Both the position numbers and the translations under genes were made by a program. From IMG/VR virus record IMGVR_UViG_3300008120_000124: a DNA stretch of 64,000 nt. One strand, 5' to 3'. Under the pieces are notes generated by a model. The model ran no database searches. It was given only the letters and a program-made list of their open reading frames with translations, and was not told the origin of the DNA. Origin of the DNA: an uncultured virus (IMG/VR IMGVR_UViG_3300008120_000124) (Duplodnaviria > Heunggongvirae > Uroviricota > Caudoviricetes). This document shows positions 1 through 64,000 of this stretch, in pieces. Position 1 is the first letter of the stretch, and each line of letters starts with the position of its first letter.

Positions 1-49
1 CTATATTTATGTACAACTTACGGTTAAGTAAGTTATTTACAGTGTTTAG

Positions 50-659
50 GGAACAATGGGGTAGTTAGCGGTTAAAAGATATGTTGTTAGTTTTGGACAT
101 TACGAAACGTCCTTTCACTCGTTCATTCGAGTCTTAATCCTTCTTAAGCCTCCATCGCCGCAGCGATTTCAGAGGCCGTGTATCTCTCCGCCGCTTTGGG
201 CACGAGATATTTCACCGCGTCTGGACCCTTATCGTTTGGGTCCGGGTAATACGTCCCGAAGGACATCTTACCTTTGCCACCGGCTTTCACCAGTGGCAGT
301 AAATCACACAAATGCAGGCGCAACTTTGCCTGCAGTGTACCAATTTGCAGGGTACACAACGCCCTGTAGACGTCTTCCCCTGTGGCCACAACTGCCCCGT
401 TGGACAGTTTGGTTGTGCGGCCAGATTTCACCACACCCTCGTGAGAGAGGATTGTTACTTCGTGCGTGCCGTCCTTTGCAAGAGCAAAGAAAGCCTCGTC
501 GCACTCTATCCCAGATACCTGGGTAGGAGTGTGGAGACTTCCGCCCTTGAAAGACGACAGAACTTGAGCCTTGACGGCCTCCGATACTATCGGAGTACCG
601 CCAATCACCAGTGAGTCTGACATAATCAAAGAAGATTGAGCCACTACCCCATTTGTTCC
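50..659. repeat. imperfect inverted repeat pair flanking the GC-rich ORF
   Basis: GGAACAATGGGGTAGT at 50-65; ACTACCCCATTTGTTCC at 643-659 (reverse complement GGAACAAATGGGGTAGT, one extra A). The core CTACCCCAT recurs at 737-745. Confidence 0.6.
144..623 (-). CDS. hypothetical protein (GC-rich, the only plausible minus-strand gene)
   Basis: Open frame ending TAA at 144-146; ATG at 623 (the track extends it to GTG 644). Visibly higher GC than the rest of the window. No recognisable motif. Confidence 0.5.
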   Translation of the reverse strand: MSDSLVIGGTPIVSEAVKAQVLSSFKGGSLHTPTQVSGIECDEAFFALAKDGTHEVTILSHEGVVKSGRTTKLSNGAVVATGEDVYRALCTLQIGTLQAKLRLHLCDLLPLVKAGGKGKMSFGTYYPDPNDKGPDAVKYLVPKAAERYTASEIAAAMEA

Positions 660-722
660 GACAAAAGCGCAGCGGGGGTATTCTGTTGTGGACTAGTGTC
701 CCTTAGGCGCGTATATATTTTA

Positions 723-772
723 GGGGGGGGGTATACCTACCCCATCAATATTGTAAAAAAAGAAGGGGGGGG
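723..772. repeat. poly-G tracts at the divergent strand boundary
   Basis: G9 at 723-731 and G8 at 765-772 in an AT-rich genome, between the minus-strand ORF and the first + strand promoter. Confidence 0.7.
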
Positions 773-788
773 CATAAAATAATTATCG

Positions 789-826
789 AAATACTTGACA
801 AAGCACACTCAAATGTTGTATCTTTG
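789..826 (+). promoter_or_regulatory. Bacteroidota-type housekeeping promoter (-33 TTG / -7 TAnnTTTG)
   Basis: AAATACTTGACA at 789-800 and TATCTTTG at 819-826. The same pair occurs at 1832-1868. Confidence 0.75.
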
Positions 827-869
827 TATAAACTTTACAAAACATGAACACAAATTATATAGATAATGT

Positions 870-1073
870 ATGACAGCACTAACCACTGACCCAATTGTTT
901 TATCTGTAATATCAAAGCTTAATCAAAGATCTTCTACTGGTATTTCTAAATATAATACTACACTCTTTGAGAATAATACAGATGACTTTCTTTTGCATTT
1001 ACAAGAAGAACTTTTAGATGCAGCCAATTATGTTGAAAAATTAATACAACAAAGAAATGCGCAACGCCAATAG
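870..1073 (+). CDS. small conserved phage protein, possibly MazG-like all-alpha NTP pyrophosphatase
   Basis: 67 aa; GISKYNTTL...HLQEELLDAANY resembles the EExxD acidic motif of all-alpha NTP-PPases. Confidence 0.55.
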   Translation: MTALTTDPIVLSVISKLNQRSSTGISKYNTTLFENNTDDFLLHLQEELLDAANYVEKLIQQRNAQRQ

Positions 1074-1332
1074 TTTAGAAATCGTACCCTCCTTTGAGTT
1101 TCATGGACCACACTCTAGAAACTATCGTCTTAGGATAGGGCCTTCTTTAGAGAATTTTTATTCGGTATCTACTTTTTCAGATAATGTAGATTCTCTTATT
1201 TCTTTTATGAATAAGGATATATATGATTATTTTTATTTGGATCTTATTAATTTTCCAAAGCAATTTCATATAACTCTCTCAAAACTTCTCTCTCATCCTA
1301 AACTCGTTATATCTCCAAATAGTAATGAGTAA
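1057..1332 (+). CDS. hypothetical protein
   Basis: 91 aa ORF overlapping the upstream stop; ends TAA. Confidence 0.55.
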   Translation: MRNANSLEIVPSFEFHGPHSRNYRLRIGPSLENFYSVSTFSDNVDSLISFMNKDIYDYFYLDLINFPKQFHITLSKLLSHPKLVISPNSNE

Positions 1333-1375
1333 AGTAATTACTAATATTATTTTACACCCATATTTCCCTTTTTTG

Positions 1376-1383
1376 TATATTTG
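1376..1383 (+). promoter_or_regulatory. Bacteroidota -7 promoter element upstream of the structured RNA region
   Basis: TATATTTG matches TAnnTTTG; the -33 element is not clear. Confidence 0.5.
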
Positions 1384-1385
1384 TA

Positions 1386-1795
1386 CTTCCGCACGAATCC
1401 ATCAGAATTCTGTGTCAACCCTCAGGCACCAATGCAAAAAGTAGCCCTGGGTTTAGAAGTCGGGTTAATAGACTTGAAGAAAGTTGAAATTGTCCCCGAT
1501 AGCGGAGAAAATGTTTTAAAGAATAGAATGTGATGTTATTGAAGTGGTTCTGGTAGGGCACTATATTTCGCTAACGCCTTTGGTACTATAATACCTTATA
1601 CGGCGAGGCATCCACACTTCATCGGGTAACCGTTTATAGATGGTAGCACTGGCATCCCTTAAGCTTTAAAATAAACCCCCACCAGGCCGGAAACCTGGTG
1701 CCCTAACCTCCTTATTTTTAAGGGGGAAGGGCAGAGCTGTATCCGTCCCCCTGAGCTCTTAAATCTCATCCCCCAAGGGGGAGCTTGAGATGCTC
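1386..1795 (+). ncRNA. candidate structured non-coding RNA (unassigned)
   Basis: About 410 nt, GC-enriched, with many helices: TCCGC 1388-1392/GCGGA 1502-1506; TCGGG 1460-1464/CCCGA 1495-1499; TGAAGTG 1540-1546/CACTTCA 1615-1621; CACCAGG 1680-1686/CCTGGTG 1694-1700; AGAGCT 1733-1738/AGCTCT 1754-1759; ATCTCA 1763-1768/TGAGAT 1786-1791. Confidence 0.5.
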
Positions 1796-1831
1796 GATAA
1801 ATCTCGCAAAATAATTTAAAAATATTTTAGT

Positions 1832-1868
1832 AAATACTTGACATCTCCCTTTTTATTTCGTATCTTTG
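1832..1868 (+). promoter_or_regulatory. Bacteroidota-type promoter for the downstream operon
   Basis: AAATACTTGACA at 1832-1843 and TATCTTTG at 1861-1868; ATG at 1885. Confidence 0.75.
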
Positions 1869-1884
1869 CAGTAAATTAAAGTAA

Positions 1885-2250
1885 ATGAAGATGAATGTAA
1901 GTTCAGACAATACGAAAGAGTTTCTGTTCAACACACTTAGGGTAATAGGATTGTTCTCTCCTGAGGATAAAAGTATCTCCGATACAGAGGCTGATCTCTT
2001 AGCGAGGTTCATGTCCTTACCAGATACTCACAGGTTCTATCCCTTCTCTTATAAGGCTCGTAAGTTAGTGTCTGAGTCTTATACTCCTAAGATGACAAAG
2101 CAGAATCTTTCCCTTAAAGTTAACTCTCTTATTTCTAAAGGGTATCTATATCGAGATGAAGATAACTTTATTGATTACACTCCCACTATAAAGAAACTTT
2201 TAAACACAAAAGAATTTAATGTTACTCTCCTCAATAGAGCCGCTGATTAA
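1885..2250 (+). CDS. putative winged-helix DNA-binding protein
   Basis: 121 aa; KQNLSLKVNSLISKGYLYRDE resembles a wHTH recognition helix plus wing. Confidence 0.5.
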   Translation: MKMNVSSDNTKEFLFNTLRVIGLFSPEDKSISDTEADLLARFMSLPDTHRFYPFSYKARKLVSESYTPKMTKQNLSLKVNSLISKGYLYRDEDNFIDYTPTIKKLLNTKEFNVTLLNRAAD

Positions 2251-2560
2251 GCAGACTTCCCTTCTACTTAAGATGCCTGAGGATAAAGTAAAACATGTTA
2301 TTTATTTTCAGTTTAAAGTTATCTCTGATAATTATAAGAATATTAGGTACGTAGGATTTAGGTTAGAAGACTTAGGTTCTTTAGTACTTAAGCCTGGAGG
2401 ATTTAGGAATATGATGAGGCATCTCTTTATTAAGCTTCGTAAGAATAGATTCCCCACTGAAGTTAAATTGTTTCAATCAGCCCTTAAGATAAGGCATCAA
2501 GTTTATCAATATTATAAATCTAAAAATTATAAGGAACGATTTGGTTCCTGGCATCATTAA
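2219..2560 (+). CDS. putative HU/IHF-like DNA-binding protein
   Basis: Basic 113 aa; two N-terminal helices followed by FRLEDLGSLVLK, similar to the HU beta-ribbon start. Confidence 0.45.
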   Translation: MLLSSIEPLIKQTSLLLKMPEDKVKHVIYFQFKVISDNYKNIRYVGFRLEDLGSLVLKPGGFRNMMRHLFIKLRKNRFPTEVKLFQSALKIRHQVYQYYKSKNYKERFGSWHH

Positions 2561-2562
2561 TT

Positions 2563-2745
2563 ATGGCACAGAAAAACACTCCAGTCTTTCCACAAGAGAC
2601 TGTTCAACAAGTAAATTCACAAAGAGAGTTTCATATTGCTTCTATTAAAGCACTTACAGAACTACTTAAGACTACTGATTCTTCTTCTCTTAAAGAACAA
2701 ACAGAAAAAGCACTCTCAAAACTTATTGAAGTATATGTTAACTAA
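2563..2745 (+). CDS. hypothetical protein
   Basis: 60 aa ORF tightly packed between its neighbours. Confidence 0.6.
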   Translation: MAQKNTPVFPQETVQQVNSQREFHIASIKALTELLKTTDSSSLKEQTEKALSKLIEVYVN

Positions 2746-3115
2746 TATTAATCTTATAGGTAATAGAGTTCTTGTACTCCTAGATAAGGAACCAGAGCAC
2801 ACTACTACTTCATCGGGGTTATTGATACCTCAGTTTACTTATGAGGAGACAGATGGAGGTAAGCTTAAAGCTAAAGCTTCTGATCTTACTTATCTTTCAC
2901 AAGGTACTGTAGTTTCTATATCCCCCCACGCTAAAGATCTCCTTTCTAAGGAGAATACTGATTTACAAGTAGGTGATAGGGTATATGTATCTACTCACGC
3001 TGTTTCCCCCCAGTATCAATTCTTTATTGATCGTTCAACAAAGATCCTTTCTTTTGATGGATATATATCTATACCTACTTCACTTATAGAAGCTATTATT
3101 AAAGATGAAAAATAA
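2735..3115 (+). CDS. groES: GroES-like co-chaperonin
   Basis: From ATG 2735: LIGNRVLV...TTSSGLLIP (mobile loop)...GTVVSISP...LQVGDRV, the Cpn10 pattern. Confidence 0.75.
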   Translation: MLTNINLIGNRVLVLLDKEPEHTTTSSGLLIPQFTYEETDGGKLKAKASDLTYLSQGTVVSISPHAKDLLSKENTDLQVGDRVYVSTHAVSPQYQFFIDRSTKILSFDGYISIPTSLIEAIIKDEK

Positions 3116-3464
3116 ACCAAAAGCTAATAAAACTCCTAAAGTTGTAGAAAACACTTCTTCTTTAGAAGAATCACCAATATATTTAGAGATGAACCAAACT
3201 GCACTAGAACTAGAAAACACTAAAGCAGAACTTGAGTCTGCTAAACAACAGACCAATCAAATGCAAGCAATTGCTCAAGAAGCACTTAATAGATTGGTAA
3301 CTATTGAAACTCGTCTTGCTCCTCAAGCATTACGTAAGCCGAATCTAATGACTATACTTTTCCATTGGAAAGAGCTAATGCTTACTATTGCAGAAATTGT
3401 TTCCCTTATTAAGGAGTTTAAAGATCTGATACAGAAGCAACCTCAAAATGACGCTCCTAAATAG
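3105..3464 (+). CDS. coiled-coil hypothetical protein
   Basis: 119 aa, heptad-like central region; overlaps both neighbours. Confidence 0.6.
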   Translation: MKNKPKANKTPKVVENTSSLEESPIYLEMNQTALELENTKAELESAKQQTNQMQAIAQEALNRLVTIETRLAPQALRKPNLMTILFHWKELMLTIAEIVSLIKEFKDLIQKQPQNDAPK

Positions 3465-3945
3465 TTTTGATATACATAAGGATTTTTTCTCTACTAATCC
3501 TGAGTTGTCAGTTCTATTAAAAGATTTTTTAGAAATACCCTCTGAACATTTATGAGCAATATTTTTATACGCGCACCCTGATTCTAAGTTCTTTGAGCTT
3601 TCCCCTAAAGAACGCCAAGAACTTATTTATAAGGATTACCTTATCTCTGATCCTTCCTTCTCATGGGAGTCCTACTCTGATCTTCTTTCTTTTGTAGAAG
3701 ATAATCTACTTACTAAAGTAGAAAGGGCTCTTATGAGATGGGAAAAGACGCTACATGAAAGAGATGAGTTTATTTCCTCTATACCTTATTCTTTAGATAC
3801 CTTTGAAGCTAAAGATAAGATGGTTGCAAATACCCCCAAATTATGGGATCAGTATGAATCTATTTTAGAGCGGTTAGCTAAAGAACGTCAAACTAAAACT
3901 CATGGAGATTTAGAGGAATCTGCTTCTGAAAAAGGAGAAATTTAG
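3448..3945 (+). CDS. conserved crAss-like protein, possibly terminase small subunit; 1 in-frame TGA (3553)
   Basis: ATG 3448 is in frame with track ORF 3733-3945. The only interruption is TGA 3553-3555 in EHL*AIFLYAHPDSKF. 165 aa with readthrough. Confidence 0.7.
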
Positions 3946-3967
3946 TGGTGTTCTTCACCACTATTAT

Positions 3968-4213
3968 GGGGGCGCCTGGTATTGATTTGGTATATAGTGC
4001 TTACATTAACTGTGATGAAGGTCGTCTACGCCTTAAGTAGATAACAATAAATGACAACTCTTACGCAGATGCACTTATAGTGCCGGAGAACTCTACCAGC
4101 TACGTTTCTCAAGAGGTAGAAATTTTAGAATTAGTTTACGCTTAAATTAAATCACACTTAAAGGTTAATGAAAAGTAATACTGAAGACGCGGGTTCGACT
4201 CCCGCCGCCTCCA
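3968..4213 (+). ncRNA. ssrA: phage-encoded tmRNA (compact, about 246 nt)
   Basis: Acceptor stem GGGGGCG 3968-3974/CGCCTCC 4206-4212 with G3:U70 and discriminator A. T-arm GCGGG-TTCGACT-CCCGC 4189-4205. pk1 pseudoknot AAGG/CCTT plus TCTAC/GTAGA (4018-4041). Tag frame 4053-4145 follows ATAAAT. Confidence 0.9.
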
Positions 4214-4881
4214 CAAATAAAGTTGAACTTATAGGTTACTATGGTTCAGATGAAGTAATAGCTCTTTCTGCATGGACGTCTACATCTAGAGATTTAACCC
4301 CAGAAAAGAAAGAACGTATCCCCGCTTTAATTAAACAGCTTTGGGATGCACACCCAGTTCCACATGGATCTCCGTTTGAAAAGGGAATTGTTCATTTCCT
4401 AGTTACTACGGATATTGCTTCACATATACATTTATTAAAGCATAGAATATCCTCTATTAATGCTGAGTCAGCTAGATATAAAGAACTTAAAGAAGATAAA
4501 TACTATCTACCAGAAGATTGGAAGGGTATTAAGTCTAAAAGATTCCATAAAGATCTTCTCTCTATATTAGAGGAGTATACAAAACTTGGGAATGTTTATT
4601 ATCATGAAGCTGTTAAAGAACTTACACCAGTTCTTGGTAGAAAAAGAGCTAAAGAAACAGCTAGATTTTTTAAGACTTATAATTCTCAGATAACAGCGGA
4701 TGTTATGTTTAATATGCGGTCATTTCATAATTTTATTAATCAAAGGATGGATGATCACGCTCAAAAAGAGATAAGAGAAATTGCTAGAGAAATGCTCTCC
4801 ATAGTCTATAATTTAGAAGGTGCTCCTTTTAAAGCTACATTAGAAGCATGGGGATTTGATAAACCTGAACTTATTGGGTAG
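4168..4881 (+). CDS. thyX: flavin-dependent thymidylate synthase ThyX
   Basis: HGSPFE and HLLKHRISSINAESARY (ThyX motif), NMRSFHNFINQRMDDHAQKEIR. The start ATG lies inside the tmRNA. Confidence 0.9.
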   Translation: MKSNTEDAGSTPAASTNKVELIGYYGSDEVIALSAWTSTSRDLTPEKKERIPALIKQLWDAHPVPHGSPFEKGIVHFLVTTDIASHIHLLKHRISSINAESARYKELKEDKYYLPEDWKGIKSKRFHKDLLSILEEYTKLGNVYYHEAVKELTPVLGRKRAKETARFFKTYNSQITADVMFNMRSFHNFINQRMDDHAQKEIREIAREMLSIVYNLEGAPFKATLEAWGFDKPELIG

Positions 4882-4895
4882 TCGTGGTATAGAAG

Positions 4896-5035
4896 CCTTC
4901 ATTTTAACTTTTGCCAGAAAAGAGAAGGATACAGGGTCCCGCCCTAGTATTTAAATTACAGCGGGAAAAACTGATAACAGTCGTTTATGGACCCGGTTCC
5001 CTAGTCGTAAGATTCAGGGAACTTCCATAACGGCT
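4896..5035 (+). ncRNA. structured spacer / tRNA leader RNA (unassigned)
   Basis: Hairpins CCTTC..GAAGG and TCCCGC..GCGGGA, then a long stem AGTCGTTTATGGA..TCCATAACGGCT enclosing GTTCCCT-AGTC-GTAA-GATT-C-AGGGAAC (GNRA loop). Confidence 0.45.
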
Positions 5036-5039
5036 TTAC

Positions 5040-5132
5040 GGGGGCTACAGTAGCTGGGTACTAACCGATCTTCAAAATCGCTGAACACGCCCTTCCAAAA
5101 GGCGTGCGGGGGTTCGATTCCCTCAGCCCTTG
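5040..5132 (+). tRNA. opal (UGA) suppressor tRNA, anticodon UCA, long variable arm
   Basis: Acceptor GGGGGCT 5040-5046/AGCCCTT 5125-5131, discriminator G5132. D stem AGTA/TACT. Anticodon arm CGAT-CTTCAAA-ATCG (TCA at 5072-5074). Variable arm CACGCC/GGCGTG. T arm GGGGG-TTCGATT-CCCTC. Confidence 0.9.
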
Positions 5133-5147
5133 CTAAAACTTAATTTT

Positions 5148-5447
5148 ATGTGGATAAAAACTTCACTATTAATGGCTGAAGGGGATTCTTTAGAAGAGAA
5201 TTCCTTTTTTGAAATACCAATATGGATAAATACGTCTCAAATAGTTACTATTAGAAAGATTGTAAAAGACACAGACGTTCCAGATGACTTAAAAAGATAT
5301 TCTGCTATCTCTACTACGGATGGTAATACTTACTACCTTAAAGTACAAGCAGAAAATCTACTTAAAATGATCAATCCTGATAACGATGGTGGTATAAGTA
5401 TAGAAAATGATACGCCACCAAAACCAACCTTAGACACAAGTATATAA
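5148..5447 (+). CDS. hypothetical protein
   Basis: ATG 5148 just after the tRNA (the track's TTG start lies within the tRNA); 99 aa. Confidence 0.65.
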   Translation: MWIKTSLLMAEGDSLEENSFFEIPIWINTSQIVTIRKIVKDTDVPDDLKRYSAISTTDGNTYYLKVQAENLLKMINPDNDGGISIENDTPPKPTLDTSI

Positions 5448-5584
5448 TGGAAAATAAATTTACACTTACTGAACTCATAGACTTTGGTAATTATCTTCTT
5501 TCTGAGTATAGAATGAACATGGTTACACAAAAAGACGCTGTGCACGACGCAGATATTGCAAATTGGCTCTACAGAGTTAACTAA
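5447..5584 (+). CDS. small hypothetical protein (45 aa)
   Basis: TAATG coupling at 5445-5449; MENKFTLTELIDFGNYLLSEYR...HDADIANWLYRVN; fills the gap exactly. Confidence 0.65.
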   Translation: MENKFTLTELIDFGNYLLSEYRMNMVTQKDAVHDADIANWLYRVN

Positions 5585-5591
5585 ACTCAAA

Positions 5592-5822
5592 ATGAAGATC
5601 AAAGTATCAATTAAATATGAGCTTTGGCCATATGAGCAAGAGCTTTCTGTAACAATACCACAGGATGAATTCCATAAAATGGATACTTATGTTGATTCTA
5701 TGACATCTAATTTAAAGATGAACCTACTTACTCACGTTAAGAATCATCATCCTAATACTTGGTATAAAAATTCACCCCTTAATTTGGACAAATTAAAAGA
5801 TTTACAAAATGACGCCAACTAA
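5592..5822 (+). CDS. hypothetical protein
   Basis: ATG 5592, 7 nt after the previous stop; overlaps the groEL start. Confidence 0.6.
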   Translation: MKIKVSIKYELWPYEQELSVTIPQDEFHKMDTYVDSMTSNLKMNLLTHVKNHHPNTWYKNSPLNLDKLKDLQNDAN

Positions 5823-7419
5823 ACAAGTTACGTTTAAAGAAGAAACAAGAGAAAAATTACTTAAAGGTGTAGAAAAAATTTCTAATGCTGTTGGGTCTAC
5901 ATTAGGACCAATGGGTAAGAATGTAATAATCGAAACTCCCTATGGAGCAACTACTGTAACTAAAGATGGTGTAACAGTTGCTAAACATATAGCTTTAGAA
6001 GACCCAGTTGAGAACTTAGCTGTGGATATTCTTAAGCAAGCTGCTGCTAAAACTGCTTCTACTGCTGGAGATGGCACTACTACCTCAACTGTTATTGCTT
6101 CGGCTTTAGTACAAGAGGCATTTAAACTTATTTCTGTTGGTTATCAGCCCATAGAAATTAAAAGAGTCTTTGAGACTTTAAAACACCAGACTATTGTACA
6201 GCTTAATAAGTTATCTACTGGAGAACTTAAGCCACAAGATATTTATGATGTGGCTACTATATCTGCTAATAATGATTCTGACATTGGTGTCCTCATTCTT
6301 TCTGCTTATGAGTATGTTGGTACAGATGGTTTAGTGTCTATGGGAGAATCTAAGACAGGTAATACTTATCTTGAGGCTGTACCTGGAGTATCTATATCTA
6401 AAGGTTATGCTTCCCCTTATTTTATTACAGATTCCGCTAAAGGAGAAGCAGTTTTAGAAAACCCCCTTATATTTATTACTGATAATAAGCTTAGACACAC
6501 AGATGAAGTAATCCCAATTTTGGAGTATGCAGCATCTCGTAGAAAGCCGCTCCTTATTATTGCTGATGCTATTGATGGTCAAGCTCTACAGCTCCTTATA
6601 ATTAATAAGTTACAACAAAGAATATCCGTAGTTGCTGTAGAAGCTCCTTCTTATGGAGAAAATAGAGCGGAACTGCTTCAAGATCTTGCAGCTATAACCT
6701 CTTCTAATATATTTACAACAACAGATGCCTCTAGAGCAACCCTTGATGTTTCCCCTATTAATTTTGGTTCTGCAGAAAAGGTAGTTATCTCTAAAGATAA
6801 GACTGTATTTATTAATCCAGATAAAAACGCTGATAAGGTTGACCAAAGAGTTCAGTTAATAAACTCTAAAATGCTCCAAGATTCTGATAATCCTTATCTT
6901 TTACAACAGTATCAGAAAAGACTTGCGGATCTTAAAGCTAAAGTAGCAATTATTAATGTTGGGGCTGCTACAGAAACAGAATTAAAAGAGAAAAAAGATA
7001 GGGTAGAAGATGCTCTTAAAGCTATTGCAGCAACAATCGTTGAAGGTTATCTCCCAGGAGGTGGTACTGCACTTCTTTATGCTTCATCTAAGATAACTAC
7101 TGATGATCCTATAACAAAAGCATACGTTAATGCTATAAAAGAGCCACTTAGACGTATAGTTTTTAATGCGGGTAAGAGTCCAGATATGGTACTTGCTACA
7201 TTAGAGGCATCTACGGACACTAGTTTTGGATTCGATGCTAAAAGCTTTGAGTATAAAGATTTAAAAGCAGCTGGTATTATTGATCCAACTATGGTAGTTA
7301 CACAAGCAGTTAAGAATGCTGTTTCTGCAGCTAATATGATAATTCTTTCTGACACTGCGATGGTTAATGTAGATAGGACGCCCCCATATACTCCACCATC
7401 ACCAGACTATGTTCAATAA
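5809..7419 (+). CDS. groEL: chaperonin GroEL
   Basis: 536 aa; TLGPMGKNV, TKDGVTVA, AGDGTTT, GAATETELKEKKDRVEDAL, PGGG, GIIDP. Confidence 0.97.
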   Translation: MTPTKQVTFKEETREKLLKGVEKISNAVGSTLGPMGKNVIIETPYGATTVTKDGVTVAKHIALEDPVENLAVDILKQAAAKTASTAGDGTTTSTVIASALVQEAFKLISVGYQPIEIKRVFETLKHQTIVQLNKLSTGELKPQDIYDVATISANNDSDIGVLILSAYEYVGTDGLVSMGESKTGNTYLEAVPGVSISKGYASPYFITDSAKGEAVLENPLIFITDNKLRHTDEVIPILEYAASRRKPLLIIADAIDGQALQLLIINKLQQRISVVAVEAPSYGENRAELLQDLAAITSSNIFTTTDASRATLDVSPINFGSAEKVVISKDKTVFINPDKNADKVDQRVQLINSKMLQDSDNPYLLQQYQKRLADLKAKVAIINVGAATETELKEKKDRVEDALKAIAATIVEGYLPGGGTALLYASSKITTDDPITKAYVNAIKEPLRRIVFNAGKSPDMVLATLEASTDTSFGFDAKSFEYKDLKAAGIIDPTMVVTQAVKNAVSAANMIILSDTAMVNVDRTPPYTPPSPDYVQ

Positions 7420-9649
7420 CAGAGACTTTATAATAAAAGAAGTCCCTGAGTATCATCCTCTATCAATAGATTATAAAACATTTTGACGCGAACAGAAACG
7501 GCGTTGTATCGAAGGTTACTGGGCTGGCGGGACATTTGTTCCCCCAGCCCTTTACTATTATATAAACTTCCATACAATAAGGCTAAATAAATCTATTCAC
7601 TCATCTGTAAAGTCTTTTGGTAGACCTTGACTCAGGGATGTAGAATATAACTTTTTTAATTATTACACTGAAGCCCGTGGATTCTCTGGCTTTAAAGACG
7701 ATGATGAATACTCCTCTCATAGAATACTTTTAACAGATATAGATGATGATACCTTATTAAAGTATTATCCAAATACTATATCCTCCACAGGTTCTCGTAA
7801 AACTTACATTCCCGCGCGAAAGGCTTTATTCCAAACCTATGATTATCCCTTAGGTGCTCCTTTGTTTGAGAATAATCTACAGAATTTTATGCTACTTGGA
7901 TCTCGAGAGTCTGGTAAGTCTTATCAGGTATCAGGACTTATAGCACACAACTATCTTTTTGATGGAGCTACTTATTATAATGAAGAAAGTATAAAGTACC
8001 CCTCCCCAGCTGAGATATTAGTTGGTGCTGAAAAGTCAGATAAATCAGCAGATCTACTTAAAAAAACAAGGGATGCATTTGATTGGCTTCCCGGTAAAAT
8101 ATCTACTTTTGACAGGACCTATCCAGCTCCTTTTTCTAAAAGATTCAGGGGGTCTTGGGATGTTAATAAAGAGATAGTTGCTGAGTATAAAAAACGTGAG
8201 AATGGAGCTTGGATAATTGCGGGATCTAAGTCATCTATTAAGCATAGATCTTTTTCTGCTAACCCATTTGCAGCTCAAGGTACTCGACCTCTTCTTCTAG
8301 TATTAGAAGAGATAGGTATGTTCTCCAACTTAAAACAGGTTTACACAAATACGGTGGATAACCTTCGTAACGGTCTTAGGAAAACAGGTATGCTTATGAT
8401 GATTGGTACTGGTGGTGATATGGAGAAAGGAACTATTGATGCTGCTGAGATGTTTTATGAACCTAATAGATATGATATCTTAACGTTTGAAGATATATGG
8501 GAGCATAGGGGTCAAATAGGATACTTTCTCCCAGCTTATCAAGTTCTTAATGAGTATAAAGATGAGAACTGAGTTACAAATGAAGAGGCAGCTAAAAAAG
8601 CTCTCTTAACAGTTCGTAAACAAAAGGCTGGAGATTCAGGCGGTTCCGAAGCTTTAAATAAAGAGCTTCAATATCGTCCAATAGTTCCTTCAGAAATGTT
8701 CTTAACCAAGACTGCTAATATATTCCCAACAGCAGAACTTAGAAGACGTCTTTCAGAAGTGCAATCTCAAAAGATGGAGGATTACTCTAATAAAGTGACT
8801 CTGTTTTTTGATCCCGCCGCTAAAGTTTATAATGGAGTTAATTACGAAATAAATACTAAACTAACTGCTATAACAAGATTTCCTTACGAAGGAGATGATG
8901 TAGAAGGAGCGGTTATGATATACGAATTCCCAAAACTAGTAGATGATCATGTTCCAGAAGGAGCTTATATAATAGGTTGTGACCCTTATAAAGATGATAC
9001 TTCAACTGGTGGATCTTTAGCTGCCGTCTATGTTATGAAGACTAACAAGTATCCTTCCACTGTTGGATATTCAGAAATAGTTGCTACATATATAGGTAGA
9101 CCTTACCTAGGTAAAAATCAAGTTAATGAGACGTTATACAAACTCTCCTTGTTTTATGGTAATGCTAAAATATACTTTGAGAATAACGTAGGTAACGTAA
9201 AAGATTACTTTGATAAAATACGCCGTCTAGATCTTTTGGCTAGACAACCAGTTACTATTTTTAATAAAAAAGCTTCTTATGATACAGGGCCCCAGATTAT
9301 TTATGGTTACCCCTTATCAAACGATAAAGTTAAATGAGAAGCACTTCAATATGTTCGTTCTTTCCTCTTAGAAGAAAGAGGAGATAATAGACGCAATTTA
9401 GATGTAATACCCGATATAGGATTATTACAAGAATTAATCTCTTATAACCTCGATGGCAACTTTGATAGGGTATCTTCGTTAATAGGATGTGTTTTAGGTC
9501 TAGAAGAAATATCCAATCTTAGTCGCAAAAAATCCATAACCGATAAGGAGCTTTCTCAATTTGAGAAGGACTTTGATAGGTTATTTGTAAACAACACCAG
9601 ACTATTCAATGTACAACTTCCCAAAACAACGCCTTCCTTATTCACGTAA
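7409..9649 (+). CDS. terL: terminase large subunit; 4 in-frame TGA (7484, 7628, 8570, 9335)
   Basis: One frame from ATG 7409 to TAA 9647-9649 (746 aa) with only TGA interruptions. Walker A GSRESGKS, Walker B LLVLEE, nuclease IIGCDPY...GNFDRVS. Confidence 0.93.
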
Positions 9650-12029
9650 AGCTTCTAGTAACTTTAAGTGGGCAAAGGATGTGGTAGATTCTATACTGTC
9701 ATATTCTCCTCAAGATGAAGGAGTTGTGAATAAGTATAACTCTTCCTACCAAAGAAAATTATCAAATTACCAACTTTACAATAATCAACTAAACCAGTTT
9801 GATTTTGAAAGAGAGTGTAACCCATTAGGACTTGATGTAGGTCAATTTAAGGATGCTATACAACCCTACAATAAGACTTATAATAAAATACAAATACTTC
9901 TTTCTGATGAATCTAAAAGGCCCTTTAACTTTAGGACAATATTAGTAAACGCAGAAGGAGTTCGTTCAAAGCTCTCGCAAAGAGACGCAATGCTTCGTAA
10001 TTATATTGATTCTGTAATAAAACAAACAATCTCTTCTCTCTCAGATATTTATTCCCCAGAGCTCTTAGAAGTTCATCAAGAGCATATTATTAATCCAAAA
10101 GATCTTGATAAATATATGAGGTATTCTTATCGTGAAAGAAGGGAGATACTTGCTCAAAATATTCTTCAGTATCTTTATCGTAAAATGGATATAAAAGATA
10201 TTAAGACCGATGCTTTTAAGCATGCCCTTATATCTGGAGAAGAAGTAGTTTATGTAGGTACTAATGGAGATGAACCACATATTGAAGTTATTAATCCACT
10301 AGGATTTTTCTATCATAAGAGTGGAGAAACAAAGTGGATTCAAAAATCTCTTTACGCCGGTTATACTACATTTATGACTCAAGCAGAGGTACTAGATCGT
10401 TATGGAAAGTATTTATCTCAAGAAGATATTGAGAAGATAGATACTGCTTTTGGTGATACAAATGCACTTAGAGAATTCTCAATGGAGCAAAACGCCAAGT
10501 ATGGTAATCTTCCTTATGATCCAGTCTATCACGATACTTATACAACTACCCAAGGATCTTATGGGAAAAGCTCACACACGGACGTGCGCGTATCACACGT
10601 TGAATGGGTATCCCAAAGAAAAGTAGGATTTCTTACTATGTTTAATGAGTATGGTGAAGAAGAAACTACTATTGTTTCTGAGGATTTCGAAATCCCAACT
10701 GAGTTTACCAAAGAAATAGTTCGTGGTAGATATGGTGTAAAGACTGAGTATTATATTTGGAAATTAGAAGATTCCGTATATAAACTTAATTGGGATTATA
10801 TTCCAGAAGTATGGACTGCTACTAAAATAGGTCACGATATTTACACTATGGTTGGTCCTAAAGAAGTTCAGTTTAGATCTATGGACGATCCTTATGATGT
10901 TTCCTTAGGATATCATGGCATAGTTTATAATGCTACAAATGCTGAGTCTGTTTCCTTGATGGATAGGATGAAACCTTTTCAGTATCTTTACTTTATAGTA
11001 ATGCATAAGCTTAAAAAGCTCATTGCTCAAGATCAAGGTAAGGTATTCCACTTTGATGTATCTATGGTAGATCCAAAAATTGGTATAGAGAAAACACTAT
11101 ATTACCTTAAGGAAATGAACCTTGATATATTCAACCCCCTTGCAAATGCGGATGAACCAGGACAAGCTCAAAGAGGTAAGATAGCTTCAGAAACAGATAT
11201 GTCAAATATGCAGTATATAATGAATTACATTAATATACTTGCAGCTCTTGATAACCAAATCTCTGAAGTAGCCGGTGTATCTAGACAAAGAGAAGGACAA
11301 ACTACTCCAACTGAAGCTGTATCAAATGCTCAGAGTAACATACAAATGTCAGCTCTTATTACTGAGATATACTTTCAAAGCCACGCTAAGATGTGGGAAA
11401 AAGCATTAACTGCTCTTATCCATGTTGCTCAGCACGTTTGGAAAGGTAAGTCAGTTATTAAGCAGTACGTGTTAGATGATATGTCTCTTTCTACACTTGA
11501 ACTTTCTCCAGAAGATGTTTCTAATTGCGACCTAGGTGTTTTCCTTACAGATTCTGGCAAAGAATACGAAATGTTCTCAGCCCTTAAAAGTATATCTGAT
11601 GGCCTACTTAATACAAATCGCGCTACATTCTCTGATCTTATTACTCTTTACGAAGCGAATTCTTCTGCCGAACTTAAAGCAGCTATCAGGCAGTCTGAAG
11701 AAGAAACCTTTAAACGGGAACAACAATCTCAACAGCAGCAAATAGAAGCAGCCCAACAGCAGCAACAAGCTCAACAACAGTTTGATATAATGATGCAAGA
11801 TAGGCTCTTTGAACATAAAGAACGTTTAGCTCAGATAGAAGTATTTAAATTCCAAAAGGATATTGATATAGATAATAACGGTATTCCTGATCCACTCGAG
11901 ATACAGAAATTTATTTCGGATCAAAATCTACGTGAAAGAGAGCTTGATTTAGCTGAAAAGAAATTTGAAAAAGAATCAGATCTAAAAGAAAAAGACCTTA
12001 AAATAAAAGCTAGAAAATCATCTAAATAG
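9609..12029 (+). CDS. portal protein (crAss-like)
   Basis: 806 aa directly after terL; FPKQRL N-terminus, GVSRQREGQ, Gln-rich C-terminus and DIDNNGIPD. Confidence 0.88.
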   Translation: MYNFPKQRLPYSRKASSNFKWAKDVVDSILSYSPQDEGVVNKYNSSYQRKLSNYQLYNNQLNQFDFERECNPLGLDVGQFKDAIQPYNKTYNKIQILLSDESKRPFNFRTILVNAEGVRSKLSQRDAMLRNYIDSVIKQTISSLSDIYSPELLEVHQEHIINPKDLDKYMRYSYRERREILAQNILQYLYRKMDIKDIKTDAFKHALISGEEVVYVGTNGDEPHIEVINPLGFFYHKSGETKWIQKSLYAGYTTFMTQAEVLDRYGKYLSQEDIEKIDTAFGDTNALREFSMEQNAKYGNLPYDPVYHDTYTTTQGSYGKSSHTDVRVSHVEWVSQRKVGFLTMFNEYGEEETTIVSEDFEIPTEFTKEIVRGRYGVKTEYYIWKLEDSVYKLNWDYIPEVWTATKIGHDIYTMVGPKEVQFRSMDDPYDVSLGYHGIVYNATNAESVSLMDRMKPFQYLYFIVMHKLKKLIAQDQGKVFHFDVSMVDPKIGIEKTLYYLKEMNLDIFNPLANADEPGQAQRGKIASETDMSNMQYIMNYINILAALDNQISEVAGVSRQREGQTTPTEAVSNAQSNIQMSALITEIYFQSHAKMWEKALTALIHVAQHVWKGKSVIKQYVLDDMSLSTLELSPEDVSNCDLGVFLTDSGKEYEMFSALKSISDGLLNTNRATFSDLITLYEANSSAELKAAIRQSEEETFKREQQSQQQQIEAAQQQQQAQQQFDIMMQDRLFEHKERLAQIEVFKFQKDIDIDNNGIPDPLEIQKFISDQNLRERELDLAEKKFEKESDLKEKDLKIKARKSSK

Positions 12030-12103
12030 TAACTTGGCTATATAAATAAAAACGATTTTTAACTAAGTCTTTTGTTGCACAATAATAAACATAGTAATTT
12101 TAC

Positions 12104-13141
12104 ATGATAAACGAAAACGATGACTTTTTCTCCTCAATGTTTGGAGATGCTAAAGCACAAACTACTGAAGAACCTACTGAAATAGAACAGGAAAACGAAG
12201 AAACTCCAGTTAATGAAGAGCCCCAGTCCCCTTCGGAACCTCCACAAGAAACATCTGAAGAAGTAGATGATAAGCTACAAGCTTACATAGATTTTTTACA
12301 GCAAAATGAACTTGTAGATATTCCTGAAGAGTTTGATTTTAAAGGTACACCAGATCAACTTCAGCAAGTATTTCAATACACAAAACAAAAGCGTCAACAA
12401 GAAGCACTAGAGACAATCTTTAATAGTCTTCCAGATGATTTTAAACCTGTGTTAGAATATGTAGCTAATGGTGGAAATTCTGTAGTTGACTTTATGAATC
12501 TTTATAATCAAGACCCTCTTGCAACTGTTGATATATCAACCACAGAAGGACAAAGAAGAGCTGTGTATTTAGCATTGAGAGAGACATCTAATTATCCGGA
12601 TGAAAAGATAAATAAAATAGTTTCAAGAATAGCAGAAGATGAAGACGAATTAGCTTCTGAAGCTGCTGAGTCTTATAGAGAACTTCTTTCCTTACAAGAA
12701 CAAAAGAAGTATGGTATGATTCAAGAAGCTAAGATTCAGCAGGAACGTCAAAGACAAATGATGGAGCAAAAAACTCAAGCTCTTCATTCTGCAATAGAGT
12801 CTTCACAAACTATTCATCCACAAAGAAGAAATAAAATAAAGGCGTTCTTTTTTGAACCCGTTAATACGCAAGAAGGAGTTACTACTGGTTTTAATTATGC
12901 CATAAACTCTATATTGCAAAATCCAGAACATCAAGCTCAGCTTGCTGACCTGCTTTTAGAGTATGATCCTTCGTCTGGTTTTTCTTCAGACCGCCTTGAA
13001 AAAAGGGTTAAAACAAAAGCAACACAACAATTCCAAACACTATTGTCTAAAGCAATAGATCCTAAACAAGTTCAGAAATCTTCTACGCGTCCACAGTCTT
13101 CAAAAGACTTTGACTGGGATGTATTTAATCAGTCTATGTAA
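12104..13141 (+). CDS. acidic scaffold-like head assembly protein
   Basis: 345 aa, E/P-rich N-terminus and helical body, located between portal and capsid genes. Confidence 0.65.
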   Translation: MINENDDFFSSMFGDAKAQTTEEPTEIEQENEETPVNEEPQSPSEPPQETSEEVDDKLQAYIDFLQQNELVDIPEEFDFKGTPDQLQQVFQYTKQKRQQEALETIFNSLPDDFKPVLEYVANGGNSVVDFMNLYNQDPLATVDISTTEGQRRAVYLALRETSNYPDEKINKIVSRIAEDEDELASEAAESYRELLSLQEQKKYGMIQEAKIQQERQRQMMEQKTQALHSAIESSQTIHPQRRNKIKAFFFEPVNTQEGVTTGFNYAINSILQNPEHQAQLADLLLEYDPSSGFSSDRLEKRVKTKATQQFQTLLSKAIDPKQVQKSSTRPQSSKDFDWDVFNQSM

Positions 13142-13149
13142 ATTAATTT

Positions 13150-14649
13150 ATGGCTAATCCTCAATCTTCCTTAATTATTAAACATTGGGATTCCTTTGGA
13201 GGCAACTTCATTGATTCCGATTACTTGGCAGCCGCTTACGAAACTGGTAAGCCGCACTACTTGCCCGGAGCACTTATGAAGATCTACTCTTCTGGCTCAC
13301 AGTTTTTTAAAGTAAAACCTTTCCTTAATCTCGTTGGTATGGGTACTAACGGTGGTACTGAAGTAGAAACAGAGATCGTTCGCTGGCGTCTTCAGGGTGC
13401 AGAATACAAGTGCGCTCGCGTTATCGAAAACGTAGAATCTTCTTCTAACCTTACCCCAGGTATCAACAACACTCAGTTCCGTGTTAAACTTGATCTGGAT
13501 TACTACGCTTACCCAGATATCCTTGTTCCTGAAGACAATGACTACAATGTACAAGTTGTAGACAAAGTAAGCGATGGTACTGGTACTATCTACACTCTTA
13601 AACTGATCACCGACGATCCAACCAAATATCTTGATGCTCAATACCTGAACCCAGGTCGTGAGTGGTGCAAAGTATCTACTGCAGTTCCTTCTGAAATGAA
13701 CCAGTGGTTTGGTACTCAGCAGTACCCAGCAATCTTTGAACTTGAGTCTCAGATTGGTGCTTTCGGTCAAAAAATTGATGTTACCGATAAAGCATGGCGC
13801 CAGCAAGGTCGTCTTGGTTTTGAATTCATGTCCACTGACTACAATGGCCGTTCTTCCACTGTAAACAAGTTCCTGCCTTACGCAGAAGCTATGATGGTTG
13901 ATGAGCTGTACAAATCCATGGAATGGGCACTTGTTTATGGTGAGAAATCAACTATGACAGGTCCTGATGGATACTGGCAGAAGACAGGCGCTGGTATTCG
14001 CCAGCAGCTGAAAGACTCTTGGGTTCAGTATGTTAACGGTCCTTTGACTGTAAACCTCCTCCAAGACTTCCTGCTCAACATCTTCTTCGGTCGTACAGAT
14101 GAAGCAAATCGCGGTATCACTCTTATGACTGGTCAGCTTGGATCACTTCTTTTCCACAATGCCCTCACTGCTGTTGCTAACGGTTTCTTGACTGTAGATT
14201 CTAACTACATCCGTAGCGAATCCAATCCTAATTCCTCAACTCCAGGTCTGGCATTTGGTGCGCAGTTCGTTCGTTACACTGGTCCTCTGGGAATAGACAT
14301 CCGTCTTATCCACAACCCACTTTACGACGATCTTCGCTACTGCAAGAAGATGCACCCACAGTACCCCAACATTCCAATTGATTCTGCTCGTATGACTTTC
14401 CTCAACATCGAAGGTCGTGGTGTAGAAACAGCTAAAGGTCTTGGTAAGAATATTGAGCTGCTCAAAGTTAAAGACACTTTCCGTTACTTCTACGTTCCTG
14501 GATCAGTTACCCCAATGGGTCCGATCACTAACAAAGGTATGGCTGTAACTGCTAAAGCTGGTTACACTGTAGCCATCGAAGGTACAATGGGCGCAATCAT
14601 CCGCGATGTTACTTCTTGCGGCGAGCTTATCACAGATTACGATAACTAA
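13150..14649 (+). CDS. major capsid protein (crAss-like)
   Basis: 499 aa; position after portal and scaffold; TGAGIRQQL motif; strongly C-ending, high-expression codon usage. Confidence 0.88.
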   Translation: MANPQSSLIIKHWDSFGGNFIDSDYLAAAYETGKPHYLPGALMKIYSSGSQFFKVKPFLNLVGMGTNGGTEVETEIVRWRLQGAEYKCARVIENVESSSNLTPGINNTQFRVKLDLDYYAYPDILVPEDNDYNVQVVDKVSDGTGTIYTLKLITDDPTKYLDAQYLNPGREWCKVSTAVPSEMNQWFGTQQYPAIFELESQIGAFGQKIDVTDKAWRQQGRLGFEFMSTDYNGRSSTVNKFLPYAEAMMVDELYKSMEWALVYGEKSTMTGPDGYWQKTGAGIRQQLKDSWVQYVNGPLTVNLLQDFLLNIFFGRTDEANRGITLMTGQLGSLLFHNALTAVANGFLTVDSNYIRSESNPNSSTPGLAFGAQFVRYTGPLGIDIRLIHNPLYDDLRYCKKMHPQYPNIPIDSARMTFLNIEGRGVETAKGLGKNIELLKVKDTFRYFYVPGSVTPMGPITNKGMAVTAKAGYTVAIEGTMGAIIRDVTSCGELITDYDN

Positions 14650-14987
14650 TGAATATAGAGGAACAACTTGGGATTAAGTTGTCCGTCCTCGTAGCAGGAC
14701 TTATTGGAGGAATTGTTTCGTTAACTTATGAAACTAGATTATCTTTCTCCAGAGCCCTTCTATTAATAATAGGCGGTGCTTCCACAGCAGCCTATTTGCA
14801 TCCAGTAATGTCGCACTATTTATCTGTAGACAATCAGTTTTCTTCCGGAATAGGATTTATATTGGGACTTGTTTCCATGAAAATTATAAATTTTATAATG
14901 GCGAACGCTGAAAAAATACTGGCTAAATATGTAAATATAGATGGAACAAACACTAACCTTAATAAACCTGCTGGTGGTGCTGAGTAG
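14649..14987 (+). CDS. putative holin
   Basis: 112 aa with three hydrophobic Gly-rich segments (AGLIGGIVSL, LLIIGGASTA, GIGFILGLVSM). Confidence 0.6.
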   Translation: MNIEEQLGIKLSVLVAGLIGGIVSLTYETRLSFSRALLLIIGGASTAAYLHPVMSHYLSVDNQFSSGIGFILGLVSMKIINFIMANAEKILAKYVNIDGTNTNLNKPAGGAE

Positions 14988-15219
14988 CATGATAGCTACT
15001 GTTTATTTGTCACAAAATAAATTACCGAACCTACAAAAAGCACTTAAGTTGGGTAGTAAAGAGATGACGTGTTTTAGAGGCTTAGTAACTATTACTAACG
15101 CTGCTCAACTTGCTACATTATTGTCACCGGCAACTATAGCTGTAACAGCTCTTAATACGTTGTTACTCATTAACAAATTATACATTTCTAAAAAGTTACT
15201 TAATATGCGTCCTGAATAG
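14941..15219 (+). CDS. small membrane protein (lysis accessory?)
   Basis: 92 aa, hydrophobic segments, overlaps the holin-like gene. Confidence 0.5.
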   Translation: MEQTLTLINLLVVLSSMIATVYLSQNKLPNLQKALKLGSKEMTCFRGLVTITNAAQLATLLSPATIAVTALNTLLLINKLYISKKLLNMRPE

Positions 15220-15263
15220 CACGCAGACTTTTTGTTTAATGCAAATAAGAAGAAAGAAAATTT

Positions 15264-16244
15264 ATGTCTAAATTAGTCTTCATTATGTCTATTCCTCGTC
15301 AAACAGCTACGGGAATATCAGACTGGGTTTCAACATCCTCAGGTCTTAAAATGAAAAAGACGAAAGTTGGTAGGGCTACTGATTCGTTGGTAGCCCTTCC
15401 TTCTCAAAAGATCGGAGGACTTGCAAACTATATATCATATAATTATAAAGTAGATCCTGCAACAGGACAAGTAGAAAAAGACGAGAATGGTGAACAAATA
15501 ACTATTCAAACTTTTCTAGAAAAGAAGTGGGGTAAGCCCAAAGGATTCTTTTCAAATGCACTCCCTCCTAAAGATTATAAAGGATCAGGCGCAGACCTTG
15601 GTTATTACTTTAATAAATCTTGGCAACTACTAGATGGAACAACTGTTTTAGATCTTTCTAAAATGGATGATGAAATAGGTTATTATGTAATGCTCGCATC
15701 ATCTAAAGTTGCTAACTCTGAAAAAGAATGGAGGGAACACAAGTGGCCAAAGGCTACTCATTATATTGCTCTTGAAAATGAATCTGAAGAAATCAAGTAT
15801 AAACGCACGCAAGCTAAAACTAAGGCGTTCTCTTCTTTACATGATTCACATCTTACAGATTCAGTAAAACAAAAACTTATTGCGCTTCTTGATGTTGCAA
15901 GTAGCCGCACTAAACTATCTACAGAACAGATCCACAATTTGCTCTTTGACTATATTGACGCAACAACCTCGCCCGCAGGCAAGAACATAGATCAGCTTAA
16001 CCACTATATGTCGTTACTTAAACCTGCTGATGGTAAGGCCAAGTTTGAGGTTATGTATATGTTAAAGCAAGCTCAAGAGGTGAGGCTAGTTTACTCTAAA
16101 CAAGATATCTGGACTTGGATACGAGAGAGTGGTGCTACTCTTGTAATTGGAGATAAATACTCAGAAGCAGTAGACTTCTTGCTTAACCCTAAGAAGAAAG
16201 ACGAGTATGACGAATTGAAGGCTCAGATAAAAGCTAAGCTTTAA
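15264..16244 (+). CDS. conserved crAss-like morphogenesis-region protein
   Basis: 326 aa within the head/neck module; C-terminal EAVDFLLNPK. Confidence 0.65.
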   Translation: MSKLVFIMSIPRQTATGISDWVSTSSGLKMKKTKVGRATDSLVALPSQKIGGLANYISYNYKVDPATGQVEKDENGEQITIQTFLEKKWGKPKGFFSNALPPKDYKGSGADLGYYFNKSWQLLDGTTVLDLSKMDDEIGYYVMLASSKVANSEKEWREHKWPKATHYIALENESEEIKYKRTQAKTKAFSSLHDSHLTDSVKQKLIALLDVASSRTKLSTEQIHNLLFDYIDATTSPAGKNIDQLNHYMSLLKPADGKAKFEVMYMLKQAQEVRLVYSKQDIWTWIRESGATLVIGDKYSEAVDFLLNPKKKDEYDELKAQIKAKL

Positions 16245-16246
16245 TA

Positions 16247-16966
16247 ATGTCTATCCAAGAACTACATTATCAATTTAAATTAAATTTAGATAGAATAGAT
16301 TCACTTGCTAACCCTGACTTCAATCCTGCTGAAATTGACTTTTTGTTAAATGAGGCTCAGTTGATCTTTGTAAAACAAAGAATGGGGACAACTAATATGA
16401 AAAGATCAGGGTTTGAAACTCTTCAAAAAAGAATTGATGATCTTGGTAATTTAGTTGTTAATTTTCCAGTTCAACCTTACATAACTCCTACAGTAGTTTC
16501 TCCAGGTGTTTATGAAGTAGATTTAACAACAACGACTCTACCCTATTTACAACTAATAAATGCTTACGCTATTGTCACTAATGCAGATTGTACTTTAAGA
16601 GTTCCTCTTAAATTTACACAACATGATGACATAAACGAAGCCCTAAGAGACCCATTTAATAAAGATTCCAAAGAGTTTATACCATATAATATAGGAAAGA
16701 ATTCTAATAATACAGGGTCATCTATTTATATATACAGTACACAAAATATAACTTCAGTAGCAGTTGAATATGTTAAGTATCCAAACAGAGTATCTTTTGG
16801 TAACTATGCTTACATAGATGGTATTACTTATCCGCCCTCTACCCTAGAGACCGCTGAGCATACCCATCGTGAAATTGTAGATATTGCTTGTCAGTTAGCT
16901 GCGCAGAATTCACTCAATCCAGAATACATTACAGTTAGAGAAAAGAAAACTGTAATACATGAATAA
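16247..16966 (+). CDS. tail ring (neck/tubular) protein
   Basis: MSIQELHYQFKLNLDRIDS...EIDFLLNEAQ...HREIVDIA, typical of crAss ring proteins. Confidence 0.75.
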   Translation: MSIQELHYQFKLNLDRIDSLANPDFNPAEIDFLLNEAQLIFVKQRMGTTNMKRSGFETLQKRIDDLGNLVVNFPVQPYITPTVVSPGVYEVDLTTTTLPYLQLINAYAIVTNADCTLRVPLKFTQHDDINEALRDPFNKDSKEFIPYNIGKNSNNTGSSIYIYSTQNITSVAVEYVKYPNRVSFGNYAYIDGITYPPSTLETAEHTHREIVDIACQLAAQNSLNPEYITVREKKTVIHE

Positions 16967-16979
16967 ACCTTATTAAAAC

Positions 16980-18341
16980 ATGATCCCGACAAATTCACAA
17001 AAACGCGGTGTTGAAACTTTTGTTGTTGCTAAAGCAGCACAAGGCGCTCTTCCTACATCAGGAACTTTGGTAGGTTCTAACGGTAACATTAACCTTGCTG
17101 ATGGTCAGCTTGGTATCGTTTCTGTTTCTCCTTACGGCGGAATTGCTATGAACAGTTTCACAGACGCTACCCCTACTTTTACAGAAGCACCAGTAATTGG
17201 TATTTACCAAGGCACACAATATTCTGCAAACGTTGTCGGATCTTCAGCTACTTATCCGCTGTGGGTCCGTCCGTTTGAGAAGACCCAGGATATAAGCGGT
17301 CGTCAAAATAATATAATTGTTACTAAACAGGCTTATCGCCTTGATGCTCATAATGTATGGGTAGTAGGTGCTCCTAGTACAAACGCAGCAGCTGCAGTAA
17401 ACACACTTAACAGCACTGAATATCGTTTGAACATTGGTTTCCGTTCACGTCGTTACGATGAACTGATGGCTACACAAGTTCAATCTGCTAACCTGACTGT
17501 TTCTACAACTACACCAAATTGGGCAGTTGGTTTTAACAACGATCTTAAAATTGATTACATTCTCACCAATCTTGGTTACGAAGTAAACCGCAACTCTAGT
17601 GCGTTTCTTTCTTTCAACCGCTATCGTGGAACTTCTCCAGTAATTGCTCTTGGTATTGGAACTGTAGCTACTAATGGTACAGCAATCGACTCACTTACTG
17701 CAGGTTCAACTTTAGCCGTATTTAATTACAAAGGAATCGTACGTTCAATCACTCTTACGCAAGCCATGTTGACTTCTATAGTTAACGCAGCAACTAATTC
17801 AGGTTTCACTCCAGCCACTTCTTATGTTTACACTATAGATCTGGCTAGTGCTGCTAGCGCTACTGGTGGTTTGATTTCTGGTCTGATGTTCGTAGCTCTT
17901 GACCACAAGCCAGTTTACGAAGATTGGATTCCTCAAGTTAAAGTTAACCTTCAAGTAGGACTTCCTTCTGGTTTTGATTTTAACACTGTACAATGCGCTT
18001 CTTTTACTAACCTCGATGAAGGTCAAGGATTTTCTCGTCAACTTGATCTGTGGTATAAGAATACTGCTGGTCAGCGTAAGTACACACAGAAACACACTAC
18101 TGATCCAGTTATCAATTTCCCATCACCAATTGTAGATGGTACAGTTTATAACACCTATGTAATAAACCACGGAACTACATCTAACCCAGATATTAACTCC
18201 TTGGTTTATGCGCCTAAGCGCGAAGTTGTTTTGATACCACGTTACTCTACCGGTATTGCCACTAACCCACTTATTGCCCTTTTCGAGGCGGCAATGAACA
18301 GCTGGTTAGAATCTACTGGAAACACAGCTATTAAAGAATAA
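16980..18341 (+). CDS. abundant structural protein, probably auxiliary capsid protein
   Basis: 453 aa, beta-rich, codon usage like the major capsid gene, followed by a strong terminator. Confidence 0.6.
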   Translation: MIPTNSQKRGVETFVVAKAAQGALPTSGTLVGSNGNINLADGQLGIVSVSPYGGIAMNSFTDATPTFTEAPVIGIYQGTQYSANVVGSSATYPLWVRPFEKTQDISGRQNNIIVTKQAYRLDAHNVWVVGAPSTNAAAAVNTLNSTEYRLNIGFRSRRYDELMATQVQSANLTVSTTTPNWAVGFNNDLKIDYILTNLGYEVNRNSSAFLSFNRYRGTSPVIALGIGTVATNGTAIDSLTAGSTLAVFNYKGIVRSITLTQAMLTSIVNAATNSGFTPATSYVYTIDLASAASATGGLISGLMFVALDHKPVYEDWIPQVKVNLQVGLPSGFDFNTVQCASFTNLDEGQGFSRQLDLWYKNTAGQRKYTQKHTTDPVINFPSPIVDGTVYNTYVINHGTTSNPDINSLVYAPKREVVLIPRYSTGIATNPLIALFEAAMNSWLESTGNTAIKE

Positions 18342-18347
18342 TCACCT

Positions 18348-18384
18348 AAAGGGGGATGGGGAAACCCGTTCCCCTTTTTTATTT
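18348..18384 (+). terminator. rho-independent terminator
   Basis: GGGGGATGGG-GAAA-CCCGTTCCCC followed by TTTTTT. Confidence 0.9.
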
Positions 18385-18403
18385 CCCATAAAACTACTCT
18401 ATT

Positions 18404-18997
18404 ATGTTTATACAAAGAAATACATTCTCTGAGTCCCTACTTAAAGTTGATGAACCATTATATAAAGTTTATCACGATTCTACACTTTATGGGGATGGAA
18501 CAAGAGCCAATCCACTAAAAGTAATTGGTGGAGGAGGAACTTCACTACCTGATCAAACAGGTAATATTGGAAAATACCTAACTACTGATGGCGCAACTCT
18601 CAGTTGGGCTACTGTAAATGCACTACCCTCTCAAACAGGAAACGATGGAAAATTCTTATTTACAGATGGAACGACTGCCACTTGAAGCAATCCTGTAAGA
18701 GGAATAAGCGCAACTGTTAATGACGCAAATATTACTCTGAATTTAACTAACGCAGAAATATTTAATCTCACTCTTAATGTCAGTACAACTATTAGTTTTA
18801 CATCTCCAAGATTAGGTACTTTTGTTTTTAGAATAACGCAAGATGGTACTGGCGGAAAAAACGTAACATGGCCTGTTAATGTAAAATGGTCCGGTGGTAT
18901 TGCTCCTGTATTAACAACAACTGCAAATAAAACCGATATCATTACTCTTATTTATGACGGTAATAATTTCTACGGTGCTTATGTACTAAACTTTTAA
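18404..18997 (+). CDS. fibre-type structural protein; 1 in-frame TGA (18683)
   Basis: Internal repeat GKYLTTDGATLSW versus GKFLFTDGTTAT* places TGA opposite Trp. The frame continues (QDGTGGKNVTWP...W.GG.APVL) to TAA 18995-18997, 3 nt before the next ATG. Confidence 0.85.
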
Positions 18998-19000
18998 GGT

Positions 19001-20476
19001 ATGCTTACAACATTACAATACGATAACGCAATCTATTCACATTTTGCTAATGTAGCTACAAATAAAGGGATTGTAGAGCAACCTGAAAAATTAAATTATG
19101 ATATTCAAACATTAAAAAGAATTGTAAACACTAATAACGTAACTTTTTTATCTACAAGCGCTTACTCTAGAAGTAAATTGTATTTATTAAAAAATAACGC
19201 AAATTATACAGTTACTTATTCACGAACATCTGCTTCAGGTGATACAAGAATAAATAGCGACGGTAATGTAGAATATTTTCCGTATAATTTATGTTCAGGA
19301 ACTCTTGTAGCTATTGCTGCAACAACAATAACTACTAATTATAGCACAAGTCCTATAAATGTAAATGATGCTACAAGAATTGTTACAACTGGATACGGTA
19401 TTACGCAAATTTCTTTTACCCCAGTATTAACAAAAACGTATACGGTATCTATGTGGGTAAAATCTAACACTGCTAGTACGTATCAAATTCAAACACTTGC
19501 AGGTACCATTATAAATACTGCGGATAGTAATTGGAAAAGAATATCTTTTATAAGTACTGGAAATAGCGACATTAGATTTGTTATTCCTACAGCTTCAGAT
19601 GTAAGCGTGTGGGGAGTTCAAATTAACGAGGGTACTATTATGATGCCCTATATAAATGCAGATAATAGTCAACATATACCAAGAATAAATTATACTAATA
19701 ATAAATCTGCAATTAGAATACTTCCACAAAGAACTAATTTAATTTTAAACTCTGATACTCCCAGTACACAAACAATAACAGTTACTGCCAGCACTTATAC
19801 ATTATCTTTTTATGGTACTGGAACTATTACTTTAAGTAATGCTTTTTCAGCAACTGTAGTTGGAGATGGTGTTAACACAAGAAAAGTATTTACTTTTACT
19901 TCTACAGGAACAAGTTTAGTTTTAACTATAACAGGCACGGTAACAAAAGCCCAATTAGAATTAAGTAACTATCCGACAAATTACATAGGTTCAACAACTA
20001 CAGCTAATACTAGAACTGGCGATTACTTTATTAAAGTAAATATGATTACTGATGGTATAGTAGGATCTTCTACTGGATCTATGTTTATGCATATTATTAA
20101 CAACACTTCTTTAATAAGGCAAGGATCTCTTTTTCCAATATTAGGACTTAGTACTGGAGCAAATGCTACTGGAAATGGGATATTTGTAAGTGGGGGTGTT
20201 AGTAACACTACAAGTTCAAGATTAATTATTTCAGTAGAAAACGCTACTCATACAACAACTGCAGATGAAGTAAAACTTTTAGTTACTTGGGCAAACTCAT
20301 CAATATCTGTTTTTGAAAATGGTGTAAAAGTTATTAATAATAGTTCTGTAACAACTACAAACTTTCAATACTTTGGTACAACATCTCCACCACAACACCC
20401 ATTAGATATACATGGATTGTGGTTTTTACCAAGTACACTAACAGATTCTGAATGTATATCATTAACTCAATTATAG
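19001..20476 (+). CDS. tail-associated protein with carbohydrate-binding/lectin-like modules
   Basis: 491 aa, T/S/N-rich; YTVSMWVK, QRTNLILNS, AQLE..PTNYI patterns. Confidence 0.6.
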   Translation: MLTTLQYDNAIYSHFANVATNKGIVEQPEKLNYDIQTLKRIVNTNNVTFLSTSAYSRSKLYLLKNNANYTVTYSRTSASGDTRINSDGNVEYFPYNLCSGTLVAIAATTITTNYSTSPINVNDATRIVTTGYGITQISFTPVLTKTYTVSMWVKSNTASTYQIQTLAGTIINTADSNWKRISFISTGNSDIRFVIPTASDVSVWGVQINEGTIMMPYINADNSQHIPRINYTNNKSAIRILPQRTNLILNSDTPSTQTITVTASTYTLSFYGTGTITLSNAFSATVVGDGVNTRKVFTFTSTGTSLVLTITGTVTKAQLELSNYPTNYIGSTTTANTRTGDYFIKVNMITDGIVGSSTGSMFMHIINNTSLIRQGSLFPILGLSTGANATGNGIFVSGGVSNTTSSRLIISVENATHTTTADEVKLLVTWANSSISVFENGVKVINNSSVTTTNFQYFGTTSPPQHPLDIHGLWFLPSTLTDSECISLTQL

Positions 20477-20477
20477 T

Positions 20478-20633
20478 ATGGCATTAACAATAGATAAAAT
20501 TAAAGAAATAAATATTCCAATAAACGTATCGAGAAAGCCTGACAACTTTCCAACTGCGTCTAGAGGAATAGCGCCTTATAACGATTCCGTTAATCTATAT
20601 GAGGCCCTTCAATTATTAGTGGAACAGTGTTAA
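20478..20633 (+). CDS. small hypothetical protein (51 aa)
   Basis: ATG 1 nt after the upstream stop; its TAA overlaps the next ATG (TAATG). Confidence 0.6.
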   Translation: MALTIDKIKEINIPINVSRKPDNFPTASRGIAPYNDSVNLYEALQLLVEQC

Positions 20634-23600
20634 TGCCGTTAGACATAAGTAATAAAGGTGTTACTCTAAGTAAACTTGCTCAAAGCGGAGCTACAGTAAA
20701 TCAAATAATAAAGTGAGATGGAACAAACTGGGTACCAGGAAATGAAACTGGCGGAGCTACTAGCTTCGTGCCTTTGACTAGAACACTTACAATAAATGGT
20801 ACTACATATGATTTATCCCAAGATAGGTCATGGAATATAACATCAATGATATACCCCCCTGCAGGTATTCCAGTATCAACTGGAAGTGCTTGGGGAACTT
20901 CTATTACAAATAACTCTGCTAACTGGAATACAGCTTTCTCTTGGGGTAATCATGCTTTAGCAGGATATCTTACAGGAACAGCAATAGGTACTACTGTTCA
21001 ACCATATAATGCTAATACTGTTATAGATGCTGCATATGTTCATACTGACAATAATTATACTACTGCTGAAAAAAGTAAATTAGCTGGAATAGCTGCTGGA
21101 GCAGAAGTCAATGTTAATGCTGACTGGAATGCAACTAGCGGAGATGCTCAGATTCTTAACAAGCCAACTATCCCAACTCAAGTATTAGTAGATTCTATTC
21201 CTACAGATGGTAGTAACAATGCTGTTTCATCTAACGGAGTTTTTGATGCACTTGCTTCAAAAGCTGATTTAGTTGGAGGCAAAGTTCCTACTGCTCAATT
21301 ACCTTCTTACGTAGACGATGTAATTGAAGGTTATTATAGTGGAACTGCTTTTTACTCTGATGCAGGATTTACTACAATAATAAATGGAGAAACAGGAAAG
21401 ATATATGTAGATTTACTTCAAAATAGATCTTACAGGTGGACAGGTTCTCTTTATATACAAATCTCTAATGCTATTTCCAGCATTAATGATTTAACTGATG
21501 TTACAATTGCATCTGTAAATAATGGTCAAATTCTTCAGTATAATTCAACTACCTCTCAGTGGCAAAATACTACGATCACTATAGGTACTGGAGATATGCA
21601 AAAAACTACGTATGATATTGATGACGATGGTGTTGTAGATTATTCTGAAACAGTTGCTGTAACTGTTAGGAATCCTTCAGTTTCAGATATACTTAGAAGA
21701 GGTACTATAGTTTACTTAAATGGTTCTACTGGTAATAGACCTAATGCTTATAAAGCACAAGCAGATACAGAAGCAACTTCATCTGGAACTTTTGGTGTAG
21801 TTGTTGATGATATAGGATTAAACTCTGACGGTCTTGTAGCTGCTTTAGGTACGTTACATGATTTAGATACAAGAACTGCAGCAGGCGGTGCTCCATATCC
21901 GTTTACTTCTGATACATTATTAGATGGTGATGCTATTTGGTTATCTCCAACTACTGCTGGTTATGTTACTAGAGTAAAACCAACGGCACCTAACCACGCT
22001 GTATTTATAGGTATTGTAGCTAGAACTAGTCCTACAAATGGACGTATAATTTATAGAATACAAAATGGTTATGAGTTAGAAGAGCTGCACAATGTAGCAA
22101 TATCTAACATACAACCCAATCAAGTTATTAAGTATGATGGTAGTAAATGGATTAATGCAACTACTCCTGCTGCTGGTAATAATACAGAAGTACAATACAA
22201 TAACAGTGGATCTTTAGGAGCTTCTTCTAACTTTACTTGGGATAATGTAAATCAATCATTAAATTTAATTACGCCTATTGGAAATTTAAGTCCTAGTTTG
22301 TTACTTAAAGCGACTGATGTAAATGCTACAGGACAATATAATATTACACAATCTACTTTAAAGCAGTCTACTGGTGGCAGCGGTGTTGATTATAACCTTC
22401 TTAGTGAACTAACATTTGATAGTTATGCTAACAATAATTATATAAACACACCTTTAAAAATATCAAATTTAATAGATGTTTCATCAAGCTCAACTGTTTT
22501 AACTAGCTCACTAGTTACTGTAAATGGCAGTTTAAAAATAACTAATATACCCACAACTGTAACCACAGCAAATGGTATTTTAGGAATAACAGATGAAGGA
22601 ACTTTATTTAAAACTTCTTTAGGATCTTCTTTAACGTTATCTAGTACTGGAACATTTGATGTAAGTACATTACCGTTTAACAAGATAACTGCTGGCCAAG
22701 CACAATTAACTGGTTCACAAAATATTGCTATAAATTATTCTAATACTAATTCTGGTTTACTTGTAAGCAATAGTGGTTATAGTGTGTTAGGAAGTCCAGA
22801 TGGTCTTAGAACATTGACAGTAGATAATACTGGTGTGTATACAACAAGTTCTACTGCCATAGGTACTAACTCTATTAATCCTAATGCTATTTTATCCCTT
22901 AATAGTACAACTAAAGGTTTGTTATTACCTGCTGTTAATGATACTGATAGAGGTCTTATGAACTTACCTTCCGATGGTATTATGATATACAATCCTAGTG
23001 TAGGTAAGTTTCAAGGTAGAGCTGGAAATGCATGGGTAGACTTTGGTGGTGGAGGATCTGCTGCTGGTAATACTGGCCAGGTGCAGTTTAATAATGCTGG
23101 TGCGTTTGGAGCAAGTAGTAATTTGTTTTGGAATAATACAACTAATAGTTTAGCTATTGGTAGTAGCAATGCGAATGCTAAGTTAGATATAATGACATCA
23201 GTAACAGAAGAAGAAGAATTTATACTTTTTCCAAATTCTATTGTTACAAGTGCTACAGCTACTAACTGGAGCGGCACTAGTTTTGCAACTGGTTATACAC
23301 ATACTCCTGGATCAATAACAGCAATATTGTCTACAGAATCACCTCAAGGAGGAATTTATTATAAATTAACGTATACAATAACTAATCGAACTATTGGAAC
23401 AGTTAGTATAGGTTTTGGTAATGTAGCTGCTACTGGTTCAGTATCAACTTCCGGAAGTGTTATAGCTAGATCGATAAATGCGGATAAATTAACAATTACA
23501 CCAAGCACAGATTTTGACGGTACTGTAGCAGTTACATTACAACAAATTATTGGATTTGGAACATTAGGACCAGAACTTCTTACAACAGCGACTTTAGGTA

Positions 23601-26194
23601 CTGGGTGGACAGGTACATCGTTTGCAACAGGTTATACACACAACGCTAATAATACTACAAACATAACAGCACAAAATTTAACATTAGATTATAGTAATTA
23701 CTATGTAAGTTGGACAGTTACAAATTATACATCTGGATCTTTTTATATAAGTTGTGGAAACCACCCTCAATATGGTATAACTTCGTCTGGTTATAATATT
23801 TTTGGACCTTCTTTTGGAACTTTTAGTATAAATTCTACTAACGGAGCTTTTTTTTATGGTACTGTGCAAGTTTCCCTTAGAAAAATAATACCTAGAAATC
23901 CAATTATAAAATTAGAAAATTCAAAAGGATTATTAGTAGATGTTAGAAATAACAATAATAATATAACAAACCTAAATATAGGTTATGAAGCTGGATTACA
24001 ACAAGTTCATGGAATAGATAATATAAATATAGGAGTTAGAGCTGGTAAATTTAATTATAGTAGTAATAGAAGCATTATAATAGGTAATTTTGCTGATTCT
24101 ACTGTTAAAACCGATGTAGGTTTATTTGCAGGTGTTGGTAATAGTGTACTTATAGGACATGGTATATCAAGTGCTTCTTTCGGAGATAGCAACGTAGTTA
24201 TTGGTTGTAATGGTACCGGCGCAGCGTTAACTCAAGCACAAAACGTAGTTATTATAGGTACGAACACCGCTTCCACATTAACAACTGGTAGTGGTGGTAT
24301 ATATATTAAAGGATCAGCTAGTGCCGGAGGAGCTACTAATGAAATTGCTATTGGCGGAAATACAGGATTAGGTAGTAATACAACTTCTATAGGTCAGAGT
24401 AGTACATTAAGAACTCACTTGTATGGTAACATAACTACAGATAATAGTGTAGTTGCTAAATCAAGTAGTGCAAGTATAACTACTTCCAACGTTTTAACAA
24501 CTTCAACAACTACTACTGGTTGGACTGGAACTTCATTTTCAGGTGGATATACACATACTGCAGGTAATACTAATACATTAATTGCTGCAACTGCAGCACC
24601 TACAGCATTACCAATTCTTTCAGGTCAGAAATACACTTTAACTTATACGTTAAGTGGTGTAACTGCTGGAACTGTTACGATAACTATTGGAGGATTAACT
24701 ACCGGTGCTGTTGGTGTATCTGGAACTCTTACAGGAATTACTACAAATACAAACTCACTTACAATAACACCAACAAGTGATTTTAATGGTACTATAGTTG
24801 CAACATTAGTTCAAGTTTTTGATACCAGTTATTATTCAACAGAAGCCGCTACAACTGGTTCAGGCATTAACTGGACAGGTACTTCTTATGCAACAGGTTA
24901 TACGCATACTGTAGGCGCTACAACAGCTTTAAATCCGTCAAACCTATCTTTGGTGTTAGGTGCAGCGTATGAATTAACTTACACAAGTTCTGGTATAACT
25001 GCAGGTAGTGCAACATTAGTTTTTGGAGATCTTAGTACAACAATATCAACTAATACTACATTACCTCCTAATAGATTTATATGCACTAATACAGCGAATC
25101 CTTTAAGATTAACACCTACAAGTAACTTTGATGGCACTGTTATAATATCTATTAAAAGATTAGCCTATTCTGCAGCTAGTATTCAAGGAACTTCTTTACA
25201 AGTTTTTGGAAGTGGTACTGATAATATAGCTTCGTTTGTAAAGAATGATGGTAGTTTAGGGGTAGGAGTTTCAAGTGATGGTATATTAGTTCCAATTTCT
25301 AATGATACTAATACAAGCTTTTCCATTAGACCTAAAGGGACAGGCGCGTTTATTTTAGGAGCCTCCCCGGATGGAACCGCAACAGGTGGTAATTCACGAG
25401 GTGCTAACAGTATCGACTTACAAATCCTTAGGTCGAACGCCGGACAAATAGCCAGTGGAAGTCAAGCGTTTATAGCCGGTGGATCTGCTAACACTGCATC
25501 TGGAAACTCATCAGCAGTTCTTGGCGGATATGGTAATGTATCGTCTGGTCAATACGGTGTAACTGCTGGTTGGACTTGTACTGCATCTGGAGACAGATCT
25601 GTTTCTCTGGGTGCTGCCGGTACAGCTTCTGCTCAATTTTCAATTGCACTTAATAATGGGTCAACTGCCTCAGCTATATCGTCATTTGCAGCTGGTGCAG
25701 GATCAGTTGCAAATCTTTATGCTTCACAGGCATTTGCATCTGCAAGATTTGTTAACAATGGGGATGCGCAAACTATGTCATGGAGATACTTAAAGCAAAT
25801 AACCGGAACCGCCGCAAAGGAACTAACTCTTGACGGAGCAGATATTTCTGCCCAAGGAAGGGCTACATTAGTAGCAAACAGGGCTTGGAATGTAAGAATT
25901 AGTTTGACTGCTATTTGCAGCACAGCGGGAGGAACAGTAGCGCTTGGTGATACATTTATTGCAGAATATATTGTTGGTATAAAAAGAATAGGAACTACTA
26001 CTACATTGCTAGGTCCAGCGCAATTAATTACATCACAATATGACGTGTCAATGCAAACATCTGCCATAACCATAACAGCAGACGATACAAACGATTATTT
26101 GAAAGTTGAGTTTACTCCACCATCAGCAACAGCGAGCGCAGTAACAATTATTAATGTGATAGCTACTGCTACAGCGACTGTTGCAGGTTATTAA
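20633..26194 (+). CDS. long tail fibre / receptor-binding protein; 1 in-frame TGA (20714)
   Basis: ATG 20633 is in frame with track ORF 20768. NQIIK*DGTNWVP parallels NQVIKYDGSKWIN later in the protein. 1853 aa, G/S/T/N-rich, with internal repeats. Confidence 0.85.
23267..25140 (+). repeat. tandem domain repeats in the tail fibre
   Basis: W(S/T)GTS(F/Y)xxGYTH occurs four times (about 23267, 23606, 24521, 24872); LT(I/L)TPxxxFxGT occurs three times. Confidence 0.8.
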
Positions 26195-26215
26195 AATAAT
26201 TAAACAAATTTAAAA

Positions 26216-26899
26216 ATGACACAATACACATTTAACTTTAAGGAGGATTTTGAAATACCTTCGCAATTTTATTTTCCAGCAGGAGTTTTTATTAGATTTT
26301 CAAAAGATTTATTTGGGCTTACTTACACAATGACTCCTAATGCAAGAGAAAAGACAATGACTGTAAATGTTAGTACAGTTGATCTTGCTACACAACGTAT
26401 TGTATGGGATGTTTACACTTGGCTTATTACAGAGCAAGGATTTCCAACAGATGTAGTTATTAATCAAGATGAGATTAATCAATATGAAGTAACTTTGCAG
26501 ACACTTACTAATGAGTTAGCTATTCTTAATGATGAACTTACTGGACTTCAGAATCAAAAGGTATTACTGCAAGATGAAGTAAATGCTTTACAAGCTCAAT
26601 ATGATGCGTTAGAAGATAAAACTACTCCTGAAGCTACTGCACTGCTTCAACAAATAACTGAAAAGAATACTGAAATAGCAATTGTTGAAGATAGTATTGT
26701 TTATAAAAACAACGAGATTACTAATAAACAAAATGAAATAAATTCTTTGGTAAGACCTCAACCAGTTTATGAGTATGTGAATAAATATTCAGATGTTCTC
26801 CAGTACTTTAACAATGACGGATCTCTTACTGAAGATGGAATAGTTTGGGCAAAAACAATTAAGTTGTTTGGTAAGCCTATAAGCGATTACATAATTTAA
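26216..26899 (+). CDS. coiled-coil protein (tail accessory)
   Basis: 227 aa with a long heptad region. Confidence 0.65.
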   Translation: MTQYTFNFKEDFEIPSQFYFPAGVFIRFSKDLFGLTYTMTPNAREKTMTVNVSTVDLATQRIVWDVYTWLITEQGFPTDVVINQDEINQYEVTLQTLTNELAILNDELTGLQNQKVLLQDEVNALQAQYDALEDKTTPEATALLQQITEKNTEIAIVEDSIVYKNNEITNKQNEINSLVRPQPVYEYVNKYSDVLQYFNNDGSLTEDGIVWAKTIKLFGKPISDYII

Positions 26900-26900
26900 T

Positions 26901-27359
26901 ATGAATATAACTTTAAACAGTACTTGTTCACAAATAACAGTAACCTCAGCTATACTTTTAAATACAAATGTAGCCAATACATTAAAAGTTATTTATAAAG
27001 GAACTGAGCACACTGTTACCGTACCAACTAACATATCTACCTTTAACATACTTCCTACGCACGTGGGCATGACAGGTACTTTTACAGATGGTGTTTATAC
27101 TATATTTTTTAGGAACACACTATTAGGCGGTGCTGTTAAAGAAGATAGAGGTTGTGCGGTAAGTCTTTGTAGCACTAAGTGCTCAGACGATATGATTTCA
27201 TGGTACACATCTAAGAACTTAGATAAAGTACTTACTTACGAAGCTCTGAAGGTAGGACAAGATTGCGTTAGTTGCAACTGCTCTACCTTGGAAACACTCT
27301 TTAACGACCTACAAGAAAATGACACCAACACCTGCTCAAATTGCTGCTGCACAGTGTAA
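26901..27359 (+). CDS. Cys-rich structural protein
   Basis: 152 aa, many Cys in the C-terminal half. Confidence 0.65.
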   Translation: MNITLNSTCSQITVTSAILLNTNVANTLKVIYKGTEHTVTVPTNISTFNILPTHVGMTGTFTDGVYTIFFRNTLLGGAVKEDRGCAVSLCSTKCSDDMISWYTSKNLDKVLTYEALKVGQDCVSCNCSTLETLFNDLQENDTNTCSNCCCTV

Positions 27360-28707
27360 CTTTGTAAATGAGCTGGTAGCCTATAACAACTGTAAAAAAT
27401 ATAATATAGATTGCTGTTCAACTAAAGTAGAAGAAGCGTTTTATCTTAAGAAACTTGCTGAATCTGGATGCGATCTTGATTATGATCTTATCTGTCAGTT
27501 AGATCATCTTAATGTTACTATAGTAGATTGTACTCAAGATCCTACTTGTGAAGAGATGGCAGATTGGAGTATAAAGCAAATAAATGTTGGAGGAGATTAT
27601 TCAGTAATTTTAGAAAACGAATATGACTACTCTAATAAATTTGTTTTTAGCACTAACAACGATTCTACTTTTTTAAGTTCTACCGCCAATGTTGTTATAT
27701 CAAATGGATATGGCGAAGTTTCGGATAGTTACTCGATAGCTGGTGGTTGCAAATTAGTTAATGGTGTTTCTGTATGCTCGGATATTTACAAAACAGAAGT
27801 TTATTGTATACTGCAAAGTGCACCATTATCCAACTTCTATAGTGCTACAAGTTCTTGGGCAATACAATCTATTAGGCTTTGGAATGTTGGAACTGCTACT
27901 GGAACTGCTTTTGGTGGACCGCTTCAATACCAAGATGTAGATATTTCTCCAAGTAACATATGACCAGCCACTAAACCTGGTAGTACAGCTGCTCTTCCTG
28001 CAGACTTACTTTTAAGTAGTCCAAATTTAGCTAGCGCTTTAAAAAAGCAAATAGAGAACTTTGTTTGGGAAACTGATAAAGTTTCTCCAGGATTTAATAA
28101 CCAATTAAATATAAAACTTGATGTATCTGTTGTAGGAGATGTTTTGTACATTAAAACTGTATTTAAGCATAACCCAACTTCAAGTTGGTGGGGATTAAGA
28201 TCTGTAGCTTGGGCACAAAATAGTCCTTACGATTTAAGTAGTGTAAGGTTAGTTTTCCCCGGAGATTACTATAAAGATCTTTGGCACACAACTTACATGA
28301 GACATTCTTCTACAAAAGTGTATGATTCTCATGCGTTTACTAATGACTGTGCTCAAACATCTAATGTTGTAGTAGAAGGTTACATAACTCCTTATGTTAA
28401 TTATTGGGAAACTGACTTGAATAAAATTACTCTTCAGCAACCAACCCAACAATACAGCTCTAAAGTTGATGATGTTTTTACCACAAATGAAAATCTACTT
28501 ACAGAGAATATATTATCTTGTTACAAAACCACTTTAATACCCACAGTTGATAGCACTTATGCTAACTCTGTTAGCTGGTATAGTCCTTCTGGAACTATAG
28601 TTGGTTCTGGATCTGTTACGCTAACAAACCCTGTACAAGGAACATATACAGCAAAACTCACATTAGTTAATACTGGATGTGTTTTAGAAAAAACTATTGA
28701 AATATAA
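27319..28707 (+). CDS. Cys-rich structural protein; 1 in-frame TGA (27961)
   Basis: Track ORFs 27319-27963 and 28144-28707 are in the same frame; the intervening codons are open. 462 aa; C-terminal Ig-like GTYTAKLTLVNTGC. Confidence 0.8.
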
Positions 28708-28711
28708 TAAC

Positions 28712-28749
28712 AAGGCTCGGAGAGACCACAGTGTCCTTCGGGCCTTTTT
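28712..28749 (+). terminator. rho-independent terminator
   Basis: AAGGCTCGGAG...CTTCGGGCCTT followed by a T run. Confidence 0.7.
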
Positions 28750-28762
28750 AATTTTGAACGCT

Positions 28763-29197
28763 ATGGAAATAAAAGTAATTCGACCTAAAATTGCGGACAC
28801 ACCGTATACTATTTCTGATCTTTATGTTAACGATGTTTTCTTTTCAAATGTAATGGAAGACAGAGACAGAAACCTACACCAATCTAATGTAGAAGAAGTT
28901 AAAGCAAAGAAAGTAAAACACGAAACAGCAATACCATACGGAAGATATGAAGTGGTTATGTCTTTCTCTGAAAGATTTAAAATGCTCTTACCACTACTTA
29001 CAAATGTACCTGGGTATGAAGGCATTAGAATACATGCTGGAAATACAGAAGCTGATTCTTCAGGCTGTTTACTTCCCGGACAAAAGTCAGGAAATAAGGT
29101 CATAAATTCCAGAAGTACTACTAGTAAATTAATTAAAATTATACAAGACGCATTAAAGAAAGAAAAGGTATTTATATCTATTGTACAGAGTAACTAA
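28763..29197 (+). CDS. DUF5675-type L,D-peptidase-like protein (candidate endolysin)
   Basis: ATG 28763; TAIPYGRY...NVPGYEGIRIHAGNT..DSSGCLLPG (His/Cys motif). Confidence 0.75.
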   Translation: MEIKVIRPKIADTPYTISDLYVNDVFFSNVMEDRDRNLHQSNVEEVKAKKVKHETAIPYGRYEVVMSFSERFKMLLPLLTNVPGYEGIRIHAGNTEADSSGCLLPGQKSGNKVINSRSTTSKLIKIIQDALKKEKVFISIVQSN

Positions 29198-29249
29198 CCT
29201 CTCATTTTAAAGATGCAAGTGCATACAAATATTTTGTAATTTTACTGCC

Positions 29250-29957
29250 ATGACTCTACTAGAACATACATATGCAATTCGCAACCTTTTGTCTAAAGGA
29301 GTGGCATCAGATGACAGTCAATACTCATTGAGATTAATAGCTCATTTCCTTAATGTATCAAGAGCTATCCTGACAGAACAAAAGTCAGATCGGTATAGAT
29401 ATTTATCTGAGCAAAGCTTTCAAACACTTTGTGTACCACTAGAAAAAGGTTCTATCGCAAACTGTTGCGATTACCCAAATGCAGGATGTACCCTGCTAAA
29501 ATCCAAAATTAAAATACCAAAATTCCTTACCACTCGTTCTGGGGACTTTATTAAAGTAACCACTCTAAACGGTGAAGTAATCCCGAAAACATCCATACTA
29601 AAAAACAAACTTTCTAAATACTCTATTACTAATAAAGCAGATAAGCCCGGTTGGTTTATACTTAACGATTACTTGTATATTATTAATAACACTGATTTAG
29701 AAGTAGTTTTACTAAACTCTTTATTTGAAAACCCCTCAGAAATAGATAAGCTTAATTGTAGTAACTCTACTAACGGCACTTCTACTTCGTCTACAACTTG
29801 CTCAGATATATTTGATAACGAATATCCAATTGAGCCAGATTTGGTAGAGGGTGTTTACAGAAAGACTTTAGATTTGATTAGATTTTCGATTTCACTTCCA
29901 CCAAAAGATAGAGAGAATAATGCCCAAGACGATCAAGTATCTGGCCAACTGGCGTAG
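29250..29957 (+). CDS. tail ring protein
   Basis: 235 aa; SDDSQYSLRLIAHFLNVSRAIL...FQTLCVPLE...FENP, crAss ring-protein pattern. Confidence 0.7.
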   Translation: MTLLEHTYAIRNLLSKGVASDDSQYSLRLIAHFLNVSRAILTEQKSDRYRYLSEQSFQTLCVPLEKGSIANCCDYPNAGCTLLKSKIKIPKFLTTRSGDFIKVTTLNGEVIPKTSILKNKLSKYSITNKADKPGWFILNDYLYIINNTDLEVVLLNSLFENPSEIDKLNCSNSTNGTSTSSTTCSDIFDNEYPIEPDLVEGVYRKTLDLIRFSISLPPKDRENNAQDDQVSGQLA

Positions 29958-30360
29958 TTTATACGATGAATACCCAAATAAAGATTTAGTTACCGCTGCT
30001 GAATTTAGACTGATTTTAAAAGTTTTTCATAACCTATTATGTAATGCAATATTTGAGGGAAAAGTATTTAAGTTTCCTTTTGCTGCAGGAGTACTTGGTT
30101 TAATAAAAAGACAACAAAAAAGAAAACAAGTAGACTATACTTCTTTTAATGATACACAATCTGTACATGAATACAGAAACCATCATTCAGAAGGATACAC
30201 TGTTAAAAGTTTATGGATTAGAAATAACCCCCCACTCTTTTTAAAAAGAACTTTTAAGTTTAAACTACAAAGACAAAAAGCTAGACAGCTAGCTCAACTA
30301 ATCAAGCACGAAGGGTATATTTATAAATATAGAGAAGAAAATGAAAACTATTTCAATTAA
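29920..30360 (+). CDS. basic IHF/HU-like protein of the tail module
   Basis: 146 aa; IFEGKVFKFPFAAGVLGLIKR. Confidence 0.5.
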   Translation: MPKTIKYLANWRSLYDEYPNKDLVTAAEFRLILKVFHNLLCNAIFEGKVFKFPFAAGVLGLIKRQQKRKQVDYTSFNDTQSVHEYRNHHSEGYTVKSLWIRNNPPLFLKRTFKFKLQRQKARQLAQLIKHEGYIYKYREENENYFN

Positions 30361-31042
30361 ATCAGTCTTGGCTAGTTTGGCAATGATACTCGATGAAAAG
30401 TATTGAGATGAAGCAACAATGCTTGAGCATATCGCTAAAGGATTTTTACAAATGAATTTAGAGAATAAGTTTGAGCAGAAGACCGCTAAACTTGAAGTTG
30501 AAGAACATAAAACCACACTACCAAACGACTTAAAATATATAACGCAAATAGTAGTAGAAATAGATAATAAATACTACCCAATGCGTGCTACAACAAACCC
30601 CTACCATAATGGTGTTTGTGATCTTAAATTGCTAGTTCCTTGTCCAACTTGTAAATACGAGTATTCTATATCCCCTTCTGGAGTAGTTACTACTAACATG
30701 GGCACAGGAACTATTGTTATTTCATATCTAGCTAATCCAGTAGATGAGAACGGGGATCTATTAATTCCTGATGATGAGACTTTAAAAGAAGCTCTTACAC
30801 ACTATGTTCTTTATAAATACTGGATGACTAAGTACATGATGAAGGAAGAAGGCTCTGAAAGTAGAATGCAATTTCACTTAAAGATGTGGTCTACATTATC
30901 TAAGAAGTCTATGAATCTTAATCTTCCCACAATAGATGGTCTTGAGAATATAAAGAATATCAATAACCATTTAGTTCCAAGAAGTAATAGATACTCACAG
31001 CTTTTCCAAACATTAAACAATCAAGAAAATGTCGGATTCTAA
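30341..31042 (+). CDS. tail ring/tubular protein; 1 in-frame TGA (30404)
   Basis: ATG 30341, MKTISIKSVL...DEKY*DEATMLE, in frame with track ORF 30419; YLANPVDENGDLLIPD. Confidence 0.75.
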
Positions 31043-34000
31043 TACATTTACAAAAGGTATAAATACGGATCTTCATCCAAAGTTTCAAGAAGACGGAACT
31101 TACCGATTCGCCTTAAATGCTGTATTAGAAACTAAAGATGGAGAACTTCCTTCCATATCAAACGAAGCTGGAAATTCTGCTTGCAGTATAAACTTTCCAG
31201 TAAACAAAAAAGTAATTGGACACGCTTTAACTGAAACTGATGAGGTTATAGTGTTCTTATACGATCCTGCAGGACAACATGAAATAGGAAAGTATTCAGG
31301 TTCTAACTGTCAATACACCAGTATAGTAATTGCTTCTTGCTTAAACTTTTCTGATAAGTATCCTATAAACGCTTTATATAAAGTAAGAAACGGATGTGAT
31401 GGTTATATATACTTTACAGATAACTACAATGATTATCGAGTAATGAATATAACTGATGTATTCCAGTATTTAGGAGATGGGGCTTTAATTTGCCCAAAGA
31501 TAGAATTTTCTAGAGATTACACAATTCCTAACATTACCTTAGACACCATAGAATCTAATAGTGCTGGAGCTTTAGAAGTAGGTGTGTATTACTTTGCAGT
31601 TAGGTTTTTAGATAAGTATAATAACTCCACTAACTGGGCAAATGTTACTAGACCTGTAGTTATAGGAAACGGTACTTATTCTTACTTAGATGACGATAGT
31701 ACTGTTAATATGTACGATGGTGGTTCAAACGATATTAACTCTGATTATTACGTTAAGCCTCAGCAAAAGCAAATAAAGTTTACAGTAAGTTCTGCTGATA
31801 ATATATTTGATTATTATCAAATAGCAGTTATTAAAAGAACAACAGATGAAGGTAATATCTCAACAGTAGATGTTCTTCAACCACAGCCTTGGAATGGTTC
31901 TACAGAAAGTTTTGTTTACACTGGTAATCCAAATGATGTTGTTTATCAATCAGCGTTAGATGATATACTAAATGACAAAATAAAGATTAAAAAGGTATTA
32001 GCTCATACATTTGAAACTAATAGACTCTTTTTAGCAAATACTTCTGGAGATTATAGAGATTACTCAAAGTATCAAAGATACGCTTCTAAAATAAAAACAG
32101 AGTTTTATAAACCTCTTTCAGGATATGACGAAGTAGATAATAAAACTAGGCAGGGTGTTTATTACTTTGACGAAGGCTCGTTAATGGAAGATGAAGTTTA
32201 TTCTTTAGGAATAGTATATGTTTTTAGAGATGGAACCGAGTCTCCAGTATTTCATATTCCCGGTAGGCCCGCTAATATAACTATTACTGGTTCTAATCCT
32301 TTAATAGGAACGAACGGTGTTACTACAGATGGAGCTAGCTGGGACACTGGAACAACAACTGTTTATGGTGATAATATCTCTACCAACCTTAGATGGAAAC
32401 AAATATCTACTGCAGCAGCACAACCACATGCAGGTTTCTCTTATATTAGAGGTTATATGGGTTATCATGAAACTCAAACTACTTATCCTTACGTAGAAAC
32501 TTGCGATAACAATGCAGATGGATACTGGGGAAGAGATTATTGGAATAACTTAATAGAGCCCTACAATACTGCAATAAGACATCATAGGATGCCTGGAGCT
32601 GAAATAAGAGACTCTTTAAACAATGTTACTAATTTTAAAGTAGGGCTTTTGTTTTCAAATGTAAGTTACCCAGCTAATGAAAATATAGTTGGGCACTACT
32701 TTGTTTACGGAGATAGAACATTTGAGAGAACAGTTTTGGCTAAAGGAGCTTTTGTTCCTCTTGAAGTTCAAGAAGGAGAAGGTGTTACTAGAAGGTACGA
32801 ATTTACTGTTTATCCAAATAATTATAATGGAAATTATAATGGGGGATCTTTAGCTCCTGCTGATTTTAATTGAACTATAAATAATGGTATAGGTATTAGA
32901 GCTAATGAGTTTGCTTTTATTTCTTCAGAAGGTGTGTTTAAAGAAAAGTCTTTTGATGGAGCTTACGTTAAGTTTGAGAAAATCTATTTAGATAAAAACT
33001 GGGTAAGTGCAAACTCTGATATTTACAGCGATGCTACTAAGTTAAAAGAGTTTAACTCTAAAGAAAGTTATGATGTAAATGTCCACAGTCGAAGAACTTA
33101 TAGGTACTTTAATAAATACAATCTTCCAACTGTTAGTGGTATAAACCATAATATTCAGAATAATTTATTTATTAATAAAACTTATCAAGGCGCTGTAGAA
33201 GGAAACTCTGCTTACGAACATGTAAAAGATTGGACGTTTGTTAATAATAGTGTTAGCATACCTCTTCATTTATTAAAGTTACAAAGCGGTACTGAAGCAC
33301 TTGCCCCACTAGGAGATTGGAGAAACAAAGCTTTCTTTGGAAGTATAAGACAGTTTAAAGATGTATTCTCAAACTTATATACCATTCAGTATAAAAAGCT
33401 TCAGAACAAAACTCTTTACGCCACAAATTTAAATACTAGTTTTATTGTACTAGGAGGAGACACCTCAGTATCCAGACTTTCATTAATGGAATCCTCTTTT
33501 AAGCAAACTGGAATTGTTTCTGATACCACACCAACTACTTTAGATGCTTATAGTGTTTTCTTTTCTTTCCCAACTCAAGATACATACTTTAATCCAGAAT
33601 TTAGAAGTAGCGCTAAAGATCAGAAGCTAGATTACTTTAAAAATAAGAATGCATCTACTACCGCTGATAACTTAGAGGATATGTTTTCTTACGTTTTAAG
33701 AAAGTTATATTCTCCAGACGTAAAAGATGTAATTATAAATCCAGAGATATATAATTATAATAATTCTTTTTCATTCTTAGATGGACTAGAAATAAAGTAC
33801 CCAATAGCGTTTAATTATAAGTTTTGTAATCTTTGTATAGAAGATCATCCATACAGAATATGGTATTCTCAAAAAGACGATAACACTTCTTTAGAAGATA
33901 AAAGTAGGATAATACTTCCTAATAATTATACAGACGAGTTAGGAGGTAATTCAGGACCTGTAACAGATTTGTTTGTTAGTTTTAATAAACTATACGCAAC

Positions 34001-35282
34001 TACTCCAAAGTCTATTTTCTATATACCGACTAGACCTCAAAATATAGAGACTGATGTTAATACTATTTATCTTGGAACTGGAGAAGTCTTGGGAGTTCCT
34101 CCACAGGAAATGAAAAACTCAATGAACGGATTTGGTGGTCAACAGCATTGGTCTTCTAGATTACTTACCGAATACGGTGCATTTTATATGGATTCTTTTT
34201 CAGGAAGTCCTATTATGCTGGGAGGATCAATAGAAGATATATCAATGTCTGGTATGAGAAATTTCTTCCAAGAAAATGGGGAGTTTAATTTACCTAAGCA
34301 GTTTAAGTTATTAACAAACCAAGAATATCCATTTATATCTCATGTGTCTCCAGTTGGATTTGGATATAAAAGTGTTTACGATCCTAGGTACAAAAGATTA
34401 ATTCTTACTAAGAAAGATCATAAAATAAAAGCTAACTGGATTTCTAAGTTTCTTTATTACCCAACTACAACTGATAATCCCGGATCTGTTTCTGTTGCAA
34501 ACGATAGACTTTGGTTTAATAACCATTCATTTTACTATAAAGATAAAACAGGAACTAACAATAAAGTATCATTAGAGGATTCTTATTTCTTTGAGAATAA
34601 ATCTTTTACATTATCTTACTATTTCTTAAGTAAACATTGGGTATCTTTCCATTCTTACATACCTACGTATTCTTTTTCAGATTCTAATTCATTTTACTCT
34701 CAAAAAGATTATACTAATATCTATAAGCATGGAGAGTTAAATTACCAAAAGTATTACGATATTAAATACCCGCACATTGTTGATGTAATATTAACAACGT
34801 CGCCTCCAATTATAAAAACAGCAGGAGCAGTTGTACTTTGCGCATACAGTTCATCTGTAGATGTAAACTCAAATACTTTCCAAACAGAAACACCTTATAG
34901 TAAAGTAATATTTTATAATTCCTCTCAATCATCTGGAGTTCAGTCTTTAGTTGCGCCATCTCCTTTTCAACTAGATGTTTCTAATGGAGTAGCTTTTACT
35001 AAACTTACAGATAGACAGTGAAGAATAAATAATATTAGAGATTTAACTGTATCTAATAACCAACCTATTTGGGCATCTGATTGGAATTCTATTCAAAGCT
35101 CACCATTTTCTTATATAGATAAAATACCCAACTTAGCAAATATAAATTATAGTAAATCTTTCTTTAATTCTAGCAGATTAAAAGACTATTATTTAGGAGG
35201 AAGATTTTTCTTTGAGCCATCTACCGATGTTAAAGTTTCTTTAGATTTGCTCATGACTACTACCCAAAATAAACAACGATAA
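31029..35282 (+). CDS. tail muzzle/stabilisation protein; 2 in-frame TGA (32871, 35019)
   Basis: One frame of 1417 aa to TAA 35280-35282; FTKGINTD..P...YRFALNA N-terminus; TDRQ*RINNIRDL. Confidence 0.85.
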
Positions 35283-35300
35283 ACCCAAAAAACAAATATT

Positions 35301-38300
35301 ATGTATATTGATCCAATGGCAGTTAAAGCTGCTGATAAAAACAAACTAAAAGCTATTCAGTTAGATCTGAAAAGCAAGGGCTTATACACTGGAAGAATAG
35401 ATGGTATTTATGGCCCACTTACCGCAAGAGCAATAAGTAGCTACAACACAAGAGTGTCTAATGAGCAACCAAGACAAACTAATCAGTATAACCAAACAAC
35501 TATGGGGAGACCTGTATTTGCAAATGTTCCACGTGAAAGTACTGGTATGGCTCAATTCCCCCAAATGCAAGGAAACACAAATTATGATTGGGCTCCTCAA
35601 TCTATGAATTACTTAAACACATACGGACTTCGTGGCGATAGTGATACGGTAGGAGAAGATTACATAGGTTTGGGAAGACCTTCTGCTACAACATCTCCAA
35701 GAGGATACGAAGAGTCGGGCAAAACTATTATGTCTATGGGCTCTAGAGGAAAAGAAGTAATAGAACTTCAAAAAGAACTTAAAAAAAGAGGTTTATATAG
35801 CGGAGCTATTGATGGAGTTTATGGAGCTAAAACTAAAGAAGCAGTAAAATCCTTTCAAAGAAACTTTAATAAACAAGACAATATGATGGGTTCATATTGG
35901 CAAGATAACAAAGAAGTTAGAATTGGAAATTCTTGGGATAGAGATCGTCTTGCAAAACGTCGTGTAGATGTTGATGGTATAGTAGGTGATCAAACAAGAG
36001 CTGCTCTCATGGCTAAAGATATTGGACCAAGACCTAAAACTCAATACGGTCCAATTGAACCAATGGTCACTCCATACAGCAGAGGATATAACGTAACTGA
36101 TAATAGAGTTATGGGAGCTGGTGATTATTTTAATGCGCCTGCTTCTGTCGCACTTTCTTCTCTTATGCTCGGAAGTGCTCTTGGACCAGTTGTTTCTGGA
36201 GCAGGTGCTGAGTTAGGGGCTGCAGAAGCTTTGGTAGGAAGACAAGCAGCTGCAAACGCATTAAATGCCGCAAAAGCTGCTGGACTTTATGGTGGAGGAA
36301 TGCTCCCTTTTCCTATGGGGGGTACTACCGCAGAAATTGGTAGTGGAGATGCCTTTAATGGCATTTACGGTAACACGCCTTACCGCCCCGAAAATTCCTA
36401 TGCTGAAGGAGGTCTTATAGAAAAAAGAATGGCAGAATCTGCAGCGTTTAGCGCTAGTAGAGATAGAATACTAAATGCTTATAATAACCCAGGGGTAGCT
36501 TCTGCTGCCCCATCTCCTGCAGCTAATTTTGATTTTGTAACAGAAACCCCAATGCAACCTGATAGACCATTAACACCTCAACAACCTATTTCACAAGGGC
36601 AACAAGATGTTAATGCTATATTAAAACTTCCTTATAAAGAAAGAAGAATAGCACACCACAATCCCGGTAACATAAAGTACGGTAAGTTTGCTTCTCAATA
36701 CGGAGCTGTTCAAGGAAGAAAAGCTACTGATGGTGGTTACTTTGCAATATTCCCAGATTGGGAATCTGGAATGAAAGCCAAAAAAGATCTTCTTACTAGT
36801 AGAAATTATAAAAACTTAACTCTTGATGAAGCCATGAAACGCTGGTCTGGTTATTATGTAGAACCTAAACCTGGTCAACAAAGAGGGGGTTACGGTGCAG
36901 ATAGGATTGCCCCTAAACTAGCTAACAAACGTATGTCTGAAATGAATGAAGATGATCTTAATCTTATCATGAAGAATATGGCTAGAATAGAAGATGGCGA
37001 TGTTTATAAACTTCTTTACAAAGGCAAAGCTATGGGAGGACAAATAGAACCTATGAGTTATGCTGGTGGCGGTTATTTAGATATTGCTATGGCTGCTGGC
37101 CAACAATTAGGAAACTTGGCAGGTAGAGTTCAAGATATAGCTAATCCAACTGCAGACCCAACTCAAGGAGATTATAAGTTTAATTGGGGCGATGCGTTAA
37201 ACCCTACTAAAGGGGGAATACTTTTAGAGCTTGCTAAGAAAATGTCTATGGATAAAGAAAGAAGTAATTATGTTATGGGAGCTTCTCCAGGTAACTATGC
37301 TGAAGGAGGAATGATTTCTAGATCTAAAGCAAGGGAGATACTCCATGATGGTACTGTTCATGGAAAACCAATAACAGAAAAGCAGCGTAGATTCTTTGGT
37401 TATATGGCTACTAGAAAAGCTGAAGGAGGAATGATAGCTGGAATGTTTAATCCAACAGCAGGTCCAGATTTACTTAACCAACCCCCAACTGTTAGAGCCC
37501 TTCTTACAGGAAACACTTCTATGCCAATGAAAGATAATTCATTTGCTATGGGAGGAAACATTGGCTCTTCTATGAACTCGTATGCAACTGGAGGAGACAT
37601 GAAAATATCTGACTCTTCATTTGTAGTAGATGGTAATCCGTCAATTTCAGATGGTAACTACTATCCACAACTCAATGTAAAGTTAGACCACGGTGAAGTA
37701 GTAAAAGATAACTTTGTATACTCTAACAAACTTAAAGACCCAAATACTAATATCACTTTCGCTAACTTAGCTAAACCCATAGAAAAGTCTACAGGTAAAT
37801 CTGAGAACTACCTTAGAAAATTTCCTAACGATCCTATAACTAATAAAACTGTTGGGTTAAATAATAGGTACTTAGAGTTTTTGAAAAATCAACAAGAAGA
37901 TTTAGCTACTTCTATGGGGATGAGAGATCAAGAAGCTCAAGGTATGGCTTATGGTGGAATGGTTAAAGGTTACGCTACTGGCAGTCAAATAGGTGGCCCA
38001 GATCCAATGTATATGGGCATAAGTAATACCCTTTACTTCGACCCAGTGTCCTCTAAATTTAAAATGCGTGGTGTTACTGGAGATTATATGCTTGCAGATT
38101 ATAATGTGATGGCTCCTAAGAGTGTTAGAGCACAATACCCAACAGCACAAGATTGGATAAGAGGAAACCAAGGTAACATTGACAGCTTTAAAAATCAATA
38201 CTACCCAACAACTACTTCTACAACTCAACAAAAAGGTACTCCTATAGTTGGAGGATTTACACCGCCAAAAGCATCCAGTAATTTACCGGACTTTATACCA

Positions 38301-39419
38301 TCAACTGTTTATACACCAAAAGGACCAATGCCTCCAAAGATAAATCCTAATTGGAGTATGAAAGAGTTAACCCCAGATGAAAAACAAACTATAGCTACTG
38401 CGGAGTATAGAAACGCTTATGAGCAAAAATATGCCAGTGACAAGTTTAAAACAAGCCCAAGTTGGTTAAACTATTTGAAAGACGAGGAAACTCTTCAAAA
38501 AATAAAGGATGATAAGGAGTATTCAAATATGATGGCTGATTTTAACCAAGCTTATGAGCTAAGCCCTGAAGGACCGCAAACAGATTTAGGCTTCACCACT
38601 CCTAATCAAAGAGCAGATATGCTTGGTAAGATGTACGCAACTGAAGATCCAAATTTTATGCCCAACGTACAAAATGATGGAATGGATAGCAATCTAACTA
38701 TGGCAAGCAAAGTTACTAACCCCGAAGGTGGGCGTGGAAAAGGATTTGCTTCTAATTGGACTACTGGAGATTACTTAAATGCAGCGACGGTACTTGGAAG
38801 ATTTGGTCAGTTGATAGGTGGTCCAGAAGTAGAGAAACCTATTTATGATATGACTCAAATATCTAGAGCTAACTACGATCCTGCTAGCCAACTTTATCAA
38901 GCTAATAGACAAACTTCTGCAATGCTAAATAGAGCAGATGTTCCTTCTATAAATGCAAGGACAGCTCTTGCTAATAATATGCTCGGTCAAAGATTGAATC
39001 AAGAGTCTCAGATAAGATCTCAATATGATACAATGAATCGTCAGGCTTTGTTAGATTACGAGAATAGAGTTGCTACTCAGCGTAGATATAATATTGCACA
39101 AGATCTTGCTACTAATCAAATGAATGCTCAGAATAGAGCTGCATATAAAGAGGCTTGGGATAACGCGATGACTTCTCTTGGAGGATTCGGAACAGCGTTA
39201 AATCAGAAGCAGCAAGGTACAGACGTACTAAATATTTTAAAAACAATGTACCCAGATGTTTATAGAAGAATTATGAACGGAGAAAAAGTTAACTTAGCAG
39301 AAGAAGCTCCCGCTGCAGCTAAGACTGAAACTACCCCAGCTACTAAATATCTTGGAGGAATATTAAAAGGATATTATTCAGGAGGTAAAATGAAAAAAGG
39401 AGGAAGATATGGCCGTTAA
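35301..39419 (+). CDS. virion cargo protein with peptidoglycan-binding and lysozyme-like modules and AxGG repeats
   Basis: 1372 aa; PG-binding IDGIYGPLT and IDGVYGAKT; HHNPGNIKYG..FAIFPDWESG; about 12 (Y/F/K/M)AxGG-like motifs. Confidence 0.75.
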   Translation: MYIDPMAVKAADKNKLKAIQLDLKSKGLYTGRIDGIYGPLTARAISSYNTRVSNEQPRQTNQYNQTTMGRPVFANVPRESTGMAQFPQMQGNTNYDWAPQSMNYLNTYGLRGDSDTVGEDYIGLGRPSATTSPRGYEESGKTIMSMGSRGKEVIELQKELKKRGLYSGAIDGVYGAKTKEAVKSFQRNFNKQDNMMGSYWQDNKEVRIGNSWDRDRLAKRRVDVDGIVGDQTRAALMAKDIGPRPKTQYGPIEPMVTPYSRGYNVTDNRVMGAGDYFNAPASVALSSLMLGSALGPVVSGAGAELGAAEALVGRQAAANALNAAKAAGLYGGGMLPFPMGGTTAEIGSGDAFNGIYGNTPYRPENSYAEGGLIEKRMAESAAFSASRDRILNAYNNPGVASAAPSPAANFDFVTETPMQPDRPLTPQQPISQGQQDVNAILKLPYKERRIAHHNPGNIKYGKFASQYGAVQGRKATDGGYFAIFPDWESGMKAKKDLLTSRNYKNLTLDEAMKRWSGYYVEPKPGQQRGGYGADRIAPKLANKRMSEMNEDDLNLIMKNMARIEDGDVYKLLYKGKAMGGQIEPMSYAGGGYLDIAMAAGQQLGNLAGRVQDIANPTADPTQGDYKFNWGDALNPTKGGILLELAKKMSMDKERSNYVMGASPGNYAEGGMISRSKAREILHDGTVHGKPITEKQRRFFGYMATRKAEGGMIAGMFNPTAGPDLLNQPPTVRALLTGNTSMPMKDNSFAMGGNIGSSMNSYATGGDMKISDSSFVVDGNPSISDGNYYPQLNVKLDHGEVVKDNFVYSNKLKDPNTNITFANLAKPIEKSTGKSENYLRKFPNDPITNKTVGLNNRYLEFLKNQQEDLATSMGMRDQEAQGMAYGGMVKGYATGSQIGGPDPMYMGISNTLYFDPVSSKFKMRGVTGDYMLADYNVMAPKSVRAQYPTAQDWIRGNQGNIDSFKNQYYPTTTSTTQQKGTPIVGGFTPPKASSNLPDFIPSTVYTPKGPMPPKINPNWSMKELTPDEKQTIATAEYRNAYEQKYASDKFKTSPSWLNYLKDEETLQKIKDDKEYSNMMADFNQAYELSPEGPQTDLGFTTPNQRADMLGKMYATEDPNFMPNVQNDGMDSNLTMASKVTNPEGGRGKGFASNWTTGDYLNAATVLGRFGQLIGGPEVEKPIYDMTQISRANYDPASQLYQANRQTSAMLNRADVPSINARTALANNMLGQRLNQESQIRSQYDTMNRQALLDYENRVATQRRYNIAQDLATNQMNAQNRAAYKEAWDNAMTSLGGFGTALNQKQQGTDVLNILKTMYPDVYRRIMNGEKVNLAEEAPAAAKTETTPATKYLGGILKGYYSGGKMKKGGRYGR

Positions 39420-41367
39420 TAGATTTTACAAGGGGACGCCTTACCAAGCGTCCCTTTATACTCCGCCTGTGGAATTTATTGCTACAGCTTTAGAAGCTGC
39501 ACAAAAGCAATATGATGTTAACTACGAAGCTCTTTCTAAAATTAGAGATACCTACATTAATGCTAGAGATCCTGATAAACCTAGGGCGGCACAGAAAATG
39601 AAAGAATATAGTGATGAAATAGATGCTATTGTAAGCAAGTATAATGGGGACTATTCTCAAGCCACTAAAGATCGTAGAGAATTAGAAAGAAAAATAAAAA
39701 CTGACTTCTCTCCTAATGGAGAAATGTACGCTATCCAAAATGATTATAATACAGAAGTAACTGCTATACAAAATGCTAGAAAAAGATTGGGGTCAAAAGA
39801 AAATGGAATAGATACGCTACAATTTAATGCTTTAAAATCTTGGTATAAAAAACAACCTGGAGTTACTTTCGATAAAGATAAAGGTATTTGGAGTAGTATA
39901 GAAGCTATAGATTTACCAAATGCTTATGACTTGCCTAAAAACTTTGAAGAGTACATGACAAAAGTTCCAGAAAGAACTACCGAAGAAATGCGTGCTACTC
40001 AAGACGTTACTTTAGATGGTTATCATGTATTTGAAAAAGTTAAGTTAAAAGGCAAGGATTATAAGGAGGCTAGTACAGGTTGGAAGGCAATGTTAAACAG
40101 TGATTTTGCTTATCAATCATATATTCAAATGCTGGCTAAATTGACAGATCAAGATCCGAATGCTTTTTCAGAAGCTATTACATCTGACTATGAACAAAAT
40201 ATTATACCCGGTAGAACTGGGTTTACTGAAGTTGGAAAGGATTATGAATTTGTTAGAGACTACAAAGCTGAAGAAGCTTTTAAAGCAGCAACTAAAGCTA
40301 AAACACAAGGCTTTGGTGTAGATATGGACAATAATGGTGGATTTGTTACTAGTAAGTTAAAAGTTGCGGGTAATGGAGCGGCTGCTCCAGCATTAGCTCC
40401 AACTTCAAAAGCAGATGGAGAACTTTCTCCATTTATGCAAGGAGTTCTTACTTTAGGTGCGTATGTCAATCCACAACTTGATGTTTTATCTAAAGCTTTA
40501 GAACCATTAAAAGACGTGCCAATTCCATATTCTGAATTAATGACTTCTCCAAAATATTCCGGGCTTAACAGAGACAGGTTAAAATCTATAAAAGAAGCTA
40601 ATCCAAATATGTCGGATAAAGATTTGATTAATCTTTATAATAAAGAGGAAAAGGAAAATAATTTAATGTCTAATGTACATTATGTGGCGTTTAACACTAC
40701 TAGCGCTGCACAAGAAGCTGCAGATAGATTACTTCCAGGGCTAAAAGCAGGAACATCAAAAGTATTTAAAATTTCAGCTGATACTGGAGAAATAACAGAG
40801 TATACCGGTCCAGATAAAGAAACTATATACAATAATTTAGTAGTCCCAGAACAAGAGAAAAAAGGAGTTATTAAATCTAAGCAACCAGCTTTAGGTTTTG
40901 CTATGGGATACACAACACATCTTCCTAGTGGTTCAGTAATCATTCCAAATCCAGCTGCATCCGGCGCATTTGATGGAAGTTCTGCAGATGTTTATGCTAT
41001 AGCTCCTGCTAGAAATGATTTTGAAAACGCTCAAGAAAAATTATTAGATCAATTATTTAGACCATTAATAAATGGAAAAGGTAGTACGCCAATTCCTTTT
41101 GGTAAAAAAGTTGATGGTACGCCAGCGTACGTTGTTTCAAAAAAATCTTATGTTAATGGTAGAGAAGTAGTGAGTTTTCACCAAGCTAGGTGAAATGAAA
41201 AAGGACAACCTGAAATAGAGGCAGAGCCAATATTGGCAGATGATGGTTCAGTTCTTGGACCAAATGCAATGGAGATGTTTATTATGAAAGATCTTTTTAT
41301 GAACATACTACCTAGAGACACTAAATGGATGTTAACTGCCGAAGCTTTGCAAGCACAATCAGACTAA
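39409..41367 (+). CDS. virion cargo protein; 1 in-frame TGA (41191)
   Basis: MAVNRFY start. After TGA the frame continues 57 codons to TAA 41365-41367, 15 nt before the next ATG. 652 aa. Confidence 0.75.
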
Positions 41368-41382
41368 TAAATAAAATTATAT

Positions 41383-44300
41383 ATGCCAAAAATTAGCGAT
41401 TTTATATCACCTGCTACGTCAGCTGCTTTTAAAGAACCGGCTTACTTAGAAAAAGGTGAAAGAATGAACTCTGCAAATACATTTTTAAATAATCTATTTG
41501 GAAATTACTATGACTCAGGTCTTAGAGATTACGAAGACCAACAAAATCTTAGGTTTAATAATCAAACAGGATTAAATACATTTTTTAACTTTGCAGGAAA
41601 TCTAGGTTTAAGAACTTTAAAAGCTCCAGTCGCTTTAGCTACTGGGGTAAGTTCTTTAGGTCATGGAGCAATGAATTTATTAGATGGAAATCCTAAAACT
41701 ACTTTTTCAGAAGGATACGATGCAAATTTATTAAGAGATCTTAATGAATCTTTAGGTTATTCTATAGATGACGCTTTTCCAACTTTTAGAGAAATGGGTT
41801 TTGACGAAAGAACTTTTATGCAACAGCTCAGTGATCCTGGGCAATTGGGCACTTCTTTAAGAGAAACGATAGGCATTTCATTTGAAAGTCTTGTTGGAGG
41901 AGCTTGGTTAGGAAAAGTAGGATTCGGAGCAAGAATAGTTTCATCTTTAGCTAAACCACTTAGTTATACAAAACTTTTTCAAACACTACGTCCAAATAAT
42001 TATGCTAAAATTGTTAGTGTCTTAGATGAAAGAATTGCATCAACTTTGTTAAGGACACATGAATCTGGTGCTGAAGCTCATGACGCTTGAAAAGCTACTG
42101 TTTCTAAACTAAAGGCAGATAGGGACGCTGGTAAAAATGATTACACTGACGAGCAAATAGCTCAAATAGCAGATAAAAATTTTGGTAATGTATTTGCCTC
42201 TGACATGGTGTTGGGGGCAATTACAGATACAGCTTTTATTAGGTTATTTAGACCTTTATTATCTAAAGGGGCTGTTGCTAGCAGAGCTAACAAGTTTGGA
42301 TTAAAGTTAGCAGATTCCCCAACATTAGATAATTTTATAGAAGCAGCTCCTTCAAAAGCAACGGGCTTTAAAAAATACATGGAAGGACGAGGAGGAGATT
42401 ATATGAAGTTGGGTAAAGAACTCGCTATCCAAGCTTTCTCTGAAGGTATGGAAGAAAACATACAGTATTCCAATCAAAAAGTAAATGAAGGTAACAACTT
42501 TAAACAAAGCTGGTTAGAAAACGCTTACTCCGCACTTAATAATTTAGTGTCTGAAGGTATATACATGACGGATGAAGATCGCATAAAAGCAGTAGGTGCC
42601 GGTGCACTTATTGGTGGTGGATCTGCTATTGCCACTTCTTTACCTGTTGTTGGAAGACCATTTGGGGGAGGTGTTTTGGGAGAAGCAAAAAACGAAAGAC
42701 TTCAAAAACAAAAAGCTAAAGAAGACCTCAACAAAGCTTACACAGATTTTGTGAACACTTCTTTAGTACAAAACGAAGACGATACGAAAGGAAAACTTAC
42801 AAGGGAAGAACAACCTGATGGCACTGTTAAATACACTCATCAAGTCGGCGACACAAATACTGAAATAGATGAAGAGCAGTATAATACTATTGCTGAGCAA
42901 GTGTCTTTAGATGAAGATGGTAATTATGTAATACGTGGGGGAGTAAAACTTGATGATCAAGGAAATGTCATGAAAGACATGGTAAAAGCTGCTGAGTTCA
43001 CAGCTAACATGAGAGTTCAAGGAGAGTTAGATAATTTAATAGATTTGGAAGCTATGAAACAAGAACCAGATCCAATTAAGTTAAAGTTGTACGAATTAGA
43101 AAAACTTTCTAATTTAGCTCAAACTGCTTTTAAGAGTGGAAGCACTGATTTGCTTATGAAAAAACTCGAATCTTTTAAAGACATGGGCGAAGCTTCACTT
43201 AAAAGATTTGGAATAGATTCCCCACAAGAAGTAAATGATAGGATAGAGTTTTATAAGGAACATGTAGCTAAACTTGAAGCTAATTACTTACAGACTACAA
43301 ACGGCATGGTTGCTCCAGTTTATGGAGAAAAAGATGAAGCAAGATTTCAAATGCTTAAAAATTATGCTGGAGGAATTGGAAATAGATTAGTAAATCTTTA
43401 TTCTTTAGTTGAAGATTTAGATAGGCAGATATTAGATGTATCTTCAAAGATACCTAATAAACAAAAAGCTGGTTGGATAATGAATGCTTTTTCTACAGAT
43501 AATTTAGAAGGTAGAGAACAACAAAGTCCAAAAACTTCGCCTGAAGAAGCTAGACTTGCAGAATTAGTTACTAAGAAAAAAGACCTCAATGATGCAATTG
43601 AAGACTTAGGTAAAGTTTATGATAGATTAACTAATCCGAGAGAAGGACTTAAAGAGTACAATAAATTAGTATCAGCTAATAAACTTTCTGAGTATAAAAC
43701 ACTTAGAGACGGCCCAAAAACTTTTTTAGCTAACGATCAAACTACACCGCAAAGTTTTAAATCTTTTGTCGCAAAGCGTTCTAACATGCTTAGGCAAAAA
43801 AACAAACTGGATACAGCAAGAACTATGTTTTATGCTGATCACTTAAACGATTTAATAAATTATATCAAACTAAATGAAAATAGATTAGAAGATGTAATAG
43901 AGTCGGTTATGGATGTTTATGATAAAGTTACTAAAGAAGGTACCTTTATATATCCAGATCAAGCTTTAAAATTAAAAGATGCGATTAACACAACTCTTTC
44001 TCTTATAGAACAAAAGGAAAAAGAACTTCTTGTAAGGGGAGGTATGACTGAACAAGATTCTTTATTGGATCTTGAAGATATGCTAGTAAATGAAAAAGCG
44101 GAAAATACTATAACAGAAGAAGATGCAAAATTGTACTCTGAGCTTATAAGTTTTAGAAGAGCAAAAAATAAAATGAGAGATTTTAAAGAAATGCAATCTA
44201 AAATAGACTCTCAAATATCAATTTATGATATATCTAAATCTGACTCTGACTATGTACAAGATGTATTAGATGAGCTTCTTCAAGGTCCAAAAAGGCTTTT

Positions 44301-47300
44301 TGAAATTGCTGAGTACGAAGATGGAAGTATTTCTCAATTTTATGACGATGTTTCTGCTGTTGAAAAACAATTAAATTTTGCTAAAGCTCTACACGAAAAA
44401 GCATTATCTAAAATAGAAGAAAAACCTTATAAGGAAACTGCTAAAGAACTTGAAGATATAATTAAAGATTTAGAGATACTGCTCGAACTTACAAAAGAAA
44501 ATGTAAGAAATATAGAACTTAAGAATAAGAAAGAAGATCTTCACTATGCTGAAGCTGTGTTATCTTTTGCCGATTCGCTTAATACTAATGAAATAGTTAT
44601 TACTTCTGAACAAACAGAAGATACCGCAGTAGAAGAAGCGGCCATAAGAAAATCATGGCAGAAAGAATTAGACGCATTAAAGAGCAGAGAGTTGGATTCC
44701 GTAAAGCGTTCTACTAAAGGAACTCCTATTAATAAAGATAACCCTAATTCATCAAAAGTCGGAGAAGAATTTGATGAGAAAATGATAATTATTGTTCAGC
44801 AATCTCTATTAGCTGACGATTATGACCCAAAGATTGCAGAAAATAATGGAGATGGTTATACTATAATAGAAAGAGTTATTGAGTATGGGGAGATGACGGA
44901 TGGGAAACTATCCAAAGCCCCAGTTGTAAGATTAAAAATATTCAACAATAAAGCGGATGCGGACGCCTACTTGGATAATAGAAAACAGGAATTAGATAGC
45001 AAAATTGGTACGTCTCGACAATACGCTAAGATTAACGATGAATATAATGCAAAATTACAAGCTTTAAAAAATAAAGAGACTGAAACAGAGAGGCCTAAAA
45101 CTAAAGTAATTAAAGATGTTTCTTTAGCGCAACTTATAGAATCAGATCCTATACTAGGTTCTATGGCTGTTATGGATTTATTAACCGAAGATGAAAGAGC
45201 TGATGAAATAGCTGAAGCTTTAAGAGGCACCTTGTCAAAGCTTTTAAATGGTTTAGATTTTATCAATGATATAGCAGGAACACTTTCAGCTACTCCAGCT
45301 GTGTACGACGACTATATAAAATCGGAAGCTGTAAAGAACCCATTGAGAGGTATTTTTCAAGTTTTAAATGTTATAGAAAAAAAGGAACCGGATAAAAGTG
45401 TATTAGGACCGCTAATAGAATTTAATAAAGATTATGATGTTATTAAGTTTAAAGAGAACATTAAAAACTATAACGGAAAAGTTCCTCAGGAAACTTTACT
45501 GGCCCTTATAAATCTTCATGCTGCTTTTGTTGGAATAGCACAAATACAAGATGCTCAAGAATCTGGATTTAGTCACGTAGGATTTTTAACAAAGATTAGA
45601 GAATATTTAAAAGCTAATCCGACTGCTCCAGTTCCTTCATCTTCTCAAATTAGAGTAGTTCGAGAGCTTGTCACTTTTGCTTCTTCTAGCGTTATTTCCG
45701 ATGCAGAAATATTTCAAAATGGAGCAGCTTTAAAAGCTCCAGCTGGAGCTGGAAAATCTTTAGTAGTTTCCAAACTATTTAAATATGTAATGGGGTATGC
45801 TAATGAAGAAATTGCAAGTGCGGCTGCTTATGATAAAGCTGCAAAAAATATTGCGGAATCATTGGGACATCCAGATAATCCAAAGAAAATAACGGATTTA
45901 ACCACTGAATTAGAAAACGGAACATTGTCCCCAAAAGTAAAATTTATTATAGTAGATGAAGCTGGGGCTTTAAATAGGGGGGACATAAACAATTTTGTTA
46001 GAGCTGTAAATAAGTATAATAATACAACTAAAGGCAACAGAGTTAAATATTTATTTTTATACGACCCTAATCAACCTGTTTCTGGAAATATATCTAAGCC
46101 AGCTTTAGATGATAATTATATAGCAAACTTTGTTACTACTGAACAAGAATATTATGAAGGAACTGAAGAGGTTAAAGCTGAATATAGAAAAGGACAAAGA
46201 ACTCCTAAAGGAGATCCCTTAGGACATTCTGTAGCATTATCGCAAAATTTAAAACAAATAACACCCCTATCTACTACGTATCGTTCTGGCGTTTCTGAAG
46301 TTGTTGATTTACAAAATGCATTTAAATCTGACACGCCAATTAGTCAAATACCAACCGCGTCTTCTTTAGACCCATCGGTTAGTATGATTAATATATTTGG
46401 TACTTATGCAGAAGCAGGTACAAGCATTGTAAAAAAGTTTGCTGAATCTAAGGCAGCTAATCCACAAAGAAGTAGAGTTATTATTGTTGGTAACGAAGAA
46501 AAATTACAGCAGTATAAAAAAGCATTACCTGACGCTGACGTTCTTTTAGCGCCAAGTGCTATGGGAATCACGGTTGATGAGGTATACGTTGATATATCTG
46601 TTGAAGATAATAAAAACTTTTCTAATCCAACAATATACAACCAATGGATGTATGCAGCAACCTCAAGAGCAACATCATATGCGCACCTTGCTAACACTAA
46701 AGGAGCAACACATTTTGTAGATCCTAAAGTAGCTCCCTATCCTAAAAAAGATAATTTATCGGAAGAAGCTATAAAAAACTTAGATGAGCAAATAAAAGTA
46801 CTCTCAGAAATAACTGGAAATGTTTCTGTTGATATTACTAGACCAGCCGCTAAAGAAGAGTCAGTTAAACCTAGTGAAGAAAGAACTCCAGACGAAACTC
46901 CAGACGCTCCGGGAGAAAATAAAACTGCTACAGATAACGAAGGAACTTCAGTGGGTTTTGATCAACAACCACAAGAAGAATCTGGACTCCATGTAATAAA
47001 TGAACCAGTCGTTATTAATTTTGACAATAATTTACCACCCAGTACTCCACCTACAGGAGTTTCTCAAAAGTCTCAACCGTATAATTTAGAAAATCCAGCT
47101 TTTACTATATTTGAAGGAAACGAAGATTCCGGTATACCTCCACTAAGTATTGGAGATGAGTTAATGGTCTTTATAGATAATTCTAGAAAGGCTACTGGAG
47201 AAGAGGCAAAGCGTGTTGTTTTGGTAAAAAAAATAACAGGGAGTGATAGCGGGAACACTTACTATCAAATTGTTGGAGTTATTAACGACAAAGAACTTGG

Positions 47301-50300
47301 AGATTTCGAGAGAAATGTTGGTATAAACACTTCGAAACTTCCAGAATTTACGTTACAAAATACAAACTTGTATAACATTTATAAAATAAATGGACAAGTT
47401 ACTGGTCATGAAACATTGTACGTACAAGAAGGAAGTCAAGGTATAAAATACACATACGATGGTAAACCACAAGAAGACTTAGCAGATATGCTAGATTCTG
47501 ACGGTAAAATTTCTAGAGCACCACTACTTGAAAAATATATAGACCAAGTTTGGGGGAGAGATGCTTTAGAAAACGCTGAAGAAGTTATTAAAAACTTTTC
47601 TAGGTATTGTAAAATAATAGCTTTTAAAAGTATAAACGATGCAAGAAAAGTATTTGGAAAAGACATACCTGCAAGTAAATTACCTAGACCTGGAGTACCT
47701 TATTTAATAATACAAAACATCAAGTTAAAAACTGGGAATGTTGTTAAGCCTCAGTTCATACAATTAGCAACAAAACCAGTTAACAGTAATGACGAGAAAT
47801 ACAAACCGCTTTACGACTTTATAGATAAGTTAAAACAGTTTGAAGATCTTTTACTTAAATCCGCTTACTTACCTGATGTTTATAGAAAGATAAAAGCTGG
47901 CGAACCTGTTGTTTATCAAAACATGCAGTTTTTTCCTATGCATACTTTAGTTAAAGTTTTTTCAGATGCTCATCACGATGAATCTATGAAAACAATAACT
48001 TTGTTAAGTAATAAACAAGCAGGTTTTAAAAATCTTTTTCCAGACTTAAAAAGAGAAAGCATTGATCCAAAACTATTAGAACTTGCTTCAGAACTTGACT
48101 TTTTAATTCACGGCGATTTAAATAGAGTTAAAGACGACAAAGGAAAATGGAAGCATGACACAAGGGCTTTTAAAGGGCCTGCTCAAAGTGTTTTTAATGA
48201 TATAGGATCTCAAAACTTAGTAGCTTCTATAGATCAAGGGGAGAGAGCTGGTAAGCTAGTTTTACTTAGAAATTATAAAGTCAACTATACAACTACAGCT
48301 AATGGTACACAATCAAATACAAGTATTGAAGCTGCCACATTACTGGGACCAATAACTTTTATTAGAAGAGATAACAGAGGAGCAAATAATCCTTTAATTT
48401 CAGAGGATTTGAAATCTAGATTAAGAACTTACGCGGCGTCTTTAGAACAAAGAGGCTTAGAGCAATCAGCTAGATATAAAGCTATTGTTAATTATCTTAA
48501 TGTTATATCTGATCCAACAAAAATACCTCACTCTAATATTTTAACTAGTGAAGATTTATCTGATATTTTCATAGGGTCTAAAGATAGCGATGGTAATCTT
48601 ACAAAAATATCTGGAGGATTTGGATTAAGAACTCCATCTCCTAACAGTGTAAATAATAAGGATACTAACATTGAGAATCAACCCGTAAATCAATTTGTGA
48701 GTCATTTATCTAGAATAGATAAAACTAGAATAATAGTAGCTAAAAATAAAAACGCTGTCCCGACTGAACAAGTTGAAACTGTAAGAAGTAGAAAATACGC
48801 TTTATTAGTTGCTGCTGGAATAGACACTATTTCTGCCGACACTATAGAAGAAATGTTTCCACAGGAAGAAATAGCAGAATTTATATCCACATTAAAAAGT
48901 AACACTTTAGAAGAGGCTCTTGAAAAGTTTAGAAAGAACGCTAAAGAAAAGTTGTATTACGAAACGGAAGTAAATAATAAAATACTTTCAGCTGTACAAA
49001 GTAGGTTAGGAATAAAAACTACTACTAAGGAAATGGTTAAACAAGATTTAATTGATTCCGTAGGTGTAATAGATAACCTTAAACCTTACGCTTCAATACC
49101 AACACCTTTTTTAAGGGCTTCCGTTTTAATTAAGCTTTTAGGAGTTACAGCTGTTTCTCCCAAAGATTTGTTTCCATTGCTAAGTTTTGTTAGAAAAAAT
49201 TACGGGGCAAATAATTATAGAGGGGTTGGATTTGCAGAAGAATTTTTACAACTAGTAGTTAAATATAATACAGACGTTTCTAAAATAATTCCTAGAATAA
49301 ACGAAATTAGCGCGGCTTATAAAGAAGTTGCAGACGAATTAGGGATACCATATAGACCTCTTTTAATTGACGAAAATCTACCTCAAGATGTTATTTATCA
49401 AATGATTGTTGATGGTTTAATTTTCACATTTTTAGAAGGTGGCAACATAAATGGTCAATATTTAAAAGGTGTAAGTGAATTTGGTAGAGAAGCTAGGCAA
49501 AAGCATTTGGATAATCAAATAAACTTAGCCGCAGCTTTTACTAATATAGTTGATAACACAGTTGTAAAAACAGAGGATATTAATACAGTAATAGAAGAAA
49601 CTCCTGACGATAAGATTGAACAAAAAGTAGAACAAGTAGTGGCGGCTGCTGAAAATAAAGTAGTTAGATTTGCTGAAAATTTGTTAGAATGGATTAACAA
49701 TAACGCAGACGCTGAGGCCGCAGATATTATGCAAGAGGCGTATAATATTGATGACGATTTAGCAATTGACTTTATAAATAACCAAGACGCGTATGATAAC
49801 TGGGTATCATTTTTAAAAGACGTTATTAAACAAGGAACTCTGAGTAGATCTAAAAGTTTTTTAACAGAAGATATAGGAACCCCACTTAGTATGAAAGAAG
49901 TGGAAAATCTTGTAGATAGATATACGCCTAGAAGTTTTTTCTCTATGTTAAGAGAAATTGTTTCCGGAAATGCTCCAAGAGAACTTTTTAATATAGTTGA
50001 ATATGGTAAACTTGTTAATAACCAAGGCAAACAAGTTTGGGGGTTATATAAAAATGGCGTACTGCACTTTGCTAAACTTGCTTCTGGAGGCGTTTCTTCA
50101 AAAGTAGTTAGGCACGAGTTATTCCACAAAATATTTTGGGAATATCTAAAACCTTCTGAACAAATAGCAGCTTTAGCTTTAGCTCAAGAAAAGTATGGAA
50201 ATTTAAGTCCAGAGGCTTTAGAAGAAGCACTTGCTGAAGAATTTGAAGATTTTGTTGTTACCAAACGCAAGTCATTATTGTCTAGGCTTTGGGAAAAATT

Positions 50301-53300
50301 AAAACGTTTGTTAGGCTTTAGTTATAACCACATGAATTCTATAGAAGAATTTTTTAACTTAATAGAAAATAAAACGTTTTATAAATCTGTTAGGGGGTTT
50401 GAATCTGTAGAAAGATCTTCGGTTAATGTTAGAGCGGTATTTGATAACTATGATGAATTTAAAATAGTTAAAGATATTATATTAGAAAAAGTAGTTAGAG
50501 ATCAAGTAGAAAGAAGAAAGGCGGAGCAAAATGGAAATGTTCCTGTAAAGTCTTTTGCTGAAATAACTGTAGACGCCATGGCTTATTTGCAAACAGTAAA
50601 AGATATGGACGCTGCAGATTTTCCAGAAGGTTATACTCCAGATCAAATTAATACTGTTAAAAGAGCCGTAACAAAAGCACTTAACAATAAAGATTTCTTA
50701 AATAATTTTAATAATGATTATTTTTCTGATGCAAATAACAGGGTTGATTTTATAGAGTTTCTTAAAGACCTTAGAGATAGAAAGTTAGAAGAAATTAGAA
50801 TATTAAGGGAAGACATAACAGCTAGATTAGAAAGAGGAGAAGAAGTTTCAGCAGATGAAATGTCTGAATTGGAAGAAGATGATGAAATGCTAGGAATCTC
50901 TGACGAAAGATATGACAGCATGTTGGTAGATCCTAAAACTAAACTTACTGGATCTATTAAACAACGCTTGATTTCTATAGAGTACTTTGTTAAAAACGAG
51001 AAACACTACGCCGATTTATCCACAGCTTTTACAATCATTGTTTCTAAAGTTGCTTCAATACCTAAGGGAAGCCTTAAAGAATCTCTAGAAGCAATGGCTA
51101 GAACCTTTACTTACAACATTAAAGACAAACCAAACATTAAGGTTGCTGTTAATAACTATATGTCTAATATGGCTGTTGACATTTTGAAAAAGCTGAATGA
51201 TCCAAATTTACCCAAAAATATTTCTTTCAGAAAAGACGCTAGTCATAAATTTATTTATGCAGTAGTAGATACCCTTAATGAAGATGTTTCACAAGTAACT
51301 AGAAATGATTTAGAAAGTAATCCAACTAGATACAGAGAATTCGTTATTGAGGCTGGTAAAAAGGTAGATGATGTAATTAATGAAATAGCAGAAATAACTT
51401 CTTTAACTAAAGAAAATGTTGCTAAAGTTTATTATTTGTACGAAGATATAGATTTTATTAAATCATTGCTTTCTTCTGTTGGTTCTCTTAGAAAATCTAA
51501 ACCATATGTTTGGCAAAAAGGATTTAAGTATGTCTATAAAATGTCTGGGTACATCGCAAGAAGTGGAGGTGGGCAAAGAACTTTTGTAGCTAATGTGGAG
51601 TTTGCTTTTAATGATTACGTGCAAAAAGCTGTTAATGAAAATAGAAGAGATTTATTTACGCAGGATTTAAAAACAAAAATAGCAAAAGCAAAGGCCAGTC
51701 AAAATATTGAGGATAAAACTAAAGCTGTTAATACATTTTTAAAGGACATAGGCGTAACTAAAAAATTAGGTGATGCTTCAGTTAGTTCAAAAGAAGCTGT
51801 ATTTGAACGACTTAGTAAAAGTATAGATGGCATATCTTCTAGATATAATGCAGCCTTAGACGCAGCTCAAAAAAGTGAATCCGATAATCCTGAAGATAGA
51901 ATTACGGGAACAGAATTGCTTGAAAATGAATACGGACTTTTGGACGAAATAGCTAACATGATTAATTCACATTATACGTTAGCCGAATCCGGAAGTTACA
52001 CTAGAGGCGATGGTAAAAAAGCATATGGTTGGATAGACGCATCTTGGCAAACAGATGTATTCAATATATTCCAAAGAATTAAAGAAAAATTACCATTTAA
52101 AAAGTTATCTATTTTTGAACTTAAAGATGGTAAAATTTCTAGTAATGATGTGTTTTTGAAAGACAATATTTTCTTTACAAAAAAGAACGATATATTTGAA
52201 ACAGTGGACCATGATTCTATTAAATGGAAAGATGGTTCTAAATTTGCTAAGACACTTAGAAAAGAAAATCTTAAAGAGTTTAGAGAAAGAAATATTGCTG
52301 GAAACTTTTTTGTTACTTTAGCAAATAGAGGAGGTAAGTATTATCAAGCTCTTCCAATTCCGTCTAACCGTACGAGCGTTCAAGCTGTTTTAGTTAATAG
52401 CTTTAGAACTCAAGAGACTATTGATGAAGCCATATTACAAATAATACGAGCTCAAAAAAATAGACCTGATCCAGATGCAAAAAATCCTGATGGAAGTTTA
52501 GTTCATCCCGAACTTAATAACTCTAAAACTTATAGAGAGCGTTGGAAAGAATTTACATTTGCAGGATTAAGTGGGAATGTAGATAGTATGACCGAGCAGC
52601 AAGCTTTAAAAGCAGTTAAACAACATGTGGCTAACATGGTAAATGGGGAAAACGGTTTGTTTGAAGCTTTTAAAGAAGAATTAAATTCTCCTCCAGAAGT
52701 TCAGATACCTACTTGGGCAATCAGTAAAGCATCTTCTTTGCTTGGACTAGCAACAATACCTAAATGGGATAACAATTTAACTGATCAAGAAAAAGAACGA
52801 TTTTTTAAACAGAAAAATGCTGCTGTAAAAAAAGGACTAGAGTATTTTTATTACAACTATGTAATCAACCAATATTCTTTATCCCAAATAGTTTACGGAG
52901 ACGAAACTTTTTATAAATCTAAAGAAGATCAAACCAAACGTATCCAGATAGCAACAGCTACTGGAGATACTCTTTTGGTGGATGAGAAATTTGGTATGCC
53001 AAAAACCTCTAAAGTTTTAGTTGTAGAAGATCTTAAGAGAGTAGTAGACCCAACACTTCACGATATGCTGGCTTCTTCTTATGACCAAGAGTATGAAGCT
53101 TCAGATGCTGAAGGATTTATGCTGCCGGAGTTTTACGAGAAACTTGCCTCTGCTTATGGTTTTGACGCTAAAGCGGACGTCATATTAAAACCTGTTTATT
53201 TCTCCATAGAAAATGGAGTTCCTAGAGCTATTAAATATTCTGTTAAAGTATTAACTCCGGAGTTAATAAAACAATATCCTCACCTAGCTTCTTATGCAGA

Positions 53301-54678
53301 TGCCATGAGAGCAAAAGGGGTAGACCAAATGGTTTTCGCTTCTGCTGTTAAAATTGGTAGCCCTGCTGTAAAAGCTAAATTAGACGAAACTGGTAGAATT
53401 ATTGCTTCAAGTTTAGACGAGAAAGCTATTGTTAATATTAATAATGAGAACTTACGTTTCCAGTTAAATCCGGCAAAGAATGTTGAAGGCAGCGTTGCTA
53501 ATAAGTCTCAAGGTACTGCTATGATGAATACCAATGGTAAAAATACAGCAGAAACTTTTGAAATGCATAAAGCAAACGCATTTATAATAGAAAATGGATT
53601 AAGAGGTTTATCTAGAAAACTAAGGCTTACTAGAAAAGGTGGTGTTACAAAAGGCACTGAAAACAAAATACGCAGGATGCTTACCTCGTTACTTCAGGGA
53701 CTTCCGGGAGCAAGAGATGTATACGAAATGCTCAGTTTGGGAACAGGAAAAAATAAGGTTCCATTAGACATGCCTTTGATTGGAGATAGAGTACTTTCCA
53801 ATTTATCTTCAATATTTACAAAAGCAACTACTGGCTTTAGATTCCCTGGTTCTAAACTTGTTCTTCAAGCAGATTTGGGACCAGTGAAAATTGATGGTGT
53901 AATGCGTAACCTTAAGTGGAGAGATGAAAATGGATTTTGCGAAGTTATACTACCTGAAACATATAGACCATATATGGAACAAATTAAAGATGGTATAATT
54001 GGTTTCCGTATCCCCACATCAAACTACCACTCTTTAGTTCCACTTAAAGTTGTTGGTTTTTATCCAGTTCCACCAGGTTCTAAAGGAAACGTTATTATTG
54101 CCCCATCGTTAATAGTTTATTATCATGGATCTGACTACGATATTGATACATTATTTGTAGCTAGAAAAGATTACCCAAATGAAACTATAAACTTAAACGA
54201 ACTTATTAAAGGAATAGATCCAGAACATCAAGATGATCCTAAATTAATAGTTGAGGCTAATGAACCTTATGGATTTAAAAATAACGAATTAATTGATTTT
54301 GATGGTTACAAACTATATGAGTATTTAGATAAATACATATTAAAGGTAAATAAACAATTAGAATCATTAACTAAACAGTTACAAGGAGCATCAGAACTTC
54401 AAAAAGAAGCAATTGAAAATGCTATTGAAGATAAAGAAAAAATATTACAAAGTCTTTCCGATATAGCTGAGTACGCTGCTAAAAACTTTATTGTTCATAA
54501 TTTCTCTACGAATATGAGGAACATGAAAAATAGAAAAGATCTTCTTACACCTATTTCATTTGATAAAATAATAACTCTTAGATCTGAGCTTAAAAAAGAA
54601 CTTAGCGAAAAATTAGATGATGATAAGTTCCTACAAACTCTTGAAGAAAGTGGTTTAATTAAACAGATATGCCAGTAA
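41383..54678 (+). CDS. giant virion protein: SF1 helicase-like domain, zincin motif and RNA polymerase catalytic part; 1 in-frame TGA (42088)
   Basis: 4431 aa with readthrough. APAGAGKS 45736-45759, IIVDEAG about 45946-45966, YAATSRA 46651-46671; HELFH 50113-50127; GFRIPT 54001; GSDYDID 54127-54147. Confidence 0.85.
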
Positions 54679-57600
54679 CTTGTAAATATATAATAAATGA
54701 TGTAGAATATACCAAAGAAGAACTTAAGCAAATGTTATTGGAAAAAGGAATGGGGGTTTTACTTGAAGGAGTAGAATCCCCTTCTCCACTAGCTTCTGTG
54801 ATAGTTGAGAGGTATGATTTTATGAATAAAACCGAGTCTATAATGGAGTTGTGAACTCGGTTAGAAATAAAGAAAAATGGTAAGGAAGTAAGTGGTTATG
54901 TAACTAAAAAACAAGCTGACGAAGCACTTAATCCAAAAGGAAATCTTACCGATTACTCCACACAAGAAAAAATAAGATACAACACTTATTCCGGTATTGC
55001 TCTTACTGGTATAGTAGCCAACTTCTCTAAAGTGTTTGGTTATATCTTTGACGCTACTCCTCCAACAGAAATATTAGACACCAGAACTAAAACTGTAATG
55101 TCTGTTAATAGTGCGGAGATAAAAACTTTAATGCAAGAAAATGATGCTCCAACTATCGAAAGGCTCATCGAAAAGATGCCCCACTTAAGAATAACAGGAA
55201 GGGAGAATCCAAAATTTTCGGATATGAAGATTTTTTCTGGTAAGGGGGCTAATGAAGTTGTTTCTTCTTCATTTATAAAATGAAATGGAAAAGCTTTAAA
55301 CGCATTTAGACGCATAGCTTTTGATGGTACTAATGTGTTCGAAGACATAGATACATTAATTAACCTTGCTATTGACAACGTTAAAATGCAAAAGCTTCAC
55401 TTGCTGGGCATTACAAACACAAATGCTAATATATTTTTGACGCTTCTTGCTAGTGGGGTACCTCTTAATTCAGTATCTTTGATGTTTAAATCTCCAGTAA
55501 TAGCTAAGATCAGTGAAGGAAAAAGATGGACACAAGAAAGTATTGAGGAGATAAGTAAAGACTTGCACAAAACTTACGCAAGTAATGAAGACTTGTGGCC
55601 TGAAGTGGCTAGAATATTAAAAGACGAGTATAACGTACAGCTCTCCGAAACAAAAATATCTGGACAAAGCTTTTTACCTCTTAATAGTATATTATTTGGT
55701 TTGTACGGCCAACAAGGTAAAAGTACTAAAGGTTTAACTGATGAACTTCTAGAAAAAGTTTACACTGGACAAGCGTCAGAAGCTGAAACTCTTATTGCCA
55801 ATTTGTTTCTTTTAGAAACTATGCGAGCAATGATACCTCTTGGCCAAGAGACATTTAAACAATCAATGATATATAAAGGTCTTCGTTATTTGCCGAATAA
55901 AATGTGGCAGATAACTTCGCTTATAGATAACATAGAAAGTTTAGCTCACTTTAAAGGAGAGGCTACTGGAACTAGAGGAGAAATCAAGAGTATTGCAGAA
56001 AGAATAGTTGGCAGAATTACTGGTATAGAAAAAGAAGAAGCTTTAGAGTTTGTTAAAGAATTCAGCTCTATGATGTACACAGCTAACAATCAAATTAGAG
56101 CTAACTATGTTAACCGCGTAATAAGAAAAACAACATCCAGAAAAGTTGAGCCCTCTAATTCTTCGGCTTTTTCTAATGTCGCTATATTAAATTTGCCACA
56201 CGTTAAGGCGCTTTATAGAACAGCAATAACTTTTAGAAATGTTTTGGAGCAAATATTTAATATATATTCACCAACAGTTCAAAGATTTGTAGAAAATATA
56301 ACTAAAGAAGCAAACTTATTTAGTGCGTATGACTCTATGGACAAGGCTGGAGAAGTTTCGAAAGAATTAATTAAGTTTTTAACTTCCAATCTTAAATTTA
56401 AAATAGGGGATGTCGAAGTTTCAAATTATGTTGAAGGAAACGCTGAAAATGCTAGAGCCTGGCAAAGAGAATTTGTAAACACTTTATTTAAAGTACACAA
56501 TGAATTAGATGACAACTCATTTGTAAACTCACTAGAATTTAGTAGTTATAATGGCGTTAATAGAGCTATGATAGTAGCTGACAAATTAGATGATGATGAA
56601 GTAATAGAAAGAATTAGAGACGGATTTGAAAAGTTGTATAATACAGAAGAAGTTCCAATTGGAGATGGAAAATTTATTAGTGGCAAGCAATTAGCATTAG
56701 ATTTATTTAAATACTCTTTGATGACCGATAGTATGTACTATGAGAAAACCGGTTTTTCATTAATATTTCCTCCCGAATGGGGATTTGCTTTTGCTAAAGC
56801 TTTTGCTGCTCGCATGGAATCTGTTATTCCAAAAGATTCTTACACTACTGACGCAAACCTATTGAGTATAAAAGACAAGTTTTTGTATCAGTTAGTTAGG
56901 GCTAGACCAGATCTTATTGGTAGATTTCCAAAAGCAAAACCAGTTACAGTTAAAGTTCCAGTGCCGCAAACTAAAATCAAAAAAACTATTTATGCTGGAA
57001 GTACAAATTACCAAACAAGTAACACACCTCGAATTCAAGTAAGTCAATTACCTGCTACTGTTAAACCTACAATAGATTTATCAAGAGAATGGAAAGGTGA
57101 CTTAGAATCAAGACCTGTTTATACTTCCGAAGGTGTAAATACTATGAGGACTACTTCTGCTAAACCTAATGAACATTTTGGTAATCCTTTTAGTGAAATG
57201 GGTTACGGTAATACTATAAAAGTATCCAGTATAGGAGCAGCTGTTAGAATGTACAAAGATTGGTTGTTAAATGGAGCTGTTTCTGAATCAGAAATTGTAA
57301 CAGGCGGCATTAAAGCTTTAGAAAAGTTTGATGAACAAAGATTATGGATACTTGATCAGATTAATCAAGGTAAACTTGATAATGCTACACTACTGTATGC
57401 TGGTAAATTGGAAGCTAGAGGTCAAGGAACACATGCAAAAGCTTTATTAGAAGTAATTGAAAAATTAAGAAGTGAGACTACTATTACTAGTAGAACATTT
57501 GAAAATGAAAACGCTACTGCCACTGTTCATTATGATTTAGTTTTCCCAGTAGCGCCGAACGCATCTACCCCTAGATTTATAAGTTATTATGATCAAGGTG

Positions 57601-58658
57601 TGTTTATGCTTGTAGATACTCCTGGAAGTGGTATGTCCTACTATGTAAAAATAGGGGATAAAACTCCTAGTGCTTATAATTTTTCTCTTTTCGATTTAGA
57701 TAAATCGTTTGATTTAAAAGCCTTGTTTAATCTTGGAGATTATAAACTTGTTAATAGTAGCATTATTCAAGGGGGTAAAATAAGATTAAAAAAGAAAAAA
57801 CTATCTTTACAAAAGTTTGATCGTGTGTTAGCGATTGATTTATATTCTGTAGATCCAACAACAGCCACTGCTTATTACGTTAAAGATATACAAGAATCTG
57901 AGGGAGTAACTACTTATATTTTAGGAGCAACTGAACAAAGACCTATGTACTCCACTCAATTAATTGAAAGGGTTAGAAAAGGTTTTAAAAAGTTTCTTAA
58001 CACCGATGTTAACGCTACCGTTGTGGTTGATACGGTATCAGAATATTTTAGAAAAGAAAGAACAAGTAAAGATTTAGAAGCATCTACTATTGTTATTTCT
58101 CCTAAAGAAGAACGTTCTATAAAGTTACCATTTTTTAACATACCAAAAGATTTAACTGAGCAGCAACAACAAGATATACTAGATGAAACTGCCGTGATAT
58201 TAAATGAAAAAGTAAAAGATGGAGCAACAATAGTTATAACTAAAGATGTTTTTGATTCGGTTAGACGGTATAAAATATTAAATAGAGGTCTTGTAGATTT
58301 ATTTTATAATAAATTGAATTATATAGACAGAATACTTCCGCCAACTAATGTTCAACAAAAATCGCCAGAGCTAACTATAGCAATTAAAGAAAACGAATTA
58401 GACGTTGAAATGGTTGGAAATATTAGTTTAACTAAAGATGCAAGTGGTTTAGTTTATACCCCTGCACAAGGACCGCTTGCTAAAAAGAAAGAGGGAGATA
58501 TACTTTATTTTGGTAATGGGCTGTATGCTTTTGTATCGGCTAATACTGGAACTAATTTAACTATGTTTACTTTTGATAAAACCTTTTTACAAGAATTAGA
58601 AAAAGGAATGAAAACAGCAGACTTTATAGAAGTCTATAATCAAAAAAATAAGTGCTAA
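54669..58658 (+). CDS. virion RNA polymerase C-terminal part with a DUF4326-like insert; 2 in-frame TGA (54852, 55281)
   Basis: Track ORFs 54669, 55032 and 55335 form one frame (1329 aa). GIALTGIVAN; LINLAIDNVK (AIDNVK at 55368-55385); HFGNPF...YKDWL insert near 57170-57270. Confidence 0.8.
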
Positions 58659-61600
58659 TGGTCTGTCCAAATAAAAACTCAGAAGAGTGGAGAAGGCTTG
58701 TAGAAATGCACGGAGAAGAAGCTGCTTTGGTATTGTATAATACTGAAGCAGTAACTCCTTCGTTTAACGAACCCGTCTACAATGCTATATTAACTGCAAT
58801 ACGAAGAAACCCAGTATTCTTTAGAACTAAATATGCAGATTTTTTAGGGGGTTCAACTTTTTCAGAAGAACTAATGGCTAGAATTTTTTATTCTAGGTTT
58901 GATGGTTTAAATGCTAAGTTAGAAGGAGATAGTGTAATTGTAGAAAATCTTGCGCAACAAAGCAACAAAATTGAAATTATACCAGAATTAGAAGAAAGAC
59001 TAGTAAAAGGATTTTTAAAGGACTTTAATATTGAAGTTAAAGAATACACTTCTATAAAAAATGACTTGGGTTTTGACGCTTTATCCATGTCTGATTTAGT
59101 AACTAAATTTATTGCTTATCAAGAAGGAGAAAGTGTTACTGGAGAAGTAGCCTATTTTGCATATAACATGTTAGGTAAACAAAATAATAAAATTAAATCT
59201 AATCAGAGTGGAAAAATAAAATAAAAGATCTTGTAATATTAGATTTTCTACAAGAAAAACTTATACAGTACTATAAAAATCCAACTGCATTTGAAAAATT
59301 AAATGATAGCAAATGAACGTCAGAAGATTTTACTACGTGGAAAAAAATCATAAAAGCGATAGAAGATTTTTTGAAAGACATTAATTTTTATTTTGCAGAT
59401 AATACTAAAAAGTTACGCGAATTAAATAACATTGGGGTGTCTATTGCTGATGAAATATTAAATCAAAATTATCAGTACTTCAACTATAATTTAAAAGAAG
59501 ATCAAATAAGAAAGTATTATAAAAATACTATTGAAAGTGATACTTTCGCTAAATCCCTTGTAGAGTTTGGTCAAAAAGAACTCAATCTAGTACTAACAGG
59601 TTCGCTAGCGTTAAGAAGAGCAGGAACTGTTTATCGCACAGCAGATGAAACTATCCACGATATTGATTGGGTAGTTCCGTACGAATTAAATAGTAGCCCA
59701 CAAAATCAAGAAGTATATAATGATATTGTAAATAATGAGTATGCTCCTATCAGAGATTCTTACATTGAAGGTTTAAAAATTGATGACGTTTCTAAAAACA
59801 CTTTAACGCATATTCAAAGATTAGATTGGTTTTCAAAATTTAAAGATAGGTATCCAAGTTTTGAATTTGTACAAGGATTTTACGGTGGGGAACACACTAA
59901 AAAAGAATCTTTTACTGCGCAAGGAGTAATTGATGGTCAATTTTATGAAGAAGACGGTTATCATACAGAACAATATTCTTTTTATAAAAAAGATCCTAAA
60001 ACTAAAAAACCTGTTAAAACAACTGTTTCTAGAAAAGTTAAGCATCGAAAAGGAGAATGGGTTAAGGAAACAGGATATGTAGTAGACTTTTTTGTTAGGC
60101 TGCAACCTAAACAAGAAGAGCATGAAAATTACTTTAAGCTTTGGAAAGAAATCATGATCGCTAAACTTAAAATGGGTAGGGATAAAGATTTTATAGATTG
60201 GAAAGCTTTTGTACCGTACGTTAAGTCAAAAGATTCTTACAATTTTAATTACGAGGGATACAGGCATATAAACTGGTCAGAAACTAATCAAAATAATGCT
60301 TTTGAACAGGAAGTTTCTCCATTTAAAGAGGAATTACGAGAAGAAAATGTTAATCTGGAAGAAAAAATGTCTTTGTTTCCAGAAACTAATCAAGATGTTT
60401 TCTTACCGGTAAAAGCTAGTACAAAGTTAACTAATTTATTAGAAGAGCTTTCTGCTAGATTTTCAATACCGTATCAAATAATAGATGACCCAAACCAAAA
60501 ATTTAAAGGTAAATATGTAAATAAGGGGAAAGAAAAGATAGTAGTAATTAACGTTGCTTATGCGACCGAAGATACTCCGCTTCACGAATATTATCACCCA
60601 TTTGTATCTACATTAATGCAAACTTCTCCACAAACATTTGAAATTCTTTATAAAGAATCTTATGTTAACAATGGGATAGAGGATAGAGAAGAGAGTGTTG
60701 TTCAGTATTTAGGAGAGCAAGCTATAAGTAATAAATATAATCTATATCTAAAATACTTTTTAAATTATATTAAAAACTTTTTAGGATTAAAAAACTCTTT
60801 AACAGCTACCTCAACGCTAATAGAAGTTTTAAATACTTTTGAAAGGGGTATGACCATTTCTGATAACGTAATAAGAACTGCTTATCAAAGATTAGATGAA
60901 GCCGAGGAAGCTGTAGCCAATGGGCTTGGAGCTAAAAAGAAACCTAAAATAGATTATATTAATGAGTTAGAAAAACAAGCACAGGGCTGGTCTTCTTTTG
61001 ATAATTCTGTATATTATGAAAACATTAGTACTGGAGAAAAAGCTAAACGTATTACTTCATTTGTTGGGGATGTGGAAGTTGGAGAATTTTCTTCTAAGCA
61101 AAAACGCTATTCTAACAGTGATGCTGAATATGAGGCGAAAAAAGTTTTTGCTAGAAATGGTGTAAATATATATGATAAAAACGAAGATGAAATAAAAGAA
61201 ACAATAACTATACAAGGTGAAAGGTTGACTTTTCAAGATGTGTATAGAACTATTGAAGCCAGATTAAATGAGTTTAAAAATAAAGGTAAGTTAATTCACG
61301 CTTATTTTCAATATGTTTTAGAACAAAATCCACAAAAGAAAGAAGAAGCTAAGCAAAACGCTATTAAGTATGCCAAAGCAACTAAGGCAGATTTTATTTC
61401 ATTAGAGTCTCATCCCAGCATTAAAAGAATAAAAAATAATTTAGATAAAATTTTTGAAGCTGCGGGAGTTATAGTAGACTTGGATAATACTCTACCCCCA
61501 GGATTAAGAGACAAAGTTTCTTCAGAAGGGGTAATAGTTTCTGATTTAATGGTAGATAAGGATGGTAATAAACTTGCTACAACATATGACGGACTTTTTG

Positions 61601-64000
61601 TGCATCAAAACGGGGAAGCTACTTTTGTAGATTTTAAAACAGGTTGGTTAACTAGAGATTCTAATACCAACCAAATGATAAAATATGGGGAAGAATTTGG
61701 TATAAATGACTCTAGATTATCCAGAGCTTATTTGGAAAAAGCTTTGAGAACTGTAATGCTTAAAGAAAAATTTCCAGATTTAAAATTTAGATCAATTAAA
61801 TTGTTGGTTATAGATGCTATGGGTAATCCTACGGCCATGGAACTAGACTTAGAACCGTATCTTTTTACCATACAAAATTACTATAAAACAAATCACCCTA
61901 AAGTCCATGATGAAATGGAGAAAAAGGGATTGTTTAAATTGTCTAACTACAAAGGGGTAACTCAATCACTTATAGATCTACACTCTGAAATATCTCATTT
62001 GTCTAGAGACGAAAAACTTATTTATTTAAAAAACAAATTGTCAGATCTTTATTTAAGATCTTCTAAGGAACAAGTAGAAAGAGACCCAAGAAAAAAAGCT
62101 TTAAGTATAAAATACTCACAGGCAATACTGGAGATAGAAAAAGAACCCACTATAGATCTTAAATCTAAAACTCCAGACTTAGGTTTTTTCTGGAAAATTA
62201 AAAACTTTTCTGATGTAGATAACCCAAGAATACAAGTTTTACATAAAGTATTATTAGAAGCAAAACAAAGGCTCAATATTTTTTCAAAAAATTTGGAAGA
62301 AAACCATGATAATTTGTTTTTAAAGCTAGTGAATGAAAGGGTTGGTCCTAACGACAAAATGAATAAAGCAGCTTTGAAAGGACTTGAAATGGTTCACTTC
62401 GCCTCTATGGCTACTTGGAATCCAATTCTTGCTGCTGGTGTAGTCGCCGCACATAATGCTATTGCTTCTAAAACACAAATGGATACTAGAGATTTTTACG
62501 CGTTTATGTGGAGAAAGTCAGATGAGATAGGGGGAAGTGGTTACTATCTTAATACAAAAAATACTTATGTAAAGAATGGTAAAGAAGTTCCAATGACAAA
62601 AGCTGAGCAAGATTATAGAAACTACGTTCATAAAACAATGAAGGAGGAGTATAATAAATTTGCTAAAGAAATAGTTGGTTTTGATGAAGTAACTAGACAA
62701 CCTATTTATAGATACAGTTCTTTAGGTTTACCAGAAGAAATGCCCTTAGATTTCATGCCTAGAATACCTAAAAGTATAAATGAAATTAGAGAGGAAGAAA
62801 TAAAAACTTCTGGTTATGGAGCAGGATTAATGGGTCTTAAAACCACTGTTGGAGAAGAATTTAAAAGAAGCTTAAATGGTTTCTTTGAAGATAAATATGG
62901 TAGAGGGTCTGAAGGAATACAATTTAGGTATTTTAAACACACTGATTCTCCAGGTATAGTAGACGCAGAAAACCACAGCTTTAACGGCCAAATCGCTTTC
63001 AAAATGTTCATGATGTCCATGAAAACTAAGCAAGAAATGGACCCTCTTTATGATCTAGCTAGGGGCGTTCGTAATGCTTTAGATGAAGAGCTTATGGAAA
63101 GTGGTGAAGAAGCTAGGTATTCTAATACAGTTCAATGGTTAGATGATGAAATATATACTCAAATATTAGGGAGACAAAAAACTGAAAAAGTTTTAACCAG
63201 AGCAGTAAGATGGAAAGCTGGTAAGTTAACTGAAAAAGTAACAGGCATAAAAGAAGGCACTGACGTAAGAATATCTGAAATCGAAATAGTTCGTTGGCTA
63301 AGAACTTCTGTATCTTTTTTAACACTTGGATTCAAAGTTATTTCCCCAATAAGAAATGGTATATATGTAACATTGCAAACAATATCCCAGTCAACTAAAA
63401 ATATAGTAACAAAAGGTTTGTCTAAAATATATGGAGTCGATGTAGAAGAACTAGGACAAATAGATTTAGTTGGTGGTAAAATAGTTTTTAATGATTATAT
63501 TGCTAAGGCAATTATGGGAAAACCAGAGGAATCTAAATTATGGAATATTGCTAAAGCGATTAATTGGTTGCCAGATAACTACGTAATAAGCGACGAGGAT
63601 ATTAAAAAAATGGAAGCTGTCTCTAAAATAGGTCTTGGAGAAAATGCTTATGCTGCTTATTCATTATTTGAAAACTTTTCATCCCTTTGGCATTTGGCTG
63701 GATTATTAAAATCAACTAAAGTATTAGATAAAGATGGAAACAAAATATCCCTTTGGGATGCTCATGATGATAAAGGTGGGTGGAACATGGGTGTTCGCGG
63801 CGTAGTAGAAAACTCCGACGGAACAACTACCGAACTTAAAGAGCTTACGGCAATGGAGATAAAGGCTCTTAAAAGAACTCACGAAAGAGTATCTGGCTCT
63901 TACAGAAAAGATGAAAAAATCGCTATGGAAGCTTCTGTATGGGGAGACTTCTTAGCTCAATTTCAAAAACACGCATTCCAATATGTTAAAGTTTTATTCG
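58658..64000 (+). CDS. large virion cargo protein (partial): nucleotidyltransferase-like, zincin and PD-(D/E)xK modules; -1 frame break at about 59203-59224 and 1 in-frame TGA (59314)
   Basis: MVCPNK start at 58658; that frame stops at TAA 59222-59224. The -1 frame is open from 59203 to the window end except for TGA 59314. TGSLAL 59596, HDID 59656, HEYYH 60583, DFKTG 61630. Confidence 0.75.

Follow-up and report, generated by a model that had tools for sequence, protein, structure and literature searches.

The window, meaning the whole 64,000-nt stretch of DNA analysed here, appears to be the late-gene half of a crAss-like phage of freshwater metagenomes, with a genome of about 99.6 kb. The phage is present in sequencing runs from 12 studies. 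We found the crAss-type terminase large subunit (TerL, phrog_6681), portal (phrog_6547) and major head protein (phrog_11589), together with the block of giant proteins; all of these support a placement in Crassvirales, the group that an earlier, sequence-only reading of this DNA had named as one with stop-codon reassignment. The closest database relatives of the window are crAss-like phages, and the nearest ones in culture are phages of Cellulophaga and Flavobacterium, at 35% TerL identity.

Two RNA genes were found on the plus strand, both inside the interval that the sequence-only reading had marked as recoded, and both overlooked there. One is a phage-encoded tmRNA gene of about 250 nt (3968-4216), identified by ARAGORN and by Rfam RF00023 (62.9 bits against a gathering score of 47, covering model positions 1-374). 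The other, 0.8 kb downstream, is a candidate opal suppressor tRNA gene (5040-5133) with anticodon UCA at 5072-5074, which ARAGORN labels tRNA-SeC(tca). The subset of ORFs scanned included neither a phage TrpRS nor a release factor.

Sixteen in-frame TGA codons had been listed as interrupting 11 genes. All 16 positions are TGA, and the gene fragments called under translation table 11 merge into 11 plus-strand frames once TGA is read as sense. These are a small gene with no function assigned (3388-3945, likely start ATG 3448, TGA 3553); TerL (7409-9649), whose inclusion among the interrupted genes is borne out by its match to phrog_6681 (E 1.9e-100) and its four in-frame TGAs (7484, 7628, 8570, 9335); a tail-fibre-like protein (18404-18997, phrog_9017, TGA 18683); a fibre-like protein of 1,855 aa (20627-26194, TGA 20714); two structural-module genes (27319-28707, TGA 27961, and 30341-31042, TGA 30404); a virion structural protein of 1,417 aa (31029-35282, phrog_15100, TGAs 32871 and 35019); a 652-aa protein (39409-41367, TGA 41191); a giant protein of 4,431 aa (41383-54678, TGA 42088); a 1,329-aa protein (54669-58658, TGAs 54852 and 55281); and a giant protein running past the window edge (59230-63999, TGA 59314). 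Two of the names given earlier found no backing in these searches: for the "muzzle" (the 1,417-aa protein) PHROGs yielded only "virion structural protein" and a PDB sequence search no match, and the "virion RNAP" (the 4,431-aa protein) had no match in PHROGs or in a PDB sequence search. The PDB sequence search was likewise without a match for the region from 59230 to the window end. A DYDID motif is present within the 4,431-aa protein.

Reading through TGA gives frames that abut or overlap the adjoining genes, as had been described. TAA or TAG closes all 27 late frames, which together hold 19,298 codons, with 15 in-frame TGA and 164 TGG. In the other two frames 8.07% of codons are TAA or TAG; at this rate the open runs behind the TGAs, 47 to 4,195 codons long, would arise by chance with probabilities between 2e-2 and 5e-154 each, and the summed log10 P is -406. 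These open stretches cannot be due to chance. The same treatment of TAG merges no genes, and TAG-ended genes gain only 1-31 codons, in line with the earlier statement that comparable premature TAGs are absent; TAG is by this comparison a genuine stop. For the evaluation of recoding in other phages, where reading TAA as sense raises ORF coverage equally, only growth of the longest ORFs was used. Up to nine further assemblies, 94.7-99.9% identical, carry these TGAs too (L001, L002, L003, L010, L011, L016, L019, L020 and G001); the source of the window itself may be among them. Relatives at about 70% DNA identity still share some of the TGAs. Frame fusion, long open runs and codon exchange with relatives together establish, at the level of sequence, that TGA is a sense codon in the recoded genes of the window, as the sequence-only reading had claimed.

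Assignment of the codon to tryptophan, also claimed there, was examined by aligning the readthrough proteins with homologues, and the codon exchanges and homologue alignments agree. Half of the 16 sites (8) are TGG in relatives: 7484, 7628, 8570, 9335, 27961 (L016, G002, G005), 30404 (G002, G005), 35019 (G001, L016, G002, G005, L017) and 54852 (G002/L025, G005). TGA and TGG are exchanged even among strains 95-99.9% identical in nucleotide sequence (L010 at 8570, L016 at 27961 and 35019, G001 at 35019). Five of the remaining eight sites are uninformative or face another residue. Codon 3553 keeps TGA at the same position in G005 (62% amino acid identity); codon 32871 faces Pro in diverged relatives and 41191 faces Asn or Lys in G002/G005, both in poorly aligned stretches; 42088 faces Arg in G002/G005 where alignment is weak; and 55281 faces Ile in a relative, in a poor alignment. 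No diverged homologue was found for the other three sites. At 18683 only same-species copies turned up, all with TGA, while three phage records with distant tail-fibre homologues, left uncounted as unreliably aligned, place Lys or Ser opposite the TGA and Trp two residues off. At 20714, Tyr takes the place of the TGA in two internal repeats of the same motif, and no database match to the N-terminal 200 aa spans the TGA. Codon 59314 is TGA also in L019 and G001. An internal repeat that had been cited in favour of Trp, within the tail-fibre-like protein at 18404-18997, holds up: GKYLTTDGATLSW aligns in exact register with GKFLFTDGTTAT-TGA, with W opposite TGA.

TerL allows deeper comparison, for which we took the best 120 of 1,004 homologues with E <= 1e-10. 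In this set Trp occupies 88 of 90 non-gap residues at site 7484 and 73 of 117 at 9335, while 7628 is variable (W 21, L 21, F 15, S 5, plus others). For control, five columns in which the window itself has TGG were scored, and four of them show Trp in 89-108 of 120. Site 8570 has Gly in 114 of these 120 deeper homologues, which makes Trp at that position lineage-specific. In the reciprocal comparison, 17 of 22 cells pair an in-frame TGA of a relative with Trp of the window; counted as distinct sites, these are 12 of 16. These exchanges demonstrate, as far as alignment can, that TGA is equivalent to TGG in the window, that is, to tryptophan.

Recoding had been described as running across the late genes. 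The late genes are indeed recoded, but the limit to them does not stand, for replication genes outside the window are recoded as well, and more densely. The early and replication blocks were read in G001 and G007, genomes 99.9% identical to the window, rather than in the window itself. In such a genome, in-frame TGA is present in the genes for DNA polymerase, helicase, primase and exonuclease too; the DNA polymerase is split by TGA into L030:14055-14666 and 14715-15779. Compared with G002, 23 TGA-derived positions in the replication-block frames face W in 8 cases, a stop in 10, and a different residue (Y, S, A, L or P) in each of the other five.

The early block is different. There TGA ends 6 of the 15 ORFs that reach 100 aa and 5 of the 12 shorter ones, with ATGA start/stop overlaps at some of these ends. 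Seven early orthologous ORF ends could be compared with G002: two are TGA in both, two swap TGA and TAG, and three are TAA or TAG in both; a further early orthologue has TAA against TGA in G002, in an alignment that stopped 48 residues before the end. By these signs TGA is demonstrably still a stop in the early block. The host most likely uses the standard code, because the early block keeps its TGA stops and these swap with TAG or TAA in orthologues; together with the ATGA overlaps, this gives indirect support to the standard-code host proposed in the sequence-only reading.

The suppressor tRNA has a 7-bp acceptor stem (as called by ARAGORN), G73, a 4-bp D stem and the anticodon loop CUUCAAA. 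Its extra arm has a 6-bp stem (CACGCC/GGCGUG), preceded by 4-5 unpaired bases, which would be unlike tRNA-Ser, and a loop, CUUCCAAAA, holding the sequence U-CCA-AA. This loop looks like the anticodon loop of a tRNA-Trp. Compensatory changes are seen in four stems of the homologues in L008 and G005 (D, anticodon, extra and T), with the extra-arm loop unchanged and G73 retained; such covariation shows this to be a real and conserved phage tRNA(UCA) gene. G73 is found in 13 of 13 members of the family. The D and extra arms do not line up in a MAFFT alignment of the family, so that RNAalifold picked up no stems on it other than acceptor, anticodon and T, and the structure was taken from per-sequence folds. 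The tRNA departs from the canonical bacterial tRNA-Trp shape in its true anticodon (UCA), its extra region of 21-27 nt and the placement of CCA in the extra-arm loop. Identity as tRNA-Sec was considered and rejected: the Rfam RF01852 score of 36 bits is under the gathering score of 47, a 6-bp D stem is absent, and D-arm positions are non-canonical. In two runs, an insertion of about 705 nt lies within the anticodon loop of the tRNA.

We favor, at a probability of nearly nine in ten, a phage that uses two codes in one genome, with a standard early block and with replication and late genes in which TGA would be read as Trp through the phage's own tRNA(UCA). The early minus-strand block, mostly outside the window, would be in the standard code; since TGA is a stop there, an uninfected host could translate it. 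In the replication and virion genes the in-frame TGA would have to be decoded as Trp. The decoder would be the tRNA(UCA) at 5040-5133, presumably charged with Trp by the host TrpRS. If so, full-length products of TGA-containing genes would appear only once tRNA(UCA) had accumulated, and the accumulation of this tRNA could serve as a built-in timer.

The host might instead itself use translation table 4, with the phage merely following and no phage-specific switch. In-frame TGA in both replication and virion genes, by which most of the genome is recoded, would suit such a host. We consider it very unlikely, however, given the TGA ends in the early block among both the larger and the smaller ORFs, with their ATGA overlaps and their swaps with TAG and TAA. 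Moreover the phage brings its own tRNA(UCA), TGA makes up just 15 of 179 Trp-type codons in the late genes, and the hosts of the nearest cultured relatives, Cellulophaga and Flavobacterium, have the standard code. Errors of assembly or sequencing behind the TGAs, or decay of the genes into pseudogenes, would be suggested by nothing but the occurrence of stops in essential genes, and have hardly any likelihood when the same TGAs are found in those other assemblies and partly at about 70% DNA identity, when the frames continue uninterrupted over hundreds to thousands of codons, and when the phage is found in runs from so many studies.

Two further readings concern the inserted residue. The long extra arm could make the tRNA a substrate of SerRS, so that TGA would be read as Ser (or Sec or Cys) and the proteins would tolerate it; both ARAGORN and Rfam place the tRNA nearest tRNA-Sec. 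This is very improbable: in the genomic relatives none of the window sites faces Ser, which appears in only 5 of the best 120 TerL homologues at the variable site 7628 and at 1 of the 23 replication-gene TGA positions; TGA swaps with TGG and never with TCN or AGY; and Trp is nearly invariant at 7484. The tRNA-Sec score below gathering and the missing 6-bp D stem weigh against Sec, and the unpaired bases before the extra-arm stem would count against Ser. Some partial mischarging with Ser may occur. A code like table 25, with TGA as Gly, draws on the prevalence of Gly at TerL site 8570 and on GGA being one change away from TGA, and is scarcely credible, since L010, at 95% identity, has TGG at that very codon, all other informative sites have W, and no exchange of TGA with GGN is seen elsewhere.

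Recoding of TGA to Trp is itself known biology in crAss-like phages, described with suppressor tRNAs for gut members (Yutin et al., 2021; PMC7886860). The two cases have in common TGA within TerL and other conserved genes, Trp from alignments, a tRNA(UCA) and a partly standard code; they differ in that the present lineage, to which recoding is now extended, is freshwater and its replication genes are also recoded. In the portion of that article available to us there is nothing on the shape of the suppressor tRNA, and the word tmRNA is absent from its main text. The code-switch model for alternatively coded phages (Borges et al., 10.1101/2021.08.26.457843) likewise has standard-compatible early genes, the suppressor tRNA first and recoded genes later. 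The accessible text of that preprint proposes reliance on host TrpRS, leaves open how suppressor tRNAs are charged, and reports TGA suppressors in just 35% of code-4 genomes; the tRNA here differs in bearing a hairpin that resembles the Trp anticodon arm.

By textbook rules a long extra arm indicates Ser, Leu, Tyr or Sec, not Trp (PMC9976931, in the part available). The extra arms of other phage tRNAs were compared in samples of 80 loci per pattern. Among the matches listed from viral contigs, 6 of 8 long-arm UCA tRNAs have a loop of the U-CCA-AA type, and 7 of 7 long-arm CUA tRNAs have CUG (Gln) in the extra-arm loop. The loop follows the amino acid in both classes, which are independent: UCA anticodons go with CCA, CUA anticodons with CUG. 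It seems an evenly balanced proposition that phage suppressor tRNAs solve their identity problem in this way, by a second, cognate anticodon hairpin at the variable-arm position. The arm at the anticodon position would read the stop (UCA for UGA, CUA for UAG), and the variable-arm hairpin would show the anticodon of the inserted amino acid (U-CCA-AA for Trp, C/U-CUG-AA for Gln), letting an anticodon-dependent host TrpRS or GlnRS still charge the tRNA. Many members have 4-6 nt between the extra arm and the T stem, as in a normal variable loop, and the D stem is a normal 1 nt from the stop-reading arm; with such spacing at both arms the tRNA may switch between two stackings, one perhaps for charging and the other for decoding. 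We propose the tRNA at 5040-5133 as a candidate member of the Trp class.

A variable-arm pseudo-anticodon has been engineered (Mukai, 2020; PMC7590224). As there, the variable-arm hairpin would mimic the cognate anticodon arm and so recruit the synthetase, leaving the true anticodon to read a stop. That system, in the accessible description, is artificial, inserts His, depends on a fusion of HisRS with a further anticodon-binding domain and has a modest effect; the phage tRNA is natural, carries CCA (Trp) and would need an unmodified host TrpRS. With tRNA-Sec and the allo-tRNAs with UCA anticodons (Mukai et al., 2016; PMC5389517, as far as available) the phage tRNA shares the long extra arm, UCA, G73 and the gene-finder label tRNA-SeC, but its acceptor/T stems are 7/5 (at most 8/5) with a 4-bp D stem, it has neither an 8/4 or 9/3 arrangement nor a 6-bp D stem, and the inserted residue is apparently Trp, not Ser, Sec or Cys. 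No natural anticodon-like extra arm in a suppressor tRNA was found in the main text of openly available literature, nor in the accessible text of PMC12386605 and 10.1101/2023.06.13.544163, and the tRNA design may be new. If true, it would account for correct charging by anticodon-reading host synthetases, the question left open by Borges et al., and would explain why gene finders label such tRNAs SeC or Pyl. It would also offer a natural template for orthogonal suppressor design, and the tRNA by itself could tell annotation pipelines which amino acid is inserted.

The tmRNA may belong to the same code-switch kit as its neighbor tRNA(UCA), perhaps coping with ribosomes that run through TGA stops. 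Such a conserved partner hints that these phages also handle the ribosome-stalling cost of global readthrough; the word tmRNA does not occur in the available text of Borges et al. It adjoins tRNA(UCA) also in L008 (70.4 bits), G005/L029 (53.4 bits) and G008, and in G005/L029 lies 124 nt upstream of the tRNA.

All 16 positions at which a sequence-only reading had placed in-frame TGA codons carry TGA, and its claim that readthrough restores full-length genes also held: with TGA taken as sense, 11 fused frames abut or overlap their neighbors. The 27 late frames (19,298 codons) contain 15 in-frame TGA codons, 164 TGG codons and no TAA or TAG, while TAA plus TAG make up 8.07% per codon of the off-frame background (the two other frames). 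The open runs past each TGA extend from 47 to 4,195 codons, with a summed log10 probability of -406. TAG does not behave comparably, as had been claimed; taking it as sense fuses nothing, and TAG-ended genes lengthen by only 1 to 31 codons. The same TGAs are found in assemblies L001, L002, L003, L010, L011, L016, L019 and L020 and in the near-identical genome G001 (94.7–99.9% identity; one of these may be the source of the window). Contigs from four sequencing runs span 3300-9700, with 100 of their differences beyond those listed, and an RNA-library contig spans 3396-3564, including TGA 3553, with zero differences, which is weak evidence because such libraries can contain DNA. The 99%-identical strain L016 has TAA at codon 217 of its homolog of 31029-35282, in place of the window's Tyr codon, which looks like a nonsense polymorphism or an error; TAA is otherwise without readthrough.

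We examined which residue TGA encodes using a homolog query that carried X at each TGA, and that was therefore without bias toward Trp. Among the best 120 of 1,004 homologs (E <= 1e-10) of the terminase large subunit (TerL), W is the commonest residue opposite TGA 7484 (W 88, T 1, V 1, gaps 30) and 9335 (W 73, L 12, A 7, others 22, gaps 3), site 7628 is variable (W 21, L 21, F 15, N 10, D 10, others 30, gaps 13), and 8570 faces Gly (G 114, R 2, N 2, L 1, K 1). As a control, four of the window's five TGG columns have W in 91, 89, 108 and 95 of the 120, the fifth being unconserved. Viral relatives have TGG for the window's TGA at 7484, 7628, 8570, 9335, 27961, 30404, 35019 and 54852. These include L010 (95% identity) with TGG at 8570, where deep homologs have Gly, so that this lineage has Trp there, spelled TGA or TGG; the same-phage strains G001 and L016 have TGG at 35019, and L016 has it at 27961 too. 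TGA itself is common to diverged relatives at 3553 (G005), 7484 (L008, L009), 7628 (L006) and 9335 (L009). For sites 32871, 41191, 42088 and 55281, the diverged relatives, the sole ones available, have P, N/K, R and I (local identity 20–40%); sites 18683, 20714 and 59314 are covered by same-species copies only. The internal repeat said to align TGA with Trp does place W in exact register with TGA 18683; site 20714 has Y in two internal repeats. Reciprocally, of the in-frame TGAs of relatives that fall inside alignments, 19 lie opposite a window TGA, 17 opposite W, two opposite N and one apiece opposite Y, K and A. The assignment of TGA to Trp is thus upheld by the TGG exchanges in relatives, by the W columns of TerL homologs, and by this reciprocal test, with W at 12 of 16 distinct sites.

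The early and replication blocks were read from near-identical genomes, outside the window. Past the window end the late block stops and a minus-strand block converges on it, in the distal part of which replication genes are interrupted by TGA: DNA polymerase is split into a TGA-ended frame at 14055-14666 of viral contig L030 and another at 14715-15779 (phrog_17 positions 717-883 and 931-1229), and helicase, primase and exonuclease are likewise interrupted. When stop-to-stop frames of the replication block were compared with the diverged relative G002, 23 TGA positions faced W in 8 cases and a G002 stop in 10, the other five being single instances of Y, S, A, L and P; G002 stops faced W in the near-identical genome 11 times. 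In the proximal part, adjoining the window start, aligned frames are without in-frame TGA. In mechanical ORF calls there, TGA terminates 6 of the 15 ORFs that reach 100 aa (two of the six in ATGA start/stop overlaps) and 5 of the 12 smaller minus-strand ORFs. Seven orthologous ends align with those of G002 to within 13 residues, with TGA in both genomes at two, a TGA/TAG swap at two, and TAA/TAG in both at three. Judging from aligned reading frames, this comparison of blocks shows TGA acting as a stop in the early genes and as a sense codon for Trp, equivalent to TGG, in the replication and virion genes. Recoding had been proposed across the late genes; these are recoded, and the extent is wider, taking in the replication genes. 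The host had been inferred to use the standard code, and the two-code layout, with TGA stops in the early block, argues that it does read TGA as stop. The layout is the same as in gut crAss-like phages (PMC7886860) and other recoded phages (preprint 10.1101/2021.08.26.457843); unlike the two-code phages described there, this phage has recoded replication genes as well.

The only tRNA that ARAGORN finds in the window lies at 5040-5133; it has a UCA anticodon and is the candidate opal suppressor. Its nearest Rfam family is tRNA-Sec (36 bits, threshold 47), with a misfitting D arm. The acceptor stem is of 7 bp (G1.U72, G2.U71, then three G-C pairs) with discriminator G73, the D stem of 4 bp, the anticodon loop CUUCAAA and the T arm normal; the extra arm has a 6-bp stem and a 9-nt loop, CUUCCAAAA. 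Homologs adjoin the same genes in viral contig L008 (94 nt) and in G005 (98 nt), with paired changes on both strands of the D, anticodon, extra and T stems and with the extra-arm loop kept (CUUCCAAAA in L008, GUCCAAA in G005), showing a conserved tRNA(UCA) of these phages. GUCCAAA is laid out like the anticodon loop of tRNA-Trp, with U second, then CCA, then AA. Contigs of sequencing runs X5 and X7 have about 705 nt inserted exactly at window 5073-5076, in the anticodon loop (record coordinates jump from 2546 to 3252 and from 7116 to 7822); the insertion is absent from viral genome G008 and from the window, and some strains might carry a group I intron or mobile element within this suppressor tRNA.

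Viral contigs were scanned for a UCA anticodon loop separated by 30-50 nt from a T loop, leaving the extra arm unconstrained, and 80 loci among at least 119 matches yielded eight long-arm tRNA(UCA) by ARAGORN. Six have UCCAA in the predicted extra-arm hairpin loop (exactly GUCCAAA in four), and the remaining two resemble ordinary bacterial tRNA-Sec. Shuffles of the extra region reached six UCCAA members in 0 of 20,000 cases, and the acceptor stems of the six are all different. A reverse scan, in which GTCCAAA had to precede a T loop (at least 80 loci), gave 16 tRNAs with the motif among the loci listed: eight are long-arm tRNA(UCA), four of them new, and the others have it in a stem, the D loop or the true anticodon loop. 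The 13 distinct sequences of the Trp type all have G73, with A1-U72 in eight, G1.U72 in three and G1-C72 in two, and an extra hairpin of 4-8 bp with a 7-9 nt loop. The control scan, with an amber anticodon loop (at least 80 loci), gave seven long-arm tRNA(CUA) among the loci listed, in all of which the extra region contains the Gln anticodon CUG (shuffle P = 0.0003), six having CUGA (0/20,000); the position is in or at the hairpin loop in six of seven. These amber members (viral contigs L406, L407, L418, L450, L455, L465 and L466) are labeled 'tRNA-Pyl' by ARAGORN; in most of them the discriminator is G73 and the 1-72 pair is weak (A-U, U-A or A.C). Phages are known to assign Trp to TGA and Gln to TAG; with CCA accompanying UCA tRNAs and CUG accompanying CUA tRNAs, the extra-arm triplet therefore tracks the amino acid that phages assign. 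In two of three other phage contigs with a Trp-type tRNA, the longest ORF is 3,923 aa instead of 1,274 in one and 3,001 aa instead of 1,054 in the other once TGA counts as sense. Bacterial genomes, scanned with a pattern containing the motif, gave two more members, one on a Parabacteroides contig and the other on a small contig of a MAG, plus a genuine tRNA-Sec whose loop by coincidence contains UCCAAAA. Sample sizes for the tRNAs are small, and the figures come from the loci listed only; on these sequences, the architecture appears to be a widespread, so far undescribed class.

We infer, with good support, that tRNA(UCA) decodes the in-frame TGAs with Trp and that full-length products of the recoded genes would depend on it, giving temporal control. 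A long extra arm with G73 usually points to Ser, and there may be some Ser mischarging; Ser was found opposite no window TGA site among genomic relatives, and in 5 of the 120 best TerL homologs at the variable site 7628. The extra-arm loop may reconcile the Ser-like shape with the Trp alignments. For charging with Trp, our hypothesis, at about even odds, is that host TrpRS reads the CCA hairpin in combination with G73 and the acceptor stem; bacterial TrpRS identity elements are G73, anticodon C34-C35-A36 and the first base pair (PMC9976931). An engineered precedent is a pseudo-anticodon in the variable arm that raised charging by a HisRS to which an additional anticodon-binding domain had been fused (PMC7590224); the author of that work notes that the variable-arm tip lies far from the acceptor end. 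The usual single base separates the D stem from the UCA arm; between the CCA arm and the T stem there are 4-6 bases in many members but just 1 in that of the window. Either arm could therefore occupy the anticodon position, which would answer the geometric objection. We found no report of a natural pseudo-anticodon extra arm in the literature searched, whose coverage stops short of subscription journals and supplements.

A tmRNA of about 250 nt lies at 3968-4216 on the plus strand (Rfam 62.9 bits, threshold 47). It is kept adjoining tRNA(UCA) in L008, G005 (124 nt upstream) and G008, the pairing being conserved in relatives at about 70% DNA identity. Its ARAGORN tag peptide is unusually long, 30 aa, and ends LVYA. 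In RNA-library contigs adapter sequence abuts about 3976 and 4215, as expected of a discrete small RNA, a weak hint. E. coli suppressor tRNAs push ribosomes past stop codons to mRNA ends, increasing the trans-translation load; that a phage-supplied tmRNA could offset such a readthrough cost is speculation. The thymidylate synthase ORF (4168-4881, PHROGs) shares 49 nt (4168-4216) with the tmRNA 3′ end, and its true start may be further downstream, because the family match starts at residue 14.

The combination of TGA-to-Trp recoding, suppressor tRNA and two-code genome is of a known kind, and all its testable defining features are present. This phage differs from known TGA-to-Trp recoded phages in habitat and lineage, in its recoded replication genes and tmRNA partner, and mainly in the architecture of its suppressor tRNA.

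The G+C content of the window is 34.7%, and its large ORFs are almost all on the plus strand. PHROGs identifies a crAss-type TerL (7409-9649, plus strand, E 1.9e-100), portal (9609-12029), major head protein (13150-14649), tail-fibre-like proteins, and a GroEL-like chaperonin (5809-7419, plus strand, phrog_5725, E 4e-130) whose gene lies immediately 5′ of the terminase gene and overlaps it; it gives no family for three giant proteins. TerL homologs P0005, P0010, P0025, P0035 and others are of about 1,070-1,110 aa with intein/homing-endonuclease domains (PF14528, PF05204) that are absent from the window TerL. In the phage collection the closest records come from Cellulophaga phage phi14:2, whose TerL is 35% identical, from Flavobacterium phages and from gut crAss-like phages. 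Combining G001 (99.9% identity across window 8670-64000) and G007 (100% across 1-3000) gives a genome of about 99,632 bp, and the same phage is in contigs from 12 studies, with runs labeled freshwater, aquatic or 'fungus' metagenome. A 4,431-aa protein (41383-54678), with no PHROGs family and no PDB sequence match, has near its C-terminus a DYDID motif (HGSDYDIDTLF) that recalls the DxDxD reported for crAss-like phage RNA polymerase subunits by Yutin et al. (PMC7886860). At window 59204/59205 G001 has 97 additional bases that bring the upstream frame into phase with the giant gene that follows, so that a single frame of 2,016 aa runs from G001rc 50098 (about window 58767); the window, with TAA at 59222-59224, has two frames. 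Either the strains or the assemblies differ at this point.

Follow-up and report, generated by a model that had tools for sequence, protein, structure and literature searches.

The stretch of DNA analysed, referred to below as the window, spans 64,000 nucleotides of the uncultured virus record IMGVR_UViG_3300008120_000124. Judging from the 34 ORFs scanned with Pfam and PHROGs, it is part of a crAss-like phage. It encodes a major capsid protein of the crAss type (13150-14649, E 1e-63) and the crAss tail ring proteins 1, 2 and 3/4, along with a portal protein (9609-12029), a split terminase, GroEL (5809-7419), GroES (2636-3115) and the thymidylate synthase ThyX. The closest described phages, which have Bacteroides, Flavobacterium and Cellulophaga as hosts, are crAss-like as well, and portal identity to them is below 31%. 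The phage or its strains are found in public sequencing runs, mostly labelled as freshwater (20 rows from 13 studies; two of the rows may be the source sample).

ARAGORN identified two RNA genes in the window; one is a tmRNA and the other a tRNA whose anticodon is UCA. The tmRNA gene is located on the plus strand at 3968-4216, with a mature body at 3968-4213. ARAGORN places it at 3968-4214, and predicts a tag, DNSYADALIVPENSTSYVSQEVEILELVYA followed by a stop, encoded by positions 86-178 of the gene, corresponding to 4053-4145 of the window. The Rfam model RF00023 (tmRNA) matches the plus strand from 3968 to 4216 with 62.9 bits (cut-off 47, E 3.6e-22), and is the sole gathering-level Rfam match within the 64-kb window. 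The alignment extends from end to end of the model (1-374) and is collinear, with large deletions at the places of PK2-PK4. A sequence-only reading of this DNA had assigned a tmRNA of the same length and frame to this position, indicating ARAGORN or an Rfam covariance search as a check; the two programs are both positive and agree with each other. A two-piece, circularly permuted tmRNA is ruled out, as the gene type called by ARAGORN is standard and the Rfam alignment collinear. The RNA is confirmed as a real but reduced tmRNA of an uncultured freshwater crAss-like phage, devoid of three of the four pseudoknots and endowed with a 30-residue tag.

An ORF of 70 residues is found directly upstream (3733-3945, plus strand). 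Conserved in relatives (70-83% identity in alignments), it marks in them the position of the tmRNA. On the other side is thyX (4168-4881, plus strand), encoding a flavin-dependent thymidylate synthase matched by Pfam Thy1 from residue 20 (E 9e-31). The sole in-frame ATG, GTG or TTG codon of thyX lies inside the tmRNA, and homologues align from residue 15-17. Since the final 49 nt of the tmRNA are also part of the thyX frame, the two products cannot both be obtained intact from one transcript. The exact 3' 30-mer of the RNA occurs in 4 genomes from four phyla, in all cases in ordinary bacterial tmRNAs of 330-405 nt that have zero similarity to the window RNA beyond the T-arm. Being spread over four phyla, the 30-mer therefore names no host. 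Pieces of the region were found in contigs from one metatranscriptome run. The first is a 136-nt piece (3976-4111) with adapter letters on both sides; the second is a 30-nt piece (4186-4215), from the region shared with bacterial tmRNAs, which is followed by adapter and ends in CACA, not CCA. These are contigs, which reveal neither RNA ends nor expression levels, and DNA may be present in such libraries; they denote the presence of the region in an RNA library, no more. The run has no RNA cover over thyX (4216-5131), a gap to which no weight is given.

The tRNA-like domain can be read directly from the sequence. The 5' strand of the 7-bp acceptor stem, GGGGGCG (3968-3974), pairs with CGCCUCC (4206-4212), and the latter is followed by the discriminator A4213. 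The third pair, G3970:U4210, corresponds to G3:U70, the alanine identity pair. The T-arm GCGGG-UUCGACU-CCCGC (4189-4205), supported also by Rfam, has a loop of the GGUUCGANUCC type. The domain is complete and of Ala type, as the sequence-only reading had proposed. The bases after A4213 are CAA; the CCA end is not encoded and must consequently be added. Folding the RNA with the tag blocked, 3986-4016 pair with 4151-4185 to form helix H2, made of 26 bp in four segments. Between the two strands, an H-type pseudoknot can be drawn at 4018-4042 as the predicted PK1, in which AAGG (4018-4021) pairs with CCUU (4031-4034) and GUCUAC (4024-4029) with GUAGAU (4037-4042). The PK1 that the earlier reading had reported is thus retained as a prediction; its third loop, of 2 nt, is tight. 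The same topology, made of other letters, can be drawn in the related RNAs L217 (AACU/AGUU, CGUC/GACG) and L220, and five of the eight family RNAs have only a hairpin at this place.

The space past the tag stop, earlier estimated at about 40 nt, amounts to 43 nt up to the T-arm (4146-4188). As many as 35 of these belong to the 3' strand of H2, and only AUUAA (4146-4150) is free, which bears out the claim that PK2-PK4 have no room. With 5 nt separating the stop from H2, PK2, PK3, PK4 and a separate H5 are absent, not merely diverged. These elements are usual, non-universal components of RF00023 RNAs, and lacking them does not exclude membership, since they are dispensable according to PMC3968760. 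Passages of that source state that tagging in E. coli does not suffer seriously when PK2-PK4 are replaced, their main role being to aid folding and maturation, that a hairpin can take the place of PK1, and that natural tmRNAs range from 230 to 400 nt (the works cited there are Nameki 2000, Wower 2004 and Tanner 2006). On these grounds, a working RNA devoid of PK2-PK4 is credible. The last figure also softens the earlier background statement that tmRNAs typically measure about 350 nt or longer.

The tag frame (4053-4145, plus strand) starts at the resume codon GAC (4053-4055), counts 30 codons, and is closed by UAA at 4143-4145. The encoded peptide, (A)DNSYADALIVPENSTSYVSQEVEILELVYA, contains six acidic and zero basic residues, and ends in ELVYA. 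Both the frame and the non-LAA end coincide with those read earlier. The stretch before the resume codon is single-stranded and A/U-rich, and holds the dinucleotide U4048-A4049 at positions -5/-4, the counterpart of U85-A86 of E. coli. In the latter the frame is set by U85 and above all by A86, as reported in the portion of PMC2481249 dealing with these positions. The U-A is found in seven of the eight family RNAs, the exception being L221, whose resume codon is uncertain. Frame 0 is open for 24-42 codons in all eight. Six tags, denominated DN-type, are 30-33 residues long and share the pattern DN..P..ST..V..E..YA; in the corresponding RNAs, stops close the +1 frame in 5/6 and the +2 frame likewise in 5/6. 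Tag lengths vary in-frame, by indels of 3 and 6 nt. C-termini are also variable, and include EYAYA (L277), YQYA (L280), AVYA or TVYA (L216, L218) and YAYAYV (L217).

Two hairpins reside within the tag frame. The first, GCAC-UUAUA-GUGC (4071-4083), is kept in the L217 and L218 alignments, and is changed on both sides to GCGC...GCGC in L216, where the change is non-synonymous. The second, UCUACC...GGUAGA (4092-4120), was detected by folding and is invariant in the DNSY group; its equivalents, formed by other letters, are found in L280 (ACAGAAG/CUUCUGU) and L277 (ACAGAG/CUCUGU). Synonymous codon changes between tags number 1-7 per pair and are exceeded by non-synonymous ones, and the bias by codon position is modest (e.g. 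5/11/12 and 9/10/17 differences at positions 1/2/3). Selection on the tag peptide is therefore weak. Since the pairing at 4071-4083 survives a non-synonymous change in L216, part of the conservation of the frame is for RNA structure, and may be due to the two internal hairpins. Provided that the RNA works at all, the 30-codon frame is very probably the one used.

Relatives were collected around GroEL (24 loci), the portal gene (76 loci) and the small upstream ORF (14 loci). ARAGORN was run on 98 plus 7 loci, and Rfam on 49 whole records and further loci. The related RNAs share the position of the window RNA, 3' of the conserved small ORF. The largest, of 388 nt, belongs to L150 (G004; portal identity 75%), scores 70.4 bits and encodes the tag DNAYEPALPVPEMSTLSVEPEVETLEYAYAYV. 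RNAs of 262 nt were found in L155 (G009; portal 66%, 76 bits, tag DNSYEPALMAPKNSTRFVPQEVELEVVSAVYA), and in L152 and L192, which are identical in the RNA (portal 67%, 53.4 bits, tag DNSFEPALLVPKNSTRFVPQEVEIEVVSTVYA). L280 and L281, also identical in the RNA, were recognized by the upstream ORF (71%), and have 283 nt, 54.6 bits and the tag DNNTNDFGIGLPSFSTEAVAPSVTQEQPVYQYA. Rfam scores exceed the cut-off for the window RNA and these four relatives. Scores are below the cut-off for L277 (upstream ORF 76%, 332 nt, 38.2 bits, tag DNNTSDFSLELPEFFATENAPSVPQEQFEYAYA), which has the aberrant T-loop CGCAACU; for L198 (portal 38%, 232 nt, 32.4 bits, tag GNNNMTFDDAMRFVGAEQAVKLAA); and for L178 (portal 42%, 307 nt, 23.2 bits), with a tag of about 42 residues ending in VHA. 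A copy carrying the same tag as the window was found in five loci. In L220 the T-stem is poorly paired; along with the T-loop of L277, this indicates that some members of the family may be decaying.

In the series 388/332/283/262/247 nt the window RNA is the shortest of a graded set. About 165 nt past the stop of L150 are aligned by Rfam to PK2-PK4, and the long tag is already present in this full-size member. The tmRNA was not found by Rfam in L274 and L278, which have the same upstream ORF, and in the near-complete records G007 and G008. Such absences are weak evidence, because most related records are fragments. A scan of a metagenome collection for the tag-start pattern returned 25 loci, one of which (L259) hosts a tmRNA with the tag and geometry of the window; the other 24 are chance matches within unrelated frames. 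In viral contigs the same pattern retrieved nothing beyond 9 loci already in the family. A blastn search of the region 3000-6000 against 50,697 phage records yielded only a match to thyX and zero tmRNA relatives. ARAGORN missed five of six relatives detected by Rfam in one set, and called a further one, L280. As it misses most of them, annotation of phages based on ARAGORN will under-report the family.

Covariation was assessed on an alignment of 8 distinct sequences and 20 named pairs, comprising the acceptor stem, the 8 H2 pairs nearest to the tRNA-like domain and the T-stem. Standard pairs fill 95.3% of 150 cells, and both sides have changed in 13 of the 20 pairs (30 cells). None of 500 shuffles reached any of the five measures. 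Sliding the partners by 1-3 columns lowers pairing to 46-61%, a comparison that favours the structure, derived from the same sequences, over the slid controls; the changes on both sides are independent of that. The seven acceptor pairs are standard in all eight RNAs and three of them covary. Four of the five T-stem pairs also covary (7/12 for the two stems together), and 6 of the 8 H2 pairs nearest to the tRNA-like domain have changed on both sides. The G:U at acceptor pair 3 and the discriminator A73 are found in 8/8. Within the species, a single variant falls in the tmRNA (249 nt) among the variants listed, G4030A in the unpaired PK1 junction, compared with at least 19 in the 665 nt of thyX past the tmRNA (4217-4881) and at least 7 in 968 nt upstream. 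At this level the RNA varies no more than the coding sequences next to it.

SmpB (PF01668) was searched for in five phage records, among them the nearest one, G001 (86.9 kb, 86% complete), and was not matched in any; 10 of 14 control genomes gave a match. Taken as a whole, the features of the RNA point to a functional, one-piece rescue tmRNA, which probably depends on SmpB of the host and adds a tag not ending in LAA. Its tRNA-like domain, H2, predicted PK1 and message are likely, as part of the same reading, to represent the working core that has been kept.

Alternatively, the RNA could be a decoy whose tRNA-like domain and H2 soak up SmpB, AlaRS or EF-Tu of the host and block trans-translation, the frame remaining untranslated; such a role has been proposed for phage mini-tmRNAs that lack a tag. 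The RNA of DS6A, made only of a tRNA-like domain (TLD), resembles strong tmRNA inhibitors, as described by Hudson et al. 2014 (PMC4131195, in the part concerning this phage), and the loss of the pseudoknot ring and the five phage records unmatched for SmpB fit the same idea. A message would be superfluous in a decoy. The conservation of the frame, with its stop, its resume codon and the U-A at -5/-4, in 7-8 of 8 relatives that have diverged and whose indels are in-frame, makes a decoy unlikely.

The graded sizes 388 > 332 > 283 > 262 > 247 nt resemble a progressive deletion, and have to be considered along with the T-loop of L277, the mispaired T-stem of L220, the several near-complete relatives without a tmRNA and the present overlap of thyX with the 3' end of the gene. 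All would be expected if a captured tmRNA gene were decaying toward its loss, the long frame being a remnant left when the original stop disappeared. Compensatory changes, however, keep the stems paired, the frame has been maintained, variation of the RNA within the species does not exceed that of the coding neighbours, and the Rfam score of five RNAs is over the cut-off. A relic is accordingly quite improbable.

Translation might also resume at another codon and yield a short tag; a resume codon giving a short canonical tag was what the sequence-only reading had named as evidence against its own proposal. Starting at ACA (4054), for example, the window +1 frame closes after 8 codons (TTLTQMHL), and the choice of the resume codon by ARAGORN is heuristic. 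The same frame runs for 21 codons in L216, however, and is open throughout in L280. The peptide would have neither a resume codon starting with G nor a hydrophobic-Ala end, and the U-A would fall at -6/-5. Short tags read from the +1 or +2 frame were discarded, not being conserved among relatives, and such a resume codon is very improbable. Many mobile elements integrate into ssrA, a common integration site, and carry its 3' end, and the exact 3' 30-mer is found in bacterial tmRNAs of four phyla, but the view that the locus is no gene but a partial ssrA, left over from use as an attachment site, can hardly be sustained: the locus has, in collinear order, both halves of the tRNA-like domain, H2, the predicted PK1 and the message, Pfam and PHROGs found no integrase among the 34 ORFs scanned, the position is fixed and internal in several related phages, and conservation is not limited to the 3' part.

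The second RNA gene of the window is a 94-nt tRNA with the anticodon UCA, hence an opal suppressor, located on the plus strand at 5040-5133. Identified by ARAGORN and by its fold, it has a long variable arm and G as discriminator. In 5 of the 6 DN-type lineages (the window, L150, L152/L192, L280/L281 and L277), the tmRNA is followed at 0.1-1.3 kb by a tRNA(UCA). Two builds of it exist, one of 94-98 nt with a long variable arm and one of 72-77 nt with a standard arm. In-frame TGA codons occur in the terminase frame (7373-9649), which has four, and several late ORF pairs are parted only by TGA. In relatives, three of the four terminase columns contain Trp (33 W and 13 stops in one, 8 W among mixed residues in another, 30 W in the third), which is the commonest residue at two of the four; the remaining column is occupied by Gly in 58/60. 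At the columns of in-frame stops of relatives, Trp is the commonest residue in 8/23 and an aromatic residue in 15/23. In late genes, TGA is therefore a sense codon of the phage, most likely for Trp. Reading as Gly (code 25) was discarded, only one of the four terminase TGA codons being aligned with Gly. The use of TGA as sense has been described for other crAss-like phages (PMC7886860 and bioRxiv 2021.08.26.457843, in the portions devoted to it).

The repeated pairing of tmRNA and opal-suppressor tRNA suggests that recoding of the stop codon is linked to ribosome rescue. The link is not strict. G007 (99% complete) and G008 (89% complete) have in-frame TGA in the terminase and lack the tmRNA, the complete record G050 has a tRNA(UCA) without tmRNA, and L152 has both RNAs with zero TGA in the terminase. 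Suppressor tRNAs are said to increase SsrA tagging, in work attributed to Ueda et al. in 2002.

As a rescue tmRNA, the RNA would be cut by RNase P, processed at its 3' end and provided with CCA, all by the host, whose AlaRS would charge it by way of G3:U70 and A73. It would be brought by SmpB and EF-Tu of the host to ribosomes stalled at the ends of mRNAs, where translation would resume at GAC 4053, add the acidic 30-residue tag ending in -VYA, and terminate at UAA 4143. The phage would likely gain extra rescue capacity during infection. The opal-suppressor tRNA may send ribosomes beyond UGA stops, and mRNA decay may generate non-stop messages; as ribosomes moving past UGA stops would head toward message ends, the need for rescue would be increased. 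Ending without LAA, and with a likeness to the aromatic-Ala ends of the long Mollicute tags read by Lon, the tag would probably expose tagged proteins to another protease or confer an altered half-life on them. Rescue of stalled ribosomes, an altered fate of the tagged proteins and the connection with UGA, as put forward by the sequence-only reading, are all plausible, and the neighbouring opal-suppressor tRNA and the in-frame TGA codons agree with them.

A broader and doubtful scheme would regard the tmRNA and the opal-suppressor tRNA as one phage module making a switch of the genetic code survivable, with the PK2-PK4 ring replaced by a message of 30-33 codons. With UGA read as Trp, ribosomes would overrun the UGA stops of host and early phage genes and reach message ends; the streamlined phage tmRNA, assisted by host SmpB, would free them and add a long acidic tag ending in YA. 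Products of read-through might be routed by the tag not to ClpXP but to another, Lon-like protease, as in Mollicutes, or be marked for some phage purpose. The PK2-PK4 ring normally wraps the head of the 30S subunit, and the message may physically stand in for the lost ring. A substitution of this kind would account for a long frame that exists already in the 388-nt relative, and for a ring that could be lost afterwards. Whatever its origin, the natural series, whose members of 388 to 247 nt have tags of one kind, offers a test of the role of PK2-PK4 and of the long message as a substitute. A natural minimal tmRNA could show what a tmRNA needs to work, and the non-LAA tag is a possible new degron.

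The rarity of the arrangement was monitored in two arbitrary IMG/VR samples. In the first, selected by a 5' motif (117 loci), ARAGORN detected 12 tmRNAs; three are from the phage of the window, and the other nine measure 294-422 nt. The second, selected by a T-arm plus acceptor motif (122 loci), yielded 28 tmRNAs of 248-446 nt, only one below 280 nt, with tags of 7-25 residues (16 or fewer in 24/28). In the two samples together, 36 of 37 other phage tmRNAs range from 284 to 446 nt, one has 248 nt, and most tags are short and end in AA. The earlier statement that tags have about 10 residues holds as a background and has to be softened, as long tags are known in Mesoplasma (PMC9382460, in the part on its SsrA), and tags of 21 and 31 residues are predicted by ARAGORN for two bacterial MAG tmRNAs. 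In the literature searched (full text), a tmRNA in a crAss-like phage was not found discussed, tmRNAs being mentioned in candidate papers only in methods, reference lists and general annotation counts. A functional test of a phage-borne tmRNA was similarly not found in the literature searched.

The window RNA may be compared with several known systems. It shares with one-piece SsrA (RF00023) an acceptor stem that has G3:U70 and is followed by A73, the T-arm, the long H2, the U-A four to five bases ahead of a resume codon that starts with G, and a hydrophobic-Ala end followed by a stop; a PK1 upstream of the message is predicted. It differs in the lack of PK2, PK3, PK4 and a separate H5, with 5 nt from stop to H2; in the 30-codon tag ending in VYA instead of LAA; in the unencoded CCA; and in being phage-borne, with SmpB not found in the records searched. 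The C-terminal LAA is the motif bound by ClpX, as stated in a passage of PMC3968760. In Mesoplasma florum, mf-SsrA adds a long tag whose end, NYAFA, is an aromatic-Ala-aromatic-Ala motif; mf-Lon reads this tag, whereas ClpXP does not (PMC9382460, same part). The window tag resembles these Mollicute tags in length and in the aromatic-Ala type of end (LVYA in the window, EYAYA, YQYA and YAYAYV in relatives), a likeness of pattern only. Such an end suggests that the protease recognizing the tag is not ClpX.

Phage tmRNAs have been published for the Bxz1 group, phage G and, in a TLD-only form, DS6A (PMC4131195, in its account of phage genes), and huge phages can carry tmRNA and also SmpB (PMC7162821, in its description of translation genes). 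The window gene belongs to a lytic phage, like those of the Bxz1 group, Bacillus phage G and the huge phages, and is similarly presumed to support or manipulate ribosome rescue; unlike in huge phages, SmpB was not found in the five phage records searched. The mini-tmRNA of DS6A is also a phage-borne reduction that keeps the tRNA-like domain, but has no message, whereas the window RNA has a predicted PK1, a frame-setting context and a conserved 30-codon frame. Two-piece tmRNAs with fewer pseudoknots and the E. coli variants in which single strands take the place of PK2-PK4 likewise indicate that these elements are unneeded for tagging (Nameki 2000 and Gaudin 2002, as cited in a passage of PMC3968760). 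In contrast to such reduced or engineered forms, the window gene is unpermuted, and PK2-PK4 have been lost naturally and completely from a one-piece RNA, with a graded set of intermediates in sister phages. Phage tmRNAs are thus known, and what appears to be new is the variant, a minimal one-piece form with a 30-residue, non-LAA tag in a crAss-like phage.

The terminase large subunit gene of the window (7373-9649) is a single frame of 758 codons with in-frame TGA at 7484, 7628, 8570 and 9335; like all the features located below, in the window as in related phages, it lies on the plus strand. Translation with table 11 breaks this frame into pieces (7862-8572, 8696-9337). TGA 7484, 7628 and 9335 fall in columns where tryptophan is common among relatives, unlike TGA 8570, the column of which is glycine in 58 of 60 relatives. 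Late ORF pairs with only TGA between them are found at 27256-28707, 31017-35282, 41371-54678 and 54663-58658. ORFs 31029-32873 and 32934-35021, which make up one such pair, each match PHROG 15100, and ORF 41383-42090 would be joined on TGA read-through to the 4157-codon ORF 42205-54678, for a total of 4435 codons.

Downstream of the tmRNA, the window hosts a 94-nt tRNA with anticodon UCA (5040-5133), whose long variable arm has 6 bp and whose discriminator is G. It is labelled tRNA-SeC by ARAGORN, and had no gathering-level match in Rfam. The same long-arm build is found in relatives L150, L152, L162 and L184; relatives L280, L277 and L009 feature tRNAs(UCA) of the standard build, 72-77 nt in length. 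The two pointers to the amino acid of this tRNA disagree: a long variable arm is a SerRS feature, whereas the TGA columns align mostly with tryptophan.

The thyX gene (4168-4881) has its sole in-frame ATG/GTG/TTG at 4168, within the tmRNA, and the two overlap by 49 nt, counted from this start codon. Homologues and the Pfam domain begin at residues 15-20 of thyX, corresponding to the tmRNA 3' end. Either the thyX and tmRNA products compete for a single transcript, or thyX uses an unusual start codon. Other relatives carry the tmRNA without an adjoining thyX. The tmRNA/tRNA block is flanked by phage-encoded chaperonin genes, GroES-like (2636-3115) and GroEL (5809-7419), the whole forming a small translation and protein-folding neighbourhood immediately ahead of the packaging genes.

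ARAGORN called one of the six Rfam-detected tmRNA relatives (L216-L221), and phage annotation built on it will therefore under-count the family. Relative L155 hosts a 107-nt tRNA-like element (4674-4780) scoring 22.5 bits with the Rfam tmRNA model, below cut-off; its acceptor AGAAGUG/CACUUCU is paired and its T-arm good, G3:U70 is missing, and ARAGORN made no call. In L150 a second T-arm-like stretch, GUGGGUUCGAAUCCCAC (4200-4245), about 190 nt past the full-size tmRNA, drew no Rfam call with E values up to 1 allowed. L274, a relative lacking the tmRNA, matches the group I intron model RF00028 at 4859-5050, with 50.5 bits versus a cut-off of 50. The more distant phage L019 (GroEL identity 38%) hosts a full-size tmRNA of 402 nt (4916-5317; Rfam 124.7 bits), similarly placed upstream of GroEL, and its tag, GTNNTIAFERSNAFALAA, has a canonical ending.

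Follow-up and report, generated by a model that had tools for sequence, protein, structure and literature searches.

How the suppressor tRNAs of phages are charged by the synthetases of their hosts has been named an open question (Borges preprint, 10.1101/2021.08.26.457843, in the part of its text available to us), and an unusual tRNA gene of an uncultured virus raises it in a concrete form. The gene lies in a 64,000-nt stretch of DNA (IMGVR_UViG_3300008120_000124), the whole of which is called the window here. It combines a UCA anticodon with a long extra arm, and an initial annotation had described it as a Trp-like hybrid whose amino acid, Trp or Ser, was left undecided. Which amino acid does it deliver, what is the extra arm, and how could a synthetase that reads the anticodon charge a tRNA whose anticodon has been given over to a stop codon?

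Structure and genomic context of the suppressor tRNA gene

The gene was delimited from its sequence, an ARAGORN call, an Rfam match, and compensatory changes in relatives, and comprises the following parts:

5040..5132, + strand, suppressor tRNA(UCA) gene, 93 nt to the discriminator G5132
5040..5046, + strand, acceptor stem, 5' strand GGGGGCT, 7 bp with 5125-5131
5049..5062, + strand, D arm, 4-bp stem (5049-5052/5059-5062) and 6-nt loop GCTGGG
5065..5081, + strand, decoding arm (hairpin A), loop CTTCAAA at 5070-5076, anticodon TCA at 5072-5074
5086..5106, + strand, second arm (hairpin B, the 'variable arm'), stem CACGCC 5086-5091 / GGCGTG 5101-5106
5108..5124, + strand, T arm, stem GGGGG/CCCTC, loop TTCGATT
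5125..5132, + strand, acceptor stem 3' strand (5125-5131) and discriminator G73 (5132)

The molecule folds into a cloverleaf of five helices, as opposed to the four of the class I shape. The peculiarities listed in the initial annotation are all present: a UCA loop; a C5065/C5081 mismatch at the top of hairpin A (27:43), which leaves a stem of four pairs (5066-5069 with 5077-5080); a variable region of 26 nt (5082-5107); G73; two wobble pairs at the outer end of the acceptor stem, G5040:T5131 (G1:U72) and G5041:T5130 (G2:U71); and CTA at 5133-5135, directly 3' of G5132, so that the gene encodes no CCA. Positions 8 and 9 are A5047 and C5048. Beyond its stem, hairpin B continues with a C5092/A5100 mismatch and a 7-nt loop, TTCCAAA (5093-5099), with CCA at 5095-5097; in the loop region 5092-5100 (C-UUCCAAA-A), the CCA thus stands in the register of an anticodon loop. 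This CCA-bearing loop had not been part of the initial annotation.

In two relatives with 78% TerL identity (L011 and L025), every helix is kept through eight compensatory double changes, three in the D stem, one in the anticodon stem (G:C to A:T), three in the variable stem, and one in the T stem, and the C:C mismatch at 5065/5081 is retained in both. These two relatives and three population contigs have G1:C72 where the window has G1:U72, and a population variant from run X16 shows two more compensatory pairs in the stem of hairpin B, at 5089/5103 and 5090/5102. Judged by comparison of sequences, the tRNA gene and its structure are real, beyond what chance would give. A single-sequence minimum free energy fold (z = -0.71) recovered the acceptor, second-arm, and T helices and missed the weak anticodon stem, which makes single-sequence folding uninformative here. 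A promoter and terminator scan of 3700-5900 found sites no more commonly than in shuffled sequence, and RNA run X20 held no assembled contig over 5040-5131 and is silent on expression. A blastn search of the tRNA against E. coli genomes gave no match, and one of 3900-5200 against phage records gave a match to thyX only.

The window belongs to a crAss-like phage. All its large ORFs lie on one strand; 18 of them, searched against PHROGs, include a terminase, a portal, and a major head protein, and a Pfam search of 29 ORFs identified the crAss tail ring proteins 1, 2, and 3/4. The nearest cultured TerL is that of Cellulophaga phage phi14:2, at 35% identity. Overlap with G002, a near-identical record that served as a stand-in beyond the window, gives a genome of about 101 kb, the rest of which (L031 and L032) is a replication module with PolA, a DnaB-like helicase, a primase, UDG, and others. 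Freshwater metagenome runs of several studies yielded contigs that contain the stretch. Neither Pfam, over 36 rest-of-genome and 29 window ORFs, nor PHROGs, over the 18 large window ORFs, gave an aminoacyl-tRNA synthetase, a release factor, or a Sel gene.

Comparison with selenocysteine tRNAs

The initial annotation had expected automatic tools to mislabel this hybrid as tRNA-Sec, and they do so: ARAGORN calls tRNA-SeC(tca) at 5040-5133, and the best Rfam family is tRNA-Sec (RF01852), at 36 bits and E = 1.2e-5 on 401 bases. The UCA anticodon, the long arm, and G73 are indeed common to both, and C5039:G5132 could form an eighth acceptor pair. However, the score lies below the gathering score of 47, and an Rfam scan of the whole window returned no tRNA-Sec match at gathering level; in the near-identical G002 (90.6 kb), the general tRNA model RF00005 found no match at E <= 0.01. 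The acceptor and T helices are 7/5, not the 8/5 (13-bp branch) of tRNA-Sec, and the candidate eighth pair is lost in L011 (A/G). The D arm has 4 bp and a 6-nt loop, whereas that of bacterial tRNA-Sec has 6 bp and a 4-nt loop. No Pfam family for SelA, SelB, or SelD occurs among the 36 rest-of-genome and 29 window ORFs, and TGA is found at Trp positions of structural genes. A genuine selenocysteine tRNA dependent on SelA, SelB, and a SECIS element is therefore almost certainly not what this gene encodes. We reject a tRNA-Sec identity on the subthreshold score, the 7/5 helices, the shape of the D arm, and the lack of Sel genes in the scanned ORFs, and with it the canonical tRNA-Sec that the initial annotation had kept in view.

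TGA as a sense codon in the phage

Ten TGA codons stand firmly in frame in the window, as against 176 TGG, so that about 5% of Trp codons are recoded. They fall in six genes:

7409..9649, + strand, large terminase gene (TerL), in-frame TGA at 7484, 7628, 8570, and 9335
18392..18997, + strand, ORF, in-frame TGA at 18683
27256..28707, + strand, ORF, in-frame TGA at 27961 (TGG in a relative, in identical context)
31017..35282, + strand, virion structural protein gene, in-frame TGA at 32871 and 35019
41371..54678, + strand, giant ORF of 4435 codons, in-frame TGA at 42088
54855..58658, + strand, ORF, in-frame TGA at 55281

The TerL frame contains its four TGA codons and no other stop, and the large terminase gene is a client of the suppressor tRNA. 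Among the ORFs of at least 80 aa that end in TGA under translation table 11, eight of ten are continued in frame, from the very next codon, by another long ORF. Recoding also reaches a replication gene, PolA.

Relatives of TerL, 30 loci on viral contigs, show what the codon stands for. All 25 loci that cover site 26 have either TGG (12) or TGA (13), and site 643 has TGG in 21, TGA in 8, and CAA in 1 of the 30. Site 74 is variable (TGA 12, TGG 3, Asn 8, and Leu 3 of 26), and site 388 (position 8570) is mostly Gly (GGN in 17 of 30, with TGA 6, TGG 1, ACA 3, and TAY 3). TGA and TGG are exchanged between close relatives (L006 and L009), and the codon at 27961 is the one that reads TGG in G003. The same record has ACT at 32871, and a relative of 39% identity has ATT at 55281, for which the other relatives found were near-identical only, as were all further relatives found for 42088. 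The non-Trp residues opposite 8570, 32871, and 55281 are uninformative or weakly against Trp. No Ser codon is aligned with TGA at any of the seven sites with relatives, the remaining three (18683, 35019, and 42088) having no informative relative. By these alignments TGA is a sense codon in this phage, and since TGG and never Ser is found opposite TGA where relatives are conserved, UGA appears to mean Trp.

The presence of the UCA tRNA tracks the use of TGA. It is found in eight of the nine TerL relatives that have TGA in TerL and in none of the four that lack it, counting those with enough upstream DNA. The exception, L012, has TGA in TerL and a tRNA-Leu(UAA) at the place of the tRNA; a search for a missed UCA tRNA in L012, L013, L014, L018, L021, L009, L024, L028, and L029 found none.

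Conservation of the second hairpin

To place the long arm in a wider family, viral contigs were scanned with only the anticodon loop and T loop fixed, any long arm being allowed and the CCA hairpin not being required. The scan gave at least 115 matching stretches, of which 80 loci were listed; about 45 of these 80 are not tRNAs. ARAGORN called 33 UCA tRNAs among them, 10 of the Sec type (8/5) and 23 of a 7/5 type with G73, and our own parse added L109 as a 24th of the latter. All 24 of the 7/5 long-armed UCA tRNAs among the matches listed carry the CCA hairpin, in a 7-nt loop with the consensus N-U-C-C-A-(A/U)-(A/C) and the forms CUCCAAA, GUCCAAA, UUCCAAA, UUCCAAC, GUCCAAC, and GUCCAUA, the first of which is the anticodon loop of E. 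coli trpT. No loop of the form NUCCA(A/U)N occurs in the 10 Sec-type tRNAs among the matches listed. The two-armed design of the window tRNA is common to 20 listed sequences of other lineages, and the acceptor stems and D arms are highly diverse across the 24.

Family statistics were computed on 23 of the matches listed, a near-copy of the window being left out, and since the members are related, the counts that follow overstate independence. In the second loop, U33, C34, C35, and A36 are present in 23 of 23, A37 in 22, and A38 in 19; G73 is likewise present in all 23 aligned. At pairs 2-5 of the hairpin B stem, 89 of the 92 cells are paired, and each position shows four to five pair types; shuffling of partners leaves 44.5 +/- 4.0 paired, and none of 2000 shuffles reached 89. 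These pairs were counted by our own parse because MAFFT put the second loop of the window one column off and shifted four 5' ends. In all 23 of these listed matches, 8-10 nt separate the second loop from the T stem, the window having 8 and E. coli trpT 10, and the 5' linkers are 1-6 nt in 22 of them, that of L043 being 10 nt and without a stem. When hairpin A and its linker were removed by a script, ARAGORN called tRNA-Trp(cca), 70-77 nt long, for 20 of the 23, the window copy among them. As a control, the long arms of 105 unique phage tRNA-Ser(UGA) among the matches listed were examined for TCCAA, and none of them has it (Fisher p = 7e-26).

The comparison with E. coli trpT points the same way. 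The window tRNA has in common with it G73, G3:C70, G4:C69, G5:C68, and the 7/5 architecture, which bears out the Trp-like body that had been proposed for this UGA-reading suppressor, and of the seven positions of its second loop, TTCCAAA, six agree with the anticodon loop of trpT, CTCCAAA. Unlike trpT, it has one more hairpin, with UCA, which separates position 26 from the CCA arm, and it has a D loop of 6 nt, A8/C9, G1:U72, and G2:U71. At the acceptor, AGGGGC is the sequence of most family members, as of trpT. We conclude from this conservation that the long arm is a copy of the tRNA-Trp anticodon hairpin, in place of the Ser/Leu/Tyr/Sec-type arm for SerRS that had been supposed, and that a tRNA-Trp with two tandem anticodon arms is the best description of the window molecule.

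The loop motif alone is not diagnostic. A scan of genome contigs that required TCCAAA gave 31 listed matches, 27 of them called UCA tRNAs by ARAGORN, and most of these 27 are true 8/5 tRNA-Sec, mainly from Caulobacterales and with a 9-nt loop; in Caulobacteraceae MAGs, genuine 8/5 tRNA-Sec have UCCAAAA within a 9-nt variable loop. Six two-armed 7/5 tRNAs among the matches listed lie on MAG contigs (two labelled Coriobacteriia, and one each Clostridiales, Treponema, Bacteroides, and Bacilli), labels that come from binning and allow no host to be inferred.

An architecture that looks like a tandem duplication of the anticodon arm invites the view that hairpin B is a neutral relic of such an event. 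We regard this as exceedingly improbable, as the loop stays constant against covarying stems and a divergent remainder of the tRNA, and the population variant with two compensatory stem pairs likewise speaks for maintenance.

Amber counterparts

The same scheme recurs in tRNAs that read TAG. Among the matches listed there are 41 unique long-armed CUA tRNAs from viral contigs, 36 of them with G73, and in 30 of the 41 the second loop reads U-(C/U)UG-A, which contains the Gln anticodons CUG or UUG. Among the matches listed, such a loop occurs in 2 of 105 Ser controls and in 0 of 23 opal tRNAs. Recoded phages reportedly insert Gln at TAG and Trp at TGA (Yutin 2021, PMC7886860; Borges preprint, 10.1101/2021.08.26.457843; available parts of both). 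By this comparison, the anticodon in the second loop goes with the amino acid reportedly inserted by recoded phages.

A weak 27:43 pair is commoner in both sets than in tRNA-Ser: it departs from Watson-Crick pairing in 13 of the 23 opal tRNAs and in 29 of 42 amber ones, as against 20 of 105 Ser controls (matches listed). The unpaired 27:43 position to which the initial annotation had drawn attention is genuine and, as seen in L011 and L025, maintained. The parallel that had been drawn with the tRNA-Trp of Blastocrithidia, in which an unpaired 27:43 is likewise tied to UGA decoding, is weak, since shortening of the stem there enables readthrough by a near-cognate CCA anticodon, whereas the anticodon here is fully cognate to UGA. 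In the window tRNA, the weak 27:43 pair may instead loosen a hinge between the two arms.

Cell-free data on related tRNAs

A 2025 preprint (10.1101/2025.10.30.685624, PMC12636597) put 213 suppressor tRNAs of phages through a screen in E. coli extract, and its library includes family members of the window tRNA with strong UGA suppression. In the rows of its supplementary table available to us (tRNAUCA-1 to -30), 13 tRNAs are two-armed by eye, and three of the rows (tRNAUCA-3, -6, and -20) look identical by eye to our L094, L101, and L040; the window's own tRNA is absent from these rows. All 13 two-armed tRNAs gave an RFU_TGA of 26,699-58,947, whereas of the other 17 UCA rows two exceeded 28,000 and 15 lay at 5,437-11,695, the CUA tRNAs giving about 5,000-7,500 on the TGA reporter (216UGA-sfGFP). 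Mass spectrometry in the same preprint found Trp inserted by all 13 tRNA-UCA analyzed, which its text leaves unnamed; 29 tRNA-CUA were put through mass spectrometry as well. The extra arm is not discussed in the main text as available, where the word 'variable' occurs twice in an unrelated sense. The two phage tRNAs (AP1 and HF2) reported to need a phage TrpRS of their own are single-armed. One amber tRNA of the preprint, tRNACUA-44, combines its CUA anticodon with CCA in the second arm. Taken with the codon alignments, these family data largely answer the question of delivery, and the window tRNA would insert Trp at UGA; of the two amino acids between which the initial annotation had hesitated, Trp has held up and Ser has not.

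Charging by SerRS, with UGA read as Ser or as a mixture of Ser and Trp, is accordingly very unlikely. The class-II shape of the molecule, with its 26-nt region and 6-bp stem, and its G73 (G5132) would suit SerRS, for which arm size is the main tRNA-Ser identity element (review, PMC9976931, as far as available) and which accepts many odd long-armed tRNAs (Mukai 2016, PMC5389517, likewise). But the same review has SerRS reading the size of the arm and not its sequence, so that conservation of the loop would be unexpected, and Trp was the residue in all 13 of the unnamed tRNA-UCA analyzed (PMC12636597, available text). In addition, no Ser codon stands opposite TGA, and invariant Trp positions of TerL carry it. 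Finally, the window tRNA has G2:U71, and 22 of the 23 listed family members have 5' linkers of 1-6 nt. We know of no tRNA-Ser with G2:U71 and such linkers.

A different alternative accepts Trp and denies hairpin B a part in its charging. The hairpin could be conserved for some role outside the synthetase, as a nuclease decoy or shield, a site of loop modification, an aid in competition with RF2 or in binding of EF-Tu or the ribosome, or a processing signal, with Trp being attached through G73, the acceptor stem, and a tolerated UCA. In its favor, 2 of the 17 other UCA tRNAs, both single-armed, were active in E. coli extract (PMC12636597, rows available), which indicates that Trp charging does not strictly require a second arm; the Borges preprint, in the part available, also cites work in which UGA suppressors were tryptophanylated in E. 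coli, and a variable arm has its tip at a long distance from the acceptor end (PMC7590224, available text). On the other side, among the matches listed all 24 opal tRNAs have CCA in the loop and 30 of 41 amber ones have CUG/UUG, with no crossover, and a role blind to amino acid identity does not predict a loop that follows the inserted amino acid. The 13 of 13 two-armed tRNAs with strong activity, against 2 of 17 others (PMC12636597, same rows), also weigh against it, and we consider a role outside the synthetase unlikely.

A model for charging through the second arm

The elements by which bacterial TrpRS recognizes its tRNA are G73, C34, C35, A36, and acceptor pairs, G2:C71, G3:C70, and G4:C69, with a minor contribution of A1:U72 and G5:C68 (review, PMC9976931, as available). 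The window tRNA has G73, G3:C70, G4:C69, and G5:C68 and deviates at G1:U72 and G2:U71; it presents C34 C35 A36 in a 7-nt loop in hairpin B (TTCCAAA, 5093-5099), the decoding arm having UCA instead. Since a change of C34 to U removes one TrpRS identity element, we infer that the spare CCA hairpin restores it.

Our preferred reading, which we hold to be probable, is that the window tRNA is a phage opal suppressor that delivers Trp, built as a tRNA-Trp body with two tandem anticodon hairpins, the second of which most likely presents CCA to the TrpRS of the host. The 5' hairpin of the tandem would have changed to UCA while the 3' hairpin kept its cognate loop, U-CCA-A. The UCA arm (5065-5081) would read UGA on the ribosome, and hairpin B (5086-5106) would show CCA to the host TrpRS along with G73 and the G3-G5 acceptor pairs. 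The host enzyme would be the one that charges, as no phage synthetase appears in the DNA read, and charging would be freed from its dependence on the decoding anticodon.

In engineered pseudo-anticodon tRNAs, the V-arm has its tip at a distance from the CCA end that is large (Mukai, PMC7590224, available text), which makes recognition of hairpin B in place sterically doubtful. The canonical spacing of hairpin B to the T stem favors a swap of arms instead, in which hairpin B would take the anticodon-arm position on TrpRS and hairpin A would do so on the ribosome, with the weak 27:43 pair of hairpin A as a possible hinge. Two features of the window tRNA count against a reading by TrpRS, namely the acceptor end, which has G1:U72 and G2:U71 compared with A1:U72 and G2:C71 in trpT, and the C/A mismatch that closes the second loop.

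A full anticodon arm at canonical spacing to the T stem could also be taken to mean that both arms decode and that the tRNA reads UGG as well as UGA. This strikes us as hardly likely: an anticodon with U34 could read UGG by wobble, so that a second decoding arm would add little, and we know of no ribosome precedent for an extra hairpin at position 26.

Relation to known systems

The two-armed suppressor of the window, as we read it, has close parallels in the recoded phages described before. The code 4 phages of Yutin 2021 (PMC7886860) and of the Borges preprint (10.1101/2021.08.26.457843), in the parts available, likewise have a phage UCA tRNA and TGA at Trp, with in-frame TGA in terminase and structural genes; there too a standard code is presumed for the host, and, with no phage synthetase, the host TrpRS is taken to be the charging enzyme. 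The window differs in that its recoding is sparse, PolA is touched, and its tRNA has a second, CCA-bearing hairpin, the shape of the tRNA going unmentioned in those parts of the two sources.

A literature search outside the subscription journals found no paper describing a natural two-armed design, the nearest being an engineered pseudo-anticodon. In that system (Mukai 2020, PMC7590224, as available), a mimic of the anticodon arm placed in the V-arm of a suppressor raised aminoacylation and specificity, which is the same design logic. It was, however, synthetic and built on an allo-tRNA (9/3), with HisRS as the target and the enzyme fused to an extra anticodon-binding domain. The natural two-armed tRNAs would instead work with an unaltered host TrpRS, and their spacing suggests a true anticodon-arm position for the second arm.

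If the amber tRNAs are taken together with the opal ones, stop-recoding phages could possess a general device with two anticodon arms, one (UCA or CUA) for the ribosome and the other, cognate (CCA, or CUG/UUG), for the host synthetase, perhaps by a swap of the arm that sits under the D stem with the weakened 27:43 pair as hinge, so that identity is uncoupled from the codon. We put this generalization forward tentatively, at not quite an even chance. A spare cognate anticodon arm, if true, would answer the charging question for TrpRS and GlnRS, both of which read the anticodon, and would represent a new class of tRNA architecture and a new kind of identity element. It would account for genes of this kind being missed by tRNA finders or called tRNA-Sec, and it would supply a design rule for engineered suppressors that are to remain good substrates of anticodon-reading synthetases. 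For the phages themselves, it would mean that the amino-acid identity of a tRNA has been uncoupled from the codon it reads.

Gene neighborhood and flanks of the suppressor tRNA

The phage-encoded UCA suppressor tRNA (5040-5132, +) lies, in the window, 0.8 kb downstream of a tmRNA that the phage also encodes, and the two RNA genes together are flanked by a Cpn10-like ORF and GroEL, a chaperonin pair in this crAss-like phage. The features of this region are as follows.

2615-3115, +, Cpn10-like ORF (Pfam)
3968-4216, +, phage-encoded tmRNA (Rfam RF00023, 62.9 bits)
4930-5035, +, two inverted repeats, identified by eye, in the interval from thyX to the tRNA
5809-7419, +, GroEL (PHROG, 4e-130)

The tag of the tmRNA, as predicted by ARAGORN, is unusually long at 30 residues and ends in LVYA. 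RNA-run contigs cover the tmRNA region at 3976-4111 and 4186-4215. Beyond position 4215, which is at or adjoining the predicted tmRNA 3′ end, the sequence continues as adapter. One RNA-run contig (X20), 200 nt in length, starts exactly at the last base of the suppressor tRNA (5132) and extends downstream, which hints weakly at cleavage at the tRNA 3′ end. On the upstream side, the inverted repeats read CCCGC...GCGGG and GTTCCCT...AGGGAAC, and population contigs lack 1 nt at 5015 and differ from the window at 5016 and 5020.

The second-arm motif in other tRNAs

The supplementary table of a preprint library of phage suppressor tRNAs assayed in E. coli extract (PMC12636597) lists a natural tRNA, tRNACUA-44, that combines a CUA anticodon and a Trp-type body with a GUCCAAA second arm, and gives it as active on a TAG reporter (RFU 56,217). 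Among the genome-contig loci from our scan requiring TCCAAA (L352-L381), UCCAAAA also occurs in the 9-nt variable loop of true 8/5 tRNA-Sec genes from MAGs of Caulobacteraceae, Phenylobacterium, and a small number of others, which is probably a lineage coincidence.

In-frame TGA codons in the window and in related phages

Reading through a further TGA would extend one ORF in the window.

39394-41367, +, table-11 ORF with its probable extension by TGA readthrough (TGA at 41191)

The TGA ends a table-11 ORF of 594 aa, and with readthrough the frame continues for another 58 codons, to a TAA abutting the next ORF. This TGA is probably the eleventh sense TGA of the window. L012, a viral-contig locus that is a 56% relative by large terminase, carries six in-frame TGA codons in its terminase gene. 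The place syntenic to the suppressor tRNA is occupied there by tRNA-Leu(UAA) (L012:3218-3304), and a search for a UCA tRNA found none within the 13.6 kb of sequence of this locus. In the replication module of the near-identical phage record G002, the family-A DNA polymerase gene (L032:1-1488) contains an in-frame TGA, and so do several neighboring ORFs. Recoding in the phage is thus not limited to late genes.
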